The notes under the pieces: generated by a model | Told to the model about the DNA's origin: nothing | The model's input: the letters and a program-made list of their open reading frames with translations, nothing else | The model's database searches: none | Shown here: one piece after another, positions 1 through 64,000 of the stretch | Numbering within the stretch: the stretch's first letter is position 1 | Layout: every line of letters begins with the position of its first letter | Source of the DNA: Rickettsiales bacterium | Lineage (GTDB): Bacteria > Pseudomonadota > Alphaproteobacteria > Rs-D84 | Reading direction: 5' to 3' | Assembly (NCBI GenBank): GCA_031266915.1 | Contig: JAISAB010000024.1 | Span: 23,571 to 87,570, forward strand | DNA: 64,000 nucleotides | Made by a program: the position numbers and the translations under genes

Positions 1-36
1 AAATAGCGGGGCTGTGCTGTTGCGCAGTTCCCGCCC

Positions 37-66
37 GTGTCGCCCCAAAAAGGCGACACTTTTATT
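37..66 (+). terminator. intrinsic terminator-like hairpin at the end of an upstream gene
   Basis: GTGTCGCC / GGCGACAC stem with a CCAAAAA loop, followed by TTTTATTT. Confidence 0.5.
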
Positions 67-119
67 TGATTTCGGATTATTTATTCTATAGAATTCACAA
101 AGTCACAAGGGAAACAGTT

Positions 120-2645
120 ATGTCATACAAAGAAGCGAAAGAATTGGATGCAAAATTCGAGCCGGCCGCAATCGAAAGCCGCTGCGTCGATTATTGGGAA
201 GCAAAAGGCGTCTATAAATTCGATGCGTCGAAATCGCGCGGCAAGACTTTTACAATCGACACGCCGCCGCCGACCGTCAGCGGCAGCCTGCACATCGGAC
301 ACATCATGTCTTATTCCCAGGCGGATATATTGGCGCGCTATCAGCGCATGAAAGGCATGAATATGTTCTTTCCAATCGGATGGGATGATAACGGCTTGCC
401 GACCGAACGGCGCGTGCAGAACTATTTCAACATCAAATGCGACCCGACCGTTCCATATGACGCGGATTTCCGGCCGGAACACAAAGACAAATTCGATGAA
501 CCGCCGAAACCGGCGTCGCGCCAGAACTTTATCGAGGCCTGCCAGATTCTGGTCGAACAAGACGAAAAAGTTTTCGAAGACGTTTTCCGCCGCATGGGAT
601 TTTCGTACGATTGGGGATTGAAATATACGACGATTTCCCAATTGGCAATCAGGGTAGCCCAGGAAGCTTTTGTTAATTTATACAAGACCGGAAATGTCAA
701 ATCCGTCGACAGTCCGACCATGTGGGATACCGGTTTTCAAACCGCCGTGGCCCAGGCGGAAATCGAAGACAGAGAGGTCGCCGGCTTTTTCCACGATATA
801 AAATTCAAGTCGGAAACCGGGGATGATTTCGTAATCGCGACAACGCGTCCGGAATTCCTGCCGGCATGCATTGCAATCGTCGCGCATCCGGATGACGCAC
901 GGTATAAGCACTTGATTGGCAAAAATGCGATTGTTCCGCTGTTCGGACATCAGGTTCCGATTTACGGCGACGAGCATGCCGACCCGGAAAAAGGCACCGG
1001 CGTTATGATGGTCTGCACGTTCGGCGACGCCGAAGACGTGAAATTTTGGAAGACGCGCGGTTTGCCGCTGCGCCAAATAATCGGACGCGACGGCCGGATT
1101 GTTGACTTTGGATTCTTGGGCGGAAATGAAAGCTTTAAAAAGATGATTGGATTGCCGGTCAAGGCCGCGCGCAAAACGGTTGTTGAAATGCTGCGCGAAT
1201 CCGGAGACTTGGTCGGCGAACCGCGTCCGATTACGCATGCCGTAAAATTCTATGAAAAAGGCGATGTGCCGATAGAATTCGTCCCAAGCCGCCAGTGGTT
1301 TGTTTCATTGCTGGATAAAAAAGAAGCACTGAAGAAAAACGGAAATGAAATTCTTTGGACGCCCGAGCATATGGGCAAGCGTCTGGATAACTGGATTGAC
1401 GGTCTGAACCAGGACTGGGCGATTTCGCGCCAGCGCTTCTTCGGTGTTCCGTTTCCCGTTTGGTATGGATTGAACGCCGCCGGCGAACCTGATTTCGATA
1501 ATCCGATTATTGCGGAAACTTTGCCCTGCGACCCGCTGGCGTCGGCGCCGGCCGGTTATGATGAATCGCAGCGCGGCCAGCCGAACGGATTTATCGGCGA
1601 CCCGGACGTTATGGATACTTGGGCGACGTCCAGTCTGACGCCGAAAATTGCGCAAAGTGTCGCGGGTGTCGACTTGGGCACGTTCGATGCGCGGCCGCAG
1701 GCGCACGATATTATCAGAACCTGGGCGTTTTATACAATCGCGCAAAGTTTGATGAACGACAATATTCTGCCTTGGAAACAGGCGTGGATAAGCGGATTCG
1801 TTCTGGACCCGGACAGAAAAAAAATGTCGAAGTCCAAAGGCAATGTGGTTGTTCCTGACGAATTGGTCGCAAAGTATGGTGCGGATGCAATTCGTCTGTG
1901 GGCGGCATCCAGCAAATTGGGCATGGACGGAACGGCGGACGAAAAATTCATGGAACAAAAGCGCAAGCTGGTTATGAAATTCTTCAACGCGTCAAAGTTT
2001 GTGTTCGGTTTCCCAAGCGTGGAACACGCGCCGGTATCGTCGGATTATAATCCGGTCGATTTGGCGTATCTTGCAAAACTGGACATGGTTATAAAATCCG
2101 CCGAAAAGGCATTTTCAGAAAATGATTACACCGGCGCGCTTATCGCGACGGAACAGGCGTTCTGGGATTTCTGTGACAACTATTTGGAGATTGTAAAGGG
2201 TCGCGCTTATGCCGGCGACAAGTCGGCGCTGGGCGCGTTGATGATGGCGCTGGAAACGTTCTGCGCCCTATTTGCGCCGTTTATGCCGTTTATCACCGAA
2301 GAAGTGTCTTTTGCGCATCCGTGGAACAAAGATGGAAAATCAATTCACACCGTATTGTTTCCAAGCATGTGGATGGGATTTATCCCTGATGAATTCGTCG
2401 GCAAAACCGCGGGCTATGAATCATTGCGCGAATTGGTCGCAATCGTTCGCGGCCGCAAATCGACGGAAAACAAGTCTATGAAATTCCCGATTGCGAAACT
2501 GACCATCGCTGATAATGAATTTTTGCGCGCGGCATCCGCGGATATTAAAAACGTTTTGACCGTAACCGAATTAAATTTTGAGGGAAATGATTTGGTTGCC
2601 GAATTAATTTGGGGAGAGGTGGAAAACAAAGGCGAACAATCATGA
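120..2645 (+). CDS. valS: valine--tRNA ligase (class I aminoacyl-tRNA synthetase)
   Basis: ORF 66..2645, with a likely ATG at 120 (MSYKEAKELD). It has a HIGH motif (TPPPTVSGSLHIGH) and a KMSKS motif (KKMSKSKGN). The overall pattern is typical of ValRS. Confidence 0.8.
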   Translation: MSYKEAKELDAKFEPAAIESRCVDYWEAKGVYKFDASKSRGKTFTIDTPPPTVSGSLHIGHIMSYSQADILARYQRMKGMNMFFPIGWDDNGLPTERRVQNYFNIKCDPTVPYDADFRPEHKDKFDEPPKPASRQNFIEACQILVEQDEKVFEDVFRRMGFSYDWGLKYTTISQLAIRVAQEAFVNLYKTGNVKSVDSPTMWDTGFQTAVAQAEIEDREVAGFFHDIKFKSETGDDFVIATTRPEFLPACIAIVAHPDDARYKHLIGKNAIVPLFGHQVPIYGDEHADPEKGTGVMMVCTFGDAEDVKFWKTRGLPLRQIIGRDGRIVDFGFLGGNESFKKMIGLPVKAARKTVVEMLRESGDLVGEPRPITHAVKFYEKGDVPIEFVPSRQWFVSLLDKKEALKKNGNEILWTPEHMGKRLDNWIDGLNQDWAISRQRFFGVPFPVWYGLNAAGEPDFDNPIIAETLPCDPLASAPAGYDESQRGQPNGFIGDPDVMDTWATSSLTPKIAQSVAGVDLGTFDARPQAHDIIRTWAFYTIAQSLMNDNILPWKQAWISGFVLDPDRKKMSKSKGNVVVPDELVAKYGADAIRLWAASSKLGMDGTADEKFMEQKRKLVMKFFNASKFVFGFPSVEHAPVSSDYNPVDLAYLAKLDMVIKSAEKAFSENDYTGALIATEQAFWDFCDNYLEIVKGRAYAGDKSALGALMMALETFCALFAPFMPFITEEVSFAHPWNKDGKSIHTVLFPSMWMGFIPDEFVGKTAGYESLRELVAIVRGRKSTENKSMKFPIAKLTIADNEFLRAASADIKNVLTVTELNFEGNDLVAELIWGEVENKGEQS

Positions 2646-2797
2646 AACGCAAACAAATAAATTTAAACCAGTTGGTTTTGGCCTATGAATTGGGCGACGA
2701 CGCTTTTTACGACATCGCCAGTTTGGTGCATGATTTTTCCTTGGTCATAATTGATAATAACGGTGTTATAAAACCGGTTTCGAATCGCGAGAAATAA
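2642..2797 (+). CDS. small hypothetical protein
   Basis: The ATG overlaps the valS stop (ATGA). The product is 51 aa with no recognisable motif and may be spurious. Confidence 0.3.
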   Translation: MKRKQINLNQLVLAYELGDDAFYDIASLVHDFSLVIIDNNGVIKPVSNREK

Positions 2798-2883
2798 AGA
2801 ACTGTTCGAAATTGCCGCAATGCGCAAGGACGTGTTTATGGCCATGTTGAATTCAGGCAGGAGAATGTAGAGGGAATTAACCG

Positions 2884-3606
2884 ATGAAGCAAAAACTGGT
2901 CGAAAAAAAGACCTTGAAAACATATCAGACCGACAGGTTCGGCAATATTCGTCCATTAATGCTGATGAACGAACTGCAAGCCGTCGCCGACAACCATGCG
3001 GAAATTTTGGGCTGCGGCCGCTCTTACTGCATGGCGCACGGTCTGGCCTGGGTGGTGACGCATTATCTGGTCGATATTATCGAATTGCCGCGCGAGGCCG
3101 AAGAGCTGGTCTTCGCCACCTGGCCGTCCGCCCATGATGTTCTGAAAGCAACCCGCGATTTCGAAGTCCGCGGCGCCGACGGCCGCCTGATGGTCCGCGC
3201 GACCAGCCAATGGATTCTGATTGATATCGAACGGCGCCGGCCGCTGAAGCTGGCCGACCATCTGCCGCATTGGGATGTTATTTCCGACCGTGCCTATGAC
3301 CGCACGTTTGATAAATTCCCGGACTTTGAGCCGCAAAAAACGCGCGTCATGCATTGCCGATACGACGACGTCGACGTCAACCAGCATATCAACAACGCGG
3401 TCTATGCGGTCTGGGCCACCGAAAGCGTCGGATTCGGATTTCGCAACCAGCACAAGCTGCGCGGGATAGAACTGAACTTTAAAAAGGAAATCAGTCCCGA
3501 TATGCCCGAAGTCAGCATTTCCACATCGAATGACGGCGCACTCAGCCATCACAAAATTGTCAGCAACGATGTCGAGAATGCGAACATTGTTTGTCACTGG
3601 GAGTAA
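2884..3606 (+). CDS. acyl-ACP thioesterase-like protein
   Basis: 240 aa. The pattern TYQTDRFGNIRP ... RYDDVDVNQHINNAVY resembles the acyl-ACP thioesterase (double hot-dog) family. This is recognised from memory only. Confidence 0.65.
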   Translation: MKQKLVEKKTLKTYQTDRFGNIRPLMLMNELQAVADNHAEILGCGRSYCMAHGLAWVVTHYLVDIIELPREAEELVFATWPSAHDVLKATRDFEVRGADGRLMVRATSQWILIDIERRRPLKLADHLPHWDVISDRAYDRTFDKFPDFEPQKTRVMHCRYDDVDVNQHINNAVYAVWATESVGFGFRNQHKLRGIELNFKKEISPDMPEVSISTSNDGALSHHKIVSNDVENANIVCHWE

Positions 3607-3627
3607 TAGAAAATCCGACCCGGATTT

Positions 3628-4887
3628 TTATTCTGTGCAAAATCTATTGCCGAAATCCGATATGCAGCTTTTAAATTTATCAATATCGAAACAAGCTGCG
3701 CATGCGGCCAGCATTTGATGCGTCGCGATACCGCATAATTCGGAAGGTTTATTTGGGCATGCAATCTGTGCGGTTGACGTCGGCGTGCAGACCATTTGTC
3801 TGGAAAGCGGTATTGGCGCCATGACATATCCCGGCAGGCATGTGACCGGTGCGGGCTGGGCCGGGGTGTCCGGCGTTTTCGGATTGCTCTGATTTGTCGG
3901 ATTTGCCGGGGTCGTCGTTTCTGGTGTTTTTGGCGCGTTCGGTATATCGTAATTCCCGTCGTTCTGCGTTGCGCTGGGCGCCGTATCCAGAACATTTTTA
4001 ATATACCAATCAAGATACGCCGCCGCGTTCGGGGTAAGGTTGTCGATGTTCGCCACCCGGTTGTCCTGGACCGAGCCGCCGTCTTTCCAACACGCCGGCT
4101 GGGTATTCACATTACCGTTCATAAAGACATGCTTGATACTGGCGCCATTCGGGCACGAGCCGCACGAGTTATCGTCTTTGGATAAAACATTATGAGCCTC
4201 GTTAATGGGTACGCATCTGTCCTTGTGCTTGCAATGCTGGCGATTTACGCACGGCATGCCGAAAATGCTGCCATCTTCGCCGTTGCATTTGCCGCTGCAA
4301 TCCCACATGTTTGTCGCCGCGTTGAGCTTTGGATAGCTGTATTGCGAACACTGCACCATTTTGTCGTTCGCGTCCGGATATTTTCCGCCGCATGTGTTTA
4401 TTTCAATCCATGCGCATTCGCCATTATCGTCGATATACTGATTGGACAGGCATGTGCGGCGCTGAGGTTCGCACTTGGTGCACAAGCCGTCCGCCACGCC
4501 GCAACTGGCGTCTTTGTTCATGCATGTATTATCGCCGACATAGCATTCATTCGAATTGCACGAATTGTCCTTGGGACGGCACGCACGGTCTGTTATGGTT
4601 TCTTCACCGTATTTATTCCGCGTCAGGCGTTTGTAAAAATCATGGCTTGTATTTTCGCATACCAAGCGGCAGCAAGGGTTGCCGTATATGTCCGTGGATT
4701 CGACCCATTTGGTGTTCGGGGTCAGCGCACTGCTGTGTCCGGCGACCATGATAAAGCTTTCGCCCAGGTCTTTGATTGTGCAAAGCTTGATAAACCCAGA
4801 TTTATCACATGCTGCGCCCGTCGCGTTCAGTGGTACAAAAGCCGCGCAACAAATTAAAAAACAAACAAAAAATACTTTTGTTTTCAT
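3628..4887 (-). CDS. secreted cysteine-rich protein with a Pro/Thr-rich linker
   Basis: It has a signal peptide (MKTKVFFVCFLICCAAFVPLNA), dozens of Cys and a PKTPETTTPANPTNQSNPKTPDTPAQP linker. No catalytic motif was recognised. Confidence 0.7.
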   Translation of the reverse strand: MKTKVFFVCFLICCAAFVPLNATGAACDKSGFIKLCTIKDLGESFIMVAGHSSALTPNTKWVESTDIYGNPCCRLVCENTSHDFYKRLTRNKYGEETITDRACRPKDNSCNSNECYVGDNTCMNKDASCGVADGLCTKCEPQRRTCLSNQYIDDNGECAWIEINTCGGKYPDANDKMVQCSQYSYPKLNAATNMWDCSGKCNGEDGSIFGMPCVNRQHCKHKDRCVPINEAHNVLSKDDNSCGSCPNGASIKHVFMNGNVNTQPACWKDGGSVQDNRVANIDNLTPNAAAYLDWYIKNVLDTAPSATQNDGNYDIPNAPKTPETTTPANPTNQSNPKTPDTPAQPAPVTCLPGYVMAPIPLSRQMVCTPTSTAQIACPNKPSELCGIATHQMLAACAACFDIDKFKSCISDFGNRFCTE

Positions 4888-4966
4888 GGTTTTGAATCAT
4901 ATCATAGAACGCATATATCACGTAAAGGGAATGCATTGGATAATACGCAATAGAAAGCTATTTGTT

Positions 4967-4993
4967 AAAAAACCGCCCGGTGGGCGGTTTTTT
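4967..4993. terminator. bidirectional intrinsic terminator
   Basis: A6-CCGCCC-GGTG-GGCGG-T6. It overlaps the rpmH stop codon. Confidence 0.6.
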
Positions 4994-5144
4994 ATCTTAC
5001 GGCGGATACCGAGACGCGGGCGCGCCCGGCGGCCCGGCGGCGGTTTAAAACCTCGCGCCCGCCTTTGGTCGACATCCTCTCGCGGAATCCGTGCTTGTTC
5101 ACGCGGCGCGTTTTCGACGGCTGATAAGTGCGTTTTGTTGCCAT
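4992..5144 (-). CDS. rpmH: 50S ribosomal protein L34
   Basis: This gene is not in the ORF track because it is under 60 aa. My reverse-strand translation gives [50 protein letters not shown], which is the canonical L34 sequence. Confidence 0.9.
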
Positions 5145-5523
5145 GACTGAATCCTTACTCTTTTAATATTTCTTCCAAAACCCGGCGCCTGACGCAGGGC
5201 GGAATAAATCCGTTTGCCGCCGCATTAAACCACAGGTTGTATGGAAATGCAACCTTTTTCTTATTTGGCCTTGATTAGCCCCAGTTCCTTGCCCAGAAAC
5301 AGCACGCCCTGTTGTATGACTATGGCGGCGAATACAAAGGCAAACATACTCCAGATACTCCAAAACATTTCGATTCTCTGTTTTTGTCGGATGTTACTAA
5401 AAAACAGCCGTTTGTCAACGATAAAAAGCAAGCGAAAATAATTAGTTTTTTGGGATTTTTTACTTGGCTTGGGCGTCAAAAATCTGCTATTCTCACATGG
5501 CAAGAAACGAAGGATTTATTGGT

Positions 5524-8280
5524 ATGTCAGACAAAAACAATTCAAATGAAATTAATGAAATAAAAGTGCCGACCAGTTCGCTGGAACACGAAATGCAGTC
5601 CAGCTTTTTGGACTATGCGATGTCGGTTATCGTCGACCGGGCGCTGCCCGACGTTCGCGACGGGTGCAAGCCCGTGCACCGCCGCATTCTGTACGTTATG
5701 GACGACCTGGCGCCGGCGACGGGCGCGCATAAAAAATCCGCCCGTATCGTGGGCGAGGTCATGGGTAAATACCATCCGCACGGCGACAGTTCCATCTATG
5801 ACGCGATGGCCCGCATGGCCCAAGACTTTTCCATGGGCGAAATGCTGGTCAACGGCCAGGGAAACTTTGGCTCGCGCGATGGGGACAAGCCGGCCGCCAT
5901 GCGTTATACCGAGGCGAAGCTATCCAAACTTGGCGCGTCCCTGATGGACGATATGGAAAAAGAAACCGTCGACTGGATGCCGAACTTTGACGGCAACGAG
6001 AAAGAGCCGACCGTTCTGCCCGCTAAATTTCCGAACTTTCTGGTCAACGGCGGCCAGGGAATCGCAGTCGGCATGGCGACCAATGTTCCGCCGTATAATC
6101 TGGGCGAGGTCTGCAACGGCGTCCTGGCCTTGCTGGACAACCGTGAATTGACCGACGACGAATTGTTCGGAATCATTCCCGCGCCGGACTTTCCGACCGG
6201 CGGCGTCATCATGGGACGCGCCGGCGCGTACAAGGCGCACAATACCGGCCGCGGTTCCGTCATCGTGCGCGCGAAAACCCATACCGAGGATTTCCGCGAC
6301 CACGAGGCCATTGTCATAGACGAAGTGCCGTACCAGGTGAACAAGGCCGGCTTGGTTGCGAAAATCGCCGAACTGGTCAAGGACAAGCGCATTGAAGGCA
6401 TTTCTGAAATCCGCGACGAATCGTCCAAAGAGGGCGTGCGCATCGTCATCGAATTAAAGCGCGACGCGATTGCGGACGTGGTCTTGAACCACTTGTTCCA
6501 ATACACGGAACTGCAGAACAGTTTTCCGGTGAACATGATGGCGCTGAATCGCGGCCGTCCGATGATGTTCAATATTCGCGGCGTCTTGGACGCATTCGTA
6601 GAATTCCGCGTCGAGGTCATTCGCCGCCGCACGATTTTCGATTTGAACAAGGCGCGAAACCGCGCGCATACGTTGCTGGGCCTGTCGGTGGCGGTCGGCA
6701 ATCTGGACGAAATCATCGCGCTGATTAAAGGCAGCGAGAATCCCGAGGCCGCGCGCACCGCCCTGATTTCCCGCGGATGGCGGGCGTCCGACATCGAAGC
6801 CTATATCAAATTGATTGACGACCCGAACACGGAATACAAAGACGGTATGTTCCACATGTCCGAAGATCAGGCCAAGGCGATTCTTGAACTGCAGCTGCAT
6901 CGTCTGACCGGTCTGGAGCGCGAGAAAATTCACCGCGATTTGACCGACCTGGGCGCGGTGATTAAGGATTTGCTGGATATTCTGGGCAGCCACGACCGCA
7001 TCGTTGACATTATCCGCACCGAGACTGCCAGCGTTCGCGACAACTGGTCCCAGCCCAGACGCACCGAGATTTCCGACGCGGAAATCGACATCGACATCGA
7101 AGACTTGATTGCGCGCGAAGATATGGTCGTGACCGTGTCGAACACCGGATATATCAAACGCGTGTCCCTGGATACCTATCGCGCGCAGAAACGCGGTGGC
7201 AAGGGCCGCAACGCGATGACGACCAAGGATGACGACTATGTCGTCCAGGTGTTCGTCGCGAACACGCACACGCCGCTGTTGTTCTTCAGCTCCAAGGGCC
7301 TGTGCTATAAGATTAAAACGTATAAATTGCCCGAGGCCGCCGCCGCCGCCAAGGGACGCCCGCTGGTGAACCTGTTGCCACTGTCCACGGGCGAGGTTAT
7401 TACCGCGATTCTGCCCGAACCGGAAAACAAGGAACAATTCCTGATGTTCGCGACGGCGTCCGGCACCGTGCGCCGCAACAAAATGTCCGATTTCGAAAGC
7501 ATACGCGCCAACGGCAAAATTGCAATGAAATTGGACGATGGCGATAGCTTGGTGTTCGTGCAGCCATGCCAAGACAATCAGGATGTCTTCCTGACCACGT
7601 ACCACGGCCGCTGCGTCAGATTCCCTGTGCCTGAAATCCGCGTCTTTGCCGGCCGCAATTCAACCGGCGTGCTCGGTATCAGACTGGATAAGAACGACCG
7701 CGTTATCACTATGTGCATGCTGGGGCACGACGGTTCAGATTCCGCGACGCGCAGCGCCTATATCAAGCAAAGCCGCGCGCTGCGCCGCGCTGCCACCGGC
7801 ATCGAAGAAGACGCCGGCGAGCTGGAAGAAGAAACCACATTGGTTCTGGACAAGGCCAAATTCAACGAAATGGCCGCGCGCGAAGAATTCATCCTGACCA
7901 TTTCGGAAAACGGATTCGGTAAACGCACCAGCTCTTACGAATACCGCCTGACTCACCGCGGCGGCAACGGGTTTGCGAATATCAAGCTGGGTGGCAAGAA
8001 TACGGCCGTCGCGGGCTCGTTCCCGGTCGCCAGTGACAACGACATCATCATGGTGACCGATGGCGGCAAAATCATCCGCACATCCGCAGCTGCCATCCGT
8101 ATCGCGGGCCGCGCGACGTCTGGCGTGACGCTGTTCAGAACCAGCGAGGCTGAAAAGGTCGTCTCGTGCATTCCAATTGCCCGGGAAGAAGAATCCGAGG
8201 ATGACGCCGTCGAAGATTTACCAACCTCGACATCCGAACATCAAAGCGACGCGGAATCGGAACCGGCCGCCGAAGAGTAG
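5524..8280 (+). CDS. gyrA: DNA gyrase subunit A
   Basis: ORF 5464..8280, with a probable ATG at 5524. It shows the catalytic Tyr context [10 protein letters not shown], a conserved N-terminal breakage-reunion domain, C-terminal repeats and an acidic tail. Confidence 0.95.
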
Positions 8281-8301
8281 AATATAATAAGGAATTGCGC
8301 A

Positions 8302-8838
8302 TTGTCTGAACTGGTCGATGTTTTGGATGAAAACGGAAACAAAACCGGGCGGGTTGCGACCCGCCGCGAATGTCGCGCCAATTCATACTGGCATCGCTTG
8401 GCGGTTGTTTTTGTTGTAAACGATGACGGCGAAATTCTGTTGCAGAAACGTTCGCCGAACAAGGCCGCGTTTCCGGGCTGCTGGGACAAATCGGTTGGCG
8501 GCGGGCTGCTGGCAGGCGAAATGCCCGCCCAGGCGGCTGTGCGCGAAACCGGCGAAGAAATCGGACTGGCAATATCTGAAAAAGATTTGATTCATATCGG
8601 TACCGTACGGGACATATGCCACGAACCCGAAGGCGTGATAAATATGTTCTTTGACCTGTTTGTTTTGCGCAGCAATCGCAAGGCCTCGGAAATTGCGTTT
8701 TCATCGGAAGAGATTACAGACCTGAAGTTTGTTTCGATTGAATGGCTGAAAAAACATGCGCGCGACGGCAATCCGGAAAACGCGATACTGTGGGACGCCA
8801 TGTGGCGGAAACTGGAATATTGGCTGGGGAAAAATTAA
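8302..8838 (+). CDS. NUDIX hydrolase
   Basis: It carries a Nudix box, GGGLLAGEMPAQAAVRETGEEIGL (GX5EX7REUXEEXGU). The start codon is TTG. Confidence 0.8.
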   Translation: MSELVDVLDENGNKTGRVATRRECRANSYWHRLAVVFVVNDDGEILLQKRSPNKAAFPGCWDKSVGGGLLAGEMPAQAAVRETGEEIGLAISEKDLIHIGTVRDICHEPEGVINMFFDLFVLRSNRKASEIAFSSEEITDLKFVSIEWLKKHARDGNPENAILWDAMWRKLEYWLGKN

Positions 8839-8840
8839 AA

Positions 8841-9245
8841 ATGAACGACGAATATTTTTTATCCATCAACGATGTGTCCAAGCGGCTGGATGTGCCTGCG
8901 CATACGCTGCGTTATTGGGAAAAGCAGTTTCCAGCCGCAATCAAGCCGACCACCGGCGCGGGCGGGCGGCGCTATTACCGCACGGAAACGGTCGGGGCAT
9001 TGGAATCGATAAAGAACCTGCTGTATAATCGCGGCATGACAATCGCCGGCGTCAAAAAATTGCTCAAAGATGGCAATCTGCCCGCGACCGGCGAATTCAG
9101 GGCGGCTTTGGATAAAACATCCCGTGTCTTGCCAACTGCCCGAAAAGCGCCGGTGGCCGGCGATTCGACACTGTTTTCGCGCCGGTCGGATATTGACCGG
9201 GCGATTAATTTGTTAGAACGCGCGGCCGCCGCGCTGAAAAATTAA
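8841..9245 (+). CDS. MerR-family transcriptional regulator
   Basis: The ATG at 8841 lies inside ORF 8742..9245. The N-terminal HTH is LSINDVSKRLDVPAHTLRYWEKQF. Confidence 0.8.
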   Translation: MNDEYFLSINDVSKRLDVPAHTLRYWEKQFPAAIKPTTGAGGRRYYRTETVGALESIKNLLYNRGMTIAGVKKLLKDGNLPATGEFRAALDKTSRVLPTARKAPVAGDSTLFSRRSDIDRAINLLERAAAALKN

Positions 9246-9343
9246 TTTATATGGACGCCTGCTTGCGGTTGGCTCGCTCATGTACTTGTGTGTACACTAC
9301 GCTCGCCAATCGCGGCGCATTCGTCTCATAGAAATTAATTTTT
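9237..9343. repeat. palindromic element of about 100 nt with a CTCATGTAC..GTACACTAC core (copy 1)
   Basis: The outer arms are AAAAATTAATTTATATGG / CTCATAGAAATTAATTTTT and the core is CTCATGTACTTGTGTGTACACTACG. It overlaps the merR-family stop codon. Confidence 0.7.
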
Positions 9344-9515
9344 AGATTCTGCGGGCGTCTGTCGCGAATTCGTAAACCGGAAACACTAGCGTATAGCATC
9401 ACGCTTGGGTTGTTGTTCGCTATACGTCATTGACTTTGGTGTTTGGGTTGGGTGACCTTGTCCCAAGGTCACCTTTTCTAACAGGCAACCTTGGGGACAA
9501 GGTTGCCCCACCTAT

Positions 9516-9650
9516 TTACTTCGCCCAGATGCCGTATGCGCGCATCATCTGATTGTGCTGTTTGGTAATTTGTTCGGACATGGTCGGTCCGCTGTCTGCA
9601 CATGCGGCCAACGCAAAAGGCAATATTAATAAAAGAACAAATTTCTTCAT
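9516..9650 (-). CDS. small putative lipoprotein (44 aa)
   Basis: This gene is not in the ORF track. The reverse-strand ORF reads MKKFVLLLILPFALAACADSGPTMSEQITKQHNQMMRAYGIWAK, with the lipobox LAAC. Two hairpins follow it at about 9451-9508. Confidence 0.45.
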   Translation of the reverse strand: MKKFVLLLILPFALAACADSGPTMSEQITKQHNQMMRAYGIWAK

Positions 9651-9707
9651 AATTTATGACTTTTGAATTTGCCAATATCAAATAAATCCCAAGGATTCAT
9701 TTGATAT

Positions 9708-9782
9708 TGGCAGTCCCAACGGGAATCGAACCCGTGTTACCAGAATGAGAATCTGGTGTCCTAACCGCTAGACGATGGGACC
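9708..9782 (-). tRNA. tRNA-Glu (anticodon CUC)
   Basis: The reverse complement, GGTCCCATCGTCTAGCGGTTAGGACACCAGATTCTCATTCTGGTAACACGGGTTCGATTCCCGTTGGGACTGCCA, folds as a cloverleaf. The anticodon loop is TTCTCAT and the CCA end is encoded. Confidence 0.85.
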
Positions 9783-10145
9783 AAAACTTTGAAACAAGCG
9801 TTTCGCTTGCTTCACAGAGCGCAGGGATTCTAATCGAAAAAATTATAGAATTCAAGAAAAACCGGATAACAAAAGTCAGAAATAGCAAATGAGTGACGGG
9901 CGCGCTTGCGCCAAATCCTAAATCAGCGATCTCTATGTTGCGGAACTCAAATATGCGCCCCTACGATAGTTAATTATGCACTAATGTTTTTCGGAATCAA
10001 CCCCACCCAAGAGTTGCCAGGCTCGTTGCACTCGCGGGCCAACTCTATCCCGCCCCATGCATGGGGCAGGCAAGACAAAAGGTAAAAGTCAGAAGGCAGA
10101 AGGAAATTTAAGATATAAGATTTATGATTTAAGATTGAATCCGAT

Positions 10146-10252
10146 GGATTGCCGCGCCCTACGGGCTCGCAATGACAATGTAGAGTTGAAGTTTCAAGTC
10201 TTGAAAACCAAATCCCGTGTCATTGCGAGGGGCGTTAGCCCCGCGGCAATCC
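10146..10252. repeat. MITE-like palindromic element (GGATTGCCGCG...CTCGCAATGAC / GTCATTGCGAG...CGCGGCAATCC)
   Basis: The inverted arms lie at 10146-10176 and 10222-10252, and each arm is itself a hairpin. Confidence 0.6.
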
Positions 10253-10358
10253 AGTAAATCCTCCCTGTCGCGCATCCGCGCACCACCCTTGGACCTGAGG
10301 AGAATAAAAATGGCGTAAGTATGCGCCCCTACGAACCACTCGCACTAACCACTATTGT

Positions 10359-10982
10359 TCAATCGTTTTGCCTTTTCATTCGGGTAATCATGGCATACTC
10401 ATTCATATCATCAAAACGCTCTTTCGTCCAAGCTCTTTGTTTTTTTAATTCATCTTTTTTGGCGGGGTCGGTATAAACCACGCCGGACTTTTTCGTTATC
10501 ATTTCTTGAAGTTTTGCCTTGCCTGACATATACTTCTGGCGATCATAAATTTCCAAATATTTTGCGCGAATTTTTCTAAATTTTATTTGCGCATCCAGTC
10601 CCTCGGAATAATCATACAGACGGTTGTTTGTCAGGAAACTGGCAAGTTTTCCGGAAACCGCCTCAATACTGTCCGTAACGTCCGGCGATTGTTTCTGTTT
10701 TTGCAAATCCGCCAGCAATGCGTCGCCTTCTTTGCGGAGTTCTTCGAAACTTTTGGCTGCTTGCGCATAAATCGCTATTCTTTCATCAGGCGTATAGTCC
10801 ACATTCACGGTCTTGCCATCGGAAAGATAAGAATGCTTTGGGGAATTCATTGTTCTTATTAATTTCGATACATTATTTTGAATTTCATCAGCCTTCTTAT
10901 ACCAAATATAAACTTTATCGTTATCATCATAAGTCATGTTTATCTCTGTTTGCGTTACAGGCATCATTATATAAGATTTATC
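10359..10982 (-). CDS. hypothetical Lys/Glu-rich protein
   Basis: ORF 10359..11111, with a plausible start at MDKSYIMMP (10982). It is AT-rich and has no recognisable motif. Confidence 0.45.
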   Translation of the reverse strand, partial: DKSYIMMPVTQTEINMTYDDNDKVYIWYKKADEIQNNVSKLIRTMNSPKHSYLSDGKTVNVDYTPDERIAIYAQAAKSFEELRKEGDALLADLQKQKQSPDVTDSIEAVSGKLASFLTNNRLYDYSEGLDAQIKFRKIRAKYLEIYDRQKYMSGKAKLQEMITKKSGVVYTDPAKKDELKKQRAWTKERFDDMNEYAMITRMKRQND

Positions 10983-11249
10983 CATAAAAAGCAATGAGTT
11001 AGTTCTAGTATTCAACAGACATCGAATATATCTTTTACGACCCAGTGTAGGAGTGCATATTTGCGCTACTACGGCAAAGTACAAAAGGTACATTCGATGT
11101 CGCTTGAGCAAATCAGAAATCCAAAAAACGGTACTAAATTTGCCTTGGTGCTTGTTCTTGAAAATATTTTCCCTACGATTCTGGGTATTACAAAAAGTAA
11201 AGCGAAAAATACGAAAAAAATCATTTTTTTATAATGATGAATTTTAAAA

Positions 11250-11298
11250 ATATCTATATATTGTTAACAAACAACAAAAACGATTCTATATATTGTAA
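11250..11298 (+). promoter_or_regulatory. tandem NrdR-box-like operators upstream of nrdD
   Basis: Two near-identical boxes, ATCTATATATTGT (about 11252) and TTCTATATATTGT (about 11284), lie 32 bp apart centre to centre. They match the core of the NrdR box consensus CwAtATaTwG. Confidence 0.55.
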
Positions 11299-11327
11299 TT
11301 TGGTCGAATCGGTCAGGAAATGAAAAA

Positions 11328-13355
11328 ATGGCACAAACAGACAATAATCAATCAAATATTACGTCGGGCAAGCTGTCTTGCGGTTTGACAACGGTGAAAA
11401 AACGCGACGGGGAAATCGCTCCATTCGACGCGACGCGAATCTATAACGCGATTAACAAGGCGGCGGCTGCCACGGCAGAAATCGGCGCGGCCGAGGTTTT
11501 GAACATGACCCGCTATGCGCTGGGCAAGCTGGAGGAAAAATTCACCGCCATCGTGCCGACGATTGAAGATATACAAGACGTCGTCGTCCAGACCTTGATG
11601 GATTTGCGTGCATACAAAACGGCCCAGGCCTATATCGTCTATCGTCAAAAGCGCAGCGAAATCAGAAACTCGATGGTCGACGCGGTCGAGGTTATAGATG
11701 GCTATGTCGGCTCGCATGACTGGCGGATTAAGGAAAACGCTAATATCGGATATTCAATCGGCGGAATGATTTTGCGCACCACCGAACGCATTACCGCCGA
11801 ATACTGGCTGAGCATATATCCAAAGGCCGCTGGCGACGCGCACCGGACCGCCGCGCTGCATATCCATGACTTGGGGTGGCTGACCGGATACTGCGCTGGA
11901 TGGTCCCTGCGTGAATTATTGTACGAGGGATTCAACGGCGTCGCCGGATACCTGCAATGCAAGCCCGCCAAGCACATGGCGACGGCCGTGTCGCATATGG
12001 TCAATTTCCTGGGCACGCTGCAGAACGAATTCGCGGGCGCCCAGGCCTTTTCGTCCGTCGACACGTATCTGGCGCCGTACGTTCGTTTGGACAATCTTAC
12101 GTACGAAGACGTCAAAAGCGCGATGCAGACGCTGATATTCAACTGCGCGGTGCCGTGCCGCTGGGGAACCCAGACGCCGTTTATCAACTTTACGTTCGAC
12201 TGGGTTTGCCCGGAAGATTTGAAGAATCAAAAACCCTTTGTCGGCCGGGAACATATGCCATTTACCTATGGCGATTTGCAGGCCGAAATGGACACAATCA
12301 ATCGCGCGTTTATCGATGTCATGACCGCCGGCGACGCGCACGGCCGGCCGTTTACCTTTCCGATTCCGACGTACAACATCACGCCGGATTTCCCCTGGTC
12401 GCATCCGAATGTAAAGCCTTTGTTCGAATTGGCCGCGAAGTACGGAATTCCGAATTTTCAGAACTTTCTGAATTCCGATTTGAATCCGACGGACGTTCGT
12501 TCGATGTGCTGCCGGCTGCAGCTGGACGTGCGCGAGTTGTTAAAGCGCGGCGGCGGCTTGTTCGGCAGTGCCGAAAAGACGGGTTCCATCGGCGTCGTGA
12601 CGATGAATCTGGCGCGGCTGGGATATATGAACAAGGGCGACCGCGACGGATTGTTCGCCGAATTGAAAAGGCTGCTGGACCTGGCGCGCGACACGTTGGA
12701 AATCAAACGCGATATTATTTCGAAAAATATGGAGCGCGGCCTGTACCCGTTCACCAAGCGCTATTTGGGCAATTGGAACCATCACTTTTCCACCATCGGC
12801 GTCAACGGCGCGAACGAAATGGTTTTGAATTTTACCGGCGGCGCCGATAATATCGCGACAGATTTCGGCCGGCAATTGGTCCTGGACGTCATGGACTTTA
12901 TTCGCGGCAACCTGGCCGATTACCAGGAACAAACCGGCAACCTTTATAATCTTGAGGCGACGCCGGCCGAGGGCTGTTCATACCGCTTTGCAAAAACCGA
13001 CGTCAGGAATTTCCCCGATATTATCACGGCTGGAACGCCTGACGCGCCGTACTACACGAATTCGACACAGTTGCCGGTGAATTATACCGACGACCCGTTT
13101 GTCGCCTTGGAACACCAGGAACCCTTTCAGCGCAAATATACCGGCGGCACGATGTTTCATCTGTATATGGGCGAGCCCGTATCCACCGGCGACGCCGCGC
13201 AAAAAATCGTCAAGACCATATTCGAGAACTACAAGCTGCCGTATATGACGCTGACGCCGACATTCTCGATTTGCCCGAAACACGGATACCTGCCGGGCAA
13301 GTACGAGTTCTGTCCGAAATGCGACGCTGAATTGAATGTCGCGAACAAAATATAA
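11328..13355 (+). CDS. nrdD: anaerobic ribonucleoside-triphosphate reductase, large part (ends after the Zn ribbon)
   Basis: It has an N-terminal ATP-cone (VKKRDGEIAPFDATRIYNAINKA), the active-site context SMCCRLQLD and a C-terminal CPKHGY..CPKC ribbon. No glycyl-radical motif is present in this ORF. Confidence 0.9.
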   Translation: MAQTDNNQSNITSGKLSCGLTTVKKRDGEIAPFDATRIYNAINKAAAATAEIGAAEVLNMTRYALGKLEEKFTAIVPTIEDIQDVVVQTLMDLRAYKTAQAYIVYRQKRSEIRNSMVDAVEVIDGYVGSHDWRIKENANIGYSIGGMILRTTERITAEYWLSIYPKAAGDAHRTAALHIHDLGWLTGYCAGWSLRELLYEGFNGVAGYLQCKPAKHMATAVSHMVNFLGTLQNEFAGAQAFSSVDTYLAPYVRLDNLTYEDVKSAMQTLIFNCAVPCRWGTQTPFINFTFDWVCPEDLKNQKPFVGREHMPFTYGDLQAEMDTINRAFIDVMTAGDAHGRPFTFPIPTYNITPDFPWSHPNVKPLFELAAKYGIPNFQNFLNSDLNPTDVRSMCCRLQLDVRELLKRGGGLFGSAEKTGSIGVVTMNLARLGYMNKGDRDGLFAELKRLLDLARDTLEIKRDIISKNMERGLYPFTKRYLGNWNHHFSTIGVNGANEMVLNFTGGADNIATDFGRQLVLDVMDFIRGNLADYQEQTGNLYNLEATPAEGCSYRFAKTDVRNFPDIITAGTPDAPYYTNSTQLPVNYTDDPFVALEHQEPFQRKYTGGTMFHLYMGEPVSTGDAAQKIVKTIFENYKLPYMTLTPTFSICPKHGYLPGKYEFCPKCDAELNVANKI

Positions 13356-13375
13356 AAAAATAAAGGAGAAAAATA

Positions 13376-13564
13376 ATGAATGACAATATCGCGCCGCAAA
13401 GAACAAAATGCGAAATCTTTTCCCGTTCGATGGGATTTATCCGACCGGTCCAGCATTTCAATATCGGCAAGTATTCCGAATTCTGCGAGCGCAAGACATT
13501 CACCGAAAACAACAGCCTGTCCGCTGGTCAAAGGCATATCGCGCTGTTGAAAAAGGCCGCGTAA
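13376..13564 (+). CDS. stand-alone NrdD glycyl-radical domain protein (62 aa)
   Basis: EIFSRSMGFIRPVQHFNIGKYSEFCERKTF matches the class III RNR glycyl-radical signature [ST]RxxG[YF]xRPVxx[WF]NxGKxxE[FY]x[DE]RK. It has its own AAGGAG Shine-Dalgarno 8 nt upstream of the ATG. Confidence 0.7.
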   Translation: MNDNIAPQRTKCEIFSRSMGFIRPVQHFNIGKYSEFCERKTFTENNSLSAGQRHIALLKKAA

Positions 13565-13570
13565 TAAAAT

Positions 13571-14272
13571 ATGAATCCGATTCAAATCGGCGGCCTGGCG
13601 CCGTTCACGACAATCGATTATCCGGGCCGGCTGGCCGCGGTTCTGTTTCTGCGCGGATGCCCGATACGGTGCGCCTATTGTTCCAATCCGCATTTGCTGG
13701 AAATCGGCGACGGCGAATACGACCCGGATAAAATTATCGAATGGCTGAACGCCCGCCGCGGAAAATTAGAGGCGGTCGTTTTTTCAGGCGGTGAGGCGCT
13801 GATGCAGCGCGACGCCGCGATTGATTATATGGCGCGCGTCCGCGATATGGGCTTTGCAATCGGGCTGCATACGAACGGTTTTTATCCCGAGGCCTTGGAA
13901 TGTGCGCTGGGCGTTATCGATTGGGTCGGATTGGATTTCAAGGCGACCCGGGCGGGGTATCCGAAACTGACGGGCGCGGCGCCGGCCTATGAAAGAATGA
14001 TGGCCAGCCTGGATATTTTGCAGCGCGCCGGCACGGATTTCGAGGTTCGAATTACCTGCGACCCGCGGTTTGTCACAAAATCGGATTTGCTGGAAATCGC
14101 GGATATATTGCGGGCCCGCGACGTTAAAAAAATTGCGCTGCAGAAATATATTCCGCATTTCGAATCGGACGATAACAAGACGACGGCCGAATCCCGCGAG
14201 CAATTTTTCAACGACGAATCCATTCGGGATAAATTGAATGGCATGTTCATATCGGTTGACTGGCGCGAATAA
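13571..14272 (+). CDS. nrdG: anaerobic ribonucleotide reductase activating protein (radical SAM)
   Basis: It carries the CxxxCxxC cluster motif GCPIRCAYCSNPH and the N-terminal FTTIDYPG. It lies immediately downstream of nrdD. Confidence 0.9.
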   Translation: MNPIQIGGLAPFTTIDYPGRLAAVLFLRGCPIRCAYCSNPHLLEIGDGEYDPDKIIEWLNARRGKLEAVVFSGGEALMQRDAAIDYMARVRDMGFAIGLHTNGFYPEALECALGVIDWVGLDFKATRAGYPKLTGAAPAYERMMASLDILQRAGTDFEVRITCDPRFVTKSDLLEIADILRARDVKKIALQKYIPHFESDDNKTTAESREQFFNDESIRDKLNGMFISVDWRE

Positions 14273-14436
14273 CTGGCATAAGGCGGCATATTTTGCTCGG
14301 CTGAGCGTTTTTTGCTTTTAAAAATAAGATTTTATGCTATAATTAGACATCTACCTTCTGTTCAGGAGAGACAAATTGCAACATTTTTCATCAATTTTGA
14401 CCAATTTTTTCGCTGTCCGCGATAAAACTGTTTTTA

Positions 14437-14451
14437 CCCCCCCCCCCCCCC
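14437..14451 (+). repeat. homopolymeric C15 tract
   Basis: I counted 15 consecutive C directly in the sequence. The tract lies 17 nt upstream of the TTG that opens ORF 14468 and 67 nt upstream of the first ATG (14519). Confidence 0.95.
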
Positions 14452-14467
14452 GCACAAAACTAGTGCT

Positions 14468-15166
14468 TTGTCAATAGTTGGTGCGACCAAAGCTTGTCGC
14501 AAAGCGGCGGCTATCACTATGTTTGTTTTATTTATCGTTGGGATGGTGGCGCCTGCGCTGGCGTCTGTTGCCGCCAAAACCTATGTCGACAACGGGTTGG
14601 TTGCGAAAATGAACGCCGCGCCGGACAACGGAACGGCCGGTCAGATTCTGACGACGAACGGGGACGGTTCGGTCAAGTGGGTTTCCGGCGCCTCGCCCGA
14701 GATATTACAGGCCGTCTATCCCGTCGGCGCGATTTATATATCCACCGCCAACACAAATCCGGGAACTCTGTTCGGATTCGGCACCTGGGAGAGGTTCGGA
14801 AACGGCCGCGCATTGGTGGGCGTCAATGAAAGCGACACCGATTTTAGTTCCGTCCAGAAGATGGGCGGCGCGAAAACGCATACCTTGGCCGCGACCGAAA
14901 TGCCCAGCCACAATCATTCCGGAACGGCCCAAAGCGCCGGGGGGCATCAGCATATTTTCCCGGGGGCGGATTGGGATTCGGGCTGGGGGAGGGGCACAGA
15001 GAACCAGATTCAATGGAGAACTGACGGCGTAAAGGGATGGAATTGGCCTGTGAGTTATGCGGGCGAACATACCCATACGCTTTCAATCGGCAACACCGGC
15101 GGCGGTAGGGCGCACAACAATATGCAGCCCTATATAACGGTCTACATCTGGCGCCGGTCGGCATAA
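14468..15166 (+). CDS. phage tail-fibre / baseplate-like secreted protein
   Basis: The motif block YPVGAIYISTANTNPGTLFGFGTWERFG...GGAKTHTLAATEMPSHNH is typical of phage tail-fibre/collar C-terminal domains. The N-terminal GTAGQILTTNGDGSVKWVS is also tail-fibre-like. The probable start is ATG 14519, giving the signal-like MFVLFIVGMVAPALASVAA. Confidence 0.7.
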   Translation: MSIVGATKACRKAAAITMFVLFIVGMVAPALASVAAKTYVDNGLVAKMNAAPDNGTAGQILTTNGDGSVKWVSGASPEILQAVYPVGAIYISTANTNPGTLFGFGTWERFGNGRALVGVNESDTDFSSVQKMGGAKTHTLAATEMPSHNHSGTAQSAGGHQHIFPGADWDSGWGRGTENQIQWRTDGVKGWNWPVSYAGEHTHTLSIGNTGGGRAHNNMQPYITVYIWRRSA

Positions 15167-15364
15167 AAGTCAGCAATGTCGGCAAAGAAAACAACCGGCG
15201 CAAGAATTGACAGAGGTATAGATGTTAGAATATAAAGTAATATTCAACCTTGGGTTGAATAAAGAGGGGGTATTCATGTTACTTGAACTAATAAAAAAAG
15301 CGATGCAAAATCTCCGCTATCCAGCAGTGGTTTTGCATCACTTGCCTGAAGTATATACAAATAT

Positions 15365-15763
15365 TCAATGAAAGTCAAGAATTTTACTATCTTTTGTAAT
15401 TATCATAATTCGTTGTATCTTGTTGCCATGTTGTAATGAAAATTCTCGTTTTATCTTTGATATTGCAACTTTTTCATCCAATCCGATTCGCCGCAAATCA
15501 AAAATTATGTTTTCAGATTGTTTTTGTGCTTTTCGAAAATTATTTTCGACTGTTCTTTTACTGTTGCCGCAAGGCGATTTAATTTCCCAGTACTGACCGT
15601 CCATCAATAAATCCGGCGTAAAAATACCTTTTGCATAAACAGGAGACAAGAATTCTATATTCTTACCCATACCCGCCAAACTACTGGCTGTTTCCAGTTC
15701 ATGCCGTTCTGGGATTACACCCGCAGGAATGATAATTTTGCCAAGTTGAATCGCTTTTTTCAT
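15365..15763 (-). CDS. PD-(D/E)xK nuclease-like protein
   Basis: 132 aa. The motif FTPDLLMDGQYWEIKSP fits PD...(D/E)xK and resembles small toxin-type nuclease domains. This is motif-level evidence only. Confidence 0.5.
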   Translation of the reverse strand: MKKAIQLGKIIIPAGVIPERHELETASSLAGMGKNIEFLSPVYAKGIFTPDLLMDGQYWEIKSPCGNSKRTVENNFRKAQKQSENIIFDLRRIGLDEKVAISKIKREFSLQHGNKIQRIMIITKDSKILDFH

Positions 15764-16261
15764 GGTTTATATTATGCCACGAATTCGAACGACCTACAAT
15801 GATAAATTCCTGGTCGGACGATTTTGGAACTTATCCCACAGAAATCTTGGAATCGTCAATGCGGTCTGGTACCAAGATTAGTATCGCACTGGGCCCCGTC
15901 CTGCGACGGGGCACTCAATTTTTGTAAATGGCTGCGCCATTAACTAAAATTGGTGGCTGGAAAAAATAAACAACTTTATAACTTCCGAGCCTGCGATTTT
16001 TACTAATTTAACCAATCAAATCCTTAATTTCAAGGAAAAATTGAAAACGGAGGATCCTACAACCTATGCATTAATGAAATTATAGGGTATCGGTGAACTT
16101 TGCCGACTCCGCTCGGGTCGTTTCCGATTTCAATAAGAACCCTCCGTTAACGCTTCACAAGGTCGTTATCGTTCCATAGAAACCCTATTTTTTGCACAAA
16201 GTCGTAGAGGACCAATTTTTTATTGAATCTCAGTTCTATATTACAACCAGAGGTTGAAATT

Positions 16262-16522
16262 ATGAAAATTGAGAAAATAGATATTGTTGTTGAAATCCCA
16301 CTTGATTTGTCCCAAGACCAGAAATTGCGGAGGAGTGCATACGTTGTGGCCGAAATACTAAAAAACCGAGATTGGAATCAAGAGATTGAAAAGAAAATAA
16401 CCATTCGCAACAAAAAAGCGACTGGATCCCCTATAATTGAATTACACGCGGTTTTAAGCCCCAGTATGGCAAGGGATGATTTGGCGGCACTGGCGGCAAA
16501 ATTCATGGATTTGATTAAATGA
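16262..16522 (+). CDS. hypothetical protein
   Basis: The ATG at 16262 (MKIEKIDIVVEIP) lies inside ORF 16223..16522. No motif was recognised. Confidence 0.4.
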   Translation: MKIEKIDIVVEIPLDLSQDQKLRRSAYVVAEILKNRDWNQEIEKKITIRNKKATGSPIIELHAVLSPSMARDDLAALAAKFMDLIK

Positions 16523-16739
16523 CTCCTTGGCGGATTACGTGCCTTTACGTGCGAGCGCGTGGAAAAATGTGTATTTTTTAGTAAGAATGGCGGATTTCTG
16601 CGATTTATTTGTATCGCTTCAACAAAAATTTTGCAAAACCTTTAATTATCTCACACTTTTCTGCAAAAGCAAGCGAATATTTGTGGATTCTTACTGAAAA
16701 AGTTTTCTGAAAAGGTGAAAAAAACTCGTTCTAGTATAT

Positions 16740-17297
16740 ATGCATGGGCTAATTCGCATATTGAAAAACTGGAACGGTATTCCCAAACACAGCGTTGGGG
16801 TAATTGTTGAACGCGCCCTTGAAACCGCCAGGGTCAATTTTATTGGGCCAGACCGCATAGAATACGTTCCATGGGATTTTGTCGTTGAATTTGACCTCGG
16901 CACAAAAGACGATTCCCACAGAGTCTGCGCTACATGCCACCGGTATTTACCAATTAAAAATTTCAAGCCGAACCGAACCACTGCTGATGGCAGAATAGTC
17001 CGCCGACCACATTGTAAGGACTGCCAAAAAGAAATTGACAGAAAGCCGGTAAGCTCCAAAGACCGCAAAGAATGGAATGAATCAAAACCGCCTAATTATC
17101 AAGTTTGGGAATGCCCGATATGCGGAAAGAAGCTGATTCCTGGTTTGACCTGCATACCAAATCTAGACCACGACCACAAAACGGGCAAAGTGCGTGGCTG
17201 GGTATGCGGAACCTGCAATACAGGCATGGGCAAGTTTAATGACAGTCCAGGGATGCTAAAACGCGCGATGGATTGGATTAAACGGATGCAGACCTAA
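16740..17297 (+). CDS. recombination endonuclease VII-family (HNH-like) protein
   Basis: The C-terminal NLDHDHKTGKVRGWVCGTCNTGMGKF matches the endonuclease VII signature DHDHxTGxxRGxLCxxCNxxxG. An upstream CxxC...CxxC zinc motif is also present. Confidence 0.7.
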   Translation: MHGLIRILKNWNGIPKHSVGVIVERALETARVNFIGPDRIEYVPWDFVVEFDLGTKDDSHRVCATCHRYLPIKNFKPNRTTADGRIVRRPHCKDCQKEIDRKPVSSKDRKEWNESKPPNYQVWECPICGKKLIPGLTCIPNLDHDHKTGKVRGWVCGTCNTGMGKFNDSPGMLKRAMDWIKRMQT

Positions 17298-17616
17298 TTA
17301 CGCGGATACTGAACGCGACCTTGGGAATCTTGCGTAAACAAGGGCTACATGCAAGCGGCATTATTACAGGTAAAGACTCACCATGGTCGTATCTGTAATT
17401 TTATCGGATATTATTGGTATGACTCATTGGGCGACCCCGCTGTCCCCAAGTAGAGTTTTATACTTATAAGGAGATAAAAATATGAAGACAGCAAAATACA
17501 CATAAACACCAACCATTCAGATTTACATCCAGAATGTAATAACGGAAAAATATATAACCCCGCCCTTTACGTCATTCTGCGTATTCTCGGGTCATTACAA
17601 TTAAAGAGAAACCATT

Positions 17617-18102
17617 ATGAATTACCATCCTGAACAAACTGAAAAAGTTCAACAAATCATAAACGACTGGCTGGATGAATTTATGTTCAGTCATTATTTC
17701 ACAATCAAAGTTCCATTGGGTGCGTATAAATCGGGGTTTGATGGGTCTTATAAAATCCTGCGTAAAATCGTAAAACGCTTTGAGAAAGAATTGGTCGGCA
17801 GGCACTGGAATAAAAATCCAGTTCATTTTATCGGTATAGCGGAATTAGGGGAACGAAAAATCTGGCACTGGCACCTGTTATTGTGGGGGCATAAATATAC
17901 GGACGAGCAATTACAAACCGCGCTAATCAAAACACGCGACTATATGGAGTTATCCGAAAATACGTTGGATATACGCCCGATAACCTATACCCCAAGTCGT
18001 CTGAACGGATATAATACCAAAGAAATTATAGCGGATCATCATGGACGATTTAATACCGACAGAATTATATGTTCGGATATTATTTTTGACCTGCCAGATT
18101 AA
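17617..18102 (+). CDS. HUH-superfamily rolling-circle Rep / relaxase-like protein
   Basis: Motif 1 is YFTIKV, the HUH motif is HWHLLLW and a YxxK motif is present (GYNTKE). The protein is 161 aa. Confidence 0.5.
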   Translation: MNYHPEQTEKVQQIINDWLDEFMFSHYFTIKVPLGAYKSGFDGSYKILRKIVKRFEKELVGRHWNKNPVHFIGIAELGERKIWHWHLLLWGHKYTDEQLQTALIKTRDYMELSENTLDIRPITYTPSRLNGYNTKEIIADHHGRFNTDRIICSDIIFDLPD

Positions 18103-18373
18103 CCCCCAAGTAAACCAGTCCGAACCACTGCTGGCATATATCTAAAATTTGATTGTAATTTTTGTCTTTGAGTTCGGACTTGAATATATCGATTTCCGCA
18201 TCGTCTAAATAATCCCGAGCGAGTTGATTACATAACCATAAAATATAAAATACGTTTCCTTGGGGGCTCAACAGGTCAATCACTATCCTGGTCGGTATTC
18301 GTGCCGAATTTATTTTGTTTTGGTTTTTCTTTATGGCACGAAGTTTCTTTTTAAGCGAATTTATAGTTTCCAT
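18080..18373 (-). CDS. hypothetical protein
   Basis: ORF 18080..18409, with a likely start at METINSLKKK. It is the last gene of the minus-strand string that begins with the OLD nuclease. Confidence 0.4.
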   Translation of the reverse strand: METINSLKKKLRAIKKNQNKINSARIPTRIVIDLLSPQGNVFYILWLCNQLARDYLDDAEIDIFKSELKDKNYNQILDICQQWFGLVYLGVNLAGQK

Positions 18374-18384
18374 TTTCCAACCTG

Positions 18385-18579
18385 TTATTTTTGTATATCG
18401 CGAATCCAACGACCATTCGCGTCAAATAAATGATTATGGGTTGAAAATGAATTTGAATTGGTTATAACATAGTCCGCACTATACGAAACTAATTGACCCG
18501 ACACCCTTGCGTATTCGCGGTTGTTTTCGTCATATAAACTGACTTGATTTCCGGACTGACGGACGTATGCGATTTTCAT
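18385..18579 (-). CDS. hypothetical small protein
   Basis: 64 aa (MKIAYVRQSGNQVSLYDENN...). Only 11 nt separate it from the next gene downstream. Confidence 0.4.
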   Translation of the reverse strand: MKIAYVRQSGNQVSLYDENNREYARVSGQLVSYSADYVITNSNSFSTHNHLFDANGRWIRDIQK

Positions 18580-18679
18580 TTTTTACCCTTTGGTTATAAC
18601 GATTCTATATCGCGTAAAGGGTGGTCGCACAGGTAAAAATGAGTATTAAAAAAGCAGACCGAAATCTGCTTTTTCTTGT

Positions 18680-19657
18680 TTAATTTGATTTTTTATCGGC
18701 TGTCTTTTGTGATGATAATTTCTTTATATCTTGCTCAAATCCTGTTGTATCACACATATTGTCATTACCAAACTCTTTGATGTGTGCTTTGAATTGGGCT
18801 TCAAATGATCCTGCATACATTGAATTAGCATAAACATTTTCAAGGGGATTGTTCCCGATCCACGCACCGCCAACCACAGCATTTGCGTCATTTACTTTTT
18901 TAACCCCGTCTTTTAACATTGCGTTATATTCTTTTGGCATTTTATCCCGACAATGTTCCAATTTTCCTGCTTTCATAAATTGAACTATCTTGTTTATATC
19001 TTTTTCTTTGCATTTTTCTTTTTCATTGGTTGTCGCTTCTGCCAAATTATCACAATGGCCCGATTTTATAAGGGTTTTATAATAATAGGCAAGTTTATCA
19101 AAATTATCGTCAGAGCTTACTTTTGATTCTGTCGGCAAATACTTTTTATAATTAAAATAACAAACCTTGCTTGCTTTGGAATTATTTACAATTTCACGAC
19201 GTACCAAAATACATTCATCGCTATTGTCCGAGTATATGCCATAATTATTGTATTCTGTATAGTCTGCGGTTAAGCATTTTGCGCGATCGCCCAAAGTCGT
19301 AAATTCTTTAATGGCTTCGTCCATATTCATATATTCTTGATATTTGCCCTCTGGTACTATTTGTTTCAAACCCTCTCGTTCAAAGTGATAACAATTCGTA
19401 TTTATCAAACCCTTTGAACAACAATCTGTATTCCCCAAACCGACAGAAAACAATGAATCATAGACTTGTAATGTGGTAAATAAATCCCGCTCCAGCAATT
19501 TATTATTTACCGCATTAATGAATTCAATGTCTTTTTTATTTTGTATCTCTTTTCGTTCTTTTGCAGCGGATTCTGCTTTGGCTTGTAATTCCGCCGGGGT
19601 TGGGCCACAGGCAGACAATAAAGCAAGACCACAGAATATTAAAAATAGTTTTTTCAT
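18680..19657 (-). CDS. putative lipoprotein, Cys- and Lys-rich
   Basis: The start at MKKLFLIFCGLALLSACGP carries the lipobox LSAC. No enzymatic motif was recognised. Confidence 0.6.
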   Translation of the reverse strand: MKKLFLIFCGLALLSACGPTPAELQAKAESAAKERKEIQNKKDIEFINAVNNKLLERDLFTTLQVYDSLFSVGLGNTDCCSKGLINTNCYHFEREGLKQIVPEGKYQEYMNMDEAIKEFTTLGDRAKCLTADYTEYNNYGIYSDNSDECILVRREIVNNSKASKVCYFNYKKYLPTESKVSSDDNFDKLAYYYKTLIKSGHCDNLAEATTNEKEKCKEKDINKIVQFMKAGKLEHCRDKMPKEYNAMLKDGVKKVNDANAVVGGAWIGNNPLENVYANSMYAGSFEAQFKAHIKEFGNDNMCDTTGFEQDIKKLSSQKTADKKSN

Positions 19658-19676
19658 TTTATATCCTTTTGGGGCG

Positions 19677-19925
19677 TTATCTTGCAACGGTCGGGTCATA
19701 TTCTGGCTCTGGTCTTTTCGTAATAACTCGGTCTTTCCCATGGAATATTTCCAACGATTTTACATTCGCTTCCACAATAAGGTTTTTTATGCCGACTAAT
19801 CCGAGCCAAAACCCAATCGCAATGGCAATAAATCCAAAAATTAAAAATGCTTCATTATTATCGTAAAGCCCAATGGAAAAAAGACGACATCCTATAAATT
19901 CAAATAATCCGCATAATCCAAGCAT
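19677..19925 (-). CDS. small membrane protein (two predicted TM segments)
   Basis: 82 aa with the hydrophobic stretches LCGLFEFIGCRLFSIGL and AFLIFGFIAIAIGFWLGLVGI. Confidence 0.45.
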   Translation of the reverse strand: MLGLCGLFEFIGCRLFSIGLYDNNEAFLIFGFIAIAIGFWLGLVGIKNLIVEANVKSLEIFHGKDRVITKRPEPEYDPTVAR

Positions 19926-19972
19926 AAAACCCCAATTGCGAACTGGGTGAATTTTTGTTTTCGTTTTTCATT

Positions 19973-20314
19973 TCATACTCTTTTGTTTAATGAATAAAAC
20001 CACCAGTGCAAGACTGGCGGTCGGGTATTTTCAAAATCATATCTATGAATGATCCCGTGGCTTTCGGATAAACCTGTTGTATAACCACAGATACCCGACC
20101 CTAAGGTCAGGCGATAACGATGTGAAACATCACTATCTAAAAATCGGATAACGATGTTCTCACATCGCATAGATATAGGTTTTGAAAGACCCGAACCAAT
20201 GTCCCCACTGATTCTAAAATCAACATTGCTGTTGATTCTTGTTAGATTATATCCCGAATATGGTAAAAAGTAAACCGGAATTATTCTGTAATAAATCCGG
20301 TTTATTTGTATCAA
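19973..20314 (-). CDS. hypothetical protein downstream of the OLD nuclease
   Basis: 113 aa with a TTG start, 12 nt after the OLD stop codon. No motif was recognised. Confidence 0.35.
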   Translation of the reverse strand: MIQINRIYYRIIPVYFLPYSGYNLTRINSNVDFRISGDIGSGLSKPISMRCENIVIRFLDSDVSHRYRLTLGSGICGYTTGLSESHGIIHRYDFENTRPPVLHWWFYSLNKRV

Positions 20315-20326
20315 AATAAGTTGAAT

Positions 20327-22153
20327 TTAAGTGGTTATATCATTTGCTATAAATACCAAATCTGATATAAGTTCTTTCAATTCTTCGATGGTTTTTTCTT
20401 TATTTCCTTCAATAAACTTTTTGGCCAAATCCATTTTAAACTCTGCTATGGCACTATAAGATCCACCGTGTGCAGCATTTATTTCTTTGATTTTTTTATT
20501 ATATTTGTCTTTGAATTGTTGAATCACTGGTTTTTTAGCATCCAAAACCATAACATCTTTTTGTTCATTTATTTTATCATATTCGGACATAAATGTTTGA
20601 ACAAAACCGATCGGCAATAAATCTTCAATTGTTGAATTATCTTTAATCGTATTATTCAAATCTTTTAATGTAAATATTTCGTCCTCATACCAATTATCCG
20701 TGGTTTTCAAAATTTCTGTTTTATATCCTTGGCCGTCCACATCGGCATCAACGATAACCTTTGCTTTTATGCTTTCTTGTTTCAATAATCTTGCGTGCAC
20801 TGGTATATTACTTCCACCACAAGGACGCACAAGAAAACTAAAAGTCGGATTAATTTTTTTAATCAGAAATTCAAATAAGATTTTATCTGATAGCCCTTCA
20901 ACAAGATATTGATTTTCTGGCAACATGTTATTGATTATACTCATACCAAACGCTTTACAGGTGACCTCATCATCAAATATGCTTTTTTCTTTTCCAATTT
21001 GATTACAATAAGTCAAATTCTTTGGAATTCTTTCTGATTTTGGATTTTTTTCAATTATCCAATGTCTTTCTGGATGATCCTTATCAATCATAAACACCGA
21101 ATGTGTGGAAATAAACACATTATTCGTCTCGCCTAATTTGATAAGTTCTGTTAATAAATCTTTACAGCCGCTTGGATGCAAATGAATTTCTGGCTCATCA
21201 ATAATGATTATTTTATCGTGCAATTTTCCCGCTTTATTTTCACAGGATAGTGATAATATCAAAGATACAAATTTTTTATATCCATCACTGCGTTGTCTCA
21301 TATAAAAGTTTTTATGTTTGTTGTTTTCTCCTTTATCCACAACGAATATACTGCACATAAAGGTGGCATTTTGTTGTTCTATTCTGACCTTGATATAGGT
21401 ATTCTGTTCTTTCCAAACATTCTTTATATACTCAGTAGTTTTTGTCGCTAAATCTTCTTCCAGCGTTTCTCTATCAGCAATATCAGTCTTGGCACTATCT
21501 ATTAAATGTTTTATATCCGTTTGGGTGGTCTTTCCTAATAAGCCAAACATATTTTTCAATGGTATGTTGTCAAGATTTGCGGAGAAGGTATCTAAGTTAA
21601 TAGGGTCAGAAATTAAATACTTTTTTTCATCGGGTTCCCAAAAGATAACTTTTATTTTACTAAAGAGGAAAGTAATTATTTCTCCGGTAATTTTTGCTTG
21701 TTCTTTATCTTTGGATTCAGGAAGAAAGGTATCGGCAAATTTTATAGATTTACCTATGGTATATAAGACTTCTTTTTTATTGTCTTTATTTATTGTTACG
21801 GTTTTTACTATGGACTCTAAAAACGAATAATCAGCGACAATACTCTTAACGTTGTATTTGTCGCTAGTTGCTTGTAAAAATTCTTTTAATTCAGTTTTTT
21901 CATTTGAAAAATCAAATGTTCCTAATATTGATATATCCGAATTTGTCTTCTTGGATTCTATATTACAATCTTCCGCCCACTTGAAATTTTTAGAATCAAC
22001 ATCTAACAGAGTAATGGCTTTTAACACATTACTTTTGCCTGCTTCATTTATACCAACAAATATAGTTGTCGAATCATTATTATAATTTACAGAATCAAGA
22101 GTTATATCCTTAATACTTCTATAATTTTCAATATGTAATTTTGTAAGTCTCAT
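20327..22153 (-). CDS. OLD-family ATP-dependent endonuclease (AAA ATPase + Toprim)
   Basis: It starts MRLTKLHIENYRSIKD. Walker A is GINEAGKSN and Walker B is IIIIDEPEIHLHP. The C-terminal Toprim motifs are LVEGLSDKILFE and VDADVDG. Confidence 0.8.
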   Translation of the reverse strand: MRLTKLHIENYRSIKDITLDSVNYNNDSTTIFVGINEAGKSNVLKAITLLDVDSKNFKWAEDCNIESKKTNSDISILGTFDFSNEKTELKEFLQATSDKYNVKSIVADYSFLESIVKTVTINKDNKKEVLYTIGKSIKFADTFLPESKDKEQAKITGEIITFLFSKIKVIFWEPDEKKYLISDPINLDTFSANLDNIPLKNMFGLLGKTTQTDIKHLIDSAKTDIADRETLEEDLATKTTEYIKNVWKEQNTYIKVRIEQQNATFMCSIFVVDKGENNKHKNFYMRQRSDGYKKFVSLILSLSCENKAGKLHDKIIIIDEPEIHLHPSGCKDLLTELIKLGETNNVFISTHSVFMIDKDHPERHWIIEKNPKSERIPKNLTYCNQIGKEKSIFDDEVTCKAFGMSIINNMLPENQYLVEGLSDKILFEFLIKKINPTFSFLVRPCGGSNIPVHARLLKQESIKAKVIVDADVDGQGYKTEILKTTDNWYEDEIFTLKDLNNTIKDNSTIEDLLPIGFVQTFMSEYDKINEQKDVMVLDAKKPVIQQFKDKYNKKIKEINAAHGGSYSAIAEFKMDLAKKFIEGNKEKTIEELKELISDLVFIANDITT

Positions 22154-22465
22154 ATCTTATCCATTATTCTTTGGGTGGATTTCATTTTATCCTCTCTATT
22201 ATAGCGTGCAGACATAAAAAATCAATACAAATTATCTGCTTATTACAACGCGGAAAGAGAAAGATATAGATTATTTTCACGATTTTCTAAAAAATTTCGA
22301 TTTCCCAAATCCTCAAAAAACCAACGAAAAATCGTTATTTTTTACAAACCGATTCGGTTTTGGTCAAAAAAATAAAATTAAATTAAAAATATTTTGCCCA
22401 AAACGAAATACTTATTTTTTGAAACCTGTCATAATTGTCGTGTCAAAAGACAAAAAGGACTAAAA

Positions 22466-22624
22466 ATGAAAATTCAAAACATACATATCCAAGATATGAC
22501 AATCAAGGAATGGTTGAAAGAAAATTGGGATATAGGCAACCCCAGACCAAAGGAATTAGCGGATGCTGAAAAGCAACTGATTGACTTCTTTGTTGCAATG
22601 GTCAAGGGCATAAAAATTGGCTAA
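22466..22624 (+). CDS. small hypothetical protein upstream of the recombinase
   Basis: 52 aa (MKIQNIHIQDMTIKEWLKEN...). Its position would suit a directionality factor, but no motif supports that. Confidence 0.3.
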   Translation: MKIQNIHIQDMTIKEWLKENWDIGNPRPKELADAEKQLIDFFVAMVKGIKIG

Positions 22625-22688
22625 AAACTGCATATACTAGTGTGCTTTTTAGACTGATTATTATACAATCATATTATAAAATAAAGGT

Positions 22689-24208
22689 GTGAAGAAAATG
22701 AGAAAAGACCAAGAAAATAACCAACCTATGAGAGCGATTTTATTCGCCAGGGTTTCCAGTCGCGAGCAGGAACTGGGTTCGTCTATTGACGCGCAAATGG
22801 CAACGATTTACGATTATTGTGAGAAAAAGAATCTCCCTATTATCAAAGAGTTTGTTATTACAGAATCAAGCACCCAAGGCGACCGCAAACAATATCAAGA
22901 TATGTTGTCATTCGTAAAATCCCAAAAAGGCAAAATTGCAATAGTTGTGAATTATGTTGATAGACTGCAAAGGTCATATAAGGACACACCCGCTCTTGAT
23001 GAATTACGCAGGCAAGGAAAAATAGAAGTCCATTTTCTAAAAGAAAATTTAATCTTGCATAAAGACTCAAACGCTATGGAAATTATGTTTTGGAATATGT
23101 CGGTACTTATGGCGAATGGATATGTTTTATCAATAATTGATAAAATCAAACATAGTCAGAAATTTATCTGGGAACAAGGCCGTTGGCTTTCCCAAGCCCC
23201 ATTAGGTTATTTGAACACTCGCGACTCACATACTAAAAAAGCAACTATTATACATGATCCAGTCCGTGCTTCATTGGTCAAAAAATTATTTATAGAATAT
23301 GCCGAAGAGTATCAATCATTAAACGGTATGGTTGAATATGCACATATTATCGGATTAACTCGCCGAAATGGCAGAAAATTGTCCCGTAATGAAATAAACA
23401 AAATCCTGCATAACCCATTTTATATAGGATTGATGGTTATAAAAGATACAATACGTCCGCATACTCACGGCCCCATTGTGGATAAAGAATTATTTGATTT
23501 AGTGCAGGATACCCTGTCTGGAAAACGCAGGGTGCCGAATAAAAAGCCCTATGGTTCAAAGGAATTTACTCTGCGTGGAATATTCAGATGTAAATGTGGT
23601 TGCACTCTCAGTCCCGAATTAAAGAAAGGTAAGTATGTTTATCTTAAATGCTCGCACGCCAAGGGCCCATGTGATATGAAACCTGTAAATGAAAAGGTTT
23701 TGTTGGAACGTGTTAGTGCGGATGTAATGGATGCTCTGCGGATGCCCCTTGAAATAATGCAAGACATCAAGGGAAAGGTCAAAAAAGTGTTGGAATCAGA
23801 ACATTCAAAGGATTTACAGACCAAAAAACGTCTTGAAAATCAATTGACCGAAAGATTACCGAACAGGCATATAATGCAAAACTTGCCGAAATTGCAGATG
23901 AACGGAAAAATATTGAATCTTGGCTGTCAAAACACGGTCATATTGACTTTGATATTGCCAAAAGGGTAGAAATGATAGTGGATATAGCAGGAAACGCCCA
24001 TCACTACTTCAAAAGTTATAAACCTGCTGTTCGAAATGAACTTTTGGGAATTTTACTTTATCACTGTATATGGGATGGTGAAAAACCTTGGATTTCCCTA
24101 CAAAAACCATTCAATTTGATGAGAGAAAATCAGGATTGTTTATTTTGGTTGGGGCGCACGGATTCGAACCATGATAAAGAGAACCAAAATCTCTTGTCCT
24201 ACCATTAG
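22689..24208 (+). pseudogene. large serine recombinase interrupted by a single frameshift
   Basis: The N-terminal resolvase domain (AILFARVSSREQ) is followed by a recombinase domain and a Zn ribbon. Frame 0 ends at 23969. The -1 frame is open from 23837 and continues KITEQAYNAKLAEIADERKNIESWLSKHG...MIVDIAGNAHHYFKS, which is ORF 23972..24208. Confidence 0.7.
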
Positions 24209-24219
24209 ACGACGCCCCA
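24146..24219 (-). tRNA. tRNA-Gln (anticodon UUG)
   Basis: The reverse complement is TGGGGCGTCGTCTAATGGTAGGACAAGAGATTTTGGTTCTCTTTATCATGGTTCGAATCCGTGCGCCCCAACCA. It has the U1-A72 pair seen in E. coli tRNA-Gln, the anticodon loop TTTTGGT and an encoded CCA end. Confidence 0.85.
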
Positions 24220-24461
24220 ATAAAAAGTTCAGAGTGTAAAGTTCAGAGTTCAAAAAAATATGACTCTGTACAATCTTATCCGCTTGTATGCGACCTGAAC
24301 AACAGTGGCGATTATAAACGCGTTTAATAAATTTGCAATATAAAATATAACGTCCGGGCCCCGGGGCACCATCGCCCACGGCCGGGATTTTTTACGCAGG
24401 AATATGAATTTTTTCCTTGCAACTTATTTATTAAAATATATAATCGTTAACAATTTTAACA

Positions 24462-24923
24462 ATGGAGACTGTTATGCCGCAAAAGGAATTTGTTCGTCTT
24501 ATCGAAGAAAATCTTCACATTCTTGGTCGTTTGGGCGACAGGCTGAAAGCTGAACATAGCCTGAGCCCCCTGTATTCCGGCCAGCAATTGGCGACGATTA
24601 TGCGCCTGCATCTGGGCGGACCCGCAAAGCTAAAGGATATTGCCCGCCGCGAGGGATTGACCGCGCCGAATCTGTGCGCGACGTTCCGAAAACTGGAAGC
24701 GGAGGGAATGGTAAAGCGCAAAATCGACGAGATGGACCGGCGCAACACATGGTACGCCGTCACGCCCGCCGGCGAAGATGTTGCGCGCCGCGCCATGGAA
24801 AAACTGCGCGCGGGAATAAATGCGTTCTTTCATGACATCAGCCGTGATGACGAGCAAATGCTGACCAGCGCGCTGCGGGCCATGAACGATGTCTTTAAAA
24901 GAATGGAGAAGAACAATGCCTAG
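24462..24923 (+). CDS. MarR-family transcriptional regulator
   Basis: It has a winged-helix pattern, LKDIARREGLTAPNLCATFRKLEAEGMVKRKIDEMDRRNTWYAVTPAG. Confidence 0.85.
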   Translation: METVMPQKEFVRLIEENLHILGRLGDRLKAEHSLSPLYSGQQLATIMRLHLGGPAKLKDIARREGLTAPNLCATFRKLEAEGMVKRKIDEMDRRNTWYAVTPAGEDVARRAMEKLRAGINAFFHDISRDDEQMLTSALRAMNDVFKRMEKNNA

Positions 24924-26235
24924 GGCCGGATTATTTTCGATAATTGGAATTATTTGCTCTGCGCTGTGGGCGCCGGGCGCGTTTGCGATGGATTTATCTT
25001 TTGACACGGCCGTCGAAATGATTATGAAAGAATCACAAGATTTTAAAAAGGCGCAGGCGAATGTAAACAAAGCGACCGCGTCCCTGGACGCCGCGAATGC
25101 GAACAGATGGTTTACTTTGTCGGGCTCAGCGACATACATGAATATGGTGGATGTCGAGCGTCCCTTTCATTCGAACGGCGTCGAATTGCCGCCGGCATTG
25201 GGCGGATTAATCGGCGCGGCGGGCGGCGCGAAATTCAGCGTCCCCGACAACGTCCTGATAGCGGGCGTGACATTGTCGCAGCCGATTTATACCTTTGGCA
25301 AAATCGGAAACGCGGTCGACGCCGTGCGCAGCGCCGTCAAGATGTCCGAATCCAGCCTGGATTTGACGCGGCGCGAGGCGCGTTATGCAGCGGCCGATAT
25401 TTACTGGACTGCGAAGATGACCGACGGCTTGGTCGATATTTATCAAAAGTCGCTGAACGACGCGATGGCCGCCAAAAAGAAACTGGCATCCGCGGGCCGC
25501 GCCAGCCGCGCGAACTTGGTGAAAATAGAATCAGACATCGCGACCAAGGAAATCAATTTGTCGGACGCGAAATTCAATCGTGACACCGCGCACAGAATGT
25601 TGAAAATTCTGGCCGGCATAGATGCCGATGAAGATTTGGCGCTGACGGACGAACTGCCGTCGAAATTTGAAACAATCGAATCAGGCAAGCTAAGCAAGAA
25701 TCCGCAATGGGATATTTACGAGCATCAAATCAGAATGCACGAGAAAAACGCGCGGTCCAAGCGTGCCGGGAATCTTCCGACATTGGCGGCGACGGCGGCT
25801 TATAATTACGTCGCGATTCATGACGACATCGATGTTTTCGACGGTACGAAAACGCAGTCCGCTTATTGGGGGCTGTCGTTGCAGGTACCGATTTTCGATG
25901 GTGGCCTGAACCGCGCGAACGCGACGACCGAGGCCATGAATGCCGAATCCGCGCGCCAGGATTTGGATAAATCGAAAAAAATGAAAACCGAAGAATACGA
26001 CACGGCTGTCAAAAGATACGACCACTTGCGCGGCAATCTGGCAAGCTGGAAAAACTCCAGGGATTTGGCGCAAAAGGCATACAATTTATCCCGCGACAGA
26101 TTCGCGGCCGGCCAAACGTCCGCCGTGGAATTATCGGAGGTATCGACCGCTTTGTCGCAGATTGACATGGCGCTGCTGAACGCCAAGTACAACATATTAA
26201 TGTCGGCGGAATCTATCAAAAAGCTGGGTGAATAA
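24916..26235 (+). CDS. TolC-like outer-membrane efflux protein
   Basis: The start MPRAGLFSIIGIICSALWAPGAFA is a signal peptide. The body shows two repeated coiled-coil/beta halves typical of outer-membrane factor proteins. It overlaps the marR-family stop codon. Confidence 0.75.
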   Translation: MPRAGLFSIIGIICSALWAPGAFAMDLSFDTAVEMIMKESQDFKKAQANVNKATASLDAANANRWFTLSGSATYMNMVDVERPFHSNGVELPPALGGLIGAAGGAKFSVPDNVLIAGVTLSQPIYTFGKIGNAVDAVRSAVKMSESSLDLTRREARYAAADIYWTAKMTDGLVDIYQKSLNDAMAAKKKLASAGRASRANLVKIESDIATKEINLSDAKFNRDTAHRMLKILAGIDADEDLALTDELPSKFETIESGKLSKNPQWDIYEHQIRMHEKNARSKRAGNLPTLAATAAYNYVAIHDDIDVFDGTKTQSAYWGLSLQVPIFDGGLNRANATTEAMNAESARQDLDKSKKMKTEEYDTAVKRYDHLRGNLASWKNSRDLAQKAYNLSRDRFAAGQTSAVELSEVSTALSQIDMALLNAKYNILMSAESIKKLGE

Positions 26236-26237
26236 GA

Positions 26238-26792
26238 ATGAGCAAAAAACTATATGTCGCCATCGTCATCGTGGCGCTGGCTTGGACCGGGTATCGCGTT
26301 TTTTCGATTTCGTCGGAAAGCGCCCGCGCGGTATTTAATCCTTTTCGCGACAACGCGGCCCGCGGCGCGCCGGTTGAAAAACTGGTCGTGAAAAAAGCGG
26401 AAGGCGTTTTGAAAGAGCCGCTGTTCGTCAAGAACAACCGCGCATACGTTTCATGCGCGCGCATCGGCAAGTTCCGCGCCGGCCAGGCCGTCGGCGCCGG
26501 GCGCGTGGCCGGCGTTTCGAATTTCATCGATTTGGATACCGGCATGTGTGCGGTCAGAACCGTCGGCGCGGCGGATGGCGCGCAGCTGGCATTAATAAAG
26601 CACACCGGATTTTTCGTCCCGGTCTATGTCGTGCAAAACAATTCGCTGATGGTCGTCGAAAACGGCGCCGCGGCGCCGCGCACGGTGACGGTCGCGGCGG
26701 ACGATTCCGAATACGCGCTGGTGTCGCACGGATTGTCGGACGGCGACACCGTTATCTTGTCGCATATCGAACCAGGGGAAAAAGTAAGATGA
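26238..26792 (+). CDS. short periplasmic adaptor-like protein (membrane fusion protein family?)
   Basis: 184 aa with an N-terminal TM segment. It lies between the TolC-like and RND genes, and its stop overlaps the RND start (ATGA). It is much shorter than typical adaptors. Confidence 0.45.
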   Translation: MSKKLYVAIVIVALAWTGYRVFSISSESARAVFNPFRDNAARGAPVEKLVVKKAEGVLKEPLFVKNNRAYVSCARIGKFRAGQAVGAGRVAGVSNFIDLDTGMCAVRTVGAADGAQLALIKHTGFFVPVYVVQNNSLMVVENGAAAPRTVTVAADDSEYALVSHGLSDGDTVILSHIEPGEKVR

Positions 26793-29700
26793 TAAAATTC
26801 TTTGTGAAACATCCTGTCACGACGGTCATGTTCGTTCTGCTGTGGATTGTGCTGGGTGTCGTCGCGTATCCGAAGATGAACGTCGAACGCACCCCCGCGA
26901 TTGAATTCCAGATGGTCACGGCCAGCTTTGTGTACCCGGGTGCTTCGCCTGACGAGGTCGAATCCCAGGTCGTCAAAAAGACCGAGGACGCTGTATCAGA
27001 GGTGGCCGGCATCAAGAAAATCACATCTCAATCGTTCGAAAACGGCGGCTTTGTCATGGTCGAATTCAACCTGGGGGTCAACGTCAACGACAAGGCGTCC
27101 GAAGTCAAGGCAAAGCTGGAATCCATCGAAGGCGAATTTCCCGACAGTCTGAAAAAGCCGGTCGTTGAAAAACTGAACCCGCTGCAGGAATCCGTTCTGG
27201 ACATTGTTCTGACCGGCGCCGCCAGCCGCGATTTGGAACGCTATGTCGACGACGTGCTGGGCCGTCAAATCACATCCGTGCCTGGCGTGGCGTCGGTGTC
27301 GGTCTATGGCGGCGACAAACGCGCGGTCCGCGTTTTTCTGAATCCCGAACAGATGGCGGCGCGCGGCCTGGCCGTCAGCGACGTCGTCGGCGCCGTCGCG
27401 GCCCGTAATCTGAATGTGCCGGGCGGCAAGCTGGAATTCGGTGACAGTTCGAACGTCGTTCGCTTTGTCGGCGAATTCGCCAGCGTCTACGACATCGCCG
27501 ACCTGCAGATTCTGACGTCCGAGGGCGCGTCGCTGCGACTGCGCGAAATTGCACGCGTCGAAGATTCCGCATTGGATAAAACGACCGGCGCGCGGTACAA
27601 CGGGCAGTCCGTCGTTATTGCGTCCGTCGTGAAATCGTCCGACGGCAACGCGATTAAAATTTCTAGGGAATTGAAAAAGCGCATTCCGCAAATGCAGCAA
27701 TCAATGCGTGATTATTTCGCTGCGCGAAACGCCGCCGCCGGCGAAATATCCATGAAAATCATATCCGATTCATCCGTCGCGATTGGGCACGAAACAAACA
27801 CGACCATCCGGGACATTGTTTTGGGACTGGCGCTGACGGTTTTGACGCTGTTGGTGTTCACGCGAAATTGGCGCACGACAGTCATCGCCGGCGTCATGAT
27901 TCCGGCGTCGCTGGTATCAGGATTTTTCTTTATGGACGCCAGCGGATTCACAATCAACGCGATGACTTTGGTGGCGATTGCGACCGCGCTGGGCACGCTG
28001 ATTACCGACGCGATTGTTCTGATTGAATCCGCGCTGGGGCTGATTGAAAAAAAGGGATACACGCCCGAAGACGCTGCGGTCGAGGGAACGAAAAAAGTCG
28101 CAGTTCGAATCTTCGCGACGATTGCGACGCACGTGGTGGTGTTTTTGCCGCTGGCGTTTATGGGCGGAATCGCCGGCCGTTTCATGCAGCAGTTCGGTTT
28201 GTCAGTGGTGTATCTGGTGCTGATTTCGTCGATGTTCTCGTTCACGCTGACGCCGATGATGATTGCGAAAATTCTGAAAAAGCGCGAAGATAAAAAAACA
28301 CTCAAAATGGTCCGGCCGCCGAAATCGGACATGGAAGAATTGGGCTGGTTCAAGAAATTCTTCGACTGGCAGATTAACAAGCCTTGGTGTGCTGTCGGTC
28401 TGGCGGCGCTGGCGCTGGTCGTCAGCGTTATCCCGATGCGCTGGGTCGGAAACGAATTCACGTCCAACGCCGATGTGAATGAAATCAGCGTCTTCGCGCG
28501 GGCCGACGCGGGCGCGACCTATCAGAAATCCGAAGCCTTGGCCGCGCAGATAGAACAGCGTCTGAAACAATTCAAGGAAGTCGATTTCGTGTCCGTGAAA
28601 ATCGGCGACCGCGGGGTTCAGAACATCAACGTAAAGGTTGGCCTGGTCGACGCAGGCGCTCGCCGCAAGACCGACAAGCAATTGGTGTATGAAATCGTGC
28701 CGGCCCTGGCCGATATTCCCGGCGCCGAGATTCAAGTGCACGCCGGCGAATCCATGGCGGGCATGGCCAACGATTTGGTGCTGAACGTCAGCGGCGAAGA
28801 CGACGCGACGCGCGAAAAGTACGCAGCGCGGATTGTCGGTATCCTGAACGAAATTCCGGAAATCCAATCGGCGGTTCTGGCCGCGCAAAAACCAGGAACG
28901 GAACTGAAGTTCGTCCCCGACGACGGGCGCATGAAGCTGTGGGGCGTGCGCAACCAGACGGCCGGCGCTGCGCTGCGCACCGCGCTGTACGGAAACGACG
29001 ATTACAAGTACAAGGAAAACGGCGCCGAATATCCGATTGTTTTGGAACTGGCCAAGGAATACAAAAACCATGAAATGTTTGATTCCGTATTCATCGGCAC
29101 GCCCAAAGGATTGGTGTCACTGGCGGAACTGGGCGCGGTCGAAACGGGCGCCGCCAGCGCCGATATTCGAAAAATCGACAAGAACCGCATTACCGAAATA
29201 GACATCAATCTGGGCAAATCCACAATCGGCCCGGTCCAGAAAAAGATAGAGGCCGAATTGCAAAACATCGACTGGCAGCCCGGCTATGGCGCGTCGTTCG
29301 GCGGCATGTCCGAAATGCAGGCCGAATCTACGGCCGAAATCAGCAACGCGTTTTTGCTGGCGACGATATTGACATTTATGGTTCTGGCGGCGATTCTGAA
29401 TTCGCTGGCGCATCCGTTTACGATTGTGACGTCAATTCTGACCAGTTTCGCGGGCGTGTTCGTTCTGATGTTCCTGGTCGGCGCAAATATCAACATCGCG
29501 GCAATGATGTCGCTGGTCATGCTGGTCGGATTGGCGGTCAGCACGAATATTCTGATTCTGGAACCGACGCTGGAAGAGATGGGTCGCGGCGTTCCCGCAG
29601 CCCAAGCCCTGTGGGAACAATTCGCAGACAAAAAGCGCATGCTGGTGATGACAACAGTCGCCGTGGTTGCCGGCTTGATTCCGCAGCTGTGGGCGTCGGA

Positions 29701-29830
29701 CGGAATCAAGGTCTCGATGGGCGCGGTTATTATCGGCGGCATATTGGCGTCGCTGTTCTGGACGTTCTTTTTGACACCGGCGGTGTTCACGTTGATGGAA
29801 AGGCTGCGCCGCAAAACAAAGCGAAAGTAA
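26789..29830 (+). CDS. RND-family efflux transporter (AcrB-like)
   Basis: The ATG at 26789 (MIKFFVKHPVTTVMFVLL) lies inside ORF 26453..29830. The product is about 1013 aa with the RND topology of 12 TM segments and two large periplasmic loops. Confidence 0.9.
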   Translation: MIKFFVKHPVTTVMFVLLWIVLGVVAYPKMNVERTPAIEFQMVTASFVYPGASPDEVESQVVKKTEDAVSEVAGIKKITSQSFENGGFVMVEFNLGVNVNDKASEVKAKLESIEGEFPDSLKKPVVEKLNPLQESVLDIVLTGAASRDLERYVDDVLGRQITSVPGVASVSVYGGDKRAVRVFLNPEQMAARGLAVSDVVGAVAARNLNVPGGKLEFGDSSNVVRFVGEFASVYDIADLQILTSEGASLRLREIARVEDSALDKTTGARYNGQSVVIASVVKSSDGNAIKISRELKKRIPQMQQSMRDYFAARNAAAGEISMKIISDSSVAIGHETNTTIRDIVLGLALTVLTLLVFTRNWRTTVIAGVMIPASLVSGFFFMDASGFTINAMTLVAIATALGTLITDAIVLIESALGLIEKKGYTPEDAAVEGTKKVAVRIFATIATHVVVFLPLAFMGGIAGRFMQQFGLSVVYLVLISSMFSFTLTPMMIAKILKKREDKKTLKMVRPPKSDMEELGWFKKFFDWQINKPWCAVGLAALALVVSVIPMRWVGNEFTSNADVNEISVFARADAGATYQKSEALAAQIEQRLKQFKEVDFVSVKIGDRGVQNINVKVGLVDAGARRKTDKQLVYEIVPALADIPGAEIQVHAGESMAGMANDLVLNVSGEDDATREKYAARIVGILNEIPEIQSAVLAAQKPGTELKFVPDDGRMKLWGVRNQTAGAALRTALYGNDDYKYKENGAEYPIVLELAKEYKNHEMFDSVFIGTPKGLVSLAELGAVETGAASADIRKIDKNRITEIDINLGKSTIGPVQKKIEAELQNIDWQPGYGASFGGMSEMQAESTAEISNAFLLATILTFMVLAAILNSLAHPFTIVTSILTSFAGVFVLMFLVGANINIAAMMSLVMLVGLAVSTNILILEPTLEEMGRGVPAAQALWEQFADKKRMLVMTTVAVVAGLIPQLWASDGIKVSMGAVIIGGILASLFWTFFLTPAVFTLMERLRRKTKRK

Positions 29831-29864
29831 AATAAAATTCTTGACTGACAGGAATGTATCTTAT

Positions 29865-30464
29865 TTAAGGTTTCCAGGGCTTCACATCATCGTCAACTAA
29901 AATAATATTCGAATAATAACAGTCCGACGTGTACGTATAATTTCCGATAGTATCTTCGTCGGTCGTACCGGCCGGTATGTAACAGCTTGTAATCGCCGTC
30001 GCGCCAGCCGCGCTGCTTTTTGATTCCGGGCAGGCGGTGCAGCCGGTTGAACCGTTGGTGCTGGTGCCGTAATAGTCGGCCGCGCATCTGTACGACGTGC
30101 CAGTCGTGTTGCACGTGTTGCAATCACAATTGCGATCGACTTTCTTTTCATATCCGGTCGCGTGCGCGACCCAGTTCGTGTCGCTGATGCAGTTTTCGCA
30201 CCCATTGCAGTTGATTTCGCAGTCTTGGTATATGAAAGTACAGCTGCCGGTATTTTGCGTATTCCCAGACTTTATGTTGTAACCGTTGGCGCAGGTTTGG
30301 CATGAATAAAAATTGTTGCTTTCGTAACAAACGACTTTAGAGCATCCCGTGATTGTTGGGGTGGGGGCCGAGCAAGTTGCCGATTGGCATATCGCCCCAA
30401 AAACTCTGCAAGGTATCACCGACAAAACAAGAAAAACAACTCCGTTTCGTAAAATTTTTATCAT
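29865..30464 (-). CDS. secreted cysteine-rich protein, paralog A
   Basis: The likely start MIKILRNGVVFLVLSVIPCRVFGA is a signal peptide. Shared motifs are SYRCAADYYGTSTNGSTGCTACP and the C-terminal SCYIPAGTTDEDTIGNYTYTSDCYY. Confidence 0.75.
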   Translation of the reverse strand: MIKILRNGVVFLVLSVIPCRVFGAICQSATCSAPTPTITGCSKVVCYESNNFYSCQTCANGYNIKSGNTQNTGSCTFIYQDCEINCNGCENCISDTNWVAHATGYEKKVDRNCDCNTCNTTGTSYRCAADYYGTSTNGSTGCTACPESKSSAAGATAITSCYIPAGTTDEDTIGNYTYTSDCYYSNIILVDDDVKPWKP

Positions 30465-30493
30465 GCCGATTTCTCCATTTGTTTTATGTGAAC

Positions 30494-30710
30494 AAAAAAC
30501 CACCGGAAAAACAGGTGGTTGGAGGTTAGCGACTATTATCAGAAATAGTGGTGGTATTCGATATATTCCCACACCCTCCAACCATTAAAATGTTGGAGCG
30601 AACACAGCAAAGTATCGCCTTGTGCCAGCGTCTGATAACGGGTCGCTAAACCCCATCGTCGGAATTCCCGACGACACTGGCATTCTATCCGATTAAGATT
30701 TGCGACGCAA
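30494..30710 (-). promoter_or_regulatory. structured leader RNA, copy A (promoter + P1/P2 + antiterminator/terminator)
   Basis: The promoter is TTGCGT-17-TAGAAT. P1 is UCGUCGG-GAAUU-CCGACGA. The four segments are CUCCAAC / GGUUGGAGG / CCUCCAACCACC / GGUGGUU followed by U6. GGAG and the ATG come next. Confidence 0.7.
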
Positions 30711-30753
30711 GCAAAAGCTTGTTATAATCGTTTCAAATAAAGAGGATTCAAAT

Positions 30754-31353
30754 ATGCTTGCAAAGATAAACTTGGTCGTGTTCGATTTCGACGGGACGCT
30801 GTCCGCGTACGACGCCAACATGAAATTCGGGAAATATTGTTTCAAACATTCGGTGCGACCGTGGCTGTTCCTGCCGGTGATTTCGGTTGCGGCAATCGGC
30901 CGCCTGTTCAATCCAGGCGGCGTCTGGTGGCGCCAGACCATGCGTTCGTTCCTGACCAAGGATATGGTGAAAAAATTAGCGCCCGGATTTATCTGCGAAC
31001 ACAAAATGGAACGTTTTGGCTGGGCGGCCGAGCAGGTTGCCGCCGAGCGCGCGGTTGGCAACAAAGTCATACTGATTTCCGCCGGGCCGGATTATTTGAT
31101 TCCGTTCCTGGTCGACGACATAAAGTTCGACGGCGTCGTCTGTTCGGTTATGAACAAAAACAAGCCATGGAAATACGAATTCTTTTGCTGGGGTAAATAC
31201 AAAGTCCAGGCCATGGACGAATGGGCGCGAAAAAACAGATACTTGCCGCGTTTGAAAAAATCTTATTCCGACAGCAGAACGGACATGCCGCTGATGGAAT
31301 TGGCTTGCCGGCAAGTGTGGATTAATCCAAAAACAGGTATGAGGAAAAATTAA
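30754..31353 (+). CDS. HAD-superfamily hydrolase
   Basis: The start is MLAKINLVVFDFDGTLS, which contains the DxDGT motif I. Later motifs include ILISAGPD and SDSRTD. Confidence 0.7.
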   Translation: MLAKINLVVFDFDGTLSAYDANMKFGKYCFKHSVRPWLFLPVISVAAIGRLFNPGGVWWRQTMRSFLTKDMVKKLAPGFICEHKMERFGWAAEQVAAERAVGNKVILISAGPDYLIPFLVDDIKFDGVVCSVMNKNKPWKYEFFCWGKYKVQAMDEWARKNRYLPRLKKSYSDSRTDMPLMELACRQVWINPKTGMRKN

Positions 31354-31450
31354 ATATAACGACGCATATGCTTGCATCCGACGCCGGTCATGTATGTCCA
31401 ATACACTCCCTTCGTCGGATGCGGCGCATCTGCATCATTCTATTTAATTT
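31347..31450. repeat. palindromic element of about 100 nt with a TCATGTAT..ATACAC core (copy 2)
   Basis: The 10-bp stem GCATCCGACG/CGTCGGATGC encloses GTCATGTATGTCCAATACACTCCC. The outer arms are AAATTAAATATAA / TCTATTTAATTT. Confidence 0.7.
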
Positions 31451-31506
31451 TATGCTCAACCGACAGGAATGTATCTTTTATAACTTATCCATTATAACTT
31501 ATAACT

Positions 31507-31533
31507 AAAAAACGGCCCAGCGGGCCGTTTTTT
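31507..31533. terminator. bidirectional intrinsic terminator
   Basis: A6-CGGCCC-AGC-GGGCCG-T6, overlapping the rmuC stop codon. Confidence 0.6.
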
Positions 31534-32404
31534 ATTCGTCCCCGAATTCCAATTCCTTTAACTTTTCTGCGCGGGGGGAAATCTTGTTAATAGATGTCTG
31601 CAGCTGTTCTATGTCAGTCGTCGTTTGAATAAAATGACGCTGCAGATTCGACGCCCTGTCGGACAGGCGGGACAGGTCGGTCAACAGCATATCCAATTCC
31701 TTTTTAATTTGCGCCGCAACACGTTTGATTTTTATGTCCGATAGCACCGCGCGGATTGTATTCAGCGTCGCCCACAATGTCGCTGGGGAAACGATAAAGA
31801 CTTTCTTGCGCGCGGCGTAATCGACGACACCCGGAAATTCGCGGTGCAATGTTTCAAAGATGGATTCGGACGCGATAAACATCATCGCGCTTTCCGCGGT
31901 CTTGCCGGGAATGATGTATTTTTCGCAAATCGCGTCGATATGCTTGCGGACATCCAGTTCAAATTGCTTTTTCGCCATGCCGTCTTCGGCCATTTTGGCG
32001 TACGATTCCAAGGGGAACTTGCTGTCGATAATCATATCGCCCGGCGGATAGGGCAGCCGGATGACACAATCGGGGCGTACGCCGTTTTCCAAAACGCATT
32101 GGAATTCATACGTCTCAGGCGGCATGACGTCCGCGACCAGGTCTTCCAGTTGGCGTTCGCCGAACGAGCCGCGGGCCTGCTTGCTGCCCATCAATATATT
32201 TTTAAAATTCGAAATATCGGTGCTGATGACCTTTAATTCCTGGGCGTTTTGGGTCAGGACGCCCAGGCGGTTTGCCAAAACCTCGCGCAATCTGACGTTT
32301 TCCTCGCGGATGGGGGACAGGTCCACGGTCTGTTTTCGGGCTATCAGCGCAATTAATAAAACGATAATCAGCGCGACGCCGCCCAGTATTAAATAACTTG
32401 TCAT
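31532..32404 (-). CDS. rmuC: DNA recombination protein RmuC
   Basis: It has an N-terminal TM segment, a coiled coil and then RGSFGERQLEDLVADVMP...IIDSKFPLESY, which is typical of RmuC. The Shine-Dalgarno AAAGGAAA favours the ATG at 32404. Confidence 0.8.
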   Translation of the reverse strand: MTSYLILGGVALIIVLLIALIARKQTVDLSPIREENVRLREVLANRLGVLTQNAQELKVISTDISNFKNILMGSKQARGSFGERQLEDLVADVMPPETYEFQCVLENGVRPDCVIRLPYPPGDMIIDSKFPLESYAKMAEDGMAKKQFELDVRKHIDAICEKYIIPGKTAESAMMFIASESIFETLHREFPGVVDYAARKKVFIVSPATLWATLNTIRAVLSDIKIKRVAAQIKKELDMLLTDLSRLSDRASNLQRHFIQTTTDIEQLQTSINKISPRAEKLKELEFGDE

Positions 32405-32445
32405 CTGAATTTCCTTTGTTAAAATCATTATAAAAGGAATACGAA

Positions 32446-32949
32446 ATGTTGCAAATGAAATTATGCGGCGATTTGATACTGCGCGAGAAATGTGACGCGG
32501 TGACCGAAATCACGCCGGAAATCCGCGAAACGCTGGATGAAATGGTCAAGATAATGGAACAGCAGTGCGGCGTCGGCTTGGCCGCGCCCCAGGTCGGTGT
32601 CCTGCAAAGATTCCTGGTTATGACAAACCCGGACGACAAGCAGGTGTTTAAAATGATTAACCCAAGGTTCGTATCCAGGTCCGAAAAGACCCGCGTTATG
32701 GAAGAGGGCTGTCTGTCGGTGCTGGGCAACGATGATTTGCCGGTCTACGCCAATGTCACCCGCCCCGAATCGGTGGAAGTCGAATGGACGGATGAAAACG
32801 GCCGGCTGCTGCGGGCCGAGATGTCCGGATACCCTGCGCGTATCGTACAGCATGAAATGGACCATCTTGACGGCATCTTGTTTATGGATTATCTGTCGCC
32901 GGTCAGGCGCGAAATGCTGATGCGTAAAGTAAAGAAGTTTAAAAAATGA
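32446..32949 (+). CDS. def: peptide deformylase
   Basis: All three motifs are present: GVGLAAPQ, EGCLS and HEMDHL. Confidence 0.95.
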   Translation: MLQMKLCGDLILREKCDAVTEITPEIRETLDEMVKIMEQQCGVGLAAPQVGVLQRFLVMTNPDDKQVFKMINPRFVSRSEKTRVMEEGCLSVLGNDDLPVYANVTRPESVEVEWTDENGRLLRAEMSGYPARIVQHEMDHLDGILFMDYLSPVRREMLMRKVKKFKK

Positions 32950-33881
32950 AACTGGTATTGATGGGAACAAACGAATGGACAGTGCCTGTTTTCGAACGGG
33001 CGGCGGCCGAGCACGAGATAATCGCGGTCTTTACGCGTGCGCCCAAGCCGGCGGGCCGCAAGATGATTCCGCAAAAATCCCCAGTTCACATTTGGGCCGA
33101 GGCGCGCGGTCTGCCAGTGCATACGAATATCAAGGAATTTGATATACCGTGCCCCCCCTCGTCGCCGCAAGCGGCGACACTCCCCCCTCAGCGGGGGGGA
33201 GACATAGCACCGAGTTTCAATCCGATTCGGCGCGATGTGCCCCCCCCCGAGAGGGGGGGCTCCGCACGAAGTGCGGTGGGGGGGGGTATAGATTTCATCG
33301 TCGTGGCCTCGTACGGCGTGATTCTGCACGATGATGTGTTGAACGCGGCGCCGATAATCAATCTGCACCCCAGTTTGTTGCCGAAGTATCGCGGGCCGTC
33401 GCCGATGCTGACCGCGATTTTAAACGGCGACGCGCGGACCGGCGTCTGCCTGATGGATGTCGTACCCGAGGTTGATGCTGGTGATATTCATATGACCCGC
33501 GAAATAGAAATAGGCAAAAACGATACCGTCGTTGATTTAGAGGCGCGGGTCTCGTCCGTATCCGCGGATATGTTAAGCCAGTATCTGAAAAATCCGGCCG
33601 CATTTCCGCCGCGGCCGCAGATTGGCACGCCGACCTTTACGCGCAAATTCACGCCGGCGGATACCGTTATAGATTGGAACAAAACGCCCCTGGAAATTCA
33701 TAATCAAATCCGCAGCATCGGCGGCCGCACAAAAATCAACGGCATGGATGCGAAGGTTTTGGAAACGCGCGTCGTCGGGGATAAACTGGAAATTCTGCGC
33801 GTCCAGCCGGCGGGAAAAAATCCCATGGATTGGAAGTCTTTTGTAAACGGCCAGCGCGGCGAAATAAAAATCGGGGAATAG
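32946..33881 (+). CDS. fmt: methionyl-tRNA formyltransferase (with an in-frame repeat insertion)
   Basis: It overlaps the def stop (ATGA). It shows VVASYGVIL, NLHPSLLPKYRG and a C-terminal domain. About 48 extra residues lie between IKEFD and IDFIVV. Confidence 0.9.
   Translation: MKLVLMGTNEWTVPVFERAAAEHEIIAVFTRAPKPAGRKMIPQKSPVHIWAEARGLPVHTNIKEFDIPCPPSSPQAATLPPQRGGDIAPSFNPIRRDVPPPERGGSARSAVGGGIDFIVVASYGVILHDDVLNAAPIINLHPSLLPKYRGPSPMLTAILNGDARTGVCLMDVVPEVDAGDIHMTREIEIGKNDTVVDLEARVSSVSADMLSQYLKNPAAFPPRPQIGTPTFTRKFTPADTVIDWNKTPLEIHNQIRSIGGRTKINGMDAKVLETRVVGDKLEILRVQPAGKNPMDWKSFVNGQRGEIKIGE
33144..33290. repeat. GC-rich multi-hairpin element inserted in frame in fmt
   Basis: It contains the GTCGCCGCAAGCGGCGAC hairpin, TCCCCCC-TCAGC-GGGGGGA, and C9...G7 and G9 tracts. 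It encodes IPCPPSSPQAATLPPQRGGDIAPSFNPIRRDVPPPERGGSARSAVGGG. Confidence 0.75.
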
Positions 33882-33887
33882 AAAAAA

Positions 33888-34763
33888 ATGACGCGTTACA
33901 AGCTGACTCTTGAATACAACGGCACGAATCTGATTGGCTGGCAGGCGAACAAACATGGCCCGTCGGTCCAGTCCCTGTTGCAGTCCGCAATATTCGAATT
34001 CAGCGGCCAGCATGTCAATGTCTGGTCGGCCGGCCGCACGGATGCCGGCGTGCACGCGCTGGGGATGGTCGCGCATTTTGATATATTCCCCTTCGCTGGC
34101 GAAGGGGTGGCAGCGAGCGTAAGCGAAGCTGACGGGGTAGTGGTAAAAGTCAGCCCAACCACTATCCCGCCGGCATCCGCCGGCACACCTTCGCCGGCGA
34201 AGGGGAATTCTGATACCGTCATGCGGGCGTTGAATTTCTATCTGACGCAGATGAACGCGCCGGTCGCGGTGTTGGATTGCGCGGTTGTCGGCGAAGACTT
34301 TCATTCCCGTTTTTCGTGCGTTCGCAGAAATTACAGGTATATTATTTTAAACCGCCGAGCGCCCGTCATTTTGGACAAGGACATGGTTTGGCACGTTCCG
34401 TATGATTTGGACATCGACAGAATGCGCGCGGCGGCGGCCCGGCTGGTCGGCAATCACGATTTCACATCCTTTCGCGCGACACAATGCCAGGCCAAAAGTC
34501 CGATTAAAACACTGGATGAAATCAATATTGAGGAATGTAATATGATGTGCGGCGCGACGGATATGATTGGCCGGTATATCATTATAAACGTGTCCGCGCA
34601 GTCGTTCCTGCACCATATGGTGCGCAATATCGTCGGGACCTTGGTTGAGATCGGCCGCGGTCGTGACTTGGATATTGACGCGATTTTTGCGGCCCGCGAC
34701 CGCAGCGCCGCCGGCGTAACCGCCCCGGCGTCGGGACTGTATTTCGTCAGCGCGGAATATTAA
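33888..34763 (+). CDS. truA: tRNA pseudouridine(38-40) synthase (with an in-frame repeat insertion)
   Basis: It shows YNGTNLIGWQ, the catalytic GRTDAGVHA and FHSRFS. About 41 extra residues follow AHFDIF. Confidence 0.9.
   Translation: MTRYKLTLEYNGTNLIGWQANKHGPSVQSLLQSAIFEFSGQHVNVWSAGRTDAGVHALGMVAHFDIFPFAGEGVAASVSEADGVVVKVSPTTIPPASAGTPSPAKGNSDTVMRALNFYLTQMNAPVAVLDCAVVGEDFHSRFSCVRRNYRYIILNRRAPVILDKDMVWHVPYDLDIDRMRAAAARLVGNHDFTSFRATQCQAKSPIKTLDEINIEECNMMCGATDMIGRYIIINVSAQSFLHHMVRNIVGTLVEIGRGRDLDIDAIFAARDRSAAGVTAPASGLYFVSAEY
34085..34207. repeat. 123-nt palindromic element inserted in frame in truA
   Basis: The terminal inverted hairpins are ATTCCCCTTCGCTGGCGAAGGGG and CCTTCGCCGGCGAAGGGGAAT. 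The length is 41 codons exactly. Confidence 0.75.
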
Positions 34764-34862
34764 AATAAATTCTATGGCCGCTTGTCGTTATACTCATCCT
34801 CGTGTATGTCTGATACACGTCGGATTTCGTATAACTTCCAATCAGCTCATATAATTTATTTT
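34762..34862. repeat. palindromic element of about 100 nt with a CGTGTATGTCTGATACACG core (copy 3)
   Basis: The outer arms are AAAATAAATTCTATGG / CTCATATAATTTATTTT. It starts at the truA stop codon. Confidence 0.65.
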
Positions 34863-34961
34863 AGAAATCAGCACGGAATATTAAAATTTAAGATATAAGA
34901 TTTGACGCCGACTAAATCTTATATCTGAAATCATAAATCTTAAATCCCACCATTTTCATAA

Positions 34962-35199
34962 TTGACTTTTGTTTTTATTTGAACTAGTATCAACATGCCG
35001 CGGAGAGTTTCCGCGGCGAGGTGTCAGAACCTCGGTCATACGCGTCGTGATATGTTGGCGCATTGTTGCGCCTTTGTTTTTATCACGATGGAAAATATGT
35101 CTCCTGACCTGGTCAGGAGGGCGGCTGAATATATAGAATAAGCGGCACAATTCGTATGATTGTTCTGAACCTCCTGACCGCCTTTATACGGCGGTTTTT
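34962..35199 (+). promoter_or_regulatory. structured leader RNA, copy B
   Basis: The promoter is TTGACT-17-TAGTAT. P1 is GCCGCGGA-GAGUU-UCCGCGGC and P2 is GAGGU-GUCAGA-ACCUC. The four segments are CUCCUGACC (35101), GGUCAGGAGG (35111), CCUCCUGACCGCC (35170) and GGCGGU followed by U5 (35190). Confidence 0.75.
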
Positions 35200-35226
35200 G
35201 CTTAACCAATGTAAAGGAGGATTGGA

Positions 35227-35799
35227 ATGAGATTCAGATTAATTTCAGTTTTTGCCGTCGCTGTGGCGCTTTGCGGCATGGACAGGGTATATGGTGCAGG
35301 ATTTCAATGTCCATCTAGCGGCGAATGCACTTGTCCGAACGGAGGGACTGGTTGTGTATGCGATGAAAATAATTATATAGATACATCCAAGTGCTGCAGA
35401 AAAGACTGTTCAAATAAATGCGCCGACGGCATCTGGAAACCCTCAAGCGTCAGTGGACATGAGGCTTATCACAATGCGCAGTTGCAAAAATCATCGTCGT
35501 GCACATGCGCAGACGGTTTGACAAGCTGCACCGCGACTTGCGGTTGCATTAACGTGGGGGTTTCAGACTACCGCTGCGCCGTCGGATACTATGGCACCAG
35601 TGTTGACGGAACATCAGGATGTACGCAATGCCCGCTGGTGGTCGGAGTGTATTCCGATTCGTTTCTAACATATGAAGCAAGGGGGACGACCGTTGATGCG
35701 GGAAACGGCAAATCGCAATCTGATTGCTATCTGGCAAACGGTGGAAAATATTACGACGCGACTGGGGATTTGACGCTAACGGGTAATTGTACTTACTAG
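35227..35799 (+). CDS. secreted cysteine-rich protein, paralog B
   Basis: The signal peptide is MRFRLISVFAVAVALCGMDRVYG. Shared motifs are DYRCAVGYYGTSVDGTSGCTQCP and the C-terminal SDCYLANGGKYYDATGDLTLTGNCTY. Confidence 0.8.
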   Translation: MRFRLISVFAVAVALCGMDRVYGAGFQCPSSGECTCPNGGTGCVCDENNYIDTSKCCRKDCSNKCADGIWKPSSVSGHEAYHNAQLQKSSSCTCADGLTSCTATCGCINVGVSDYRCAVGYYGTSVDGTSGCTQCPLVVGVYSDSFLTYEARGTTVDAGNGKSQSDCYLANGGKYYDATGDLTLTGNCTY

Positions 35800-35817
35800 G
35801 GTCAGGACTCATTAAAT

Positions 35818-37818
35818 TCACGCGCCCGGCATAGTTAAAATTACTTCTGCCTTTTGCCTTTCGCCTTCTGCCTTTCGGTGCCACCAGCGGTGCGACGGAG
35901 TGTATTCGATTTTTCCCGATTCATAAATGACAAAGCCGCCGCGCGGAATCTTGTGGTCGCATGTCGCGCTCTCGACCTTGAAATATGAAACGATAAAATC
36001 GATTTTTGGGTCGTTGCAAAACGCCGAGATGTTTCGGGCCAAGGGCACATATCTTTGAACATACGCCAGCGTCCAATTCGGCGTTTTGTAAACACAGACA
36101 CCGCGTTCGCACTTGCGGCGACGGTTGTCCGTATCGGCTGGCTCGTAATTCAAATGCTTCCAAGATTCGAAGGCGAAGTAATGGTTGGACGCGCGCGCCT
36201 TGTTGAATTCCAATTTGTCATTCGCGACGAACGCGACCAATTCATGGTCGTCCGTCGCATAGAACATTGGCCGCGGCCGCAGCGCCGCGACCGCCACGCC
36301 CGCCAGCACCAAGACGGCGAACATAACATAATTCGCCCGCCGGGCTTTGACGAACATCAGGCACAGAAACCCGAACAACATCAGCAGCAGCGCCGCGCCC
36401 GTTATGGGTGGAATTTGAATCTGGGCGAACGGCATGTCTGAAATCCTGTCGGCTGCTGCCAGCGCGAATCTGTAAATATTTTCGCTTAAATCCAGCGGCC
36501 AATGAAACCCGAACAGCGATGTTGCTGTTCCAATCATAACCAATGGCATAATCGCGAAAGAAAATATCGGCAGCAAAATCAGATTGCCAACAAGACCGTA
36601 AATCGGCAGAGAATAAAAATGATACGCCGCGAACGGCGCGGTAAAGATTGTCGCGACGACGGATGTCATCGCGGCCGCCCGAACTACGCGCGCGGCCTTG
36701 CGTGCAAACGACATCTTTTCGTGTTTGCTATCCCCGAAAAACCAAACCAGTCCGAATATCGCCGCGAACGACAGCTGGAATCCCGGCTGCATCACATAGT
36801 GCGGATTCATCAGAAATATCAGCATGAACGCGATGCAGACATTGCGCATTGAAAACGCGTTTCGTCCCAGTACGAATGCAGCGACTATCAGTGTAGTCAT
36901 CAGAAACGCGCGGACGGTGGCGACGTCGATTCCCGACAAGAACAGATAAAACAACAATCCCAGCCATGCGCAAATCATGGCGGGGTATCTGGCCGGAATA
37001 CGTCTGGTAATCGGCGCAACAGCGCGAAAGACAAGATAGAACAGCGCGAACAGCCACCCGCCGACCAATGTCATATGAAAACCACTGATTGACCAGACGT
37101 GGCCTACGCCGGTCGCCGTCCATGCGGGCGCGTCGTTTTTCGAAACCGCGTTCTTGTAACCCAGAACCAAAGCATCAGATAAAAACGAATTCGTTTGTCT
37201 GTGAATGTGATCGCGCAGATTATTTATCCCGGCGGATTCAGTTGCCGCCGCCGGTCGGTCTTTGTAATCATTCACATAGCCCGTCGCGCTGATTCCGTTG
37301 AAATACGCCCAGCGTGCGTAGTCGAACGCGCCCGGTGCCGATGGACCGGATGGCTTGAACAATGTCGCGGTCGCATTTATCCGGTCGCCGATTTTCGGCA
37401 AAGTATAATCGCCGCCAATGGACAGCCGGACCAGCGCGGTCCGGGTTTCGGACAAATTTTTGTTGAACAAATTCGCCGGAATTTTCACGAACAGGCGGGA
37501 CTTGTCATTCGTATAATCAATGTTCGCGACGACGCCCGTGATTTCCGCATTGCGCAGATTGTGTGACAATTGCGGCGTGTCGATAAAACGCGTGAATCCG
37601 CATGCGTAAAAGAACCCGAACAGCAGCAGCGCCGCACCGGTCGCGATAACGCCCGTTCGGCGGAAAATCAGAATTGCCCCGCACAACAATGAAATAAGAA
37701 TCGGAAAGGCGATATTCGGTTCGCGCGCCATTGAAAAGTACAGGCCCGCGCCGATGGCCATCACAAACGGCGACCACAGGAATAGATTTTGAAACTGATT
37801 TTCCAGGAAATGCTTCAC
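35818..37818 (-). CDS. comEC: ComEC/Rec2-family DNA internalisation channel protein
   Basis: 666 aa and polytopic. The competence-domain motif is GVGHVWSISGFHMTLVGGWLF. The start codon is GTG. No C-terminal metallo-beta-lactamase motif was seen. Confidence 0.8.
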   Translation of the reverse strand: MKHFLENQFQNLFLWSPFVMAIGAGLYFSMAREPNIAFPILISLLCGAILIFRRTGVIATGAALLLFGFFYACGFTRFIDTPQLSHNLRNAEITGVVANIDYTNDKSRLFVKIPANLFNKNLSETRTALVRLSIGGDYTLPKIGDRINATATLFKPSGPSAPGAFDYARWAYFNGISATGYVNDYKDRPAAATESAGINNLRDHIHRQTNSFLSDALVLGYKNAVSKNDAPAWTATGVGHVWSISGFHMTLVGGWLFALFYLVFRAVAPITRRIPARYPAMICAWLGLLFYLFLSGIDVATVRAFLMTTLIVAAFVLGRNAFSMRNVCIAFMLIFLMNPHYVMQPGFQLSFAAIFGLVWFFGDSKHEKMSFARKAARVVRAAAMTSVVATIFTAPFAAYHFYSLPIYGLVGNLILLPIFSFAIMPLVMIGTATSLFGFHWPLDLSENIYRFALAAADRISDMPFAQIQIPPITGAALLLMLFGFLCLMFVKARRANYVMFAVLVLAGVAVAALRPRPMFYATDDHELVAFVANDKLEFNKARASNHYFAFESWKHLNYEPADTDNRRRKCERGVCVYKTPNWTLAYVQRYVPLARNISAFCNDPKIDFIVSYFKVESATCDHKIPRGGFVIYESGKIEYTPSHRWWHRKAEGERQKAEVILTMPGA

Positions 37819-38032
37819 CGCCGGACACCAAAAGAATTTTGGTTAAAAGGCGGTCGGGACATTAAGCAAGTTATATTCCAAACCTCTGTCGCCTTTGGGT
37901 TTCCCCTGTGGTATAGCAACAGTGTCCCGACCTTTTTGGTCGAGACATAAATTAATCAGGAATATGGGTGCTTAACCCTAATGATGTAATTTACATCGTG
38001 ATAAATATACAATTTATCCTGTGGCTGTACAA
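37816..38032 (-). promoter_or_regulatory. structured leader RNA, copy E (start-codon-sequestering variant)
   Basis: The promoter is TTGTAC-17-TATATT. The segments are CUCGACC / GGUCGGGAC / GUCCCGACCGCC / GGCGGUG. The final GUG is the comEC start codon, and no U-tract follows. Confidence 0.6.
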
Positions 38033-38043
38033 GGGGAAAAAAT

Positions 38044-38167
38044 AATAGTCATTAGTCTATAGTCGTTAGTCAGTAGTCAATAGTGGATAGCGAATAGCAC
38101 ATAGCAATCTAGCTGTAATACTACAAACTATAAACTACTGACTAACGACTATAGACTAATGACTATT
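38044..38167. repeat. heptamer-built palindrome (TAGTNNN units)
   Basis: A perfect 34-bp inverted repeat, AATAGTCATTAGTCTATAGTCGTTAGTCAGTAGT (38044-38077) / its reverse complement (38134-38167). The spacer also has a 7-nt period. Confidence 0.9.
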
Positions 38168-38235
38168 GACCATATTTATTTCCTTGCGGGGCGGGGGAAA
38201 TTTTTTTTACAATAAAAGTCTGCGGGGGCGAAGCC

Positions 38236-39831
38236 ATGGAAAAGACAAAATACATTTTCATCACCGGCGGGGTGGTTTCAAGTTTAGGCAAGGGCGTCGC
38301 GGCCGCAGGATTGGGTTCACTTCTTCAATCCAGGGGATATTCCGTCCATGCGCGCAAGTTCGACCCTTATTTGAATATCGACCCTGGCACTATGTCGCCT
38401 TTTCAGCATGGCGAGGTTTACGTCACTAACGACGGATACGAAACCGATTTGGACCTGGGATATTACGAGCGCTTTTTGGGTGCGAAACTGTCGCGCGATG
38501 ATTCAGTGTCGGGCGGGCGAATCTATTGGGATGTCTTGAATGCCGAACGCCGCGGAGACTATCTGGGCGGCACCGTTCAGATGATTCCCCACGTCAGCAA
38601 CAAAATCAAAGAATACATCGGCCGGCCCGTGGACGCTGATTTCGTAATCTGCGAAATCGGCGGCACGGTCGGCGATATAGAAGGAAAGATATTTTTGGAA
38701 TCTGCCCGCCAGTTCGCGAACGACATCGGTTGGCACAATGTTATGTTCGTTCATCTGACGTTGGCGCCTTATTTGGAAAAAAGCGGCGAATTGAAAACCA
38801 AGCCGACCCAGCAGTCCGCGCGATTGCTGCTGGAAAACGGAATTCAGGCGGACATGTTAATCGTGCGCACCCCGCGCGTCTTGGAAGACGACGAGCGCGC
38901 CAAAATCGGCATGTTCTGCAATCTGGCGAAGCAAAACGTTATCAGCGGAATCGACGTCGACAATATTTACAAGATTCCGTTGGCCTATGACGCGCAGAAC
39001 GTTTTCCAACGGATGGCGGAATATTTCGGCCTGACGGCCGCGCCCGGCGACATGTCCCGCTTTGAACGAATTGAAAGGTATCTGGCGGATGCCGCGATGT
39101 CCGAAATCACAATCGGAATCGTGGGCAAATACTTCAACGTGCCGGATGCTTATAAGTCTTTGAACGAGGCATTATTCCACGCCGGCATTCAGAACGGCGT
39201 TCATGTAAAGCTGAAGAAAATCGACGCCGAGAAATTTTCCGACGACGACGTTTCTGATGTCGACGGCATTCTGGTTCCGGGCGGCTTCGGCGTTCGCGGC
39301 GTGGACGGGAAAATCGCTGCCGCGAAATACGCCCGCGAAAACAAGGTTCCGTACATGGGAATCTGTCTGGGGATGCAGATTGCGGTAATCGAATTCATGC
39401 GCAATGTCGTCGGCATGGCCGATGCGAATTCGACCGAGTTCGCCGAGAAATGCACGCCCGTCATCGACATTATGCCGGACCACGACGCGGTGGATATGGG
39501 CGGCACGCTGCGCCTGGGGGCCTATCCGTGCGTTGTCCGGCCGGGCACGCTGGCGGCCGGTGTTTACGCGGAACAATTGGCGGACAACAAATCGCGGACC
39601 ATTTCCGAACGCCATAGGCACCGCTATGAAATGGATGTCGGGCTATCGGATAAAATCGCCAAACACGGAATGATTATTTCGGGACTTTCGCCGGACGGCC
39701 GCTTGCCTGAAATTATCGAGCTGACCGACCATCCCTTTTTCATGGCCGGACAGTTTCATCCTGAATTCCAGTCCAGCCCGTATATTGGGCATCCATTTTT
39801 CAATGCATTTATCAAGGCGGCAAAAAAATAA
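38236..39831 (+). CDS. pyrG: CTP synthase
   Basis: It starts MEKTKYIFITGGVVSSLGKG and has the glutaminase domain GICLGMQ with ...HRHRYE. Confidence 0.95.
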   Translation: MEKTKYIFITGGVVSSLGKGVAAAGLGSLLQSRGYSVHARKFDPYLNIDPGTMSPFQHGEVYVTNDGYETDLDLGYYERFLGAKLSRDDSVSGGRIYWDVLNAERRGDYLGGTVQMIPHVSNKIKEYIGRPVDADFVICEIGGTVGDIEGKIFLESARQFANDIGWHNVMFVHLTLAPYLEKSGELKTKPTQQSARLLLENGIQADMLIVRTPRVLEDDERAKIGMFCNLAKQNVISGIDVDNIYKIPLAYDAQNVFQRMAEYFGLTAAPGDMSRFERIERYLADAAMSEITIGIVGKYFNVPDAYKSLNEALFHAGIQNGVHVKLKKIDAEKFSDDDVSDVDGILVPGGFGVRGVDGKIAAAKYARENKVPYMGICLGMQIAVIEFMRNVVGMADANSTEFAEKCTPVIDIMPDHDAVDMGGTLRLGAYPCVVRPGTLAAGVYAEQLADNKSRTISERHRHRYEMDVGLSDKIAKHGMIISGLSPDGRLPEIIELTDHPFFMAGQFHPEFQSSPYIGHPFFNAFIKAAKK

Positions 39832-39859
39832 CCACGGATTACTTCGCCGCATGATTTTC

Positions 39860-40795
39860 TTAGGTTGTCGACGGTGTATACTCGCAGTCCTCTGTATGCG
39901 TGAAAGTCCCGATTTCATCGTAATAGGTCCCCGCGGGCAGTTTGCAAGAGGCGCTGGTCTTTCCGGTCCCAGCGGCATTAGTTCCGTACGCCTTTATCGT
40001 CAGCTCGATGTTAGTGTAAACACCATCTGCCGCCGCGCATCGTGCGCATGAGTATTCTTTGGAGGGCGCAGTATAAGTATAATATCCTGCGTTGCAGGTG
40101 GGGGTGGTGCTGCCGGCCGGGCAGGTGGCGTTTCTGGGGCACAAGATGCATGACGACTGAAACATTCTGTCTTTAATATATCCCTCGTTGCATACAAAAT
40201 CCGTTGCGTTGCACACCGAATTTTCTGGGCATGCATTGCATGTAAGGAATTTATAGTAATATCCTGTGTTGCAGCTGGGGGTGGTGGTGCCGGCTGGGCA
40301 AGTCGAGTTTTGCGGGCAAGCAATGCAATTGGTGCTGGTGCCGTAATATCCGCCCTTGCATCTGTACTCTGTGCTGCGGGCGGAACATGCGCCGGGGCTG
40401 GGAGAGGATGCTGACATTGTGCAGGTCCCGTCGTATTGCCGCGACTGGTAACCACGGTTGGCAACATCACTCCAACTGCTGGGGTTGTCGCACGCCGTGC
40501 ATTCTACTTTTGTAAAAGCGCCCCCTGAACAATACCAATAAGTGTTGTTTGTGCAGCTGTATACCATGGTATAGTTGGATATATAACCCATATAGGTGTA
40601 TCCACTACCCATATACTCATTGGTCGTAGAGCATGAGTAGTACTTGCGGGCGGTACCATCTGAGTATACAAGCGCAATATATCCCCCAGTCACTATAGAT
40701 GAAGCACCAAATCCATAGCAATCATCAAGCGCCTTGGCGTTTCCGGCGGATAAAGCAAGAAAAACAGCAAAACAGACCAGACGAAGACTTTTCAT
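39860..40795 (-). CDS. secreted cysteine-rich protein, paralog C
   Basis: The signal peptide is MKSLRLVCFAVFLALSAGNAKA. It has EYRCKGGYYGTSTNCIACPQNSTCPAG, repeated C.ACP.NS.C...GYY units and the C-terminal SCKLPAGTYYDEIGTFTHTEDCEY. Confidence 0.8.
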   Translation of the reverse strand: MKSLRLVCFAVFLALSAGNAKALDDCYGFGASSIVTGGYIALVYSDGTARKYYSCSTTNEYMGSGYTYMGYISNYTMVYSCTNNTYWYCSGGAFTKVECTACDNPSSWSDVANRGYQSRQYDGTCTMSASSPSPGACSARSTEYRCKGGYYGTSTNCIACPQNSTCPAGTTTPSCNTGYYYKFLTCNACPENSVCNATDFVCNEGYIKDRMFQSSCILCPRNATCPAGSTTPTCNAGYYTYTAPSKEYSCARCAAADGVYTNIELTIKAYGTNAAGTGKTSASCKLPAGTYYDEIGTFTHTEDCEYTPSTT

Positions 40796-40818
40796 AACAT
40801 CTCCCTTTTTTAGGTATG

Positions 40819-41000
40819 AAAAAACCGCCAGGAAATTGGCGGTCGGGGAGTTAGAAAAATCACTTAATGACTGACCCCGCCGGTCTTCGCCCGATCCGTC
40901 GCCGCTTGCGGCGACGGATTAAAGGCTGTTTTATAACCGACAGCTCCCCGACCAAGCGGGGATACACAATAAAAGGCGCAAATGCGCCGCTATTGTGCGG
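40819..41000 (-). promoter_or_regulatory. structured leader RNA, copy C
   Basis: The segments are CCCCG / GGUCGGGGAG / CUCCCCGACCGCC / GGCGGU followed by U6, then GGGAG and the ATG. The interior carries the GUCGCCGCAAGCGGCGAC hairpin. The promoter is not clear. Confidence 0.55.
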
Positions 41001-41261
41001 ATTTCGACACGTCTTCAACGTATCGCATTAAGCAGGCTTTTCTAAGGCCCCGAACCCAAATCCTTTTGGATTCAAACGAATTGTAAAACATTCCGGATGT
41101 TATTTCAATGTAATTTTTTTGCATGGTTTTTATGACGCTTCGCACCATCATGTTTTGCGCATGCCGGGACAAGGCGGCCGTATCCGGCGGAAAATTAAGA
41201 ATTAATAATTAAGAATTATGGTTTGCCGCCGCGCGGCCCGTTTATTCTTAATTCTTATTTT

Positions 41262-41582
41262 TTAATTCTTAATTCCGAATATGAATTCAGGATTTGCGGA
41301 CAGGGCAATAATCGCGTCCATGTTGTCGTCAGCGCTGGCGCGCTGGCGCCGTTGCTTGCCGCATTTCTCGCATTTGTGGGTAATTACAAAGTGGTCGCCA
41401 ACGGGCGCAACGGCGACGGGTCGCATCATTCCGCCGCAGGTGCCAGCCCTGTCGCCCGGGTTGACATCCACGTCGCGCGACCACAGGCATTTCGGGCAAT
41501 GGTTCGTATAGCCGCCGCCGTGCACGGCCGCTCCGCAATGCGCGCAGGTAAAGTCTTCAATGATGCGGATGAATTTTTTCAT
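41262..41582 (-). CDS. RNHCP-domain zinc-ribbon protein
   Basis: FTCAHCGAAVHGGGYTNHCPKCLWSRDVDVNPGDRA matches the RNHCP signature, and a second CEKCG ribbon is present. Confidence 0.7.
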   Translation of the reverse strand: MKKFIRIIEDFTCAHCGAAVHGGGYTNHCPKCLWSRDVDVNPGDRAGTCGGMMRPVAVAPVGDHFVITHKCEKCGKQRRQRASADDNMDAIIALSANPEFIFGIKN

Positions 41583-41658
41583 GAAAGATACGAGATAGGA
41601 GATACGAGATGCGAGATATTCAACGCCGAACTAATATCTCCTATCTTCATATCTGGAA

Positions 41659-41907
41659 CTAGATTCCCAGCGCGCTGCGGTACATTTTGACCAGTTCGTC
41701 CTGTTCGTCGATTTCATCCGGGTCCATCTTGCGCAGACGAATCATCTGACGGATGTATTTCGGGTCGAAACCGGCGCTTTTGGCCTCGGAAAAAATTTCC
41801 TTGATGTCGGCGGCGATGTTCGCCGTGTCTTCGTTCAGCTTTTCGATGCGTTCGATGATTGTCGTCAGCTGTTTGTTGTTCAACTCGCCCTGGTTCGCTT
41901 GTTTCAT
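41659..41907 (-). CDS. gapR: GapR / DUF2312 (UPF0335) nucleoid-associated protein
   Basis: The start is MKQANQGELNNKQL. LTTIIERIEKLNEDTANIAADIKEIFSEAKSAGFDPKYIRQMIRLRK closely parallels Caulobacter GapR. Confidence 0.8.
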   Translation of the reverse strand: MKQANQGELNNKQLTTIIERIEKLNEDTANIAADIKEIFSEAKSAGFDPKYIRQMIRLRKMDPDEIDEQDELVKMYRSALGI

Positions 41908-42140
41908 ATCCGTCTTCCTTTCTTTTTTTGAAAAAAGCCCTTGGCTTTCCCATTTGTGTTTTGATATTCTATGTGATATATTAATGCGAGTTTTCGTCAA
42001 AATCAAGGAAAACAAAAAATGAGTCTAAATCTATAAGTACGATTGTTATGGGATTTTCGCCATAGATAACCTGCTTATTTATTTAGCTTCATCAAGTTTT
42101 CCAGGCGAAAATAACGTTAAACTTAAAATGGACAAACAAA

Positions 42141-43508
42141 ATGAAAAGATTTACAAAAATCACATCGTCAATCGGTCCGGCCAGCGAATCCCAGGAAACG
42201 CTGGTCAAGATGATTGAAACGGGCGTCGACGTATGCCGCCTGAACTTCAGCCACGACACGGGCGCGGCCCAGGGTCGCAAAATCGACATCATCCGCGAAT
42301 ATTCGGCCCGAACCGGCCGGCCGGTCGCCGTTCTGGCCGACCTGCAGGGGCCCAAGCACCGTATAGGCAATTTTGAAACCGAAGACAAATACCCAATCGA
42401 ACCAGGCCAGAAGTTTATCCTGGACAGCGATCCGACGCCGGGAAATTCAAAACGTGTCCAGCTGCCGGATATGGACGTCATCAAGTCTTTAAAGGCCGGC
42501 GACCGCGTATTGCTGAACGACGGCAAGATTGAATTAAAAGTCGACAAGGTTGGCGCCGACAGTATCGAAACGACGGTCGTGCGCGGAAATCTGATTTGGT
42601 CGCGCCGCGGGTTCAACTTGCCCGATACCGAGGTCTCGACATCCGTATTGACGCACAAAGACCGCGAAGACCTGGAATATGTTTTGACCAAGAATCCGGA
42701 CTTTGTGGCCATTTCGTTCGTGCAAAAGGCCCAGGACGTTATCGATACGCGCGAATTCATCCGGGCGCGCACGGACCATCCGGTAAAAATTGTCGCGAAA
42801 ATTGAGCGCCCGAACGCCGTCGCGCGAATCGATGAAATCATCGACGCGTCGGACGCCATCATGATCGCGCGCGGCGACCTGGCGGTCGAGGTTCCATTTG
42901 AACAAGTCCCGGCCATTTCCCGCAAAATCATCCGGCTGTGCCGCGAAAAGAACCGACCGGTCATTATGGCGACCCAGATGTTGGGCTCTATGGTCGACAG
43001 CGATTTTCCAACGCGCTCGGAAATTTCGGACATTGCGACGGCCGCCTATCTGCATGTGGATTCCACGATGACGTCCGAAGAAACGACCATGTCCGCGAAT
43101 CCTGCGAACGTTGTCGCGACCATGTCGAAAATCCTGGCCAACGCGGATATGGATTCCATCGATAACGACCAGGACTGGTCGGATGTCGAAGATGTTCCCG
43201 AAAACGATTGGTCGCTGTCAGTGCTGACGGTCGCCGAATTGAACCAGGCATCGGCCATCGTCGTGTTCACGCACGACGGCCGGACCGCGACCAAGGTCGC
43301 GTGCCGCCGCCCGAACATGCCGATTGTCGCGGTATGCCGGGAATGCGTCGTCGCGAACCAGATGTGCCTGTTGCGCGGCGTGATGTCGACCTGTGACAGC
43401 GCGCTGTTCGACACCAAAGACGCCATCGAAGCCGCGCGAAGATTCGGTATCAAAGGCAACGTGGTCAAGGTCGACGGCAGCAAGATTATCCTGAATACGA
43501 TTGACTGA
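42141..43508 (+). CDS. pyk: pyruvate kinase
   Basis: Recognisable blocks are TKITSSIGPAS, VDVCRLNFSHD, IVAKIERPNAV and IMIARGDLAVE. Confidence 0.9.
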   Translation: MKRFTKITSSIGPASESQETLVKMIETGVDVCRLNFSHDTGAAQGRKIDIIREYSARTGRPVAVLADLQGPKHRIGNFETEDKYPIEPGQKFILDSDPTPGNSKRVQLPDMDVIKSLKAGDRVLLNDGKIELKVDKVGADSIETTVVRGNLIWSRRGFNLPDTEVSTSVLTHKDREDLEYVLTKNPDFVAISFVQKAQDVIDTREFIRARTDHPVKIVAKIERPNAVARIDEIIDASDAIMIARGDLAVEVPFEQVPAISRKIIRLCREKNRPVIMATQMLGSMVDSDFPTRSEISDIATAAYLHVDSTMTSEETTMSANPANVVATMSKILANADMDSIDNDQDWSDVEDVPENDWSLSVLTVAELNQASAIVVFTHDGRTATKVACRRPNMPIVAVCRECVVANQMCLLRGVMSTCDSALFDTKDAIEAARRFGIKGNVVKVDGSKIILNTID

Positions 43509-43630
43509 AATATAAAACAACTAGTGCATAGTGATTAGTTTATAGTGCATAGTTACTAGTTTACTAATCACTATTAACTATGCACTAATCACTAATGTTT
43601 TGGATTTTTGATGCTATCCTTGATATAAGA

Positions 43631-43880
43631 AAACGGGGGGTTGATGAGGCCCCCCGCATGCACGCTATCCACTTCCATACTCCCAATATGGAAGCAAAAA
43701 ACCGCTTTTATAACAAAGCGGCTGGAGGCTAGTAACAATAATGTGAATTGCACGACTTATTCAATATATTCGTCGTCCTCCAGCCATATAGCTGGAATCC
43801 ACATATACAGGTTACTGGGCCTCATCGCGGAAACGCTCCACGACAAGGGTTATTGTACATTGTAAATACGATTTTTGCAA
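43631..43880 (-). ncRNA. orphan copy G1 of the structured RNA (no downstream ORF)
   Basis: The promoter is TTGCAA-17-TACAAT. P1 is UCGUGGA-GCGUU-UCCGCGA. The segments are UUCCAGC / GGCUGGAGG / CCUCCAGCCGC / GCGG followed by U6. A GGA-rich tail comes next, then a second terminator GGGGGGCCUCAUCAACCCCCC-GUUUU. Confidence 0.65.
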
Positions 43881-43892
43881 GCGATGATTTAA

Positions 43893-44144
43893 GAAACAGG
43901 GGGTTGATTAGGCCCCCCGCATGCGCACTATCCACTTCCGTATCTCCCATACGAAAGCGAAAAAAACCGCCTTTATAACAAAGCGGCTGGAGGCTAGTAA
44001 CAATTCAAGAATTGCACGACTTATTCAATATATTCGCCGTCCTCCAGCCATTTATGGCTGGAATCTTGATACAGGTTACTGGGCCTCATCGCGGAAACGC
44101 TCCGCGACAGTGGCTATTGTACATTGTAAATACGATTTTTGCAA
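43893..44144 (-). ncRNA. orphan copy G2 of the structured RNA (tandem duplicate of G1)
   Basis: It has the same architecture as G1, 264 bp upstream. The promoter is identical (TTGCAA-17-TACAAT). The P1 stem is UCGCGGA/UCCGCGA. Confidence 0.65.
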
Positions 44145-44156
44145 GTTTTTTCGACT

Positions 44157-44375
44157 GGTCCAACCGACAGAAATGTATTTTTTTGAACAAAAACAACTTT
44201 GTTGTTTTTGTCATCCCGGCGCAGGCCGGGATAGGGTCTATTAACCGTGAGCGAAGCGAACCAAAAACCATGGCAATGCTTCGCATTGCGGTTGATGGTC
44301 CCTATTCCTGCCTGCGCAGGAATGACAAACCTCTTTCAGAGGTTTGTTTAAAAAGATACATTCGATGTCAGTTGG
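44157..44375. mobile_element. MITE-like deletion derivative of the GIY-YIG element
   Basis: It has the same outer ends (CCAACCGACAGAAATGTAT... / ...ATACATTCGATGTCAGTTGG), the same inner hairpin modules (GTCATCCCGGCGCAGGCCGGGATAGGG / CCCTATTCCTGCCTGCGCAGGAATGAC) and the same AAACCTCTTTCAGAGGTTTG hairpin as 45700-46238. It lacks the ORF. Confidence 0.65.
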
Positions 44376-44506
44376 GCAAAAAATTGTTTTGCAAACTTTT
44401 GTTTTAATTAGGGTACATTGCTGACACTTGAACCTTTCGATTTAACAGGGACCGCCGTCCAAATAACTGTTGATTAGGAATGGCTTTTTCTTGTAGCATT
44501 TTATTT

Positions 44507-45655
44507 ATGAAAAAACTGTTCAGAATATCTGTTATCTGTGCTCTGTTATCTGTTAACTGCGCAGCCTATGGCGCCGGGTACCGGGCCGCGCTGGTCGCGG
44601 ATATGGATACCGGGCGCGTGCTGTACCAAGAAAACGCGACCGATTTGAATTATCCGGCGTCCCTGACCAAAATCATGACGCTGTATCTGACGTTCGACGC
44701 GCTGGAACACGGGCGTCTGCACTTGGATGACCATCTGATTGTCTCTGAAAGCGCGGCCGCCGCCAGCCCGGTAAAGCTGGGGCTGAAGGCCGGCAGCAAG
44801 ATTAAGGTCGAAGACGCGATTAAGGCCGTCGCCGTCCACAGCGCGAACGATGTCGCGCGCGTTTTGGCCGAAAACCTGAAGGGTGGGAAAGAGGGCAACT
44901 TCGCGTTCCTGATGACCCGGGTCGCGACCGAAATCGGATTGTCCAAAACCAACTTTGAAAATTCGTCCGGGTTGCCGAACGATGACCAATTGTCGTGTGC
45001 GCGCGACATCGCGCTGCTGTCGATGGCGGTGTACAAACACTTTCCGCAATACTGGAAATATTTCGGAATCAAGACCTGGACTTACGATGGCAAGACCTAT
45101 GCCAACGGCAACCGCCTGTTGAATTCCTATCCCGGGTGCGACGGCATGAAGACAGGATACACGAACAAATCGAAATATTCCCTGGTGGCTGCGGCAAAGC
45201 AGGGCGACAAGCGGCTGATGTCCGTCGTTCTGGGCGCCGAGAACAAAGACATTCGCGCGGCTGTTTCGACCCGAATGCTGGACAAGGGCTTTGCGATTGC
45301 GGGCGGCCGGGCCGTTGCGCCGACGCCGGTTGCGCCGACGCAGGTCGAAAAGCGCAGAGCGCAGAGCGCAGTCGAAAAATCGCAGGGCGATTTTTCATCG
45401 AATCACGAATCACAAATCACGAATCACGGCATCGCCGGCGGCGCGGCTGGTGTTCAGTTCGGCGCGTTTTCGTCCCAATCGGCGGCGCAGACCCAGGTGG
45501 CGAATGTTATGAACAAACTGGGCGTGCGCGCGAATATCGAGCCGACGGGCACCGGCATGTACCGCGTGCGCGCGAACGGATTGTCGGAAACGGCCGCGCA
45601 GAGAATCCGTGGCGACGCGTCCGCCAGCAGCATCGACAGCTATGTGTTTCATTGA
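44507..45655 (+). CDS. D-alanyl-D-alanine carboxypeptidase (PBP5/6 class) with a C-terminal SPOR-like domain
   Basis: The signal peptide is MKKLFRISVICALLSVNCAAYG. The catalytic motifs are SLTK (SxxK), SAN (SxN) and KTG. The C-terminal GVQFGAFSSQSAAQ...MYRVRANGLSETAAQRI is SPOR-like. Confidence 0.85.
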   Translation: MKKLFRISVICALLSVNCAAYGAGYRAALVADMDTGRVLYQENATDLNYPASLTKIMTLYLTFDALEHGRLHLDDHLIVSESAAAASPVKLGLKAGSKIKVEDAIKAVAVHSANDVARVLAENLKGGKEGNFAFLMTRVATEIGLSKTNFENSSGLPNDDQLSCARDIALLSMAVYKHFPQYWKYFGIKTWTYDGKTYANGNRLLNSYPGCDGMKTGYTNKSKYSLVAAAKQGDKRLMSVVLGAENKDIRAAVSTRMLDKGFAIAGGRAVAPTPVAPTQVEKRRAQSAVEKSQGDFSSNHESQITNHGIAGGAAGVQFGAFSSQSAAQTQVANVMNKLGVRANIEPTGTGMYRVRANGLSETAAQRIRGDASASSIDSYVFH

Positions 45656-45699
45656 TTAAGGCAGAAGTCAGAAGGCAAAAGTATTTCTGATTTATAATT

Positions 45700-46238
45700 T
45701 GCTCAAGTGACAGGAACGCACCTTATTAAAACAAAAGTTTGTTATACAAACTTTTGTCATTCCGGCGCAGGCCGGAATAGGGCCTATTGAATTTCGGTTT
45801 TCGACATATTTTTAATATACTCATCCAAACTGTCGGCCAAATCTTTCCAACAGGGATTCATCGTTTCTATTAATCGGTATTTCCAAGCGCGTTTCCAGTC
45901 TTTTAACGTTTTTTCGCGCGCAATCGCGTCGTTTACGTATTTATAATGTTCAAAATATCCAAGCTTTGTTATATCCTTTTCTTTTGTAAATCCGTCTACT
46001 AGTCCCATTTTATGTTCTATCATTCTGCGCTCAATATCATTAGTCACACCGACGTATGTGGCCTTGGCGCGTTCGTTGAACAAAATATAAACCCAAAAAT
46101 GATGTTCTTTGAATTCTCTCATATGTAAAGATGGTAAATATTTAAAGAAACTTTTTCAAGACCCTATTCCGGCCTGCGCCGGAATGACAAACCTCTTTCA
46201 GAGGTTTGTTTAAAAGGTACACCCTTGTCGGTTGAGCA
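45700..46238. mobile_element. GIY-YIG gene cassette bounded by nested inverted repeats
   Basis: The outer imperfect inverted repeat is TTGCTCAAGTGACAGGAACGCACCTTA / TAAAAGGTACACCCTTGTCGGTTGAGCA. The inner 29-bp inverted repeat is GTCATTCCGGCGCAGGCCGGAATAGGGCC / GACCCTATTCCGGCCTGCGCCGGAATGAC, with 1 mismatch. Confidence 0.65.
45784..46122 (-). CDS. GIY-YIG nuclease-family protein (UPF0213-like)
   Basis: HFWVYILFNERAKATYVGVTNDIERRMIEHK contains the GIY...YIG-type motif (VYIL...YVGVT), the conserved R and the glutamate E. Confidence 0.8.
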   Translation of the reverse strand: MREFKEHHFWVYILFNERAKATYVGVTNDIERRMIEHKMGLVDGFTKEKDITKLGYFEHYKYVNDAIAREKTLKDWKRAWKYRLIETMNPCWKDLADSLDEYIKNMSKTEIQ

Positions 46239-46283
46239 CTATTATTTATTCTTTGTTAACTGAAAATGGCGAATGACTATTCG

Positions 46284-46829
46284 TTACTTTAAAACCGCGC
46301 CGGACCAGTAGCAATTCTCGGTGTATTCAAAGGTGCCTGTTTCATCCTGTTCTATTACCCCGGCCGGTATATAGCAGTTTAACATTGAGCTGCCGCCCCA
46401 AGACGTCGCATTGACATTGTTGGTCTCCATTCTGCAATTTTTGCAATTTGCGAATCCAAGAGTATTGCTGAAAAAGCCCGCCGGACAGCTATCGAAATCA
46501 AGACAAAAGCCCCACATGCTCATAGATACCGATAAATCCAAACCATCTACATAATTTTCTGCAACACCGATAGCTTCCTCGCCCGCATTGATGGTTGAAC
46601 ATATACTGCTTTCAAGAGCCGTAGTATATCTCGAACAAACATCGCCATACGCCATGGAATTAATCGTATTAAAATCATAACCCATACCATTATACTGGTA
46701 CTCGTAATAAGATATCAGGTTTGACATTATATGGCATAAAATCTCGTCGTCATCGGATATTGCGGAAACGGGACTCGTCAGCGATACGCTTACAAGGGCG
46801 GCGGCGGCCCAAGTGATGAATTTTTTCAT
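46284..46829 (-). CDS. secreted cysteine-rich protein, paralog D
   Basis: The likely start MKKFITWAAAALVSVSLTSPVSA is a signal peptide. It has CPAGFFSNTLGFANCKNC and the C-terminal NCYIPAGVIEQDETGTFEYTENCYW. Confidence 0.75.
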   Translation of the reverse strand: MKKFITWAAAALVSVSLTSPVSAISDDDEILCHIMSNLISYYEYQYNGMGYDFNTINSMAYGDVCSRYTTALESSICSTINAGEEAIGVAENYVDGLDLSVSMSMWGFCLDFDSCPAGFFSNTLGFANCKNCRMETNNVNATSWGGSSMLNCYIPAGVIEQDETGTFEYTENCYWSGAVLK

Positions 46830-46853
46830 TCCAACCTCCTTTTTTTGTTTGGG

Positions 46854-47104
46854 AACGAAAGAACCGCCCAAAAAAGGCGGTCAGGAGGTTACAAACAATC
46901 CACATGAAATTGTGCCGTGTCTTCGATATATAACATCAGCCCTCCTGACCAACAGCCAGGAGCTTATTCTTCGCCGCAATAACAAAAAACACGCGAAACG
47001 CGCGCTGTTTAAAATTGCGACGCATGTGGAAGGAGTTTGTACACCCCGTCGCGGGAACACCCCGACGACAACATCAGTGTAATTCAAAGCGCCCCGCGTT
47101 TCAA
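46854..47104 (-). promoter_or_regulatory. structured leader RNA, copy D
   Basis: The promoter is TTGAAA-17-TACACT. P1 is GUCGUCGGG-GUGUU-CCCGCGAC, with one bulged U. The segments are CUCCUGG / GGUCAGGAGG / CCUCCUGACCGCC / GGCGGU followed by UCUUUCGUU. AGGAGG and the ATG come next. Confidence 0.7.
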
Positions 47105-47160
47105 CAATTATTTCATAATTCTTCTTTATTTATCTGGCAAATTTGGCTATGGTTTTCGGT

Positions 47161-47757
47161 ATGAATCCCAAAATAGAAAAACTTATCAAACAATTCGCCA
47201 AACTGCCGCGCGTCGGCGGCCGCGCGGCGCAGCGTATCGTCTTGGCACTGTTGCAGGACAAAACCGGCCGCGCCGAATCATTGGCCAACGCTTTGCTGGA
47301 CACCGCCGAAAATATAAAGCCGTGTCCGGTATGCGGCTGTCTGACCGACGCCCAATCATCCATGTGCGAGTTCTGCCGCGACGATTCACGCGCCAACGGC
47401 CAGCTGTGCGTCGTGCGTGATTTGTCGGATGTCTGGACGCTGGAAAAATCAGGCGTGTTCGCCGGGCGCTATCATATTCTGGGCGGCCAGATTTCAGGCA
47501 TGGCGGGCGTCACGCCGGACGATTTGAATATCGGTGGACTGCCTGCGCGCATTAAAAATGAAGGCGTGGTCGAGGTTATTTTCGCCCTGCCCAATACTGT
47601 CGAGGGCAAAACGACCCAGCACTACGTGATGTCCGTTATCGGGGACGCAAACGTGGCCTTTTCCGAACTGGCGTCGGGTGTGCCGCTGGGCGGCGATTTG
47701 GACTATATCGACGACGGCACTTTGTCATTGGCGTTCGGCGGCAGGAAAGTTATTTAA
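47161..47757 (+). CDS. recR: recombination protein RecR
   Basis: It has IKQFAKLPRVGGRAAQRIVLALL (HhH), the C4 zinc finger CPVCGCLTDAQSSMCEFC and a Toprim segment. The ORF runs from 47143 and the ATG at 47161 is more likely. Confidence 0.9.
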   Translation: MNPKIEKLIKQFAKLPRVGGRAAQRIVLALLQDKTGRAESLANALLDTAENIKPCPVCGCLTDAQSSMCEFCRDDSRANGQLCVVRDLSDVWTLEKSGVFAGRYHILGGQISGMAGVTPDDLNIGGLPARIKNEGVVEVIFALPNTVEGKTTQHYVMSVIGDANVAFSELASGVPLGGDLDYIDDGTLSLAFGGRKVI

Positions 47758-47786
47758 AATTAAGAATTAAGAATTAAAAAGTACAA

Positions 47787-48665
47787 ATGAAAAATCCATC
47801 ATCCATCATCCATCATCAATTATCCATCGCGTCTCTGCCGCCGATTCGCGAAATGATGGTTGCCGCAGGATTGGCGCCCAAGAAACATCTGGGGCAGAAT
47901 TTCCTGTTCGATTTGAATTTGACCGGAAAAATCGCGCGCAGTGTGCCGGACATAGAACACACCACTGTTGTAGAGGTCGGGCCCGGCCCGGGCGGATTGA
48001 CGCGTGCGCTGCTGATGGCGGGCGCCGCGCGCGTTATCGCAATTGAAAAAGATAAAGCGACCGAACCGATTTTGTCGCAGATTGCGGCCGCCGCGGACGG
48101 TCGGCTGGATGTCATTTACGGGGACGCATTGAAATGGATGACAGATGATGGACAATGGATAATGGAAGATTACGCAGTATGTTCGAATTTGCCTTATAAT
48201 ATTGGAACGGAATTATTGATTCATTGGCTGCACATTATGGCCACATCATCCATTATCAATCATCCATCATCACTGACTTTGATGTTTCAGCGCGAAGTGG
48301 CCGAGCGTATCGTCGCCCATGTCGGCGACGGGCAGTATGGCCGCCTGGCCGTTTTGACGTCGCTGGTCGCGGACGCCAAGATATTGTTCAATGTTCCCGC
48401 CGCCGCGTTCTTTCCCGCGCCCAAGGTACAGAGCGCGGTTGTCCAAATCATCCCGAACGCGCGGAAAATCGCGTCCTTGCAAGGTCTGGATAAAATTGAA
48501 AAATTAACCGCGAAACTGTTCGGCCAGCGCCGCAAAATGATTCGCGGAATCATCAGGAATGTCGACTGGTCACAATTTGGATTGACCGGGACCGAGCGCG
48601 CCGAGGAATTGCTGCCCGAAAAATTCGCGGAAATGGCAGAGGCATTAATAACCAGTAGCGAATAG
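47787..48665 (+). CDS. rsmA: 16S rRNA (adenine1518/1519-N6)-dimethyltransferase
   Basis: Recognisable blocks are KKHLGQNFLFD, VVEVGPGPGGLT, NLPYNIGT and GRLAVL. The variable regions are encoded by CATCATC-type heptamer repeats. Confidence 0.9.
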   Translation: MKNPSSIIHHQLSIASLPPIREMMVAAGLAPKKHLGQNFLFDLNLTGKIARSVPDIEHTTVVEVGPGPGGLTRALLMAGAARVIAIEKDKATEPILSQIAAAADGRLDVIYGDALKWMTDDGQWIMEDYAVCSNLPYNIGTELLIHWLHIMATSSIINHPSSLTLMFQREVAERIVAHVGDGQYGRLAVLTSLVADAKILFNVPAAAFFPAPKVQSAVVQIIPNARKIASLQGLDKIEKLTAKLFGQRRKMIRGIIRNVDWSQFGLTGTERAEELLPEKFAEMAEALITSSE

Positions 48666-48753
48666 CATATAGCGAATAGCAGGTAGCGCATAGCTGCTTG
48701 AGTGTAATGCCATCAGCTATACGCTATTTGCTATATGCTATTCGCTACTGGTT
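48650..48753. repeat. heptamer-built palindrome (TAGCNNN units) overlapping the rsmA stop
   Basis: A 31-bp inverted repeat, AACCAGTAGCGAATAGCATATAGCGAATAGC (48650-48680) / GCTATTTGCTATATGCTATTCGCTACTGGTT (48723-48753), with 1 mismatch. Confidence 0.9.
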
Positions 48754-48827
48754 ATCTACAGTTTGTTTTACCTCCATAATTCTGATACAATTTGGTTTAT
48801 GGAAAAGCAGTGGGGAGAGGGCGGCTT

Positions 48828-50525
48828 ATGACAACATCGATACTTATCTTTTTCGGAATCGCGTTTGCGCTGGTGTTCGCGCTGCGTTTGGCGCGAATCG
48901 GAACGCTGCTGGCGTTTCTGCTGGCGGGCGTTATTTCCGGGCCGTATGGGCTGGGCCTGTTCCAATTGACGGACATATGGAACTTTCTGGGCGAGGTTGG
49001 AATCATGTTCCTGTGGTTTACCATCGGTTTGGAAATCAATATGAAACGCCTGTGGCAGATGAAGCGCAATATCTTCGGATTCGGCGCCGCCCAGGTTCTG
49101 ATGGTCGCGGTCATGCTGTTTCCGATTCTGTTCGGATTGACGTCTTGGTCGATTATGGGGACCGTGATGGTCGCGTTGATTTTCGCGATGTCCAGCACCG
49201 CCGGCGATTTGCAGATTCTGGCCGATCGGAACGAGCTGCAGACAAATCTGGGCCGGCAATCGTTCTCGATTCTATTGTTCCAGGATTTGCTGGCGATTCC
49301 GCTGTTGGCGATGCTGCCGGTGTTCGCGGGCAAATCGTTCAACCTGGGGGCCAGCGTCGTCGATGTTCTGGTGTTGTCGGTCGGTTTGATTCTGGGGGTC
49401 GTGGTCGTTGGACGCTTTGTGCTAAATCCGCTGATGCGCGCGGTGGCCAGGATAAAATCCAGAGAGCTGTTTTTGCTGACAATCATGCTGAACATCATCG
49501 TGTGGGCCGTAGTGCTGCAGCTGACCGGGCTGCCGCCGGAACTGGGCGCGTTTCTGGCCGGCATGTTGTTAAGCGAAACGATTTACAGGCACCAGATTAA
49601 GGCCGAGATTTCGCCCTATGCCACATTATTCATCGCGTTTTTCTTTATTGCGCTGGGGATGGGATTGGATTTGAACATGCTGGCCCGCAATTGGATGGTT
49701 GTGGCCGGCGGCGTGGTCGCGCTGGTCGCGATAAAGTTCGCGGCCATCTATATCGTCGCGCGCGTGCGCCATATACGTTCGCGCGACGCGTTCCTGATTG
49801 CGCTGATTCTGGCCCAGGGGGGCGAATTCGGACTGCTGATACTGCAGACCATGAAAAGCAGCGGCATCAACGCCATACCTTTCGTCCACGGCGAGATTCT
49901 GATTGCGATAATCGTGCTGTCCATTATGGTGACGCCATTATTGCTGGCTGTTTTCGACGTGCTGCAGAAATCGGGAAAACTGTTCCCGAACGCGAAGACC
50001 AAGAAAGAAAATTCGAAACTGCTGCCGGACGCGCAGCCCCAGGTTCTGATTTGCGGTTTTGGCCGCGTTGGCCGGATTATCGCGCAGATGCTGGAATCAC
50101 AGGGCATCCCGTACGCGGCCGTTGATTTGAACGTGGACAGCGTCATGATGGGACGCGAAAACGGATTCAAAGTCTATTATGGCGACACCAGCAACGCGGC
50201 TGTGCTGCGCGATATGGGGCTGGCGCCGCGCCGGACGCGCGCGGTGGTCTTGGCGCTGGACAACGCATGGGTCGCGAAAAGCACCGTGCGCGCGGTCAAG
50301 ACAATCGCACCGCGCGTGAAAATATTCGCCCGCGCCCGCAATATGGCGGAATCCAAAGTCCTGATGGCCGAAGGCGTCAAAGGGGCGTTCCCAGAAACAA
50401 TCGAATCGTCGTTCAGACTGGGTTATGACCTTCTGGCGAATATCGGCGTGTCCGAGGATGAAATCGCGGGCCTTGTCCGCGACCTGCGCGCCAACCATTA
50501 CGCCAGGCTGGACAAGACCAATTAA
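48828..50525 (+). CDS. CPA2-family K+/H+ antiporter with a TrkA-N (KTN) domain (KefB/KefC-like)
   Basis: A polytopic N-terminal domain is followed by the Rossmann motif VLICGFGRVGRIIAQ. The start is MTTSILIFFGIAF. Confidence 0.8.
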   Translation: MTTSILIFFGIAFALVFALRLARIGTLLAFLLAGVISGPYGLGLFQLTDIWNFLGEVGIMFLWFTIGLEINMKRLWQMKRNIFGFGAAQVLMVAVMLFPILFGLTSWSIMGTVMVALIFAMSSTAGDLQILADRNELQTNLGRQSFSILLFQDLLAIPLLAMLPVFAGKSFNLGASVVDVLVLSVGLILGVVVVGRFVLNPLMRAVARIKSRELFLLTIMLNIIVWAVVLQLTGLPPELGAFLAGMLLSETIYRHQIKAEISPYATLFIAFFFIALGMGLDLNMLARNWMVVAGGVVALVAIKFAAIYIVARVRHIRSRDAFLIALILAQGGEFGLLILQTMKSSGINAIPFVHGEILIAIIVLSIMVTPLLLAVFDVLQKSGKLFPNAKTKKENSKLLPDAQPQVLICGFGRVGRIIAQMLESQGIPYAAVDLNVDSVMMGRENGFKVYYGDTSNAAVLRDMGLAPRRTRAVVLALDNAWVAKSTVRAVKTIAPRVKIFARARNMAESKVLMAEGVKGAFPETIESSFRLGYDLLANIGVSEDEIAGLVRDLRANHYARLDKTN

Positions 50526-50646
50526 CAGATAACAGAGCACAAATAACAGTTATCGGTTCTAGCTACTAACGACTAGCTACTAGCTACTAATAGTTGCAAT
50601 CGACCGCGTATGTTGCTATATTCCCCGGTGAACCCAAGGACAGGAT

Positions 50647-51162
50647 ATGAAGAACACATACAAAATCATTTCGATTATTTTCGGGGCCGTTTTGCTGGAC
50701 CAGATCACCAAGGGGGCTTTGGTTTACCTGCTGACGGGCGCGGTGCCGGTGTTCGGCCGCGCGTGGGACATCATACCTTTTCCGTACATGATGGCCCATG
50801 TCACGAACTTTTTCAATATAGTCTTTACTTGGAATCCGGGCACGTCGTTTTCGCTGTTCCGCGCGCTGGGCGAATCCGCGCCGTTGGTGATAATTATCCT
50901 GACGGGCGTCGTTATCGGCATGCTGGGCCACTATTTGTTTATCCGCGCCGCGTCCCATGAAAAGTGGCCGCTGGCGCTGATTGTCGGTGGTGCGCTGGGC
51001 AACCTTGTCGACAGAATCCGTTTCGGCGCGGTTATCGACTTCCTGGATTTTCACGTCGGCGGATGGCATTGGCCGGCGTTCAACGTCGCCGATGTCTGCA
51101 TCGCGGTGGGCGTGGGATTGTATTTATTAAACTGGTTGGTTAACAAACATCGTAGTTCGTAA
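50647..51162 (+). CDS. lspA: lipoprotein signal peptidase II
   Basis: Recognisable blocks are DQITKG, FNIVFTWNPGTSFSLF, GNLVDR and DFLDFHVGGWHWPAFNVADVCI. Confidence 0.9.
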   Translation: MKNTYKIISIIFGAVLLDQITKGALVYLLTGAVPVFGRAWDIIPFPYMMAHVTNFFNIVFTWNPGTSFSLFRALGESAPLVIIILTGVVIGMLGHYLFIRAASHEKWPLALIVGGALGNLVDRIRFGAVIDFLDFHVGGWHWPAFNVADVCIAVGVGLYLLNWLVNKHRSS

Positions 51163-51238
51163 TCCGTAATTCGTAATCCGTAGTTGGATTGTCGGATTAC
51201 CTATTACCTATTACCTATTACCTATTGCGGAGCAAATA

Positions 51239-52900
51239 ATGGTCAAATATATGGATAACAACGCTGGTTTCAACCAGTGGATGGCAAATAAACAAAAAGC
51301 GGCCAGCGCGGTCGGGGCGGCGAAAACGTCGAAATTTACCGGTTTTCTTTGGTGGCTGGCGATATTCGCGGTGGCTTGTTGGCTGTTTTCAATGTGGTTT
51401 GCACCAAAACAGGAACTGGCGGTCAGCAATCAGGAATCGGTCGCTGTCGAAGATATTTCCAATATGCCGCTTCATGGGCTGGCGGGTCGAAACATAACGA
51501 TCGGTGTCCAAGGATTGCGCTTTCCATTCGTACGTCTGAACGATTATACCGAGAAATACAAAGTCCCTGTATATTCGGACGAAACAAAAAACAAGATAGT
51601 CGGGAAAGAAACAGTAACGGAACAAGTTGTTTTGTTTAGTTACGATGACAAAGGCTTTATAGAGGTCGGATTGGTTGCAAATGGCACGACTGCGCCGACC
51701 ATGTCCACAAAATGGAAAGAGGTCCAATGGCCGCATTCAAAAGAGTTTGGCAAGCCCGCGGTTATGACCTGGACCAACGCGGACAATGTTAATTTTACAC
51801 GCGCTGTTTTGATTGACGACTATGTAATTACCATCAAAGATGAAATTTCCAACAAAAGCGGCCGGGATGTTTCAGTTGCGCCTTATGCGCGCGTGGCGCG
51901 GACGGGCGGCGCCGAAAACGTCGCCGTCGAAACCGGCGGGATTGCCTATGTCAATTCGGACATCGAAAACGTAACGTGGAAAAAACTGGCGAAAAAACCG
52001 CAAGCCTATCAGACGGTTGGCGGTTTCGTCGGCTTTGCCGACCAATACTGGGAAACGCTGGTCAGTGTCGACAGTCCGGACCAGACCATCCGCATGAAAA
52101 AAATCGACGAGCTTTATCAGGCCGACACCGCCGCCGCGCCGGTTCAAATCGCGGCCGGCAAGACCGCCGCCGTCACGACCAGAATATTCGCCGGTCCGCG
52201 CGACCCGTCGGTACTGGCCCATGCCATCGGCGCGTTCCCCGGCATAAGACAGACAATCGATTACGGATGGTTCTGGTTCTTGTCACGGCCGCTGCTGTGG
52301 TCGCTGAATGCGATTCACGGCTTTGTGCTGAACTATGGCCTGGCGATTATTCTGCTGACAATCGCGCTACGCGTGCTGATGTGGCCGCTGACGCGCAAAT
52401 CGTATACCTCGATGGCCGCAATGCAGAAAATGCAGCCCGAGTTGCAGCGGATTCAAAAACTCTACGCCAACGACAAGGCGCGCCAGCAGATGGAAATGAT
52501 GAAGTTGTACCAGACGCACAAAACGTCGCCTATGTCCGGATGCCTGCCGATGCTGCTGCAGATACCAATCTTCTTCGGATTGTACAAGGCGCTGCTGATT
52601 TCTGTTCCTATGCGCGGGGCGGAATTCCTGTGGGTATCGGATTTGTCGGTTATGGACCCGTTTTTCATCTTGCCGTTACTGATGGGCGCGACCATGTGGT
52701 GGCAGCAGAACCTGCAGACCGCGACCCAATCGAAATCCACTGGCAGCGACCCGATGGCCAGCATGCAAAAGGTTATGAAGTGGATGCCGGTTATCTTTAC
52801 GTTTATGTTCGCCTGGATGCCGGCAGGATTGGTTCTGTACTGGACGGTGTCCAATTTGTTCGGTATTGGCCAGATGTATGTCATCAAGCGCAAAAAATAA
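51239..52900 (+). CDS. yidC: membrane protein insertase YidC
   Basis: It has an N-terminal TM segment, a large periplasmic domain and the conserved core GLAIILLTIALRVLMWPLT...MQKMQPELQRIQ...GCLPMLLQIPIFFGLY. Confidence 0.9.
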   Translation: MVKYMDNNAGFNQWMANKQKAASAVGAAKTSKFTGFLWWLAIFAVACWLFSMWFAPKQELAVSNQESVAVEDISNMPLHGLAGRNITIGVQGLRFPFVRLNDYTEKYKVPVYSDETKNKIVGKETVTEQVVLFSYDDKGFIEVGLVANGTTAPTMSTKWKEVQWPHSKEFGKPAVMTWTNADNVNFTRAVLIDDYVITIKDEISNKSGRDVSVAPYARVARTGGAENVAVETGGIAYVNSDIENVTWKKLAKKPQAYQTVGGFVGFADQYWETLVSVDSPDQTIRMKKIDELYQADTAAAPVQIAAGKTAAVTTRIFAGPRDPSVLAHAIGAFPGIRQTIDYGWFWFLSRPLLWSLNAIHGFVLNYGLAIILLTIALRVLMWPLTRKSYTSMAAMQKMQPELQRIQKLYANDKARQQMEMMKLYQTHKTSPMSGCLPMLLQIPIFFGLYKALLISVPMRGAEFLWVSDLSVMDPFFILPLLMGATMWWQQNLQTATQSKSTGSDPMASMQKVMKWMPVIFTFMFAWMPAGLVLYWTVSNLFGIGQMYVIKRKK

Positions 52901-52920
52901 TTTCCCACCCGGAATTGCGT

Positions 52921-52980
52921 TGCGCGTAAAAAATGCCCCTCATGTACGTCTTGTACACTACGGGGCATTTTTTACGCGCA
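52921..52980. repeat. palindromic element with a CTCATGTACGTCTTGTACACTACG core (copy 4)
   Basis: An 18-bp stem GCGCGTAAAAAATGCCCC / GGGGCATTTTTTACGCGC encloses the core, just after the yidC stop codon. Confidence 0.8.
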
Positions 52981-53083
52981 GTCAACCCAACCGTTAAAAA
53001 TCATTTGGCCCAGCCTGGTTCATAGACTGATTTTTATTGACAAATATTAAAAATAGGGTATAATTTGCAAAAGAGGACAACAA

Positions 53084-53653
53084 ATGAATGCCAATATCAA
53101 ATTGAAAAAGTTTGGATTTCGGACAATTATTCCGCACGCTGGCGCTTTTTATAATGTTTTGCAGAATAATCGCGCGCGTTTGGAACCTTGGTTCTGGTGG
53201 GCTGGTCAAAATACTACGCCGAACCTGCTGAAGACGATTGCTTTTATGACATTATATGTCTTGGATACCAAGCGTAAAAAATTGATATATAAATTATCTA
53301 AATCAAAGAAATATGATGAACAGTTTTTGATTTTCAAAGAAAGTAAACTGGCCGGTATGACTGGTTTGGATAATATTGATAATGATAAGAAAAATGCCGA
53401 GCTTTGGTATTTCCTGACCGCTGAAAACGAAGGACAGGGCACGATGTCCGCATCTTTGAAGCTTATCGAAGATTATGCGTTCAAGACAAAAGATATGAAC
53501 ATGTTGTATGCAAAGACGGCGGCTGGCAACGAACGTTCTGAATCGCTGTTGAAACGAAATGATTACAACATAGGTCGGGTCGAGTACGATGTTCCGACAT
53601 CGCCGCGCAATCCGAAGATTACCGATTTGATGACCTGGGTCAAACATCGATAA
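53084..53653 (+). CDS. GNAT-family N-acetyltransferase (RimJ/RimL-like)
   Basis: 189 aa. The pattern AELWYFLTAENEGQGTMSASLKLIEDYAF resembles the Q/RxxGxG/A acetyl-CoA-binding segment of GNATs. Confidence 0.55.
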   Translation: MNANIKLKKFGFRTIIPHAGAFYNVLQNNRARLEPWFWWAGQNTTPNLLKTIAFMTLYVLDTKRKKLIYKLSKSKKYDEQFLIFKESKLAGMTGLDNIDNDKKNAELWYFLTAENEGQGTMSASLKLIEDYAFKTKDMNMLYAKTAAGNERSESLLKRNDYNIGRVEYDVPTSPRNPKITDLMTWVKHR

Positions 53654-53675
53654 AAATCCCACGTTCGGGGGATTT

Positions 53676-54080
53676 TTATTTTGTCAGATACCTGTACAGT
53701 TGGTCAGGTGTCAAAATAAACGGGTTGCGAATCCCCAATGCGCGCCGCGCCATGGCAACGCAAGAAACAGAGTTCAGAGTACAAAGTTCAGATTGCAGAG
53801 TGCCGTCACCCCGGCGCAGGCCGGGGTCAGAGTTCAATTTTCGGTTTGTTTTTACAAACACCCAGCCGTTCTTTTCCAGTATCTTTAAATCGCGGGCCGA
53901 CACATTCAATACATGAATGCCCGTTTTTACTTTGTGAACGAACAAATATCTGCACTTTGATCCCGGCCTGCGCCGGGGTGACGGCACTCTGCACTCTATT
54001 ACTATGGCGCAGTGGCGGAACCGCCGGCAAAAGATGCGCGGCAATATCTTTGATGTTTTTGATGTGAATCCGATAAGCAT
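53676..54080 (-). CDS. hypothetical protein whose reading frame runs through a perfect 31-bp inverted-repeat pair
   Basis: 134-aa ORF. The inverted-repeat arms at 53795-53825 and 53962-53992 are translated in frame (SDPGLRRGDGTLQS / ECRVPSPRRRPGS). The flanks have His..Cys spacing reminiscent of permuted NlpC/P60 proteins, but this is weak evidence. Confidence 0.35.
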   Translation of the reverse strand: MLIGFTSKTSKILPRIFCRRFRHCAIVIECRVPSPRRRPGSKCRYLFVHKVKTGIHVLNVSARDLKILEKNGWVFVKTNRKLNSDPGLRRGDGTLQSELCTLNSVSCVAMARRALGIRNPFILTPDQLYRYLTK

Positions 54081-54170
54081 AGCAAAACCTTTTAGTCACT
54101 AGCGTATAGTGTATAGTGCATAGTGATTAGTGAACTAGTTAACTATTCACTATGCACTATACACTAATCA

Positions 54171-54524
54171 CTAGTGGTTATTTATCCATCCCTTGGCGGT
54201 TGCCGCGGTTTCCAGCGTATGCATGGCATCGCGCCAAATGGCCGCTTTGCGGTTTTCCGACCAGATGTGCTGGTGCGGTGTTCGTCTTTTGTCGCCGAAT
54301 TCTTTCATGACGGCCAGCTGTTTGTCAGTCAGCCGTCCCGACAGATAAAGCTTGGTAATCAAAGTTTCCACATCCAGCAATTCGCACGCGCGTTTTGTGG
54401 ATGAAAAGCTGCCGGAACGAAAGCCGTTACGGGTCGCCTTGGAATATAGAAACCAGAACCATAGCTGCTCGGCGCTTTGGAACTTTTCAGCGTTTGAATG
54501 TGATTTCACTGTTTGTACAGTCAT
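54171..54524 (-). CDS. hypothetical protein downstream of the VirB10-like gene
   Basis: 117 aa (MTVQTVKSHSNAEKFQSAEQLWFWFLYSK...). No motif was recognised. Confidence 0.45.
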   Translation of the reverse strand: MTVQTVKSHSNAEKFQSAEQLWFWFLYSKATRNGFRSGSFSSTKRACELLDVETLITKLYLSGRLTDKQLAVMKEFGDKRRTPHQHIWSENRKAAIWRDAMHTLETAATAKGWINNH

Positions 54525-54842
54525 TTTACTCTCTCCTTTTTAAGGTGTGAACAATTATCGCGTTCCACCGAAGGCGTTATAAAAAAACAATGCGAATATG
54601 TAAATTATTACAACCAAAGGTTGAAACGCGAATCGGATTTCCGATTCGCACAAAGATTTTCTTTATTTATCTGCGAATCGACAAAAATCGCCGATTAATC
54701 GGCGTTTTATAAATCAGGGTCGCCCCTGGTTTTATTGATTGAATTTTAGCGGCTTGCGCAGCCGAACGATATAATCCCGCCAATAAAAAACCGTCGCCGG
54801 GTCCCGAAAGAAAAGTTGCTTTCCATGGGACTTGGCGGCGGT

Positions 54843-57200
54843 TCAGGTCATTGGCGGAAAACAATCCCCGCCGGCGGCCGGACAACAATTGAAACCGTCT
54901 GCGCCCATATCGGTATAGGTCTCGCCGGTGCAGCAACCATTGGCGTCCGGCGCCGTTTTGTCTTCGCACTGCAGCGCGGCGGGCGGCGTTTCAACCGGCA
55001 ATTGTTTGAACGGATTCTGTACCGTGCCGTTGTCGTTATAATTCAGGCCCAATACGTTTTCGTTATACTTTTGGGTGCCGGTCTGCAGTTTGTCCCATTG
55101 TTTGGTCTTGTCATCGTAGACCGCGTTACTAGTCGTTTGCTGGTTCTGGTACACAGCCGCCTGTTTCGCGTTGTTGATTGCCTTGTATTGCGCGGACTGG
55201 CAATAAAACAGAACAGTACGGTAATCATAGCCGGCCGCTTGGATTTGCTTTTCCTGCCCCTCATTTACGCCGCCTGTGAAATTTCCATTGGCGTCTCTTT
55301 TGCAATATCCATCCATATCGAACGAGCGCACCTGACCGGTCATGGAACCGGCGTTTTCCGCCGACTCACCTATGCCGGATGGTCTTCCCGGGTTATCAAC
55401 GCGTGGGTTGGAGCCATACGTCTCTATGGCGCATTTTTTATTGCTTTCCGTCGGGGCGCCGCATGTAACCAGCAAATCCACAGGCGAAAATACGGTAATG
55501 CGCGTGCCGGCGGCAATCGAGAAGGGCGGCACGGTGTTGTCCATCATATCGACCAACAATTTCTGAGCCACCTTGTTCCAGGCGGTGACGATTTCATTCT
55601 TGGCCAGTTCGGACGAGCGAACTTGGCCGCTTTGCGTCACCGTGTTATTGTCTAAATCAATCTGGTTGACAAACCGATCTGAAATCGGCGCAATCATATT
55701 TACCGCCGCCGGCACAACCGCCGTCAGCATCGGCATGACGAACTGTTCCAGATAATCCGTCGAGCCGCGGCCCGGCACGCCGATTCGTCCCTGGGCGTCG
55801 CCGGAAAACGGATTTTGTCCGGTGCCGAAATTAAATTCGACGCCATCGGGGCGGACGAACTGATACCAGTTGACCTGCATCCGGCCGATGGCCTTATAAG
55901 GGCCGGGCATATCGCCGGTGACATAGCCGTACAAAGTCGTTCCTGTTGGCACAATGATGGTGCGGCCATTGTCGGAATAAACATTCCGGTCGACGGTCGC
56001 GATGATGGGCAATATGTGGTCGTCGGTTATCAGTCTTTGTTCGGCGCGGATTTCAGAAACGATTGTCGCCGGTATCGGCTTGTATTGCCGCAGTATGAAC
56101 GTACGGTCATAAGGCGCGCTGGACACGACTGTGGTGCCGCTGGACGTCATAATTTTGTCTGTCTTTTGCACAAAACCCGGATTAAGAACCGACAGTCTTT
56201 GCGAAGTGCCGTACGCTGCGCCGGCCAAATCTGCGGATTCCAGCTGACGCGCGCGGTTGACATTCTTAGGCGCGACCGGATTTGACAGTTGCGGAATCGC
56301 ACCGTTGGTAATCGACGCATAGCCGATATGGTCCGCATCCGTCCCAATCTTGCGTCCGGAATTATTTATATCCATGATTATGCCGTTGTCGGGATTATAA
56401 GTCCCGGTCGGGGAATCGCAATTCTTGTCCGAAAAGGGATGAAAGAAATATGCGCCGCCCTTGGGCCTGATCCATCCGATTTGTTGGCCCGATGCGCCGT
56501 ATCCCGGGAACGCGAAATCGGAACAATCTTCGGCCGACAGCTGCAGCGCCGGCGCCGCGACGACGAGCGGTGCGGGCGACGGTTCGGGCACCACAGGGAC
56601 GCTTGGGATAATCGGCGCGACCTTTTCCTGAACAATCGGGGCGGGCGCCGCCGGTTTATGTTCAGGTTCAGACTCAGGTTCTGGTTCAGGCTTCGCAACC
56701 GGGGTGGCCGCGACCGCGATGGTAATCTTGTCGGTGCGCTTTATGATGTTTTCCAGCTGCGACGCGTCATGCCAGTCGACGAACAGCGACGCGCCGCTGA
56801 CATCGGCCGGTATCGTCGGCGCGTATTCGACGCTGATGGTGCACGAAACCTTGTCGCTGATTCCGATGTTCGGGCAGGTCGTTTTCGGTTTCGACAATCC
56901 GGGAACGTCATTGGATGGCGGCCGGACCGCGTCGATTTTGACCGGCTTGTCGGCCATAACGGTAAATGTTTGGGTTTTGACCTCTCCGACTTTGGTCGTT
57001 GTCCAATCGACGGTATCGGGGTCGATGGCTATGGACGCCGGAACGGTTTCCGTCGGTTCGGCAACCGGGTTCTTGTCACCTTTTAGCAACAGAACCAGCA
57101 AAATCAAGACAACGATGAACGCTGCGGCCAACAACAGCCACTGCACATGTTTCGGCGTGTTTTTTCTGAGTTCTGAAAATTGCGTTTTTAATGATTGCAT
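54843..57200 (-). CDS. VirB10/TrbI/DotG-family type IV secretion protein with extra N- and C-terminal modules
   Basis: It has an N-terminal TM segment and a Pro-rich linker (KPEPEPESEPEHKPAAPAP). The TrbI-like core is ATVDRNVYSDNGRTIIVPTGTTLYGY...MQVNWYQFVRPDGVEF...IAAGTRITVFSPVDL. A Cys-rich tail of about 200 aa follows. Confidence 0.8.
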   Translation of the reverse strand: MQSLKTQFSELRKNTPKHVQWLLLAAAFIVVLILLVLLLKGDKNPVAEPTETVPASIAIDPDTVDWTTTKVGEVKTQTFTVMADKPVKIDAVRPPSNDVPGLSKPKTTCPNIGISDKVSCTISVEYAPTIPADVSGASLFVDWHDASQLENIIKRTDKITIAVAATPVAKPEPEPESEPEHKPAAPAPIVQEKVAPIIPSVPVVPEPSPAPLVVAAPALQLSAEDCSDFAFPGYGASGQQIGWIRPKGGAYFFHPFSDKNCDSPTGTYNPDNGIIMDINNSGRKIGTDADHIGYASITNGAIPQLSNPVAPKNVNRARQLESADLAGAAYGTSQRLSVLNPGFVQKTDKIMTSSGTTVVSSAPYDRTFILRQYKPIPATIVSEIRAEQRLITDDHILPIIATVDRNVYSDNGRTIIVPTGTTLYGYVTGDMPGPYKAIGRMQVNWYQFVRPDGVEFNFGTGQNPFSGDAQGRIGVPGRGSTDYLEQFVMPMLTAVVPAAVNMIAPISDRFVNQIDLDNNTVTQSGQVRSSELAKNEIVTAWNKVAQKLLVDMMDNTVPPFSIAAGTRITVFSPVDLLVTCGAPTESNKKCAIETYGSNPRVDNPGRPSGIGESAENAGSMTGQVRSFDMDGYCKRDANGNFTGGVNEGQEKQIQAAGYDYRTVLFYCQSAQYKAINNAKQAAVYQNQQTTSNAVYDDKTKQWDKLQTGTQKYNENVLGLNYNDNGTVQNPFKQLPVETPPAALQCEDKTAPDANGCCTGETYTDMGADGFNCCPAAGGDCFPPMT

Positions 57201-57202
57201 CT

Positions 57203-57285
57203 TACCGTAATCCGTAATCCGTAATCCGTAATCCGTAATCGGAGGAATCGGATTACCGATTACCGATTACCGATTACCGATTACG
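57203..57285. repeat. heptamer-built quasi-palindrome (CCGTAAT)5 ... (CGATTAC)5
   Basis: It fills the VirB9-like/VirB10-like intercistronic gap. The arms pair at 6 of 7 positions per unit, with a regular C:C mismatch. Confidence 0.85.
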
Positions 57286-57287
57286 AT

Positions 57288-58757
57288 TTACTGTATCCTT
57301 ACCACGTGGCAGTTAGCGCCGCTGAACTTCAGCATTTGGTCGCATAGTTTCTGGGCGCTGTCTATGTCTGACATCGGGCCTATGCGCAAGCGGTACAGCC
57401 GCGCGGCGGACGAATCGGAGCCCAAATCGCCGACGCCCTGTTCGTCCACTGCGAAAAAGACCATATTCTTGTAAGGGGTCAGCAGGCCTTGGCCGTCTTC
57501 GCCGCTAAGCTTTGCCAGCAAAGACGTCCAATAATCGTTCAGTGCCTTGACCGATGTGTCCGAACGCAGTTCGACCGCGACGCCCGCCTGGTTGCTGCTT
57601 ATCAGCGGGATATTTGTCTGTGGCAGGTATGCGCCGGTCGTGTTTCTTTCTGTCGGAATCATCATAACGCCGCCTTTGCCGCCGGCATATCCGCCGCCCA
57701 TGGGCGCACTGTACGACATTGTCGGCGCGACGCCGTAACCGTTCGTCGCCGCCATAGCCGGCTGTTGCCCGCCGCCGACATAGGTGCCGTTCAGCGACTG
57801 GCTGCTGTACATGGACTGGGCGACGTTCGCCTCGGCCAGGGCCATGACGGACGCAGTATCCGCAATCAGGAACGGCTTTTCGCGTTTCTTGATGCATACG
57901 ATTCGCTGGCCGCTGCGCAGTATCATGTCGCCGACGGCCTCGATTATCAATAATCTTCCGTTTTCGCCGTCGGTGCGAAATCCGACCGGGGATTCGCCGC
58001 CTTCGACCAACAGGGATACGACGGGACGCTGGGTCATCGCGATAACCTTGTCGCCAAAGTCGATATAGGTGAAGATTCTATCGCGCCACACGCGTTCGGG
58101 CGCGATGACGTAATCGTCGGGATTCGGCACAAAGATGTCCAAATCGAAACGGAATTCAGACGGGTCGATTTTCATGGATTTAATCCAGCCGTAATCTTCG
58201 CCGTCTACGCCCAAAGCAGCAGAACCGCCGGTGGAGGCCTTTTTAAAGATGGAATTCATGCCCGAAGACGGCGCGCCGGTCGCTGACGCCGCCGGCAGTG
58301 CGCGGTTGCCGTCCAACACGACGTCGACCTGAGAATAGGTGATTTCGCTGCTGTTTGCCGGTTCGCTGCGCAGATAGAAAATGTATTTATTTCCGCTTTT
58401 GCCCGTGACAATCAGGTTTGTGTCCGCACCCATATTGGTTCCCTCGGGCGTGATGTACATCGAGCGTCCGCCGTTTTGCGGCGCGAATTGGAACAGGTCG
58501 CTGTTGCCGACGACGCCGTCCTCGATTTGTTCGCCATCGGGCAGGTTAACCATAGTGACCATGCCATTGCGCAGCTTGATGGGCAGAACGCTGCCCGCCG
58601 ACCAGGTCAGCTGGGCGTATCCGGGTTTCAAGGAACCCGCGGCCATGTTCGCATTCGGGTTATCCCAAGCCTCTTGGATGCCGACCTCGGCTGCACTCGC
58701 GGCGCGCGCGCCGCAAAGAATAAAGAATAAAGAATAAAGAATAAACTTTTTTAACAT
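57288..58757 (-). CDS. VirB9/TrbG/DotH-family type IV secretion protein fused to a C-terminal SPOR-like domain
   Basis: It has a signal peptide. The VirB9-like N-domain is VLPIKLRNGMVTMVNLPDGEQIEDGVVGNSDLFQF...TNLIVTGKSGNKYIFYLRS. The C-terminal LYRLRIGPMSDIDSAQKLCDQMLKFSGANCHVVR is SPOR-like. Confidence 0.75.
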   Translation of the reverse strand: MLKKFILYSLFFILCGARAASAAEVGIQEAWDNPNANMAAGSLKPGYAQLTWSAGSVLPIKLRNGMVTMVNLPDGEQIEDGVVGNSDLFQFAPQNGGRSMYITPEGTNMGADTNLIVTGKSGNKYIFYLRSEPANSSEITYSQVDVVLDGNRALPAASATGAPSSGMNSIFKKASTGGSAALGVDGEDYGWIKSMKIDPSEFRFDLDIFVPNPDDYVIAPERVWRDRIFTYIDFGDKVIAMTQRPVVSLLVEGGESPVGFRTDGENGRLLIIEAVGDMILRSGQRIVCIKKREKPFLIADTASVMALAEANVAQSMYSSQSLNGTYVGGGQQPAMAATNGYGVAPTMSYSAPMGGGYAGGKGGVMMIPTERNTTGAYLPQTNIPLISSNQAGVAVELRSDTSVKALNDYWTSLLAKLSGEDGQGLLTPYKNMVFFAVDEQGVGDLGSDSSAARLYRLRIGPMSDIDSAQKLCDQMLKFSGANCHVVRIQ

Positions 58758-58830
58758 TTCTATTTCTCCAGAATTTGTAATTAAAGAAACAAGACGAAAG
58801 AAATTTATTCTTTATTCTTTATTCTTTATT
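58715..58830. repeat. heptamer-built palindrome (AGAATAA)4 ... (TTATTCT)4 spanning the VirB9-like start
   Basis: The left arm (58715-58745) encodes residues 5-14 of the VirB9-like signal peptide. The right arm (58804-58830) is intergenic. The loop contains GGAG and the ATG. Confidence 0.85.
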
Positions 58831-58848
58831 CACTTGGATTTCATGCCT

Positions 58849-59523
58849 TTATATGAAATCCAACGGGTCGCCGCGGCCAACCTCCACCTTGTATTCCGAT
58901 ACTCGGATGCCCAGCGGATTGTTCAGCCGTTCCGTCCATTTTATCGTGTTTTCCAATTCCAATTTCACTTCGATTGTATAATCTTTTTCGGTGGTCTGTC
59001 CATCACTATTTGTGCAGAAAAACCTGAAGCTGACCGCATAGGTGTTCAACTCGTTCGTTTTCGGGTCGCGCGCGCGCCGCGCGATGGGTCCGGTGAATTC
59101 GACCGGACAACGGAATTCGAAATCCGGCGGCTCGGCCATATAAGCCATCCACATGCGGGTTTTCATGAATTCTTGATAGACCTCGGGTGTGCTCCACATA
59201 TATACAGTGCCTTCTTCGCCCTCGTTGGTCCACTTGCGCTGCATCGCGGCGGCGCTGGGAATGATTTCGTTGCGGGCCTTGATGTATTCCTTGATAAAGG
59301 CCTGTTTATAAACCTCTATATTATCCTTTTCCGGCGTGAAGTCTGACAGCTTTATTTCCATCTCGGCCCGTGGCTGGGTTGTCAGAAAGAAAACCTGGGT
59401 CCGATTAAGCGGATACATCTTTGCCAATGTGACGACAAGAACCACCACCACAACCAAGCTGGCGGCGAATACGAAAGTCATTAATCTTGACATCAAAATA
59501 GGGGGTTCGATACTGTCGGCCAC
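58849..59523 (-). CDS. VirB8/DotI(IcmL)-like type IV secretion protein
   Basis: It has a single N-terminal TM segment (FVFAASLVVVVVLVVTLA) followed by a periplasmic domain of about 190 aa. It lies directly upstream of the VirB9- and VirB10-like genes. The start is uncertain, either GTG 59523 or ATG 59493. Confidence 0.6.
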   Translation of the reverse strand: MADSIEPPILMSRLMTFVFAASLVVVVVLVVTLAKMYPLNRTQVFFLTTQPRAEMEIKLSDFTPEKDNIEVYKQAFIKEYIKARNEIIPSAAAMQRKWTNEGEEGTVYMWSTPEVYQEFMKTRMWMAYMAEPPDFEFRCPVEFTGPIARRARDPKTNELNTYAVSFRFFCTNSDGQTTEKDYTIEVKLELENTIKWTERLNNPLGIRVSEYKVEVGRGDPLDFI

Positions 59524-59680
59524 GCTCCTTATCCTCTCCTTTGTTAAAGGATTGTAGAAAAAAAACAACGGGCCGCGCAAGCAAAAAAATAGCAATTAGC
59601 AAATATCAAATAAGGCAGAAATAAATTTAAGATTTATGATTTGGCGCAAGCTTGCCTACTTCTGCTTTTTGCCTTATTTG

Positions 59681-59863
59681 CTATTTTCCCACGGCAGGTT
59701 CGACGGGAAATCTTGGCAAGACGCTGACTTGTCCACCAAAGACAAAAATATCAGTCCCCCTTGAAACAACTTTAACAGCATATCTTCTGGGATTTCCAAT
59801 TTGCCGTTTGCGTATTCCATAAATTGCCTTTGCGCGATTTCTAATAATCAGGCCGCCTGACAT
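59681..59863 (-). CDS. small basic hypothetical protein between leader F and the T4SS genes
   Basis: 60 aa with no Shine-Dalgarno. It overlaps the end of a 24-codon ORF that does have an AAGGA Shine-Dalgarno. Its coding status is uncertain. Confidence 0.3.
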   Translation of the reverse strand: MSGGLIIRNRAKAIYGIRKRQIGNPRRYAVKVVSRGTDIFVFGGQVSVLPRFPVEPAVGK

Positions 59864-59954
59864 TGCGTCATATTGAGTTTTTCGTGCGCAATGCGCAAAG
59901 AGTCACCGATAATGTTATGCATTTCAAGTCCTTGGTTTTGTAAAACTTTTTCAA

Positions 59955-60168
59955 TAAAAAAAGACCACCATTCGAAAGGTGGCCGGGAGTTCATCGGTCA
60001 GAAATACTTAACCCCGTTGCCTTTGGCCGAAACCTGTTATATAGCAACAGCATCCCGACCTTGGCCGGGACACTTGGTAGATTGGTACTTCGGGGCGATG
60101 AAACCCGTTCACACTAACAAATGTCTATTCAATACAGGGCATTATACACTATTTTTCTGAATTTGCCA
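59955..60168 (-). promoter_or_regulatory. structured leader RNA, copy F (upstream of the VirB8-10-like operon)
   Basis: The promoter is TGGCAA-16-TATAAT. The segments are UCCCGGCC / GGUCGGGAU / UCCCGGCCACC / GGUGGUC followed by U7. The interior CUGUUGCUAUAUAACAGG..CCAAAGGCAACGGGGUU is shared with copy E. Confidence 0.65.
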
Positions 60169-60349
60169 GGAAATTCTGACTTTTTCGCTTGCGTCGGTCC
60201 GATTAAAGCCTTATAATACTTTCCGCTTGATTTTTAGTATCAGTGTGCTATCTTGGCGCGAGTTACCAAGCAAAAAATGGTGTTTTGGGCAGGTATGTGC
60301 GGCATTTTGGTGTGATGTTTGTTTTGCGCCGTGCGCTGTTGAAGACCAC

Positions 60350-60423
60350 AGGGGCATAGTTCAACGGTAGAATATCGGTCTCCAAAACCGCGGATGAGGG
60401 TTCGATTCCTTCTGCCCCTGCCA
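60350..60423 (+). tRNA. tRNA-Trp (anticodon CCA)
   Basis: AGGGGCATAGTTCAACGGTAGAATATCGGTCTCCAAAACCGCGGATGAGGGTTCGATTCCTTCTGCCCCTGCCA. The anticodon loop is CTCCAAA. It occupies the canonical position upstream of secE. Confidence 0.9.
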
Positions 60424-60512
60424 ATTTTCGTGACACGTGATACATAGCGCGTGTACGAAATAAAAAAAGTCGTGTCACGTATTTCGTGTCACGTGTTACG
60501 GATTACGGAAAA

Positions 60513-60692
60513 ATGAAAAAGATGCTTGAATATATTAAATCGGTGCGCGGCGAATGGTTCAAGATTATATGGCCGACGCGCGATACGGTTATCCGCGCAA
60601 CAATCATGATTTTAATCTTTTCCGGATTGGCGGCGTTGTTTTTCTTTTTAACCGACAGTGTTTTGACCGCGGTCGTCGGATGGATTTTCTAA
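60513..60692 (+). CDS. secE: preprotein translocase subunit SecE
   Basis: 59 aa. It has KSVRGEWFKIIWPTRDTVI followed by a single TM segment. It lies between tRNA-Trp and nusG. Confidence 0.85.
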   Translation: MKKMLEYIKSVRGEWFKIIWPTRDTVIRATIMILIFSGLAALFFFLTDSVLTAVVGWIF

Positions 60693-60720
60693 GCAAGGAA
60701 CAAAACTGATGGAAGGCAAT

Positions 60721-61242
60721 ATGCAATGGTTTGTTGTTAACGTTCACACCGGATGCGAGGACAAGGTCGCCCGCGGCCTGCGCGAGCAGATTGACAAGCG
60801 CCGTTTGAACGCGCTGTTCGGCGAAATCCTGGTGCCCACGCGCGAAGTGACCGAGGTCAAGGCCGGCAAGCGTGTAAAAAGCGAAAAGAAATTCTTTCCC
60901 GGATATATCGTCGTCCAGATGAACATGACCAACGAAACGTTTTCGCTGGTGAAATTAATGCCGCAGGTCGTCATGTTCCTGGGTCAAAAGAACAAGCCTA
61001 TTGCGGTAAGCGAGGATGAGGCGCGCCGCTTGCAAAAGCAGGTCGAAGAAGGCGTATTCTCGACCGAGACGCAAGAATACGAAATCGGCCAAGAGGTCCA
61101 TGTTATCGACGGACCATTTGCGAACTTCAACGGCGTCGCGGCCGAAGTCGACAACGCAAAGCAAAGAATGACTGTTACGATTTTGGTCTTTGGCCGTGAA
61201 ACCAGCGTCGAGCTGGAATTCAGTCAGGTCGAGAAAGTCTGA
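60721..61242 (+). CDS. nusG: transcription termination/antitermination factor NusG
   Basis: It has the NGN domain (MQWFVVNVHTGCEDKV) and the KOW motif (GQEVHVIDGPFANFNGV). Confidence 0.95.
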   Translation: MQWFVVNVHTGCEDKVARGLREQIDKRRLNALFGEILVPTREVTEVKAGKRVKSEKKFFPGYIVVQMNMTNETFSLVKLMPQVVMFLGQKNKPIAVSEDEARRLQKQVEEGVFSTETQEYEIGQEVHVIDGPFANFNGVAAEVDNAKQRMTVTILVFGRETSVELEFSQVEKV

Positions 61243-61258
61243 CGCGGCAAAGCCGCGC

Positions 61259-61415
61259 AAAGGCAGAAGGCAAAAGGCAAAAGGCAGAAATGTCCGATGC
61301 GCGGAGCCCCTGCCGCAAATTGTGGAAGATGCGCCACATCGCACCACAAACACTAACTGCGGTTGGTATTCGGCATTCGGCATACTTCTGCCTTTTGCCT
61401 TTTGCCTTCTGCCTT
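61259..61415. repeat. heptamer-built palindrome (GGCAGAA/GGCAAAA units) between nusG and rplK
   Basis: A 30-bp perfect inverted repeat, AAGGCAGAAGGCAAAAGGCAAAAGGCAGAA / reverse complement. The arms are separated by about 95 nt. Confidence 0.9.
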
Positions 61416-61432
61416 AAACACGGAGTGTTGAA

Positions 61433-61864
61433 ATGGCAAAAAAAGAAGTCAAGGGACTGGTCAAGCTGGTCGTCCCCGCAAAACAGGCGAATCCTGCGCC
61501 GCCTATTGGTCCGGCCTTGGGCGCCGCCGGCGTGAACATCGCGGAATTCTGCAAACAATTCAACGACGCGACCGCCGACAAGGAACCGGGAATGCCGATT
61601 CCTTGCATTATTACCGTATACACGGACCGCAGTTTCGAATTCATCATGAAATTGCCGCCGGTATCCTATTACATCAAAAAGGAATTAAAGCTGAAGCTGG
61701 GGTCGAAAAAGCCGGGCCGCGAATTCGTCGGCACGCTGTCCCAGGATGCAATCAGAAAAATTGCCGAGGCCAAAATGCCGGATTTAAATTGCTCTACCAT
61801 TGAAGCGGGCGCGAAAATCGTCGCCGGTCAATGCCGTTCCATGGGCGTAAAGGTGGAGGAATAA
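61433..61864 (+). CDS. rplK: 50S ribosomal protein L11
   Basis: MAKKEVKGLVKLVVPAKQANPAPPIGPALG is the canonical L11 N-terminus. Confidence 0.97.
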   Translation: MAKKEVKGLVKLVVPAKQANPAPPIGPALGAAGVNIAEFCKQFNDATADKEPGMPIPCIITVYTDRSFEFIMKLPPVSYYIKKELKLKLGSKKPGREFVGTLSQDAIRKIAEAKMPDLNCSTIEAGAKIVAGQCRSMGVKVEE

Positions 61865-61868
61865 AATC

Positions 61869-62543
61869 ATGAAAACGACAAAAAGACAAAAAACTTGGAC
61901 CGCGTTGGATGCCGACAAAGTGTATCCGATTGCGGACGCTATCGATGTATTGCGCGGTTTTTGTTCCAAAAAATTCGATGAGAGCCTGGAAATCGCCGTC
62001 CGTTTGGGTGTCGATGTGACCAAGGCCGACCAGAATATCCGCGGCATGCTGTCGTTGCCGCACGGCACTGGCAAAACAGTTCGCGTCGCTGTGTTTACTG
62101 AGAACGCCCAGGCCGATGCCAAAAAAGCTGGCGCTGACATTGTCGGCGGTGAAGAATTAATCGACAAGGTGGTCGGCGGCTTTCTGGATTTCGACCGCGT
62201 TATCGCGACGCCCGACATGATGCCGAAGATGTCGAAAATCGCGCGCGTTTTGGGACCAAAAGGCCTGATGCCTAACCCGAAACTGGGTACGGTTACGAAC
62301 GATGTTGCGGGCGCAATTGCGACCGCCAAGGCCGGCCAGATTGAATATCGCGCCGAAAAAAGGGGCATCGTCCACGCCGGAATCGGCAAGATGTCTTTCA
62401 CAACGGACAAGCTGGTCGAAAACGTGGCCGCGCTGATAGACCAGTTGAAAAAGATTAAGCCCGCGTCCAGCAAGGGCCAATATATTCTGGGTTGTTCCGT
62501 CACGACGACGCAGGGACCCGGTTTGAAAGTAGAGGCCAAGTAA
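61869..62543 (+). CDS. rplA: 50S ribosomal protein L1
   Basis: FDESLEIAVRLGVD and GTGKTVRVAVF are present, with typical L1 length and position. Confidence 0.97.
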   Translation: MKTTKRQKTWTALDADKVYPIADAIDVLRGFCSKKFDESLEIAVRLGVDVTKADQNIRGMLSLPHGTGKTVRVAVFTENAQADAKKAGADIVGGEELIDKVVGGFLDFDRVIATPDMMPKMSKIARVLGPKGLMPNPKLGTVTNDVAGAIATAKAGQIEYRAEKRGIVHAGIGKMSFTTDKLVENVAALIDQLKKIKPASSKGQYILGCSVTTTQGPGLKVEAK

Positions 62544-62755
62544 GTTAAAGGATAAGTTATAACTTATCCTTGCGCGGCGGCGCTGCCGCGCATCAGGTTT
62601 CTGTCCAAGACTGATGGTGTCGGGCAAATCCCGGCTTAATTGCCATCATAGACAAAGAGATAAATCTTTGGGGCAGGAAAAAGCCCCATCCCGACGGCGT
62701 CCGCGCGATGCCGGCCGGTGTGGAAAGTTGAACGAAAAAGTAAGGATATGATAGA

Positions 62756-63229
62756 ATGAGACGCGAAGAAAAATCAGATTTGATTTCAGCGTTGCAGTCG
62801 TCATTGAAAGAAGCGAACGGTGTTTTCGTTGTCGAAAATCACGGTTTGACGGTCCGCGAAATGGAAGAGCTGCGCAGGGAACTGCGCCCGCTGGTTTCCA
62901 TGTTCAAGGTCGTCAAAAACCGTCTGATGAAATTGGCATTGGCTGACACTGATTTCGCGCCTGTATCCGATTTGATGAAGCGTCCGACGGCGGTCGCGGT
63001 TGCGACAGACGCGCTGGCCGTTACCAAGGTCTTGGCGGGATTCGCCGACGCTCATCCGAATCTTTCCATCGTTGGTGGAAAAATGGACGCGGGTGTTCTG
63101 GATACTGACGGCGTTATGCAATTATCCAAACTTCCTTCTCTGTTGGAAATCCGCGGCACCATCGCGCGCATACTGGTCGAACCGGCATCGCGTCTGGCCC
63201 GCGTTTCAGCGGAGTATGGAAAAAAGTAA
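62756..63229 (+). CDS. rplJ: 50S ribosomal protein L10
   Basis: 157 aa between rplA and rplL, with the L10-like pattern GLTVREMEELRRELR. Confidence 0.9.
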   Translation: MRREEKSDLISALQSSLKEANGVFVVENHGLTVREMEELRRELRPLVSMFKVVKNRLMKLALADTDFAPVSDLMKRPTAVAVATDALAVTKVLAGFADAHPNLSIVGGKMDAGVLDTDGVMQLSKLPSLLEIRGTIARILVEPASRLARVSAEYGKK

Positions 63230-63373
63230 ATTAAGAATTAGGAATTAAGAATTAAGAATTAATTTTCTTGGTTCGTGTCTTGGTTCTTGTAATAAAGCGT
63301 AAGGATTTTGATTTTTGTGGTTGAGAGTTTTACATTTGAATAATTCTTAATTCTTAATTCTTAATTCTTAATT
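63229..63373. repeat. heptamer-built palindrome (TAAGAAT units) between rplJ and rplL
   Basis: A 32-bp inverted repeat, AATTAAGAATTAGGAATTAAGAATTAAGAATT (63229-63260) / AATTCTTAATTCTTAATTCTTAATTCTTAATT (63342-63373), with 1 mismatch. Confidence 0.9.
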
Positions 63374-63391
63374 AAAATACGGAGTAAAAAA

Positions 63392-63757
63392 ATGGCAGAC
63401 ATTCAGAAATTGGTTGACGAATTGTCAAAGTTGAGCGTTTTGGAAGCGGTCGAGCTGTCCAAAGCCTTGGAAGAAACATGGGGCGTGTCCGCTGCGGCGG
63501 CCGTCGCCGTCGCCGGCCCTGCGGCCGGCCCTGCGGTCGAGGAAAAGACGGAATTCGACGTCATCCTGAGCGATGTCGGCGCGAACAAGCTGGCCGTTAT
63601 CAAAGCGGTCAAAGACATCACGGGACTGGGATTAGGCGAGGCCAAGGCTTTGGTCGAATCCGCGCCCAAGGCCGTGAAAGAAGCCGTCGCGAAAGATGAA
63701 GCTGAAAAATTAAAGGCGACATTGGAAGCGGCCGGCGCCAAAGTGGAAATGAAATAA
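63392..63757 (+). CDS. rplL: 50S ribosomal protein L7/L12
   Basis: It has an Ala-rich hinge and the C-terminal domain [24 protein letters not shown]. Confidence 0.97.
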
Positions 63758-63947
63758 TTTCCGCCGCCCTGGAACCGCCCGGCGGTTCCGACAAAAAAAG
63801 TCCATGTCCGCATGGCACGCACCCGCCAAAGGCGAAAACCCTTCGGCGGGTCTTTGGGCGCAAAAGTTTGGGACGATAGAACAGGCAAAAATTGTATCGT
63901 TTCGACTTTTTCGTTTGCAGAACATATATAAAAAAGGATTAATACCC

Positions 63948-64000
63948 ATGGCAGTTATCCAAAAATTAAGAAAATCTTTTGGTAAAAGTTTTTTGCAAAC
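63948..64000 (+). CDS. rpoB: DNA-directed RNA polymerase beta subunit, 5' fragment (runs off the window)
   Basis: MAVIQKLRKSFGKSFLQ shows the RKSFGK-type N-terminus expected downstream of rplL. Only 17 codons are visible. Confidence 0.6.
   Translation, partial: MAVIQKLRKSFGKSFLQ

Follow-up and report, generated by a model that had tools for sequence, protein, structure and literature searches.

We found that a 64,000-nucleotide stretch of DNA from a Rickettsiales bacterium (the window) carries nine homologous structured leader RNAs with a terminator/antiterminator switch (copies A, B, C, D, E, F, G1, G2 and H), in which a 5′ domain docks onto a three-way junction through two helices particular to each copy. 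We lean, with little better than even confidence, towards each unit being a cis-acting transcription-attenuation leader made of two modules that are also known from prophage immunity/antirepressor regions.

Nine homologous leaders in one window

The original prediction listed eight homologous units. Covariance models show all eight to be real and located as described, and add a ninth, copy H, which lies beyond the range given there (Table 1). The copies fall into type 1 (A, B, D, G1 and G2) and type 2 (C, E, F and H). A model built from type 1 scores its members at 60–80 bits, and its next best sense-strand matches are H, E and F, exactly at the expected positions. A model built from E, F and H only picks up copy C (E = 7e-10) and also matches two type-1 copies, D and B, from end to end. 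More than 120 homologs occur in metagenome-assembled genomes (MAGs) of gut and rumen Alphaproteobacteria (Candidatus Enterousia and relatives); the homolog set comprises at least 119 loci from Rs-D84-type gut Alphaproteobacteria MAGs. These small-genome bacteria carry many copies per genome, ahead of secreted-protein, DNA-uptake and secretion-system genes.

Table 1. Coordinates of the leader copies, their elements and downstream genes. Genes lie on the strand of their leader; scores are from the type-1 model (type 1) or the E+F+H model (type 2).
Copy	Type	Span	Strand	Bits	-35	-10	Promoter basis	P1	P2	a	Internal hairpin	seg1	seg2	seg3	Terminator	Pa	Pb	J3	P2 loop:J3	a:Pb loop	Downstream
H	2	19996-20274	-	83.7	20269-20274	20246-20251		20218-20237	20177-20192	20168-20175		20105-20111	20092-20100	20019-20027	19996-20020	20055-20090	20035-20054	20028-20034	UUUCAAA:UUUGAAA	UAUCUAUG:CAUAGAUA	
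A	1	30494-30710	-	70.8	30705-30710	30682-30687	visible, TTGCGT-17-TAGAAT	30656-30674	30640-30654	30631-30638		30592-30599	30575-30583	30517-30525	30494-30520	30548-30574	30533-30548	30526-30532	UUAGCGA:UCGCUAA	UUAUCAGA:UCUGAUAA	199-aa Cys-rich protein, signal peptide, 29865-30464
B	1	34962-35199	+	79.5	34962-34967	34985-34990	scan	34997-35017	35018-35033	35036-35042	35057-35081	35101-35109	35111-35120	35170-35179	35176-35199	35121-35146	35147-35163	35164-35169	UCAGAA:UUCUGA	CAUACG:CGUAUG	190-aa Cys-rich protein, signal peptide, 35227-35799
E	2	37818-38031	-	99	38026-38031	38004-38009	scan	37983-37997	37966-37978	37959-37965		37938-37946	37924-37932	37852-37860	37818-37853 (seg3:seg4 hairpin)	37886-37922	37868-37885	37861-37867	UUAAGC:GCUUAA	AUAUUCC:GGAAUAU	ComEC, 666 aa, 35818-37818 (Pfam Competence 1.8e-53, DUF4131 2.4e-21)
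C	2, long insert in Pa	40819-41108	-	43.2	41103-41108	41080-41085		41059-41072 (P1-like)	41035-41049	41026-41032	40968-40988	40957-40961	40944-40953	40841-40850	40819-40844	40877-40943	40858-40872	40851-40857	UUAGAAA:UUUCUAA	CUUAAUG:CAUUAAG	311-aa Cys-rich protein, signal peptide, 39860-40795
G1	1, orphan	43696-43880	-	79.2	43875-43880	43852-43857	scan	43825-43843	43809-43823	43800-43804		43791-43797	43777-43785	43720-43728	43696-43723	43752-43776	43735-43751	43729-43734		AUGUG:CACAU	extra hairpin and second terminator, 43631-43695
G2	1, tandem duplicate of G1	43960-44144	-	76.6	44139-44144	44116-44121	scan	44089-44107	44073-44087	44064-44069		44056-44063	44041-44049	43985-43993	43960-43988	44016-44040	44000-44015	43994-43999		UCAAGA:UCUUGA	equivalent pair, 43893-43959
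D	1	46858-47104	-	59.9	47099-47104	47076-47081	scan	47048-47069	47032-47047	47023-47029	46981-47006	46955-46963	46941-46950	46879-46888	46858-46882	46914-46940	46895-46913	46889-46894	UACAAA:UUUGUA	CCACAUG:CAUGUGG	181-aa Cys-rich protein, signal peptide, 46284-46829 (weak Ephrin_rec_like match)
F	2	59956-60168	-	99.2	60163-60168	60141-60146	visible, TGGCAA-16-TATAAT	not obvious	60091-60107	60085-60091		60063-60071	60052-60060	59981-59989	59956-59984	60014-60050	59996-60013	59990-59995	UUCAUCG:CGAUGAA	GAAGUAC:GUAUUUC (one G-U pair)	block 54843-59922: 24-codon HTH-like fragment 59848-59922, then 60-aa ORF; virB8 58849-59595 (VirB8 1.8e-12); virB9 57288-58757 (CagX 6.1e-21); virB10 54843-57200 (TrbI 1.1e-15)

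Each leader RNA is about 150–255 nt long with its own predicted sigma-70 promoter at the start. The sigma70-like promoters noted earlier were found by a promoter scan for B, G1, G2, D and E, and those of A and F are visible in the sequence. Copy C had been drawn too short: its 3′ part stands, but the unit reaches further upstream, as far as a promoter at 41080-41108, and includes P1/P2-like hairpins of its own. From 5′ to 3′ the order is P1, P2, a variable linker, segment 1, a three-way junction (a stem of segments 2 and 3 enclosing Pa, with its invariant loop, and Pb), and segment 4 with a U-tract. In B, C and D the linker between P2 and segment 1 holds an additional terminator-like hairpin. 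The sequence bears out the earlier description of P1 (stems and GNRUU loops), of P2 and of the four segments.

The genes that follow also agree with the earlier description: four secreted Cys-rich proteins, which are distant paralogs of one another (after A, B, C and D; the one after A has no Pfam match), ComEC and VirB8/9/10. Copies G1 and G2 form a 264-bp tandem duplication (43621-44145) and have no gene directly downstream, so at least some copies may act only as small RNAs. The extra hairpin after G1 has the stem CUUCCAUA/UAUGGAAG and a GGGAG loop, followed by GGGGGG...CCCCCC and a U-run. A candidate 25–28-codon ORF, read from the sequence, spans this hairpin/second terminator region.

A covarying switch between mutually exclusive pairings

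Strong covariation was observed among homologs for P1, P2, the three-way junction, the helix of segments 1 and 2 (1:2) and the terminator of segments 3 and 4 (3:4). The covariation proposed for P1 from the window extends to other genomes, with compensatory changes at 7/7 pairs in about 120 homologs. Pairing in the junction stands at 95.5% across 118 sequences, compared with 79.4% in shuffles and 27–53% when the partners are slid, and 16 of its 19 pairs are compensatory; RNAalifold on a MAFFT alignment recovers it independently (13/19). In an alignment fitted to no structure, pairing in the 1:2 helix reaches 95%, three of its pairs being compensatory, and the terminator has five compensatory pairs.

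The 1:2, 2:3 and 3:4 pairings are mutually exclusive, as had been proposed; all co-vary, and little energy separates the two states (median difference –1.5 kcal/mol). Segments 1, 2 and 3 change together by class with zero cross-class cases, although this covariation comes mainly from two large sequence classes and a few minor ones, and so reflects a modest number of independent events.

In 116/120 homologs there is a T-tailed terminator hairpin, whose 5′ arm begins 0–1 nt past CCUCC, sharing 4–5 nt with the junction stem. Because the 2:3 stem takes up the 4–5 terminator base pairs adjoining the U-tract, the junction is the antiterminator (gene ON), and the combination of 1:2 and 3:4 is the OFF state. 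A gene bearing a Shine-Dalgarno sequence follows in the same orientation 10–45 nt 3′ of the U-tract in 108/127 homologs; its start lies 40–80 nt past CCUCC, which leaves no space for a separate promoter. The intrinsic terminator suggested earlier for 3:4 holds for most of the family but not for copy E, where the 3:4 hairpin lacks a U-run and ends on the comEC GUG start codon (37816-37818). Here, and in the few homologs likewise without a U-tract, the target of the same switch would be translation initiation. For all leader copies, the starts of transcription, the terminated products and the read-through are predictions.

The 5′ domain docks through copy-specific helices

Two long-range pairings that the original prediction did not contain link the 5′ domain to the junction. 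The P2 loop pairs with J3 by at least six Watson-Crick pairs in 89% of copies, compared with 5% when another copy's partner is used, and the 3′ flank of P2 (strand a) pairs with the Pb loop in 86% compared with 3%. The near-identical copies G1 and G2 have diverged on both sides of the latter pairing. These data show that the 5′ domain docks onto the junction by two copy-specific helices. Topologically, both helices fit the ON state as well as the OFF state.

In the attenuation reading, docking would close the open junction to give a four-way junction, fully paired and able to stack on the 2:3 stem, and judging by geometry this docked form may favour read-through. If docking were blocked, the 1:2 hairpin would stay and transcription would terminate. 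A candidate blocker is a short or terminated RNA isoform of the same locus, which would bind the nascent 5′ domain in trans; alternatively, the 5′ domain may fail to fold. Hypervariable pairing sequences would insulate every copy from its many paralogs.

Alternative explanations

The interior of the 2:3 stem had been described as conserved. This is true of the Pa loop, the only long invariant element over more than 120 copies (GAAUAUAUyGAAUAA in type 1; AUAYnnACA...GAA/AAAG in type 2 and in Rfam family RF02221, of which it is also the best-conserved part), but not of J3, which co-varies with the P2 loop. A mechanism made of RNA only leaves the 14-nt invariant loop unexplained; a protein or a ligand could bind there. 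A dedicated RNA-binding protein might stabilise the junction through this loop and prevent the terminator, resembling the antiterminator targets of BglG/SacY, or ANTAR. The loop overlaps no pairing partner that we found, and the junction/terminator overlap is as in protein-stabilised antiterminators. We nevertheless regard such protein-dependent antitermination as rather unlikely: a candidate protein was not identified, and the hypervariable, copy-specific state of the two other elements is left unexplained. It could coexist with the attenuation mechanism.

The riboswitch implied earlier fares worse. If a small molecule, such as a second messenger controlling surface and secretion genes, bound at the junction or Pa loop, it could shift the balance of 1:2 and 2:3, and the switch-like layout, the near-equal energies and the presence of both terminator-type and start-codon-type outputs would suit it. 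So would the many copies per genome ahead of surface-protein genes, an arrangement also seen for c-di-GMP riboswitches in some bacteria. However, an Rfam scan of all copies gave no riboswitch match, the genes downstream are of mixed kinds and not metabolic, and J3, variable and co-varying with the P2 loop, does not look like part of a ligand pocket; the fold's variable parts are RNA–RNA pairing partners specific to each copy. The phage relatives follow antisense logic, in that they lie ahead of antirepressor genes and pair with the ribosome-binding sites of these genes. We therefore consider a metabolite riboswitch role unlikely, and ligand sensing in general improbable.

It is similarly improbable that the units are stand-alone genes for trans-acting sRNAs, with the exposed CCUCC of segment 3 or the variable loops targeting other mRNAs and the neighbouring gene incidental. 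Every unit does have a promoter and a terminator of its own, two of them (G1 and G2) are orphans, segment 3 is anti-Shine-Dalgarno-like, and sRNA-Xcc1 in Xanthomonas was detected as an 88-nt RNA (PMC2996969). Yet 85% of homologs lie in the same orientation 10–45 nt upstream of a promoterless ORF, the variable loops find their partners inside the same RNA, and the variable elements have no excess of complementarity to the 90 nt 3′ of the terminator over unrelated copies. Finally, leader-peptide attenuation, in which a ribosome on a short ORF over segment 1 releases segment 2 for segment 3, is very improbable: the layout is similar to trp-type attenuators and copy B has a 17-codon ORF over segment 1, but neither a start codon nor a Shine-Dalgarno sequence is conserved ahead of segment 1 in A, D, G1 and G2, and homologs typically have GAYGAAAAA...CUCC there without AUG.

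Relation to phage regulatory RNAs

The fold had not been recognised as any known riboswitch class. In the Rfam scan no copy reaches the gathering score of any family, but sub-threshold resemblances exist. Type-2 copies and one type-1 copy match sRNA-Xcc1 (RF02221) at 36–44 bits (copy C: 43.8 bits, E = 1e-4), all below threshold; these matches mark the 2:3 junction as a diverged sRNA-Xcc1. For the 5′ domain, c4-a1b1 and isrK give weak matches (16–18 bits), and the leaders are possibly related to IsrK RNAs through this domain; a 5′-domain model built from the leaders did not find phage isrK elements.

In canonical phage sRNA-Xcc1 elements, Pb and J3 are complementary to the downstream ribosome-binding-site region (71% vs 8%), with a further complementary site often lying upstream. 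These elements adjoin isrK and C4, upstream of Bro-N antirepressor genes. The regulatory logic of IsrK and P4 CI/seqA/seqC has been published (PMC4825925), and binding of a short or terminated RNA isoform to the 5′ domain in trans, as the attenuation reading would have it, parallels the P4 CI RNA, the P1 C4 RNA and IsrK.

Nine leader copies form one family

The original prediction described eight homologous leader RNA units in the window. All eight were found where they had been placed, and the set was enlarged by a ninth copy, H (see table). The type-1 copies A, B, G1, G2 and D align closely with MAFFT, as do the type-2 copies E and F. A covariance model built from 40 diverse type-1 sequences (R1) and run unfiltered over the whole 64-kb window gave 60–80 bits for the five type-1 copies. 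Its next best sense-strand matches were 20013–20103 (16.3 bits), which is part of H, followed by E (15.9 bits) and F (11.1 bits), at full length and the right coordinates. A second model (R2), built from E, F and H only, recovered C (43.2 bits, E = 7e-10) as well as the type-1 copies D (25.8 bits) and B (19.6 bits). Since R1 and R2 each detect copies of the other type, all nine belong to one family. Promoters of B, G1, G2, D and E were picked up by a promoter scan, which placed that of C upstream of the boundaries originally assigned to this copy; the promoters of A and F are readable in the sequence by eye.

A pattern derived from the type-1 core was scanned against a one-genome-per-species collection and matched at least 119 stretches. 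Among the matches listed, nearly all hosts are MAGs from gut or rumen that carry the label Alphaproteobacteria, Rickettsiales or Candidatus Enterousia. R1 recovers 118 copies in the window and 99 loci, some of which do not fit the pattern. Housekeeping genes of the window share ~70% nucleotide identity with several of the host MAGs, and Rs-D84 genomes are smaller than ~1 Mb (PMC12306168).

Coordinates of copy H and of features accompanying the leaders in the window
Feature	Position	Strand	Description
Copy H	19996-20274	minus	promoter, P1, P2, four segments, terminator
Gene directly upstream of H	20327-22153	minus	OLD-family-like protein (AAA_15/AAA_21 ATPase, OLD-like TOPRIM)
Promoter of C	41080-41108		promoter scan
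Internal hairpin, B	35057-35081		between 5′ domain and seg1
Internal hairpin, C	40968-40988		between 5′ domain and seg1
Internal hairpin, D	46981-47006		between 5′ domain and seg1
Stretch after G1 terminator	43631-43695	minus	GGGAG-loop hairpin, second strong terminator
Stretch after G2	43893-43959	minus	GGGAG-loop hairpin, second strong terminator
tRNA-Trp	60350-60423	plus	
Tandem array	57205-57288		
Tandem array	58715-58831		
Tandem array	63229-63373		
Tandem array	51151-51226		
Tandem array	48656-48747		
Tandem array	38044-38170		
Tandem array, further	41244-41275		
Tandem array, further	41586-41618		
Tandem array, further	43522-43563		
Tandem array, further	45399-45428		
Tandem array, further	47794-47828		

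The junction is an antiterminator that competes with an intrinsic terminator

A three-way junction was predicted independently by RNAalifold on a plain MAFFT alignment of 40 diverse sequences. In it, switch segments 2 and 3 form a 10-bp stem (seg2:seg3) that encloses two hairpins, Pa and Pb, with compensatory changes at 13 of 19 pairs. On 118 sequences, 16 of the 19 pairs are compensatory and 95.5% of cells are paired, versus 79.4% in shuffles (0 of 500 reach 95.5%) and only 27–53% with slid partners. Covariation also backs both hairpins of the 5′ domain: changes in P1 are compensatory at 7/7 pairs, while the second pair of P2 alternates between G-C (43), A-U (14) and G-U (8).

For the helices of the competing state, the test used a MAFFT alignment made without fitting to a structure. 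Here the seg1:seg2 hairpin is 95% paired with three compensatory pairs, and the terminator (seg3:seg4) is 93% paired with five. The flavours of seg1, seg2 and seg3 match (AACC, UGACC, AGCC, UGCC and others), no cross-class combination being present among the homologs compared. An intrinsic terminator, that is, a GC-rich hairpin with a U-tract at once after it, was found in 116 of the 120 homologs and in every window copy but E (8 of 9). Its 5′ arm starts 0–1 nt after CCUCC, the anti-Shine-Dalgarno-like part of seg3, in 108 of the 116 terminator-bearing homologs and overlaps the 3′ strand of the junction stem, mostly by 4–5 nt. Because the overlapped pairs are those adjoining the U-tract, the junction qualifies as a true antiterminator. 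By constrained folding the two states lie within about 1.5 kcal/mol of each other at the median; these differences are approximate, as a few sequences are cut inside T-rich terminator loops. The switch interpretation put forward originally stands in that the alternative helices are real, but the fold has relatives and a riboswitch finds no evidence.

An ORF with a Shine-Dalgarno sequence begins 40–80 nt after CCUCC in 108 of 127 homologs, which makes the gene dependent on read-through. Copy E differs in that its seg3:seg4 hairpin lacks a U-run and ends at the GUG with which comEC begins, suggesting a translational output of the same switch.

Copy-specific pairings dock the 5′ domain onto the junction

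Two pairings missed in the original prediction tie the 5′ domain to the junction, and each copy has its own version of them. J3, the strand that joins Pb to seg3, is complementary to the P2 loop, with at least six contiguous Watson-Crick pairs in 89% of 84 copies versus 5% when another copy's P2 is used. The Pb loop is complementary to the 12 nt after P2 in 86%, versus 3% in the control. Both pairings are present in 9/9 window copies; for E, F, H and C, whose 5′ domains were missed by the 5′-domain model R3, visual inspection and string search served to place P2 and the pairing sites. G1 and G2 are tandem duplicates, 87% identical, yet neither side of their second pairing is the same (AUGUG/CACAU in G1, UCAAGA/UCUUGA in G2). 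The interior first described as conserved is so only in part: the Pa loop does not vary, whereas J3 and the Pb loop make up a private code specific to each copy.

In the Rs-D84 family, no downstream a2/b2-type targets of the Pb loop and J3 were found above control in the region 3′ of each copy's own terminator. The antisense-like junction has its only partner in the 5′ domain of the same RNA. What lets many paralogous RNA switches coexist without cross-talk may be that their scaffold is constant whereas their intramolecular pairing codes are hypervariable.

The junction is a relative of sRNA-Xcc1

At gathering thresholds, Rfam models identify only tRNAs in the window. With E-value thresholds, the junction emerged as a sub-threshold relative of sRNA-Xcc1 (RF02221). 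Copy C matches the full RF02221 model (positions 1–87) with 43.8 bits versus a gathering score of 53; scores across homologs were 43.8, 39.7 and 38.5 bits for three type-2 sequences and 36.6 bits for one type-1 sequence, all below 53, and phage sRNA-Xcc1 elements used as controls score 70–87 bits. The RF02221 architecture is present: an outer stem around Pa (with an AUAC-A/GAA internal loop) and Pb, then a C-rich tail. Type 1 has the same junction minus the inner Pa helix (AAUAUAU-n-GAAUAA versus AUACAAuA-helix-GAAuaa). Every copy falls below Rfam thresholds, so standard pipelines leave the leader family unannotated.

sRNA-Xcc1 is widespread and for 15 years has reportedly been listed as a trans-acting sRNA whose mechanism is unknown. 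Its consensus pattern matches at least 120 viral contigs, in which Pb and J3 are complementary to sequence immediately ahead of and reaching into the Shine-Dalgarno of the downstream gene (at least seven pairs in 71% versus 8% of controls) and often to an upstream site too. The gene that follows is of the Bro-N antirepressor type in 52 of 98 cases and an ~80-aa ORF in 31 of 98. One prophage locus (L137, 7560–9500) carries sRNA-Xcc1, isrK and C4 side by side, then four more sRNA-Xcc1 elements with a 380-nt period. Judged from sequence, the viral elements point to a C4/CI-like two-site antisense control, not described in the literature examined. The mechanism thereby suggested for sRNA-Xcc1 is testable: a leader-embedded element would read two short variable sequences, like C4/CI of P1/P4. 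In the window family, complementarity of the Pb loop and J3 to the region downstream of a copy's own terminator equals control; complementarity near the ribosome-binding site is a feature observed here in phage members, not a published criterion.

The 5′ domain weakly resembles IsrK and c4-a1b1

The 5′ domain of copy A aligns over its full length, weakly, with c4-a1b1 (RF03163; 18.1 bits, gathering score 46.7) and isrK (RF01394; 16.2 bits, gathering score 50). Nothing was reported for the other copies at E ≤ 10, and R3 gave zero matches at E < 1 to phage isrK elements, which the –10 region included in this model may penalise. Given the weak scores and the lack of reciprocal detection, sequence similarity makes kinship with IsrK/c4-a1b1 suggestive only. 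The layout is there, with two adjacent 5′ hairpins (P1/P2 covariation) bearing, or followed by, sites complementary to a downstream antisense-type element (J3 for the P2 loop, the Pb loop for the 3′ flank of P2).

Between the 5′ domain and seg1, copies B, C and D carry a terminator-like hairpin (GGCGC..GCGCC and a U-run; see table), which is kept across the UGACC class of homologs. Its predicted product would be a short IsrK-like RNA with P1, P2 and the pairing sites.

Leader-led genes and their surroundings

Genes behind homologous leaders mostly encode signal-peptide Cys-rich proteins without a Pfam domain, small XRE-like HTH proteins and BspA-like repeat proteins. The downstream genes named in the original prediction are all present in the window: four Cys-rich proteins, which are distant paralogs (22–31% identity), ComEC and the virB8/9/10 operon, the last preceded by an HTH-like fragment. 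Copy H is followed by a short ORF and then by a 353-aa protein without a Pfam match, while G1 and G2 are orphans, with a convergent gene for pyruvate kinase on one side and a divergent one for D-Ala-D-Ala carboxypeptidase on the other. A Neisseriaceae origin, to which comEC, the type IV secretion system and 49% GC had seemed to point, was rejected, as the window contains no DNA uptake sequence of any dialect; the exact ComEC protein sequence is not on record. Rs-D84 bacteria (uncultured, gut/rumen) appear to control, through a single RNA leader family that is present nine times in the 64-kb window, a large share of their genes for secreted and cell-contact proteins, DNA uptake and type IV secretion.

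Several further features lie close to the leaders. A possible ORF of 25–42 codons (..EVDS[AV]HAGGLINP..) runs through the stretches that follow G1 and G2. The gene directly upstream of H encodes a protein of a type typical of anti-phage defence. The tRNA-Trp gene is divergent from copy F, ~180 bp from its promoter, and adjoins the virB operon. Comparison of window positions 29800–31500 with locus L094 (5600–7200) showed that the backbone genes are syntenic with other Rs-D84 MAGs. The leader-plus-gene unit of L094 occupies a different intergenic gap than copy A does in the window, hence leader and gene may come and go together as cassettes. In another locus (L080, 2800–3050) type-1 copies lie in tandem, 174 nt apart, one of them having a TATAAT box a few bases before seg1 and seemingly missing its 5′ domain.

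Intergenic tandem arrays of heptamers or 14-mers (4–5.6 copies) are numerous in the window, often paired in opposite orientation 10–80 bp apart. The virB10/virB9 gap is filled by (CCGTAAT)x5 and (GATTACC)x5.6. Some arrays adjoin leaders, upstream of E and downstream of G1, and TAGTGATTAGTG-like repeats occur near homologous leaders in loci L017 and L079.

A self-addressed leader and its possible effectors

We conclude that the family is a bipartite module, consisting of an sRNA-Xcc1 junction and a 5′ domain that is possibly IsrK/SeqA-like, which in reduced-genome gut Alphaproteobacteria has become a self-addressed terminator/antiterminator leader in multiple copies. The junction state would be ON. 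Docking would pair J3 and create a four-way junction able to stack on seg2:seg3, favouring ON; were docking lost, the 1:2 hairpin and the terminator would be favoured.

The part of natural effector might fall to an RNA isoform from the same locus that acts on the nascent 5′ domain, a proposal drawn by analogy with P4, P1 and IsrK to which we give less than even odds. In P1, a′b′ of C4 pairs with a1b1 and a2b2. In P4, seqB of CI pairs with seqA and seqC, leading to premature transcription termination (PMC4825925). IsrK, a structural homolog of SeqA, is a short RNA that acts on an mRNA isoform produced when its own terminator is read through; how this isoform folds depends on long-range pairing by the middle hairpin region (PMC4825925).

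A bolder version, which we consider unlikely, holds that a phage-immunity antisense module (IsrK/SeqA-like 5′ domain and sRNA-Xcc1 junction) was domesticated as genome-wide self-addressed leaders. Via the private pairing code, each locus would use its short or terminated RNA in trans against nascent transcripts of that locus alone, giving heritable bistable ON/OFF states locus by locus. If true, secreted Cys-rich proteins, ComEC and the type IV secretion system would be expressed in a bistable manner with neither a DNA change nor a protein regulator.

The Pa loop, invariant throughout, may bind a protein or ligand. A metabolite riboswitch is the least likely of these readings because the gene set is not metabolic and the junction strand J3 is variable. 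Leader-peptide attenuation was rejected, a conserved short ORF with a ribosome-binding site over seg1 being absent from the window copies and the homolog upstream regions inspected.

Comparison with known systems

The self-addressed leaders share with riboswitches and the trp attenuator mutually exclusive anti-antiterminator, antiterminator and terminator helices in a 5′ leader, including one copy with a start-codon output. In contrast to these, they have no evident ligand, leader peptide or tRNA partner, and their sensing surface is partly copy-specific RNA–RNA pairing.

Like P1/P7 C4 and P4 CI (RF01695), they are structured RNAs encoded in the leader of the operon they control, with two short variable elements and complementary sites in the same transcript. 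However, C4/CI has no three-way junction of the window type, the downstream target site is absent in the window family, and RF01695 has no match in the window. RNase P processing and action in trans have been shown for C4/CI.

IsrK, c4-a1b1 and P4 SeqA resemble the 5′ domain in having two adjacent hairpins directly after the promoter, the second GGG-UUnGC-CCC-like, a linker with a site complementary to a downstream RNA element and, in some copies (B, C, D and the whole UGACC class), a terminator after the linker. The type-2 5′ domains are more diverged, though, and an orf45/anrP-type target is absent.

sRNA-Xcc1 elements of phages and Xanthomonas target a downstream site at the ribosome-binding site and often an upstream one too, whereas the window family targets only upstream, its own 5′ domain. 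Its output is an intrinsic terminator directly overlapping the stem, and it precedes chromosomal genes of reduced-genome Alphaproteobacteria, not prophage antirepressor, symE or cassette genes. The two are alike in the outer stem, Pa with its AUAC-A/GAA internal loop, Pb, the junction strand and then a following hairpin whose 5′ arm is C-rich. Multiple copies or tandem arrays are seen for both (prophage locus L137; PMC12189769), and in both the variable recognition elements are the Pb loop and J3.

Follow-up and report, generated by a model that had tools for sequence, protein, structure and literature searches.

The 64,000 nucleotides of DNA analyzed here, a stretch which we call the window, present an extreme example, specific to one lineage, of the heptamer repeats already described in Xanthomonas and in cyanobacteria, with 35 arrays of 7-nt period, about 25 of which are joined into 14 inverted-repeat elements while about 10 are partnerless. 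To our knowledge, heptamer repeats have been recognized in bacteria since 1990, with no settled account so far of how they arise or what they do. The host order Rs-D84 comprises reduced-genome gut alphaproteobacteria related to Candidatus Enterousia, and the genome of this host is smaller than 1.6 Mb.

The 35 arrays (at least 16 of 21 lag-7 matches) stand against an average of 0.07 over 30 shuffles that preserve local composition, and the observation made in the first-pass annotation of this DNA is real. Only period 7 was in excess, the same census of the window yielding 0–2 arrays for each of the periods 5, 6, and 8–11, and at a stricter threshold of 18/21 there were 18 period-7 arrays against none in dinucleotide shuffles; the head-to-tail 7-nt arrays thus stand above chance and above other periods, as in the tandem-heptanucleotide (LSSR/STRR) class. 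Perfect 12-mers with their reverse complement no more than 300 nt away were found at 34 loci in the window, where 5.8 were expected. The best gapless arm pairs of the elements measure 18–41 nt and are 82–100% complementary, and the element RNAs fold with -24 to -66 kcal/mol (about -93 is given for 61260..61415) and z-scores from -3.6 to -12.3. This supports genuine hairpin-forming palindromes of degenerate tandem heptamers, and every heptamer locus that had been listed was found again at its place. A perfect 12-mer partner is present for 11/24 arrays of the window vs. 35/258 arrays in other heptamer-bearing contigs. At least 10 unrelated heptamers are in use, mostly A/T-rich or mixed, and most loci have their own unit; arrays reach about 45 nt at the longest, and elements about 160 nt. 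That the GGCAGAA, ATTTAAG, and AGTTCAG families recur at unlinked sites was confirmed. Placement in intergenic gaps, as first described, holds for 907 of the 1270 array bases, although intergenic sequence makes up 19% of the window, so the arrays are predominantly intergenic like the class as a whole; it does not hold for the other 363, which lie inside ORFs (VirB9 signal peptide, KsgA N-terminus and loops, DacC, the ComEC end, and hyp134). Likewise, the elements are pervasive by number but very unevenly spread: 33 of the 35 arrays fall within 34.7–64 kb, one half of the window is 15-fold denser in arrays than the other, and the period-7 census found none in a recently acquired low-GC island at 14.4–24.1 kb.

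The elements are laid out around genes in a typical manner, in which one arm begins on or next to the stop codon of the upstream gene and the other either ends just before the ribosome-binding site of the next gene or is located within a signal-peptide coding region. At no fewer than eight junctions, the first units of the array contain the stop codon of the upstream gene, and sense-strand stops occur in 11/12 stop-proximal arrays vs. 30% of background intergenic heptamers, an enrichment that is partly circular because an ORF running into an array is ended by the array. The distal arm ends 2–18 nt before the next start and leaves a GGAG free at rplL, rplK, yidC, and hyp134. In-frame arrays also occur in tolerant coding regions, namely signal peptides, termini, and loops.

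The palindromes described earlier at the rplJ|rplL, nusG|rplK, virB8|9, and virB9|10 junctions are all present. At rplJ|rplL, (AATTAAG)5 and its inverted copy (63229..63373; 32/33 paired, z -8.1) begin on the RplJ stop codon and end 18 nt before the RplL AUG, and at nusG|rplK, GGCARAA arms that are paired at 30/30 positions (61260..61415) flank a spacer motif conserved in the relatives. The (AGAATAA)4/(TTATTCT)4 hairpin at virB8|9 (58718..58831) has one arm 18 nt past the VirB8 stop codon, the other arm encodes the core of the VirB9 signal peptide, and its loop contains the ribosome-binding site (GGAG) and the VirB9 AUG. At virB9|10, a (CCGTAAT)5/(GATTACC)5 hairpin (57203..57287; dG -47.5, z -7.8) exactly spans the interval from the VirB9 stop to the VirB10 AUG in the order VirB9 UAA, 84-nt stem-loop, AAG, and VirB10 AUG; the arms that had been reported at 57203-57285 exist, but they are not exact complements, as one systematic mismatch per unit leaves 31/35 positions paired. 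Similarly, a GATACGA/GATAGGA hairpin (41586..41654) fills the gap between GapR and RNHCP (GapR stop, 4 nt, stem, 3 nt, RNHCP AUG), and an AATTAAG palindrome with a GC-rich loop (41193..41274) overlaps the RNHCP stop codon. The left arm of a TAGCNNN palindrome (48648..48755) holds the KsgA stop (arms of 33 nt at 97% or 47 nt at 85%; dG -65.9, z -11.2). Between the divergent ComEC and PyrG genes lies a TAGTCNN/TAGCNNN palindrome (38044..38167) with arms of 41 nt, 39/41 paired (dG -65.5, z -12.3), whose outer 34 bp are perfect, just as the first-pass annotation stated. A TAGTGNN palindrome (54097..54176) with 40-nt arms at 88% (dG -47.6, z -10.6) starts at the hyp117 stop and ends 16 nt short of the hyp134 start, a site at which the relatives have a short ordinary hairpin, and its unit order is related to that of a second TAGTGNN palindrome located 14 nt past the Pyk stop (43522..43597). 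Homology of these two was considered and rejected, their identity being near the ~79% expected from the unit pattern alone; the AT-TA-CA order of the variable dinucleotides is the sole argument for their common descent.

Further elements are less regular. At 51151..51227, a CGTAATY left arm, which includes the LspA stop, and a TATTACC right arm were homogenized separately and are 82% paired (z -3.6). The TruA|hyp190 spacer contains an ATTTAAG/ATATAAG palindrome (34886..34946; arms of 18 nt, 94% complementary), and a decayed composite palindrome of GGCAGAA and ATTTAAG types lies upstream of VirB8 (59594..59686). Six AATTAAG units beginning at the RecR stop are followed by five ATCCATC units (47752..47828, + strand), the latter coding for a 9-aa insertion after Met-Lys-Asn of KsgA, and within KsgA an ATCCATC-type inverted pair (48144..48271; arms of 27 nt, 85%) coincides with two small insertions relative to a solved KsgA structure. 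On the KefB stop begins a TAACAGA array that is followed by a quasi-self-complementary CTAGCTA array (50523..50589, + strand), at a position where the relatives have a GC-rich terminator hairpin. Coding sequence is also occupied by TATCTGT x4.9 in the N-terminal part of a DacC-like PBP (44526..44559, + strand), by AGCGCAG x3 and CGAATCA x4.3 within the DacC-SPOR ORF (45344..45428, + strand), by a partnerless GGCARAA-type array within the 3' end of the ComEC ORF (35844..35877), and, in the small conserved gene hyp134, by an AGTTCAG array (53768..53801). A composite AAGGCAG/AAGTCAG array past the DacC stop (45658..45697) has its AAGTCAG variant in common with composite unpaired arrays, AAGGCAG-type then ATTTAAG-type, at 10079..10140, which lie outside the range first annotated. 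Weak arrays of AGTTCAG (24226..24252) and TTATAAC (31478..31506) adjoin tRNA-Gln and occupy the HAD|RmuC spacer, respectively.

The gene order from RNHCP through RplL is common to the window and 16 relatives, and these relatives contain 3 marginal period-7 arrays in a total of 285 kb vs. the 35 of the 64-kb window. Nearly all junctions of the window exceed those of every relative by approximately the length of a palindrome: compared with the closest relative (L013; VirB9 86% identical), the virB8|9 gap is 91 instead of 27 nt and the virB9|10 gap 87 instead of 15 nt, and the GapR|RNHCP gap is 76 nt in the window and about 0 nt in the relatives, in which the genes at virB9|10 and GapR|RNHCP overlap or abut. 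Since the relatives are essentially array-free and have spacers shorter by about a palindrome, the elements are, judged by this comparison of sequences, a recent and lineage-specific gain. A related contig from the metagenome scan (L057) contains one unpaired array. Possible seeds are CCGATTAC in the L013 spacer, at the position of (GATTACC)n in the window, and AAGAATTAA at the end of rplJ in L008/L009, at the position of (AAGAATT)n. Seeding in situ as a general rule found no statistical support overall, as 8-mers of the arrays occur in 7/134 orthologous and 135/~2240 non-orthologous spacers (5.2% vs. 6.0%), and an earlier longest-match test was confounded by low complexity; L013 virB9|10 and L008/L009 rplJ are the sole seed cases that are still suggestive.

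The first-pass annotation likened the elements to the cyanobacterial STRR repeats, and this likeness is apt, but they are not STRRs in the strict sense: the host is an Rs-D84 alphaproteobacterium and not a cyanobacterium, and the units differ, those of the window being presumably unlike the STRR consensus units. According to two papers that summarize the work of Mazel (1990) and Mrazek (2007), STRRs and heptanucleotide LSSRs have a 7-nt period, an intergenic position, several unit types, and no established function in common with the arrays here, and differ by direct arrays, other unit sequences, and large free-living hosts, paired inverted arms not being a defining feature (PMC4679880, PMC4692102). 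Closer in layout are the transcribed GGGAATC arrays of Xanthomonas, which together with the GGGGAYT repeats of Nostoc are tandem, mostly of 4 units with degenerate positions, intergenic mainly between co-oriented ORFs, and capable of forming stem-loops in pairs (PMC4692102). [quoted passage not shown] The same arrangement was found in the window, where 14 elements consist of two nearby convergent arrays on opposite strands, with the sense array at or over a stop codon and the antisense array just upstream of the next ORF. However, the Xanthomonas repeats are one G-rich family that is read as a G-quadruplex, whereas the window has at least 10 A/T-rich or mixed units, no unit with a G3 tract as in GGGAATC/GGGANTN, about 70% of its arrays paired, a density per kb roughly 10–20 times higher, and a gut alphaproteobacterium below 1.6 Mb as host. 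Thus, the inverted architecture, which had been called unusual, is shared with the Xanthomonas pairs (PMC4692102) and with clear TAGTGNN palindromes that a single metagenome scan detected in many unrelated contigs. The diversity of units is no more exceptional, given that several heptamer types exist within one genome of Microcystis (PMC4679880) and in other heptamer-rich contigs. Given the TAGTGNN unit pattern, a 31-mer shared identically with L118, an unrelated contig, and a 79% match in L063 were set aside as trivial, and overlap of the heptamer repertoire with other organisms was at about chance level. The TAACTGA repeats of marine Beggiatoaceae are also stop-codon-rich heptamers, present in 2–6 copies flush with gene boundaries including those of ribosomal-protein operons, but they are a single forward heptamer directly upstream of start codons and inverted in 1/170 sets (PMC4679880). 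REP/BIME, Correia, and RPE elements are, like those of the window, intergenic hairpin elements that accumulate after stop codons, but they are single families copied by transposition without 7-nt periodicity, in contrast to a separate unit at most loci. RPE elements can insert in frame into genes. A GC-rich small palindromic repeat family co-exists in the window.

The best explanation, to which we assign about an even chance, is mutational birth and decay, in which 7-nt slippage is followed by inverted copying and the product is tolerated where the insert folds away. On this reading, the elements belong to the same general kind as the cyanobacterial STRRs and the Xanthomonas GGGAATC repeats and have proliferated recently in one Rs-D84 lineage. 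Among long simple-sequence repeats, those with a heptanucleotide unit are the most frequent in many bacteria, which has been credited to polymerase slippage (PMC4679880). At the positions observed here, replication slippage would amplify a 7-nt unit at a gene's stop codon or across it, where an array is tolerated because extra copies leave the protein unchanged, and if the unit itself includes a stop codon, all three frames remain closed. An inverted copy would then arise a few tens of bases further downstream, and the most plausible route is a template switch over a short range during replication, which would yield a near-perfect palindrome at once; near-perfect arms and an ancestral spacer in the loop are observed. 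Hairpins can be created and perfected by template switching, in which perfect inverted arms arise in one step and arms are homogenized and extended (PMC8794818, PMC5941160, PMC13100816); it has not been described on tandem heptamer arrays or at the density of the window, and its role here is inferred. Selection would purge versions that damage genes or bury a ribosome-binding site, so that survivors would fill the interval from stop codon to ribosome-binding site exactly or sit in signal peptides, termini, and loops; the least disruptive insert would be one that folds on itself, because the base of its stem keeps the stop and the next start close. Finally, each arm would turn over by more slippage and homogenization, and as a consequence of this separate turnover pairing would decay. 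A graded series is indeed found, from near-perfect elements (61260, 63229, and 48648, 100–97% paired) through 57203 and 51151, with arms that are internally uniform and differ from their partners by 1–2 nt per unit, to the decayed 43522, 59594, 34886, 45658, and 10079. In several elements the arms match each other at 95–100%, compared with about 76% between the units within one arm, which fits recent inverted duplication or homogenization of arms. Of the earlier proposal that a hairpin or a recent inversion-duplication is being maintained, this much stands, and the claim that the opposite arm copies the degeneracy exactly applies to 61260, 63229, and 38044 and fails at 57203 and 51151. If birth and decay is the correct explanation, the hairpins do not exist to serve a function; even so, being transcribed stems of 25–40 bp in operons, they must have effects on how the mRNA folds and is processed and on translational coupling. 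Unlinked elements share unit order or composite structure (43522 with 54097; 10079, 45658, and 59598; 34884 with 59623), which points to copying between loci and not to purely local birth, and the balance of the arms to within one unit also counts against birth and decay, as pure drift would not predict it. The density gradient across the window and the restriction to one lineage are not accounted for by it.

Arm balance would be better explained if the hairpins were kept for their action on polycistronic mRNA, through coupling, as RNase III sites, or as 3' stabilizers, which we consider rather unlikely overall. In the coupling version, the stem would pair the stop region with the next initiation region, and translation of the first gene would free the second from this pairing; in the alternative, RNase III processing sites or 3' stabilizers would set the product ratios of operons. 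The near-nucleotide fit to the stop-to-start intervals at virB9|10 and GapR|RNHCP, junctions that overlap or abut in relatives, the exposure of GGAG and AUG in the virB8|9 loop, and a similar palindrome in the unrelated contig L081 with one arm in a signal-peptide coding region are in line with such roles. Nevertheless, all 16 relatives express the same operons without the hairpins, elements are also found where genes diverge (38044, 59594) and well away from any gene end (34886), and several are decaying (51151 with z -3.6, 43522, and 59594). Folds of whole elements are more stable on the sense strand by a mean of 2.6 kcal/mol and have 46 G-U pairs vs. 19 on the antisense strand, a pattern compatible with a degree of RNA-level selection; this G-U excess is weak and lies mostly in loops and alternative registers, and well-registered stems are without wobble bias (8 sense vs. 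9 antisense G-U-compatible mismatches). The palindromes also do not resemble intrinsic terminators, which have a short GC-rich stem, a 3–8 nt loop, and a U-tract: their stems are long and often A/T-rich, no T-run follows them at operon junctions, and a terminator scan of 44–64 kb flagged none of them. Searches against Rfam, at the gathering threshold for the whole window and at E<=1 for 61.2–63.4 kb, returned tRNAs only and no family for the hairpins.

Copying between loci would be expected of non-autonomous MITE- or REP-like palindromes that a transposase or recombinase encoded elsewhere in the genome spreads and whose internal arms only incidentally evolve through heptamer slippage, a reading which we find doubtful. 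MITEs are characterized by terminal inverted repeats, a target-site duplication, and homology of whole copies within a family. The unit order or composite structure shared by dispersed copies fits it, as do non-heptamer outer stems (ATAACCAG...CTGGTTAT at 48648 and AAAACAAC...GTTTT at 43512) and a separate GC-rich REP/MITE-like family in the same genome, with inverted copies framing a GIY-YIG gene and in-frame genic copies. On the other hand, the individual heptamer at most loci means that there is no single family, TAGTGNN copies are 76–85% identical where unit constraint alone gives about 79%, and no target-site duplications were seen at the empty sites compared in relatives. Moreover, the nusG|rplK arms flank an ancestral spacer and are thus not a simple insertion, and at hyp134|hyp117 an ancestral hairpin was replaced and not displaced. 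Neither the one high-copy family with a conserved head that defines REP/BIME elements was found, the units being many and unrelated, nor a RAYT or IS200/IS605 gene within the 64-kb window. It is highly improbable that the arrays serve to bind a protein recognizing steps of 7 nt or 7 bp, such as an omega/ParG-type ribbon-helix-helix repressor or cold-shock-type binders. The omega/ParG-type repressor binds contiguous WATCACW heptads, arrayed directly or inverted next to par or copy-control genes, with one dimer per unit, and cold-shock-type single-strand binders cover about 7 nt each. The TAGTGAT arrays contain AATCACT (reverse complement ATCACTA), which fits the omega heptad, and CspB binds heptamer repeats with one protein per unit (PMC4679880), but the omega fit is limited to some units of one family, and at least 10 unrelated heptamers are unreadable by any single sequence-specific binder. 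Finally, the contig comes from a metagenome assembly with no second copy on record, but an assembly or amplification artefact is very unlikely, close to negligible: arrays and elements are shorter than read or insert length, the arrays lie in the interior of a contig of 97 kb, the genes on either side are undamaged and keep the order seen in 16 relatives, and like architecture recurs in many independent assemblies as well as in finished genomes of Xanthomonas (PMC4692102).

With repeats in one lineage and their absence in 16 relatives, a single 22-kb stretch of conserved genes offers a clean comparison, which shows arrays being gained, where they are tolerated, and how they age. The stop-proximal convergent layout is independent of G-quadruplex-forming sequence and therefore weakens the G-quadruplex explanation for the Xanthomonas repeats. 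Perfect stems of 25–40 bp in the rplJL, rplKA, and virB8-10 operons should measurably affect mRNA processing and product stoichiometry, and they could serve as hypervariable strain markers. Paired heptamer arrays from stop codon to initiation region might even be a general, as yet unnamed intercistronic class across many phyla, independent of G-quadruplexes and either grown by a ratchet, namely hairpin-guided slippage, or kept for coupling or insulation, which we think improbable; if it were true, the lineage of the window with its array-free syntenic relatives would be the clearest natural before-and-after case.

The lag-7 scan of the window, performed at 16/21 matches, returned 35 period-7 arrays compared to 0.07 in local-composition shuffles, and at the stricter cut-off of 18/21 it returned 18 compared to 0 in dinucleotide shuffles. 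For periods 5, 6, and 8–11 the same scan yielded 0–2 arrays each, and approximately 45 TRF rows have a period of 7 or 14. Moreover, a perfect 12-mer with its reverse complement ≤300 nt away was found at 34 loci (5.8 expected). The heptamer palindromes of the first-pass annotation, present at every locus it listed, thus clearly exceed shuffled expectation. Approximately 25 of the 35 arrays form 14 inverted-repeat elements with arms of 18–41 nt that are 82–100% complementary, and the predicted RNA folds of the elements range from −24 to −66 kcal/mol (z-scores −3.6 to −12.3). The intergenic location ascribed to them applies to most array bases but not to 363 of 1270, which lie within ORFs; in-frame arrays occupy tolerant coding stretches at the KsgA N-terminus, in two KsgA loops, in the small gene hyp134, in DacC, and at the end of ComEC. 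The VirB10 ORF contains a period-6 array (GTTCAG x5.2, 56660–56690) whose sequence is related to that of the AGTTCAG heptamer arrays at 24226 and 53768. The 34.7–64 kb half contains 33 of the 35 arrays, which there make up 15% of intergenic DNA, and the lag-7 scan found none in the low-GC island at 14.4–24.1 kb. Within this single contig, array coverage of core intergenic bases is 2% in 1–34763 versus 15% in 34764–64000; GC content is alike across both halves, and the GC skew runs monotonically over the whole length.

The window encodes LeuRS, GyrA, NrdDG, ComEC, PyrG, GapR, Pyk, RecR, KsgA, LspA, YidC, VirB8/9/10, NusG, and RplKAJL. Its VirB10 shares 44–61% identity with proteins from MAGs of gut alphaproteobacteria, Candidatus Enterousia among them. 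These belong to the order Rs-D84 and have genomes of 0.67–1.6 Mb that are approximately 90% coding (PMC12306168). Among 5.8 billion proteins, the closest VirB9 has 86% identity. From RNHCP to RplL the window has its gene order in common with 16 relatives (L001–L016), whose 285 kb in total contain only three period-7 arrays, all of them marginal. Junction by junction, the window spacers exceed those of the relatives by approximately the length of a palindrome: 76 nt versus ~0 for RNHCP/GapR, 87 versus 5–46 for VirB10/VirB9, 91 versus 29–69 for VirB9/VirB8, 76 versus −4 to 35 for LspA/YidC, 126 versus ≤25 in most relatives for KsgA/KefB, and 162 versus ~50 for RplJ/RplL. Because the syntenic relatives are nearly free of arrays and their spacers are shorter by this length, the sequence comparison identifies the heptamer elements as gains of the window's lineage. 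At hyp134/hyp117 and kefB/lspA, heptamer arrays stand where relatives carry an ordinary short hairpin or terminator.

The window also contains other repeats and insertions. A GC-rich hairpin family of REP/MITE-like type, GTCAYYCCGGCGCAGGCCGGRRTAGGG, is distinct from the heptamer elements and has six copies (44206–44242, 44300–44353, 45752–45788, 46162–46215, 53801–53837, and 53950–53986); two flank a GIY-YIG nuclease gene (45784–46122, minus strand) in inverted orientation, two form a pair without a gene approximately 95 nt apart, and two lie in frame within the conserved gene hyp134 as insertions of 6–11 aa versus relatives, resembling Rickettsia palindromic elements. The 1.5-kb segment between DacC and RecR (45656–47142), which contains this GIY-YIG gene plus a 195-aa ORF, is a lineage-specific insertion, since in nearly all relatives DacC and RecR adjoin or overlap each other. 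The Pyk/DacC spacer measures 971 nt compared to 28–123 nt in relatives and contains a 264-bp tandem duplication (43621–44145; 2.0 copies, 87% identity). The low-GC island (14273–24145, 31–41% GC) adjoins tRNA-Gln and encodes a serine recombinase, an OLD-family nuclease, an endonuclease VII-like protein, a Rep-like protein, a Gp10_C baseplate-domain protein, and a CdiA_C toxin-domain ORF. A 47-nt motif, GTCGCCTTTGG...CTGTGGTATAGCAACAG...CCCGACCTT, occurs three times with 66–77% identity, upstream of pyrG (37888–37934), upstream of tRNA-Trp/secE (60016–60062), and in the island (20056–20102), and could be a promoter, operator, or small RNA. A TCGTGTCACGT-like motif is present three times in the tRNA-Trp to secE interval (60424–60500).

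At gene junctions, the proximal arm begins directly on the upstream gene's stop codon, or across it, at rplJ, virB9, hyp117, lspA, ksgA, kefB, recR, and RNHCP, and 12–18 nt past it at virB8, pyk, and nusG; the distal arm ends 2–18 nt ahead of the next start. At rplL, rplK, yidC, and hyp134 the GGAG remains free outside the distal arm. The order at virB9/virB10 is UAA, an 84-nt stem-loop, AAG, and AUG, and at gapR/RNHCP it is the stop, 4 nt, the stem, 3 nt, and AUG. At virB8/virB9 the VirB9 signal peptide has its hydrophobic core encoded by the distal arm (TTTATTC x4), and GGAG and AUG lie in the hairpin loop; at nusG/rplK two perfect 30-nt arms flank a spacer motif kept in relatives. The palindromes are without U-tracts, a terminator scan of 44–64 kb flagged none of them, and an Rfam search of the window returned no family for them.

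In the elements starting at 38044, 61260, and 63229 the arms match each other at 95–100%, better than the units within an arm do (~76%). In those at 57203 and 51151 each arm is uniform internally and its partner differs by 1–2 nt per unit; the arms at virB9/virB10 (57203), regarded before as exact copies, carry one mismatch in each heptamer. Decayed elements or arrays are located at 43522, 59594, 34886, 45658, and 10079. Since some elements have better-matching arms and others separately uniform or decayed ones, inverted copying and within-arm turnover both seem to be ongoing.

We favor a mutational birth-and-decay process as explanation, to which we assign an even chance. Slippage by 7 nt, seeded at stop codons, would produce the arrays, short-range template switching, cited for inverted copying (PMC8794818, PMC5941160, PMC13100816), would make the inverted copy, and selection would act as a filter, the survivors being only those inserts whose folding takes them aside and that keep clear of the ribosome-binding site. 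Candidate local seed sequences exist in relatives at two junctions, and array 8-mers showed no overall enrichment in orthologous over non-orthologous spacers of the relatives. That the elements are RNA structures under selection, serving translational coupling, RNase III processing, or stabilization, has a modest chance; whole-element folds are slightly more stable for the sense strand, and the stems show no wobble bias toward the transcribed strand (8 versus 9). Mobility of a MITE- or REP-like kind is unlikely; a few unlinked elements agree in unit order or in composite structure, a hint that some copying has taken place from locus to locus. Proteins reading the heptads are improbable, and an artefact is very unlikely.

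In many bacteria, heptanucleotides are the most frequent of the long simple repeats, with polymerase slippage as proposed cause (PMC4679880). The GGGAATC arrays of Xanthomonas, identical in layout to the window's elements, have degenerate positions and mostly 4 units; they are located between ORFs of like orientation, on the sense strand ≤50 bp from the stop and on the antisense strand upstream of ORFs, and 70/186 and 75/183 of them form convergent pairs (PMC4692102). Among the matches listed, more than 120 metagenome contigs (31–71% GC) carry TAGTGNN x4, an inverted partner being present for approximately 14% of their arrays versus 46% in the window by the identical test; eight of those listed (L018, L019, L044, L053, L061, L067, L081, and L096) have textbook palindromes starting at stop codons. 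These eight contigs are unrelated (44–70% GC) and carry the TAGTGNN array a few bases from the stop codon of a long ORF and its inverted partner beyond a spacer; L019 has a canonical terminator between the arms, and in L081 one arm lies within a signal-peptide coding region. Other heptamer-rich contigs contain many different units each. Because of the Xanthomonas pairs, the metagenome palindromes, and these multi-unit contigs, the inverted architecture and unit diversity, considered unusual in the first-pass annotation, are both precedented. What is new is the host, the element density, the predominance of paired arms, the use of units that are not G-rich, and a clean contrast to syntenic relatives lacking arrays.

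Follow-up and report, generated by a model that had tools for sequence, protein, structure and literature searches.

In the spacer between the pyruvate kinase gene pyk and a D-Ala-D-Ala carboxypeptidase gene (dac), this Rickettsiales genome (1.09 Mb in 26 contigs, estimated 95% complete) carries two adjacent copies of an RNA leader with no gene behind them. We asked what such gene-less copies are, and whether they could act on the gene-linked members of their family. The analysis centers on a window of 64,000 nucleotides, the whole stretch of DNA that was examined, and extends to the rest of the genome and its relatives.

Anatomy of the tandem units

Tandem Repeats Finder placed a head-to-tail repeat at 43621-44145 (period 264, 2.0 copies, 87% matches), and the two units, G1 and G2, are 88% identical by BLAST, in agreement with the minus-strand duplication of about 264 bp given in the preliminary description. 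The units were also correctly described as convergent with pyk, whose product matches PF00224 and PF02887. The G2/G1 junction is bridged at 43861-43928 by a 68-nt exact unitig from X1, a run of termite-gut metagenome DNA that may be the source data of the genome assembly itself. X1 is the one run among three public termite-gut DNA runs in which the locus is present, and a search for the region among RNA-seq runs gave no match.

Read along the minus strand, each unit has the same order of parts: a promoter, the P0 hairpin (GUCGCGGAGCGUUUCCGCGAU), a folded leader of ~150 nt closed by the terminator T1, a tail of ~65 nt (GCUUCCAUAUUGGGAGUAUGGAAGUGGAUAG...GCAUGC) and a second terminator-like element, T2 (Table 1). 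The described identity of the promoters was reproduced: the same 29-nt sequence stands in G1, G2 and the related copy on contig C20, and the promoter is kept in five of the six copies of this type. The consensus scan as a whole found two promoter-like sites, no more than the 2.4 expected from shuffled sequence. The leader architecture ending in a terminator was recovered as well, with T1 called in both units (nine pairs and a U-run). For the second terminator, the proposed hairpin is there, GGGGGGCCUMAUCAACCCCC(C) followed by GUUUUCUU or UGUUUCUU, and folds in both units, but the terminator scan did not call it because its 9-nt loop exceeds the permitted 3-8 nt; we therefore describe T2 as a predicted, imperfect terminator-like hairpin.

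G1 and G2 share the same eight-helix fold, and none of 200 shuffled sequences folded as well as either. Rfam searches of the whole window at gathering thresholds returned tRNAs only. At E <= 10, nothing relevant was found on G1 or G2, and microRNA-like matches fell on neighboring palindromes.

Table 1. Positions of the tandem units, their parts and related leader copies. Positions refer to the window unless a contig is named.
Feature	Position	Strand	Basis or remark
G1 promoter, TTGCAA-17-TACAAT	44116..44144	-	consensus scan, 9/12 matches
G1 leader RNA: P0, long-range clamps P1 and P2, P3, P4, T1	43958..44108	-	MFE fold, z = -6.2; RNAalifold consensus; scan
G1 T1 stem, then U-run	43988-43965	-	terminator scan, 9 pairs
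G1 tail: H5, single-stranded GGAUAGUGCGCAUGC, predicted T2	43891..43957	-	pair counts; fold
G1 H5 hairpin, GGGAG in loop	about 43959-43933	-	six-copy pair count
G1 predicted T2: G-run, C-run, then UGUUUCUU	43918-43913 (G-run), 43903-43899 (C-run)	-	folds at -13.9 kcal/mol
G2 promoter, TTGCAA-17-TACAAT	43852..43880	-	consensus scan
G2 leader RNA: P0, P1, P2, P3, P4, T1	43694..43844	-	MFE fold, z = -5.6; scan; pair counts
G2 T1 stem, then U-run	43723-43700	-	terminator scan, 9 pairs
G2 tail: H5, micro-ORF ATG (non-conserved), predicted T2	43627..43695	-	fold; pair counts
G2 H5 hairpin	43695-43672	-	fold; pair counts
Micro-ORF ATG in G2	43678-43676	-	not conserved
G2 predicted T2: paired arms, then U-run	43655-43650 with 43640-43635; U-run 43633-43627	-	folds at -16.1 kcal/mol
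P4 loop GAAUAUAUUGAAUAAG, 16 nt (example)	43758-43773	-	
pyk-dac spacer, 971 bp: G2, G1 and two other repeat elements	43509..44479	.	junction compared with relatives
Other leader in window	30451-30675	-	
Other leader in window	46786-47069	-	
Gene-linked leader	34997 to 35205-35253	+	before Cys-rich secreted ORF 35227-35799
G-type copy outside window	C20:22717-22964		
G-type copy outside window	C10:53924-53668		
G-type copy outside window	C26:18452-18702		
G-type copy outside window	C26:43367-43615		
Type-b copy outside window (example, genome G000)	C20:22397-22647		

A leader family with gene-linked and gene-less members

BLAST and an nhmmer profile together located about 56 copies of the leader in the genome. 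About 36 of these stand directly before signal-peptide ORFs and about six precede Xre-like HTH ORFs. Six gene-less units, G1, G2 and four more, share the G1/G2 tail and are referred to here as G-type. A second gene-less class, type-b, numbers about 11 copies, which carry a promoter of their own, differ in the P4 loop and end in a long tail hairpin whose loop shows the anti-Shine-Dalgarno-like sequence UCUCUCC(UCC). Upstream of gyrA/parC, a type-b copy and a G-type unit stand back to back.

The gene-linked leaders have P0, P1, P2, P3, P4, the near-invariant P4 loop, a three-segment switch and T1 in common with the G-type units, but contain an extra hairpin, P2a, that the G-type units lack. Unlike the gene-linked leaders, G-type units carry their own promoter sequence, and where the former continue into an A-rich Shine-Dalgarno region and an ORF, the latter have a 9-13-bp hairpin (H5) with GGGAG in its loop, followed by the second, predicted terminator. 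GGGAG looks like a Shine-Dalgarno sequence, and in position and sequence H5 appears to resemble the hairpin around the Shine-Dalgarno sequence and start codon of gene-linked units. The P4 loop, GAAUAUAUUGAAUAAG, is almost invariant across genera, on a stem that covaries freely. It contains an 8-nt palindrome, AAUAUAUU, which is kept in the variant GAUAUAUC.

We trained a covariance model (R1) on the six G-type RNAs, G2 among them, and with it detected the leader in 51 of the 61 family genomes searched, up to 36 times in a single genome. Scores at the G-type level (220-252 bits; 244 bits for G2) were confined to this genome; elsewhere the top score was 97 bits. R1 thus placed no G-type unit elsewhere among the 61 family genomes, and none was present in the assembled part of either of two incomplete close relatives (69% and 61% complete). 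Exact-pattern scans of genome contigs and metagenome contigs for the G-type tail gave 0 matches. The relatives that have names are uncultured gut Alphaproteobacteria, namely the 'Rickettsiales bacterium' MAGs Cc175_bin55 and Cc175_bin31 and Candidatus Enterousia.

Gene-less leader units in series also occur in other genera, in genomes G024 (four before an HTH gene, contig C1, about 70.5-72.4 kb) and G075 (three, contig C1). These arrays have a period of ~245, a promoter per unit and a small HTH gene after the last unit only, and their tails differ from the G-type tail.

The units do not look like genes for peptides

The preliminary description had named a conserved micro-ORF in the tail as an alternative functional product. 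For such a small peptide (MEVDSVHAGGLINP...), one can point to the Shine-Dalgarno-like GGGAG that precedes an ATG in G2 and in the C20 and C10 copies. Against it, the gap between the two is only 1-2 nt, the other three copies have ACG or ACA at the start codon, and the change from AUG to ACG is matched by a change from CAU to CGU across the H5 stem (A-U to G-C, columns 161:174), so that the loss of the start codon is compensated within the stem. Of the two copies on contig C26, one (C26a) has a frameshift and a stop after four codons, and the other (C26b) a stop after six. The micro-ORF is therefore not conserved, and we give a peptide product next to no chance.

Open frames on the opposite strand had been explained as existing only because of the duplication. 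This explanation fails, as solitary copies also have 52-72 stop-free codons, in a frame that shifts from copy to copy. We rejected the opposite-strand ORFs as genes on account of this frame switching and the lack of Pfam matches. None of the seven local ORFs matched Pfam, and no reading frame is conserved across the copies on either strand. Because neither the micro-ORF nor the opposite-strand frames are conserved and none has a Pfam match, we accept the earlier reading of G1 and G2 as gene-less, self-contained non-coding units, with a structure that is kept across six copies.

Structural conservation and two alternative folds

Between the six G-type RNAs, 13-24% of the full unit has diverged. 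Their RNAalifold consensus comprises 70 pairs; 98.1% of the pair cells contain a standard pair, and in 12 pairs both partners have changed. Column shuffling did not reach these pairing values in any of 500 trials. All eight helices are kept across the six copies, the tail hairpin included. Most double changes fall in the variable helices P1 and P2. H5, which is specific to the G-type subfamily, has 13 pairs that are 100% paired in the six copies, two of them changed on both sides and five by wobble. The pattern argues for selection on all of these predicted helices; the covariation reflects few independent events, since the six paralogues also exchange segments. So small a share of broken pairs (1.9% of cells) speaks for a fold that matters, whether the units were recruited to a function or spread selfishly.

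The minimum free energy fold (fold A) clamps a 5' sensor to a 3' receptor through P1 and P2, pairs segment 1 with segment 2 as P3, allows T1 to form and displays the near-invariant loop on P4. The sensor consists of the loop of a GAGG...CCU hairpin and the next 5-7 nt, and the receptor of the GUUnnnnnCCUC stretch and the loop of a CAAUU...AUUG hairpin. Fold B instead joins segment 2 (GGCUGGAGG) to segment 3 (CCUCCAGCC), the end of which doubles as the foot of T1. This pairing closes a three-way junction around P4 and an additional hairpin, P5 (CAAUU...AUUG); the 3' strand of P2 forms the loop of P5.

We counted the pairs of fold B in 67 family members that had been aligned beforehand to fold A. 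Of the cells, 95.5% are paired, and 13 of the 19 pairs show changes in both partners; no shuffle out of 500 matched this paired percentage. One pair of P5, for example, is A-U in 42 sequences and U-A in 19. The two predicted folds are mutually exclusive and each is supported by covariation, so the leader is, on this comparative evidence, a bistable element. For G1 and G2 the calculated energies favor fold A over fold B by 13-15 kcal/mol, so that an RNA of ~150 nt ending at T1 is the expected default product; read-through to T2 (~218 nt) would need something that tips the balance toward fold B. These predicted sizes take the place of the ~120 and ~230 nt expected previously.

A lineage-specific insertion

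The genes pyk and dac are adjacent throughout the family. Their spacer measures 971 nt here versus 21 nt in genome G001, of the same genus, 77 nt in the MAG Cc175_bin55, whose pyruvate kinase is 88% identical, and about 50-170 nt in three other genera (estimated from BLAST coordinates). It holds G2, G1, an AT-rich palindromic repeat and a MITE-like element, that is, at least four repeat units at one junction. Since the pyk-dac site is empty in the two closest relatives, the 971-bp block is a lineage-specific insertion; the suggested check of whether relatives keep the copies thus comes out negative at this site. At the gyrA/parC locus of G001, the type-b unit is kept (86% identity) and unrelated sequence occupies the G-type position.

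G1 and G2 are 97% identical in the two halves of P1 and 78-79% identical elsewhere. Outside the P1 halves G2 is closer to the C20 copy, with 94% identity in the tail. This mosaic identity indicates that G-type copies exchange segments. Copy-end alignment and the comparison with G001 revealed no recognizable inverted ends or target duplications. Judged from these comparisons, the G-type units appear to be a young, lineage-specific and proliferating subfamily, and a young spread fits a recently recruited function and selfish spread alike.

The units might be selfish or neutral repeats. On this view, a cassette of promoter, leader and terminator lost its gene, was later copied to other places in the genome and serves the cell in no way, and the common structure is due only to recent ancestry and gene conversion. 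The empty sites in both closest relatives, the restriction of G-type units to this genome among those searched, the exchange between copies and the two other repeat elements in the same spacer are all as expected of such cassettes, as is the failure of the searches described below to find a target. Mere copying accounts poorly for 13-24% divergence with only 1.9% of pair cells broken, for wobble and double changes in P1, P2 and even the subfamily-specific tail hairpin, and for a promoter kept in five of six copies; nor were the inverted ends or target duplications of a mobile element recognized in the two comparisons above. We regard selfish or neutral spread as rather unlikely, but as an explanation to be kept in mind.

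The neighborhoods of the units bear on a role in cis. At two of five G-type loci, the unit lies 60-100 nt upstream of a gene in the same direction, one of the GyrA/ParC family and one for PFK, so that read-through past T2 could drive gyrA/parC or pfk; at pyk, the transcript could act as antisense to the 3' end of the gene. The other three units face the 3' end of a convergent gene, four terminators stand in series before pyk here, and these genes are expressed in the nearest relatives although the unit is missing there. Regulation of neighbors is in our estimation very unlikely.

Tests of action in trans

If G1 and G2 acted on other leaders by base pairing, their sensors or receptors should fit foreign partners. 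Across 46 units, sensor-receptor duplexes have energies of -23.5 +/- 2.7 kcal/mol with the unit's own receptor and -11.5 +/- 3.4 kcal/mol with foreign ones, and the own receptor ranks first in 40 units. G1 and G2 bind even the best of the foreign partners 3-6 kcal/mol less strongly than their own, and they share no clamp address with any gene-linked leader among the 46 units. The clamp sequences are thus private to each unit, and the clamps look built for pairing within one molecule. The own-partner advantage, ~12 kcal/mol on average, points either to compensated drift or to selection that keeps ~50 switches in one cell from cross-talking. For the same reason, the decoy role proposed for the units is not supported in the form of base pairing.

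Other pairing partners were sought in the whole genome. An antisense search with the tail yielded nothing beyond chance 10-15-mers, and the complement of the P4 loop occurs only on the opposite strand of the leaders themselves. Duplexes between G-type and type-b tails average -33.9 kcal/mol versus -29.0 +/- 4.9 kcal/mol for shuffled sequence; they are not significantly more stable, and the difference is due to runs of G and C.

A precedent for pairing in trans is the immI region of phages P1 and P7, which encodes the antisense RNA C4 and its sites a1/b1 and a2/b2 (RF01695, RF03163; listed in PMC2864571). There, two sites in an upstream element match two parts exposed on a structured RNA farther down the same transcript; the cognate sensor-receptor pairing would be the functional equivalent here. 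By analogy, the two variable loops of the core RNA would pair with other leaders or with mRNAs, and the sensor/receptor layout does recall the a1/b1 and a'/b' sites of C4. Sub-threshold Rfam matches point the same way, with the c4-a1b1 model on P0 and the next hairpin (16.5-20.6 bits against a threshold of 46.7) and sRNA-Xcc1 on the core. RF01695 itself has no match at E <= 10, or at E <= 5 in a further search. C4 has a downstream target copy (a2/b2) and the leader lacks one, as receptors paired equally well with the 90 nt downstream of cognate and non-cognate units (-9.25 and -9.32 kcal/mol). Together with the private addresses, the weaker foreign partners of G1 and G2 and a tail that has no extended complementarity anywhere in the genome, this leaves a C4-type antisense role only a slim chance. 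The outputs differ too: P1 C4 acts through a translational block with Rho-dependent polarity, and the leader would act through an intrinsic terminator.

The units could also bind a protein. The preliminary description had counted about seven GGA triplets per unit, several of them in loops, which would suit a sponge of the CsrB/RsmZ type that titrates CsrA. The count holds for G2 (seven) and nearly so for G1 (six), with 4-7 per unit over the G-type copies; the placement in loops largely does not, because in the predicted fold most triplets are buried in stems and those exposed are in the H5 loop and in one single-stranded GGAUAG. The genome, estimated as 95% complete, has no CsrA gene (PF02599), a search in which control genomes scored. 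The hint of a CsrA sponge fails for want of that gene, and we consider such a sponge extremely improbable. Hfq was likewise not found in the genome, which has a single NusG and no NusG paralogue. A search of the genome for ANTAR gave no match, but the control was likewise silent.

What the G-type units do retain is the consensus form of P0 and of the P4 loop. They may possibly be decoys for a protein or ligand that reads these two invariant elements, of which the P4 loop could be a site of loop-loop dimerization or of protein binding. It is also possible that the read-through tail is functional.

Similarity to known small RNAs

The closest structural match in Rfam is sRNA-Xcc1 (RF02221), an 88-nt stand-alone sRNA of Xanthomonas campestris that was confirmed by Northern blot (PMC2996969). 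In the best G-type copy its model aligns exactly to fold B (27.1 bits, E = 0.008 over 291 nt), short of the gathering score of 53 bits, and G1 and G2 have no match at E <= 10. Both RNAs have a three-way junction with a 9-bp closing helix, here segments 2 and 3, around two hairpins, a U-rich 3' end, and a gene-less unit with its own promoter and terminator (here predicted). They differ in that the junction of the G-type units is one of two folds, is clamped by a 60-nt 5' sensor domain and is followed by a 65-nt tail, and in the host, here an alphaproteobacterial gut symbiont. By eye, no integron attC consensus or core sites were seen in the tail or at the 3' end of the unit.

In layout, the nearest parallels are riboswitch-containing sRNAs such as EutX of Enterococcus faecalis and Rli55 of Listeria, and the trans-acting SAM riboswitches SreA and SreB. 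The long form of EutX contains a copy of the structure of regulated leaders and titrates the reader of these leaders. EutX and Rli55 have a cis-type sensor and terminator before a non-coding tail, with short and long forms that depend on the signal. The G-type units have this layout, a sensor with an intrinsic terminator and then a structured non-coding tail with its own predicted terminator. They depart from it in that the whole leader, not the tail alone, duplicates the regulated leaders, and in being present in six copies per genome.

A proposed mechanism

Taking the structural and comparative results together, we think it probable that G1 and G2 are stand-alone non-coding units derived from the leader, for which our best functional guess is a switch-gated small RNA or a decoy for the leader's reader. 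We infer that the units are transcribed, that the signal flipping the roughly 40 gene-linked leaders would also flip G1 and G2, and that the product would either be a small RNA gated by the switch or compete for the reader of the signal.

A sigma-70-type promoter would start the RNA at the P0 hairpin. In the clamped fold, the sensor would pair with the receptor of the same molecule and segment 1 would hold segment 2, so that T1 forms and releases an RNA of ~150 nt. In the open fold, segments 2 and 3 would close the three-way junction and the base of T1 would be lost; transcription would then proceed through H5, with its Shine-Dalgarno-like loop, and stop at T2 to give an RNA of ~218 nt.

A broader reading would see in the gene-less units, six G-type and eleven type-b, a separate layer of regulation, in a genome without Hfq or CsrA. 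Gated by the same switch as roughly 40 genes for exported proteins, they would buffer or time the regulon. With their leader part they would compete for whatever reads the invariant P0 and P4 loop, and the read-through tails would present a Shine-Dalgarno mimic (GGGAG, G-type) or an anti-Shine-Dalgarno mimic (CUCUCC, type-b) that acts in trans on translation initiation. We offer this as a speculation that is distinctly unlikely to be right as a whole.

In a genome of this size, one RNA switch family that has no entry in Rfam precedes about 40 genes for exported proteins. The gene-less copies are the simplest objects for studying the switch, because they are short, free of coding constraints and have two predicted product sizes. 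Were they to act in trans, a cis-regulatory RNA family would have begotten its own class of competitors or small RNAs, as with EutX for the ANTAR leaders, and the poorly understood sRNA-Xcc1 fold would be tied to a concrete two-state mechanism. Were they only selfish, they would show complete promoter-to-terminator cassettes spreading within reduced genomes.

Neighboring repeat elements

Two other elements share the spacer with the tandem units. Directly upstream of G1, at 44157-44375, lies a hairpin-rich element with raised depth in X1 and spurious microRNA-like Rfam matches. Between pyk and G2, at 43522-43601, is the AT-rich palindromic repeat, built of TAGTGCATAGT... units with a period of 21. 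Its words have a depth of 300-600 in X1 against ~12 for the adjoining pyk, and pieces of it also occur in the two other termite-gut runs. Probably the repeat is a mobile hairpin element present in many copies.
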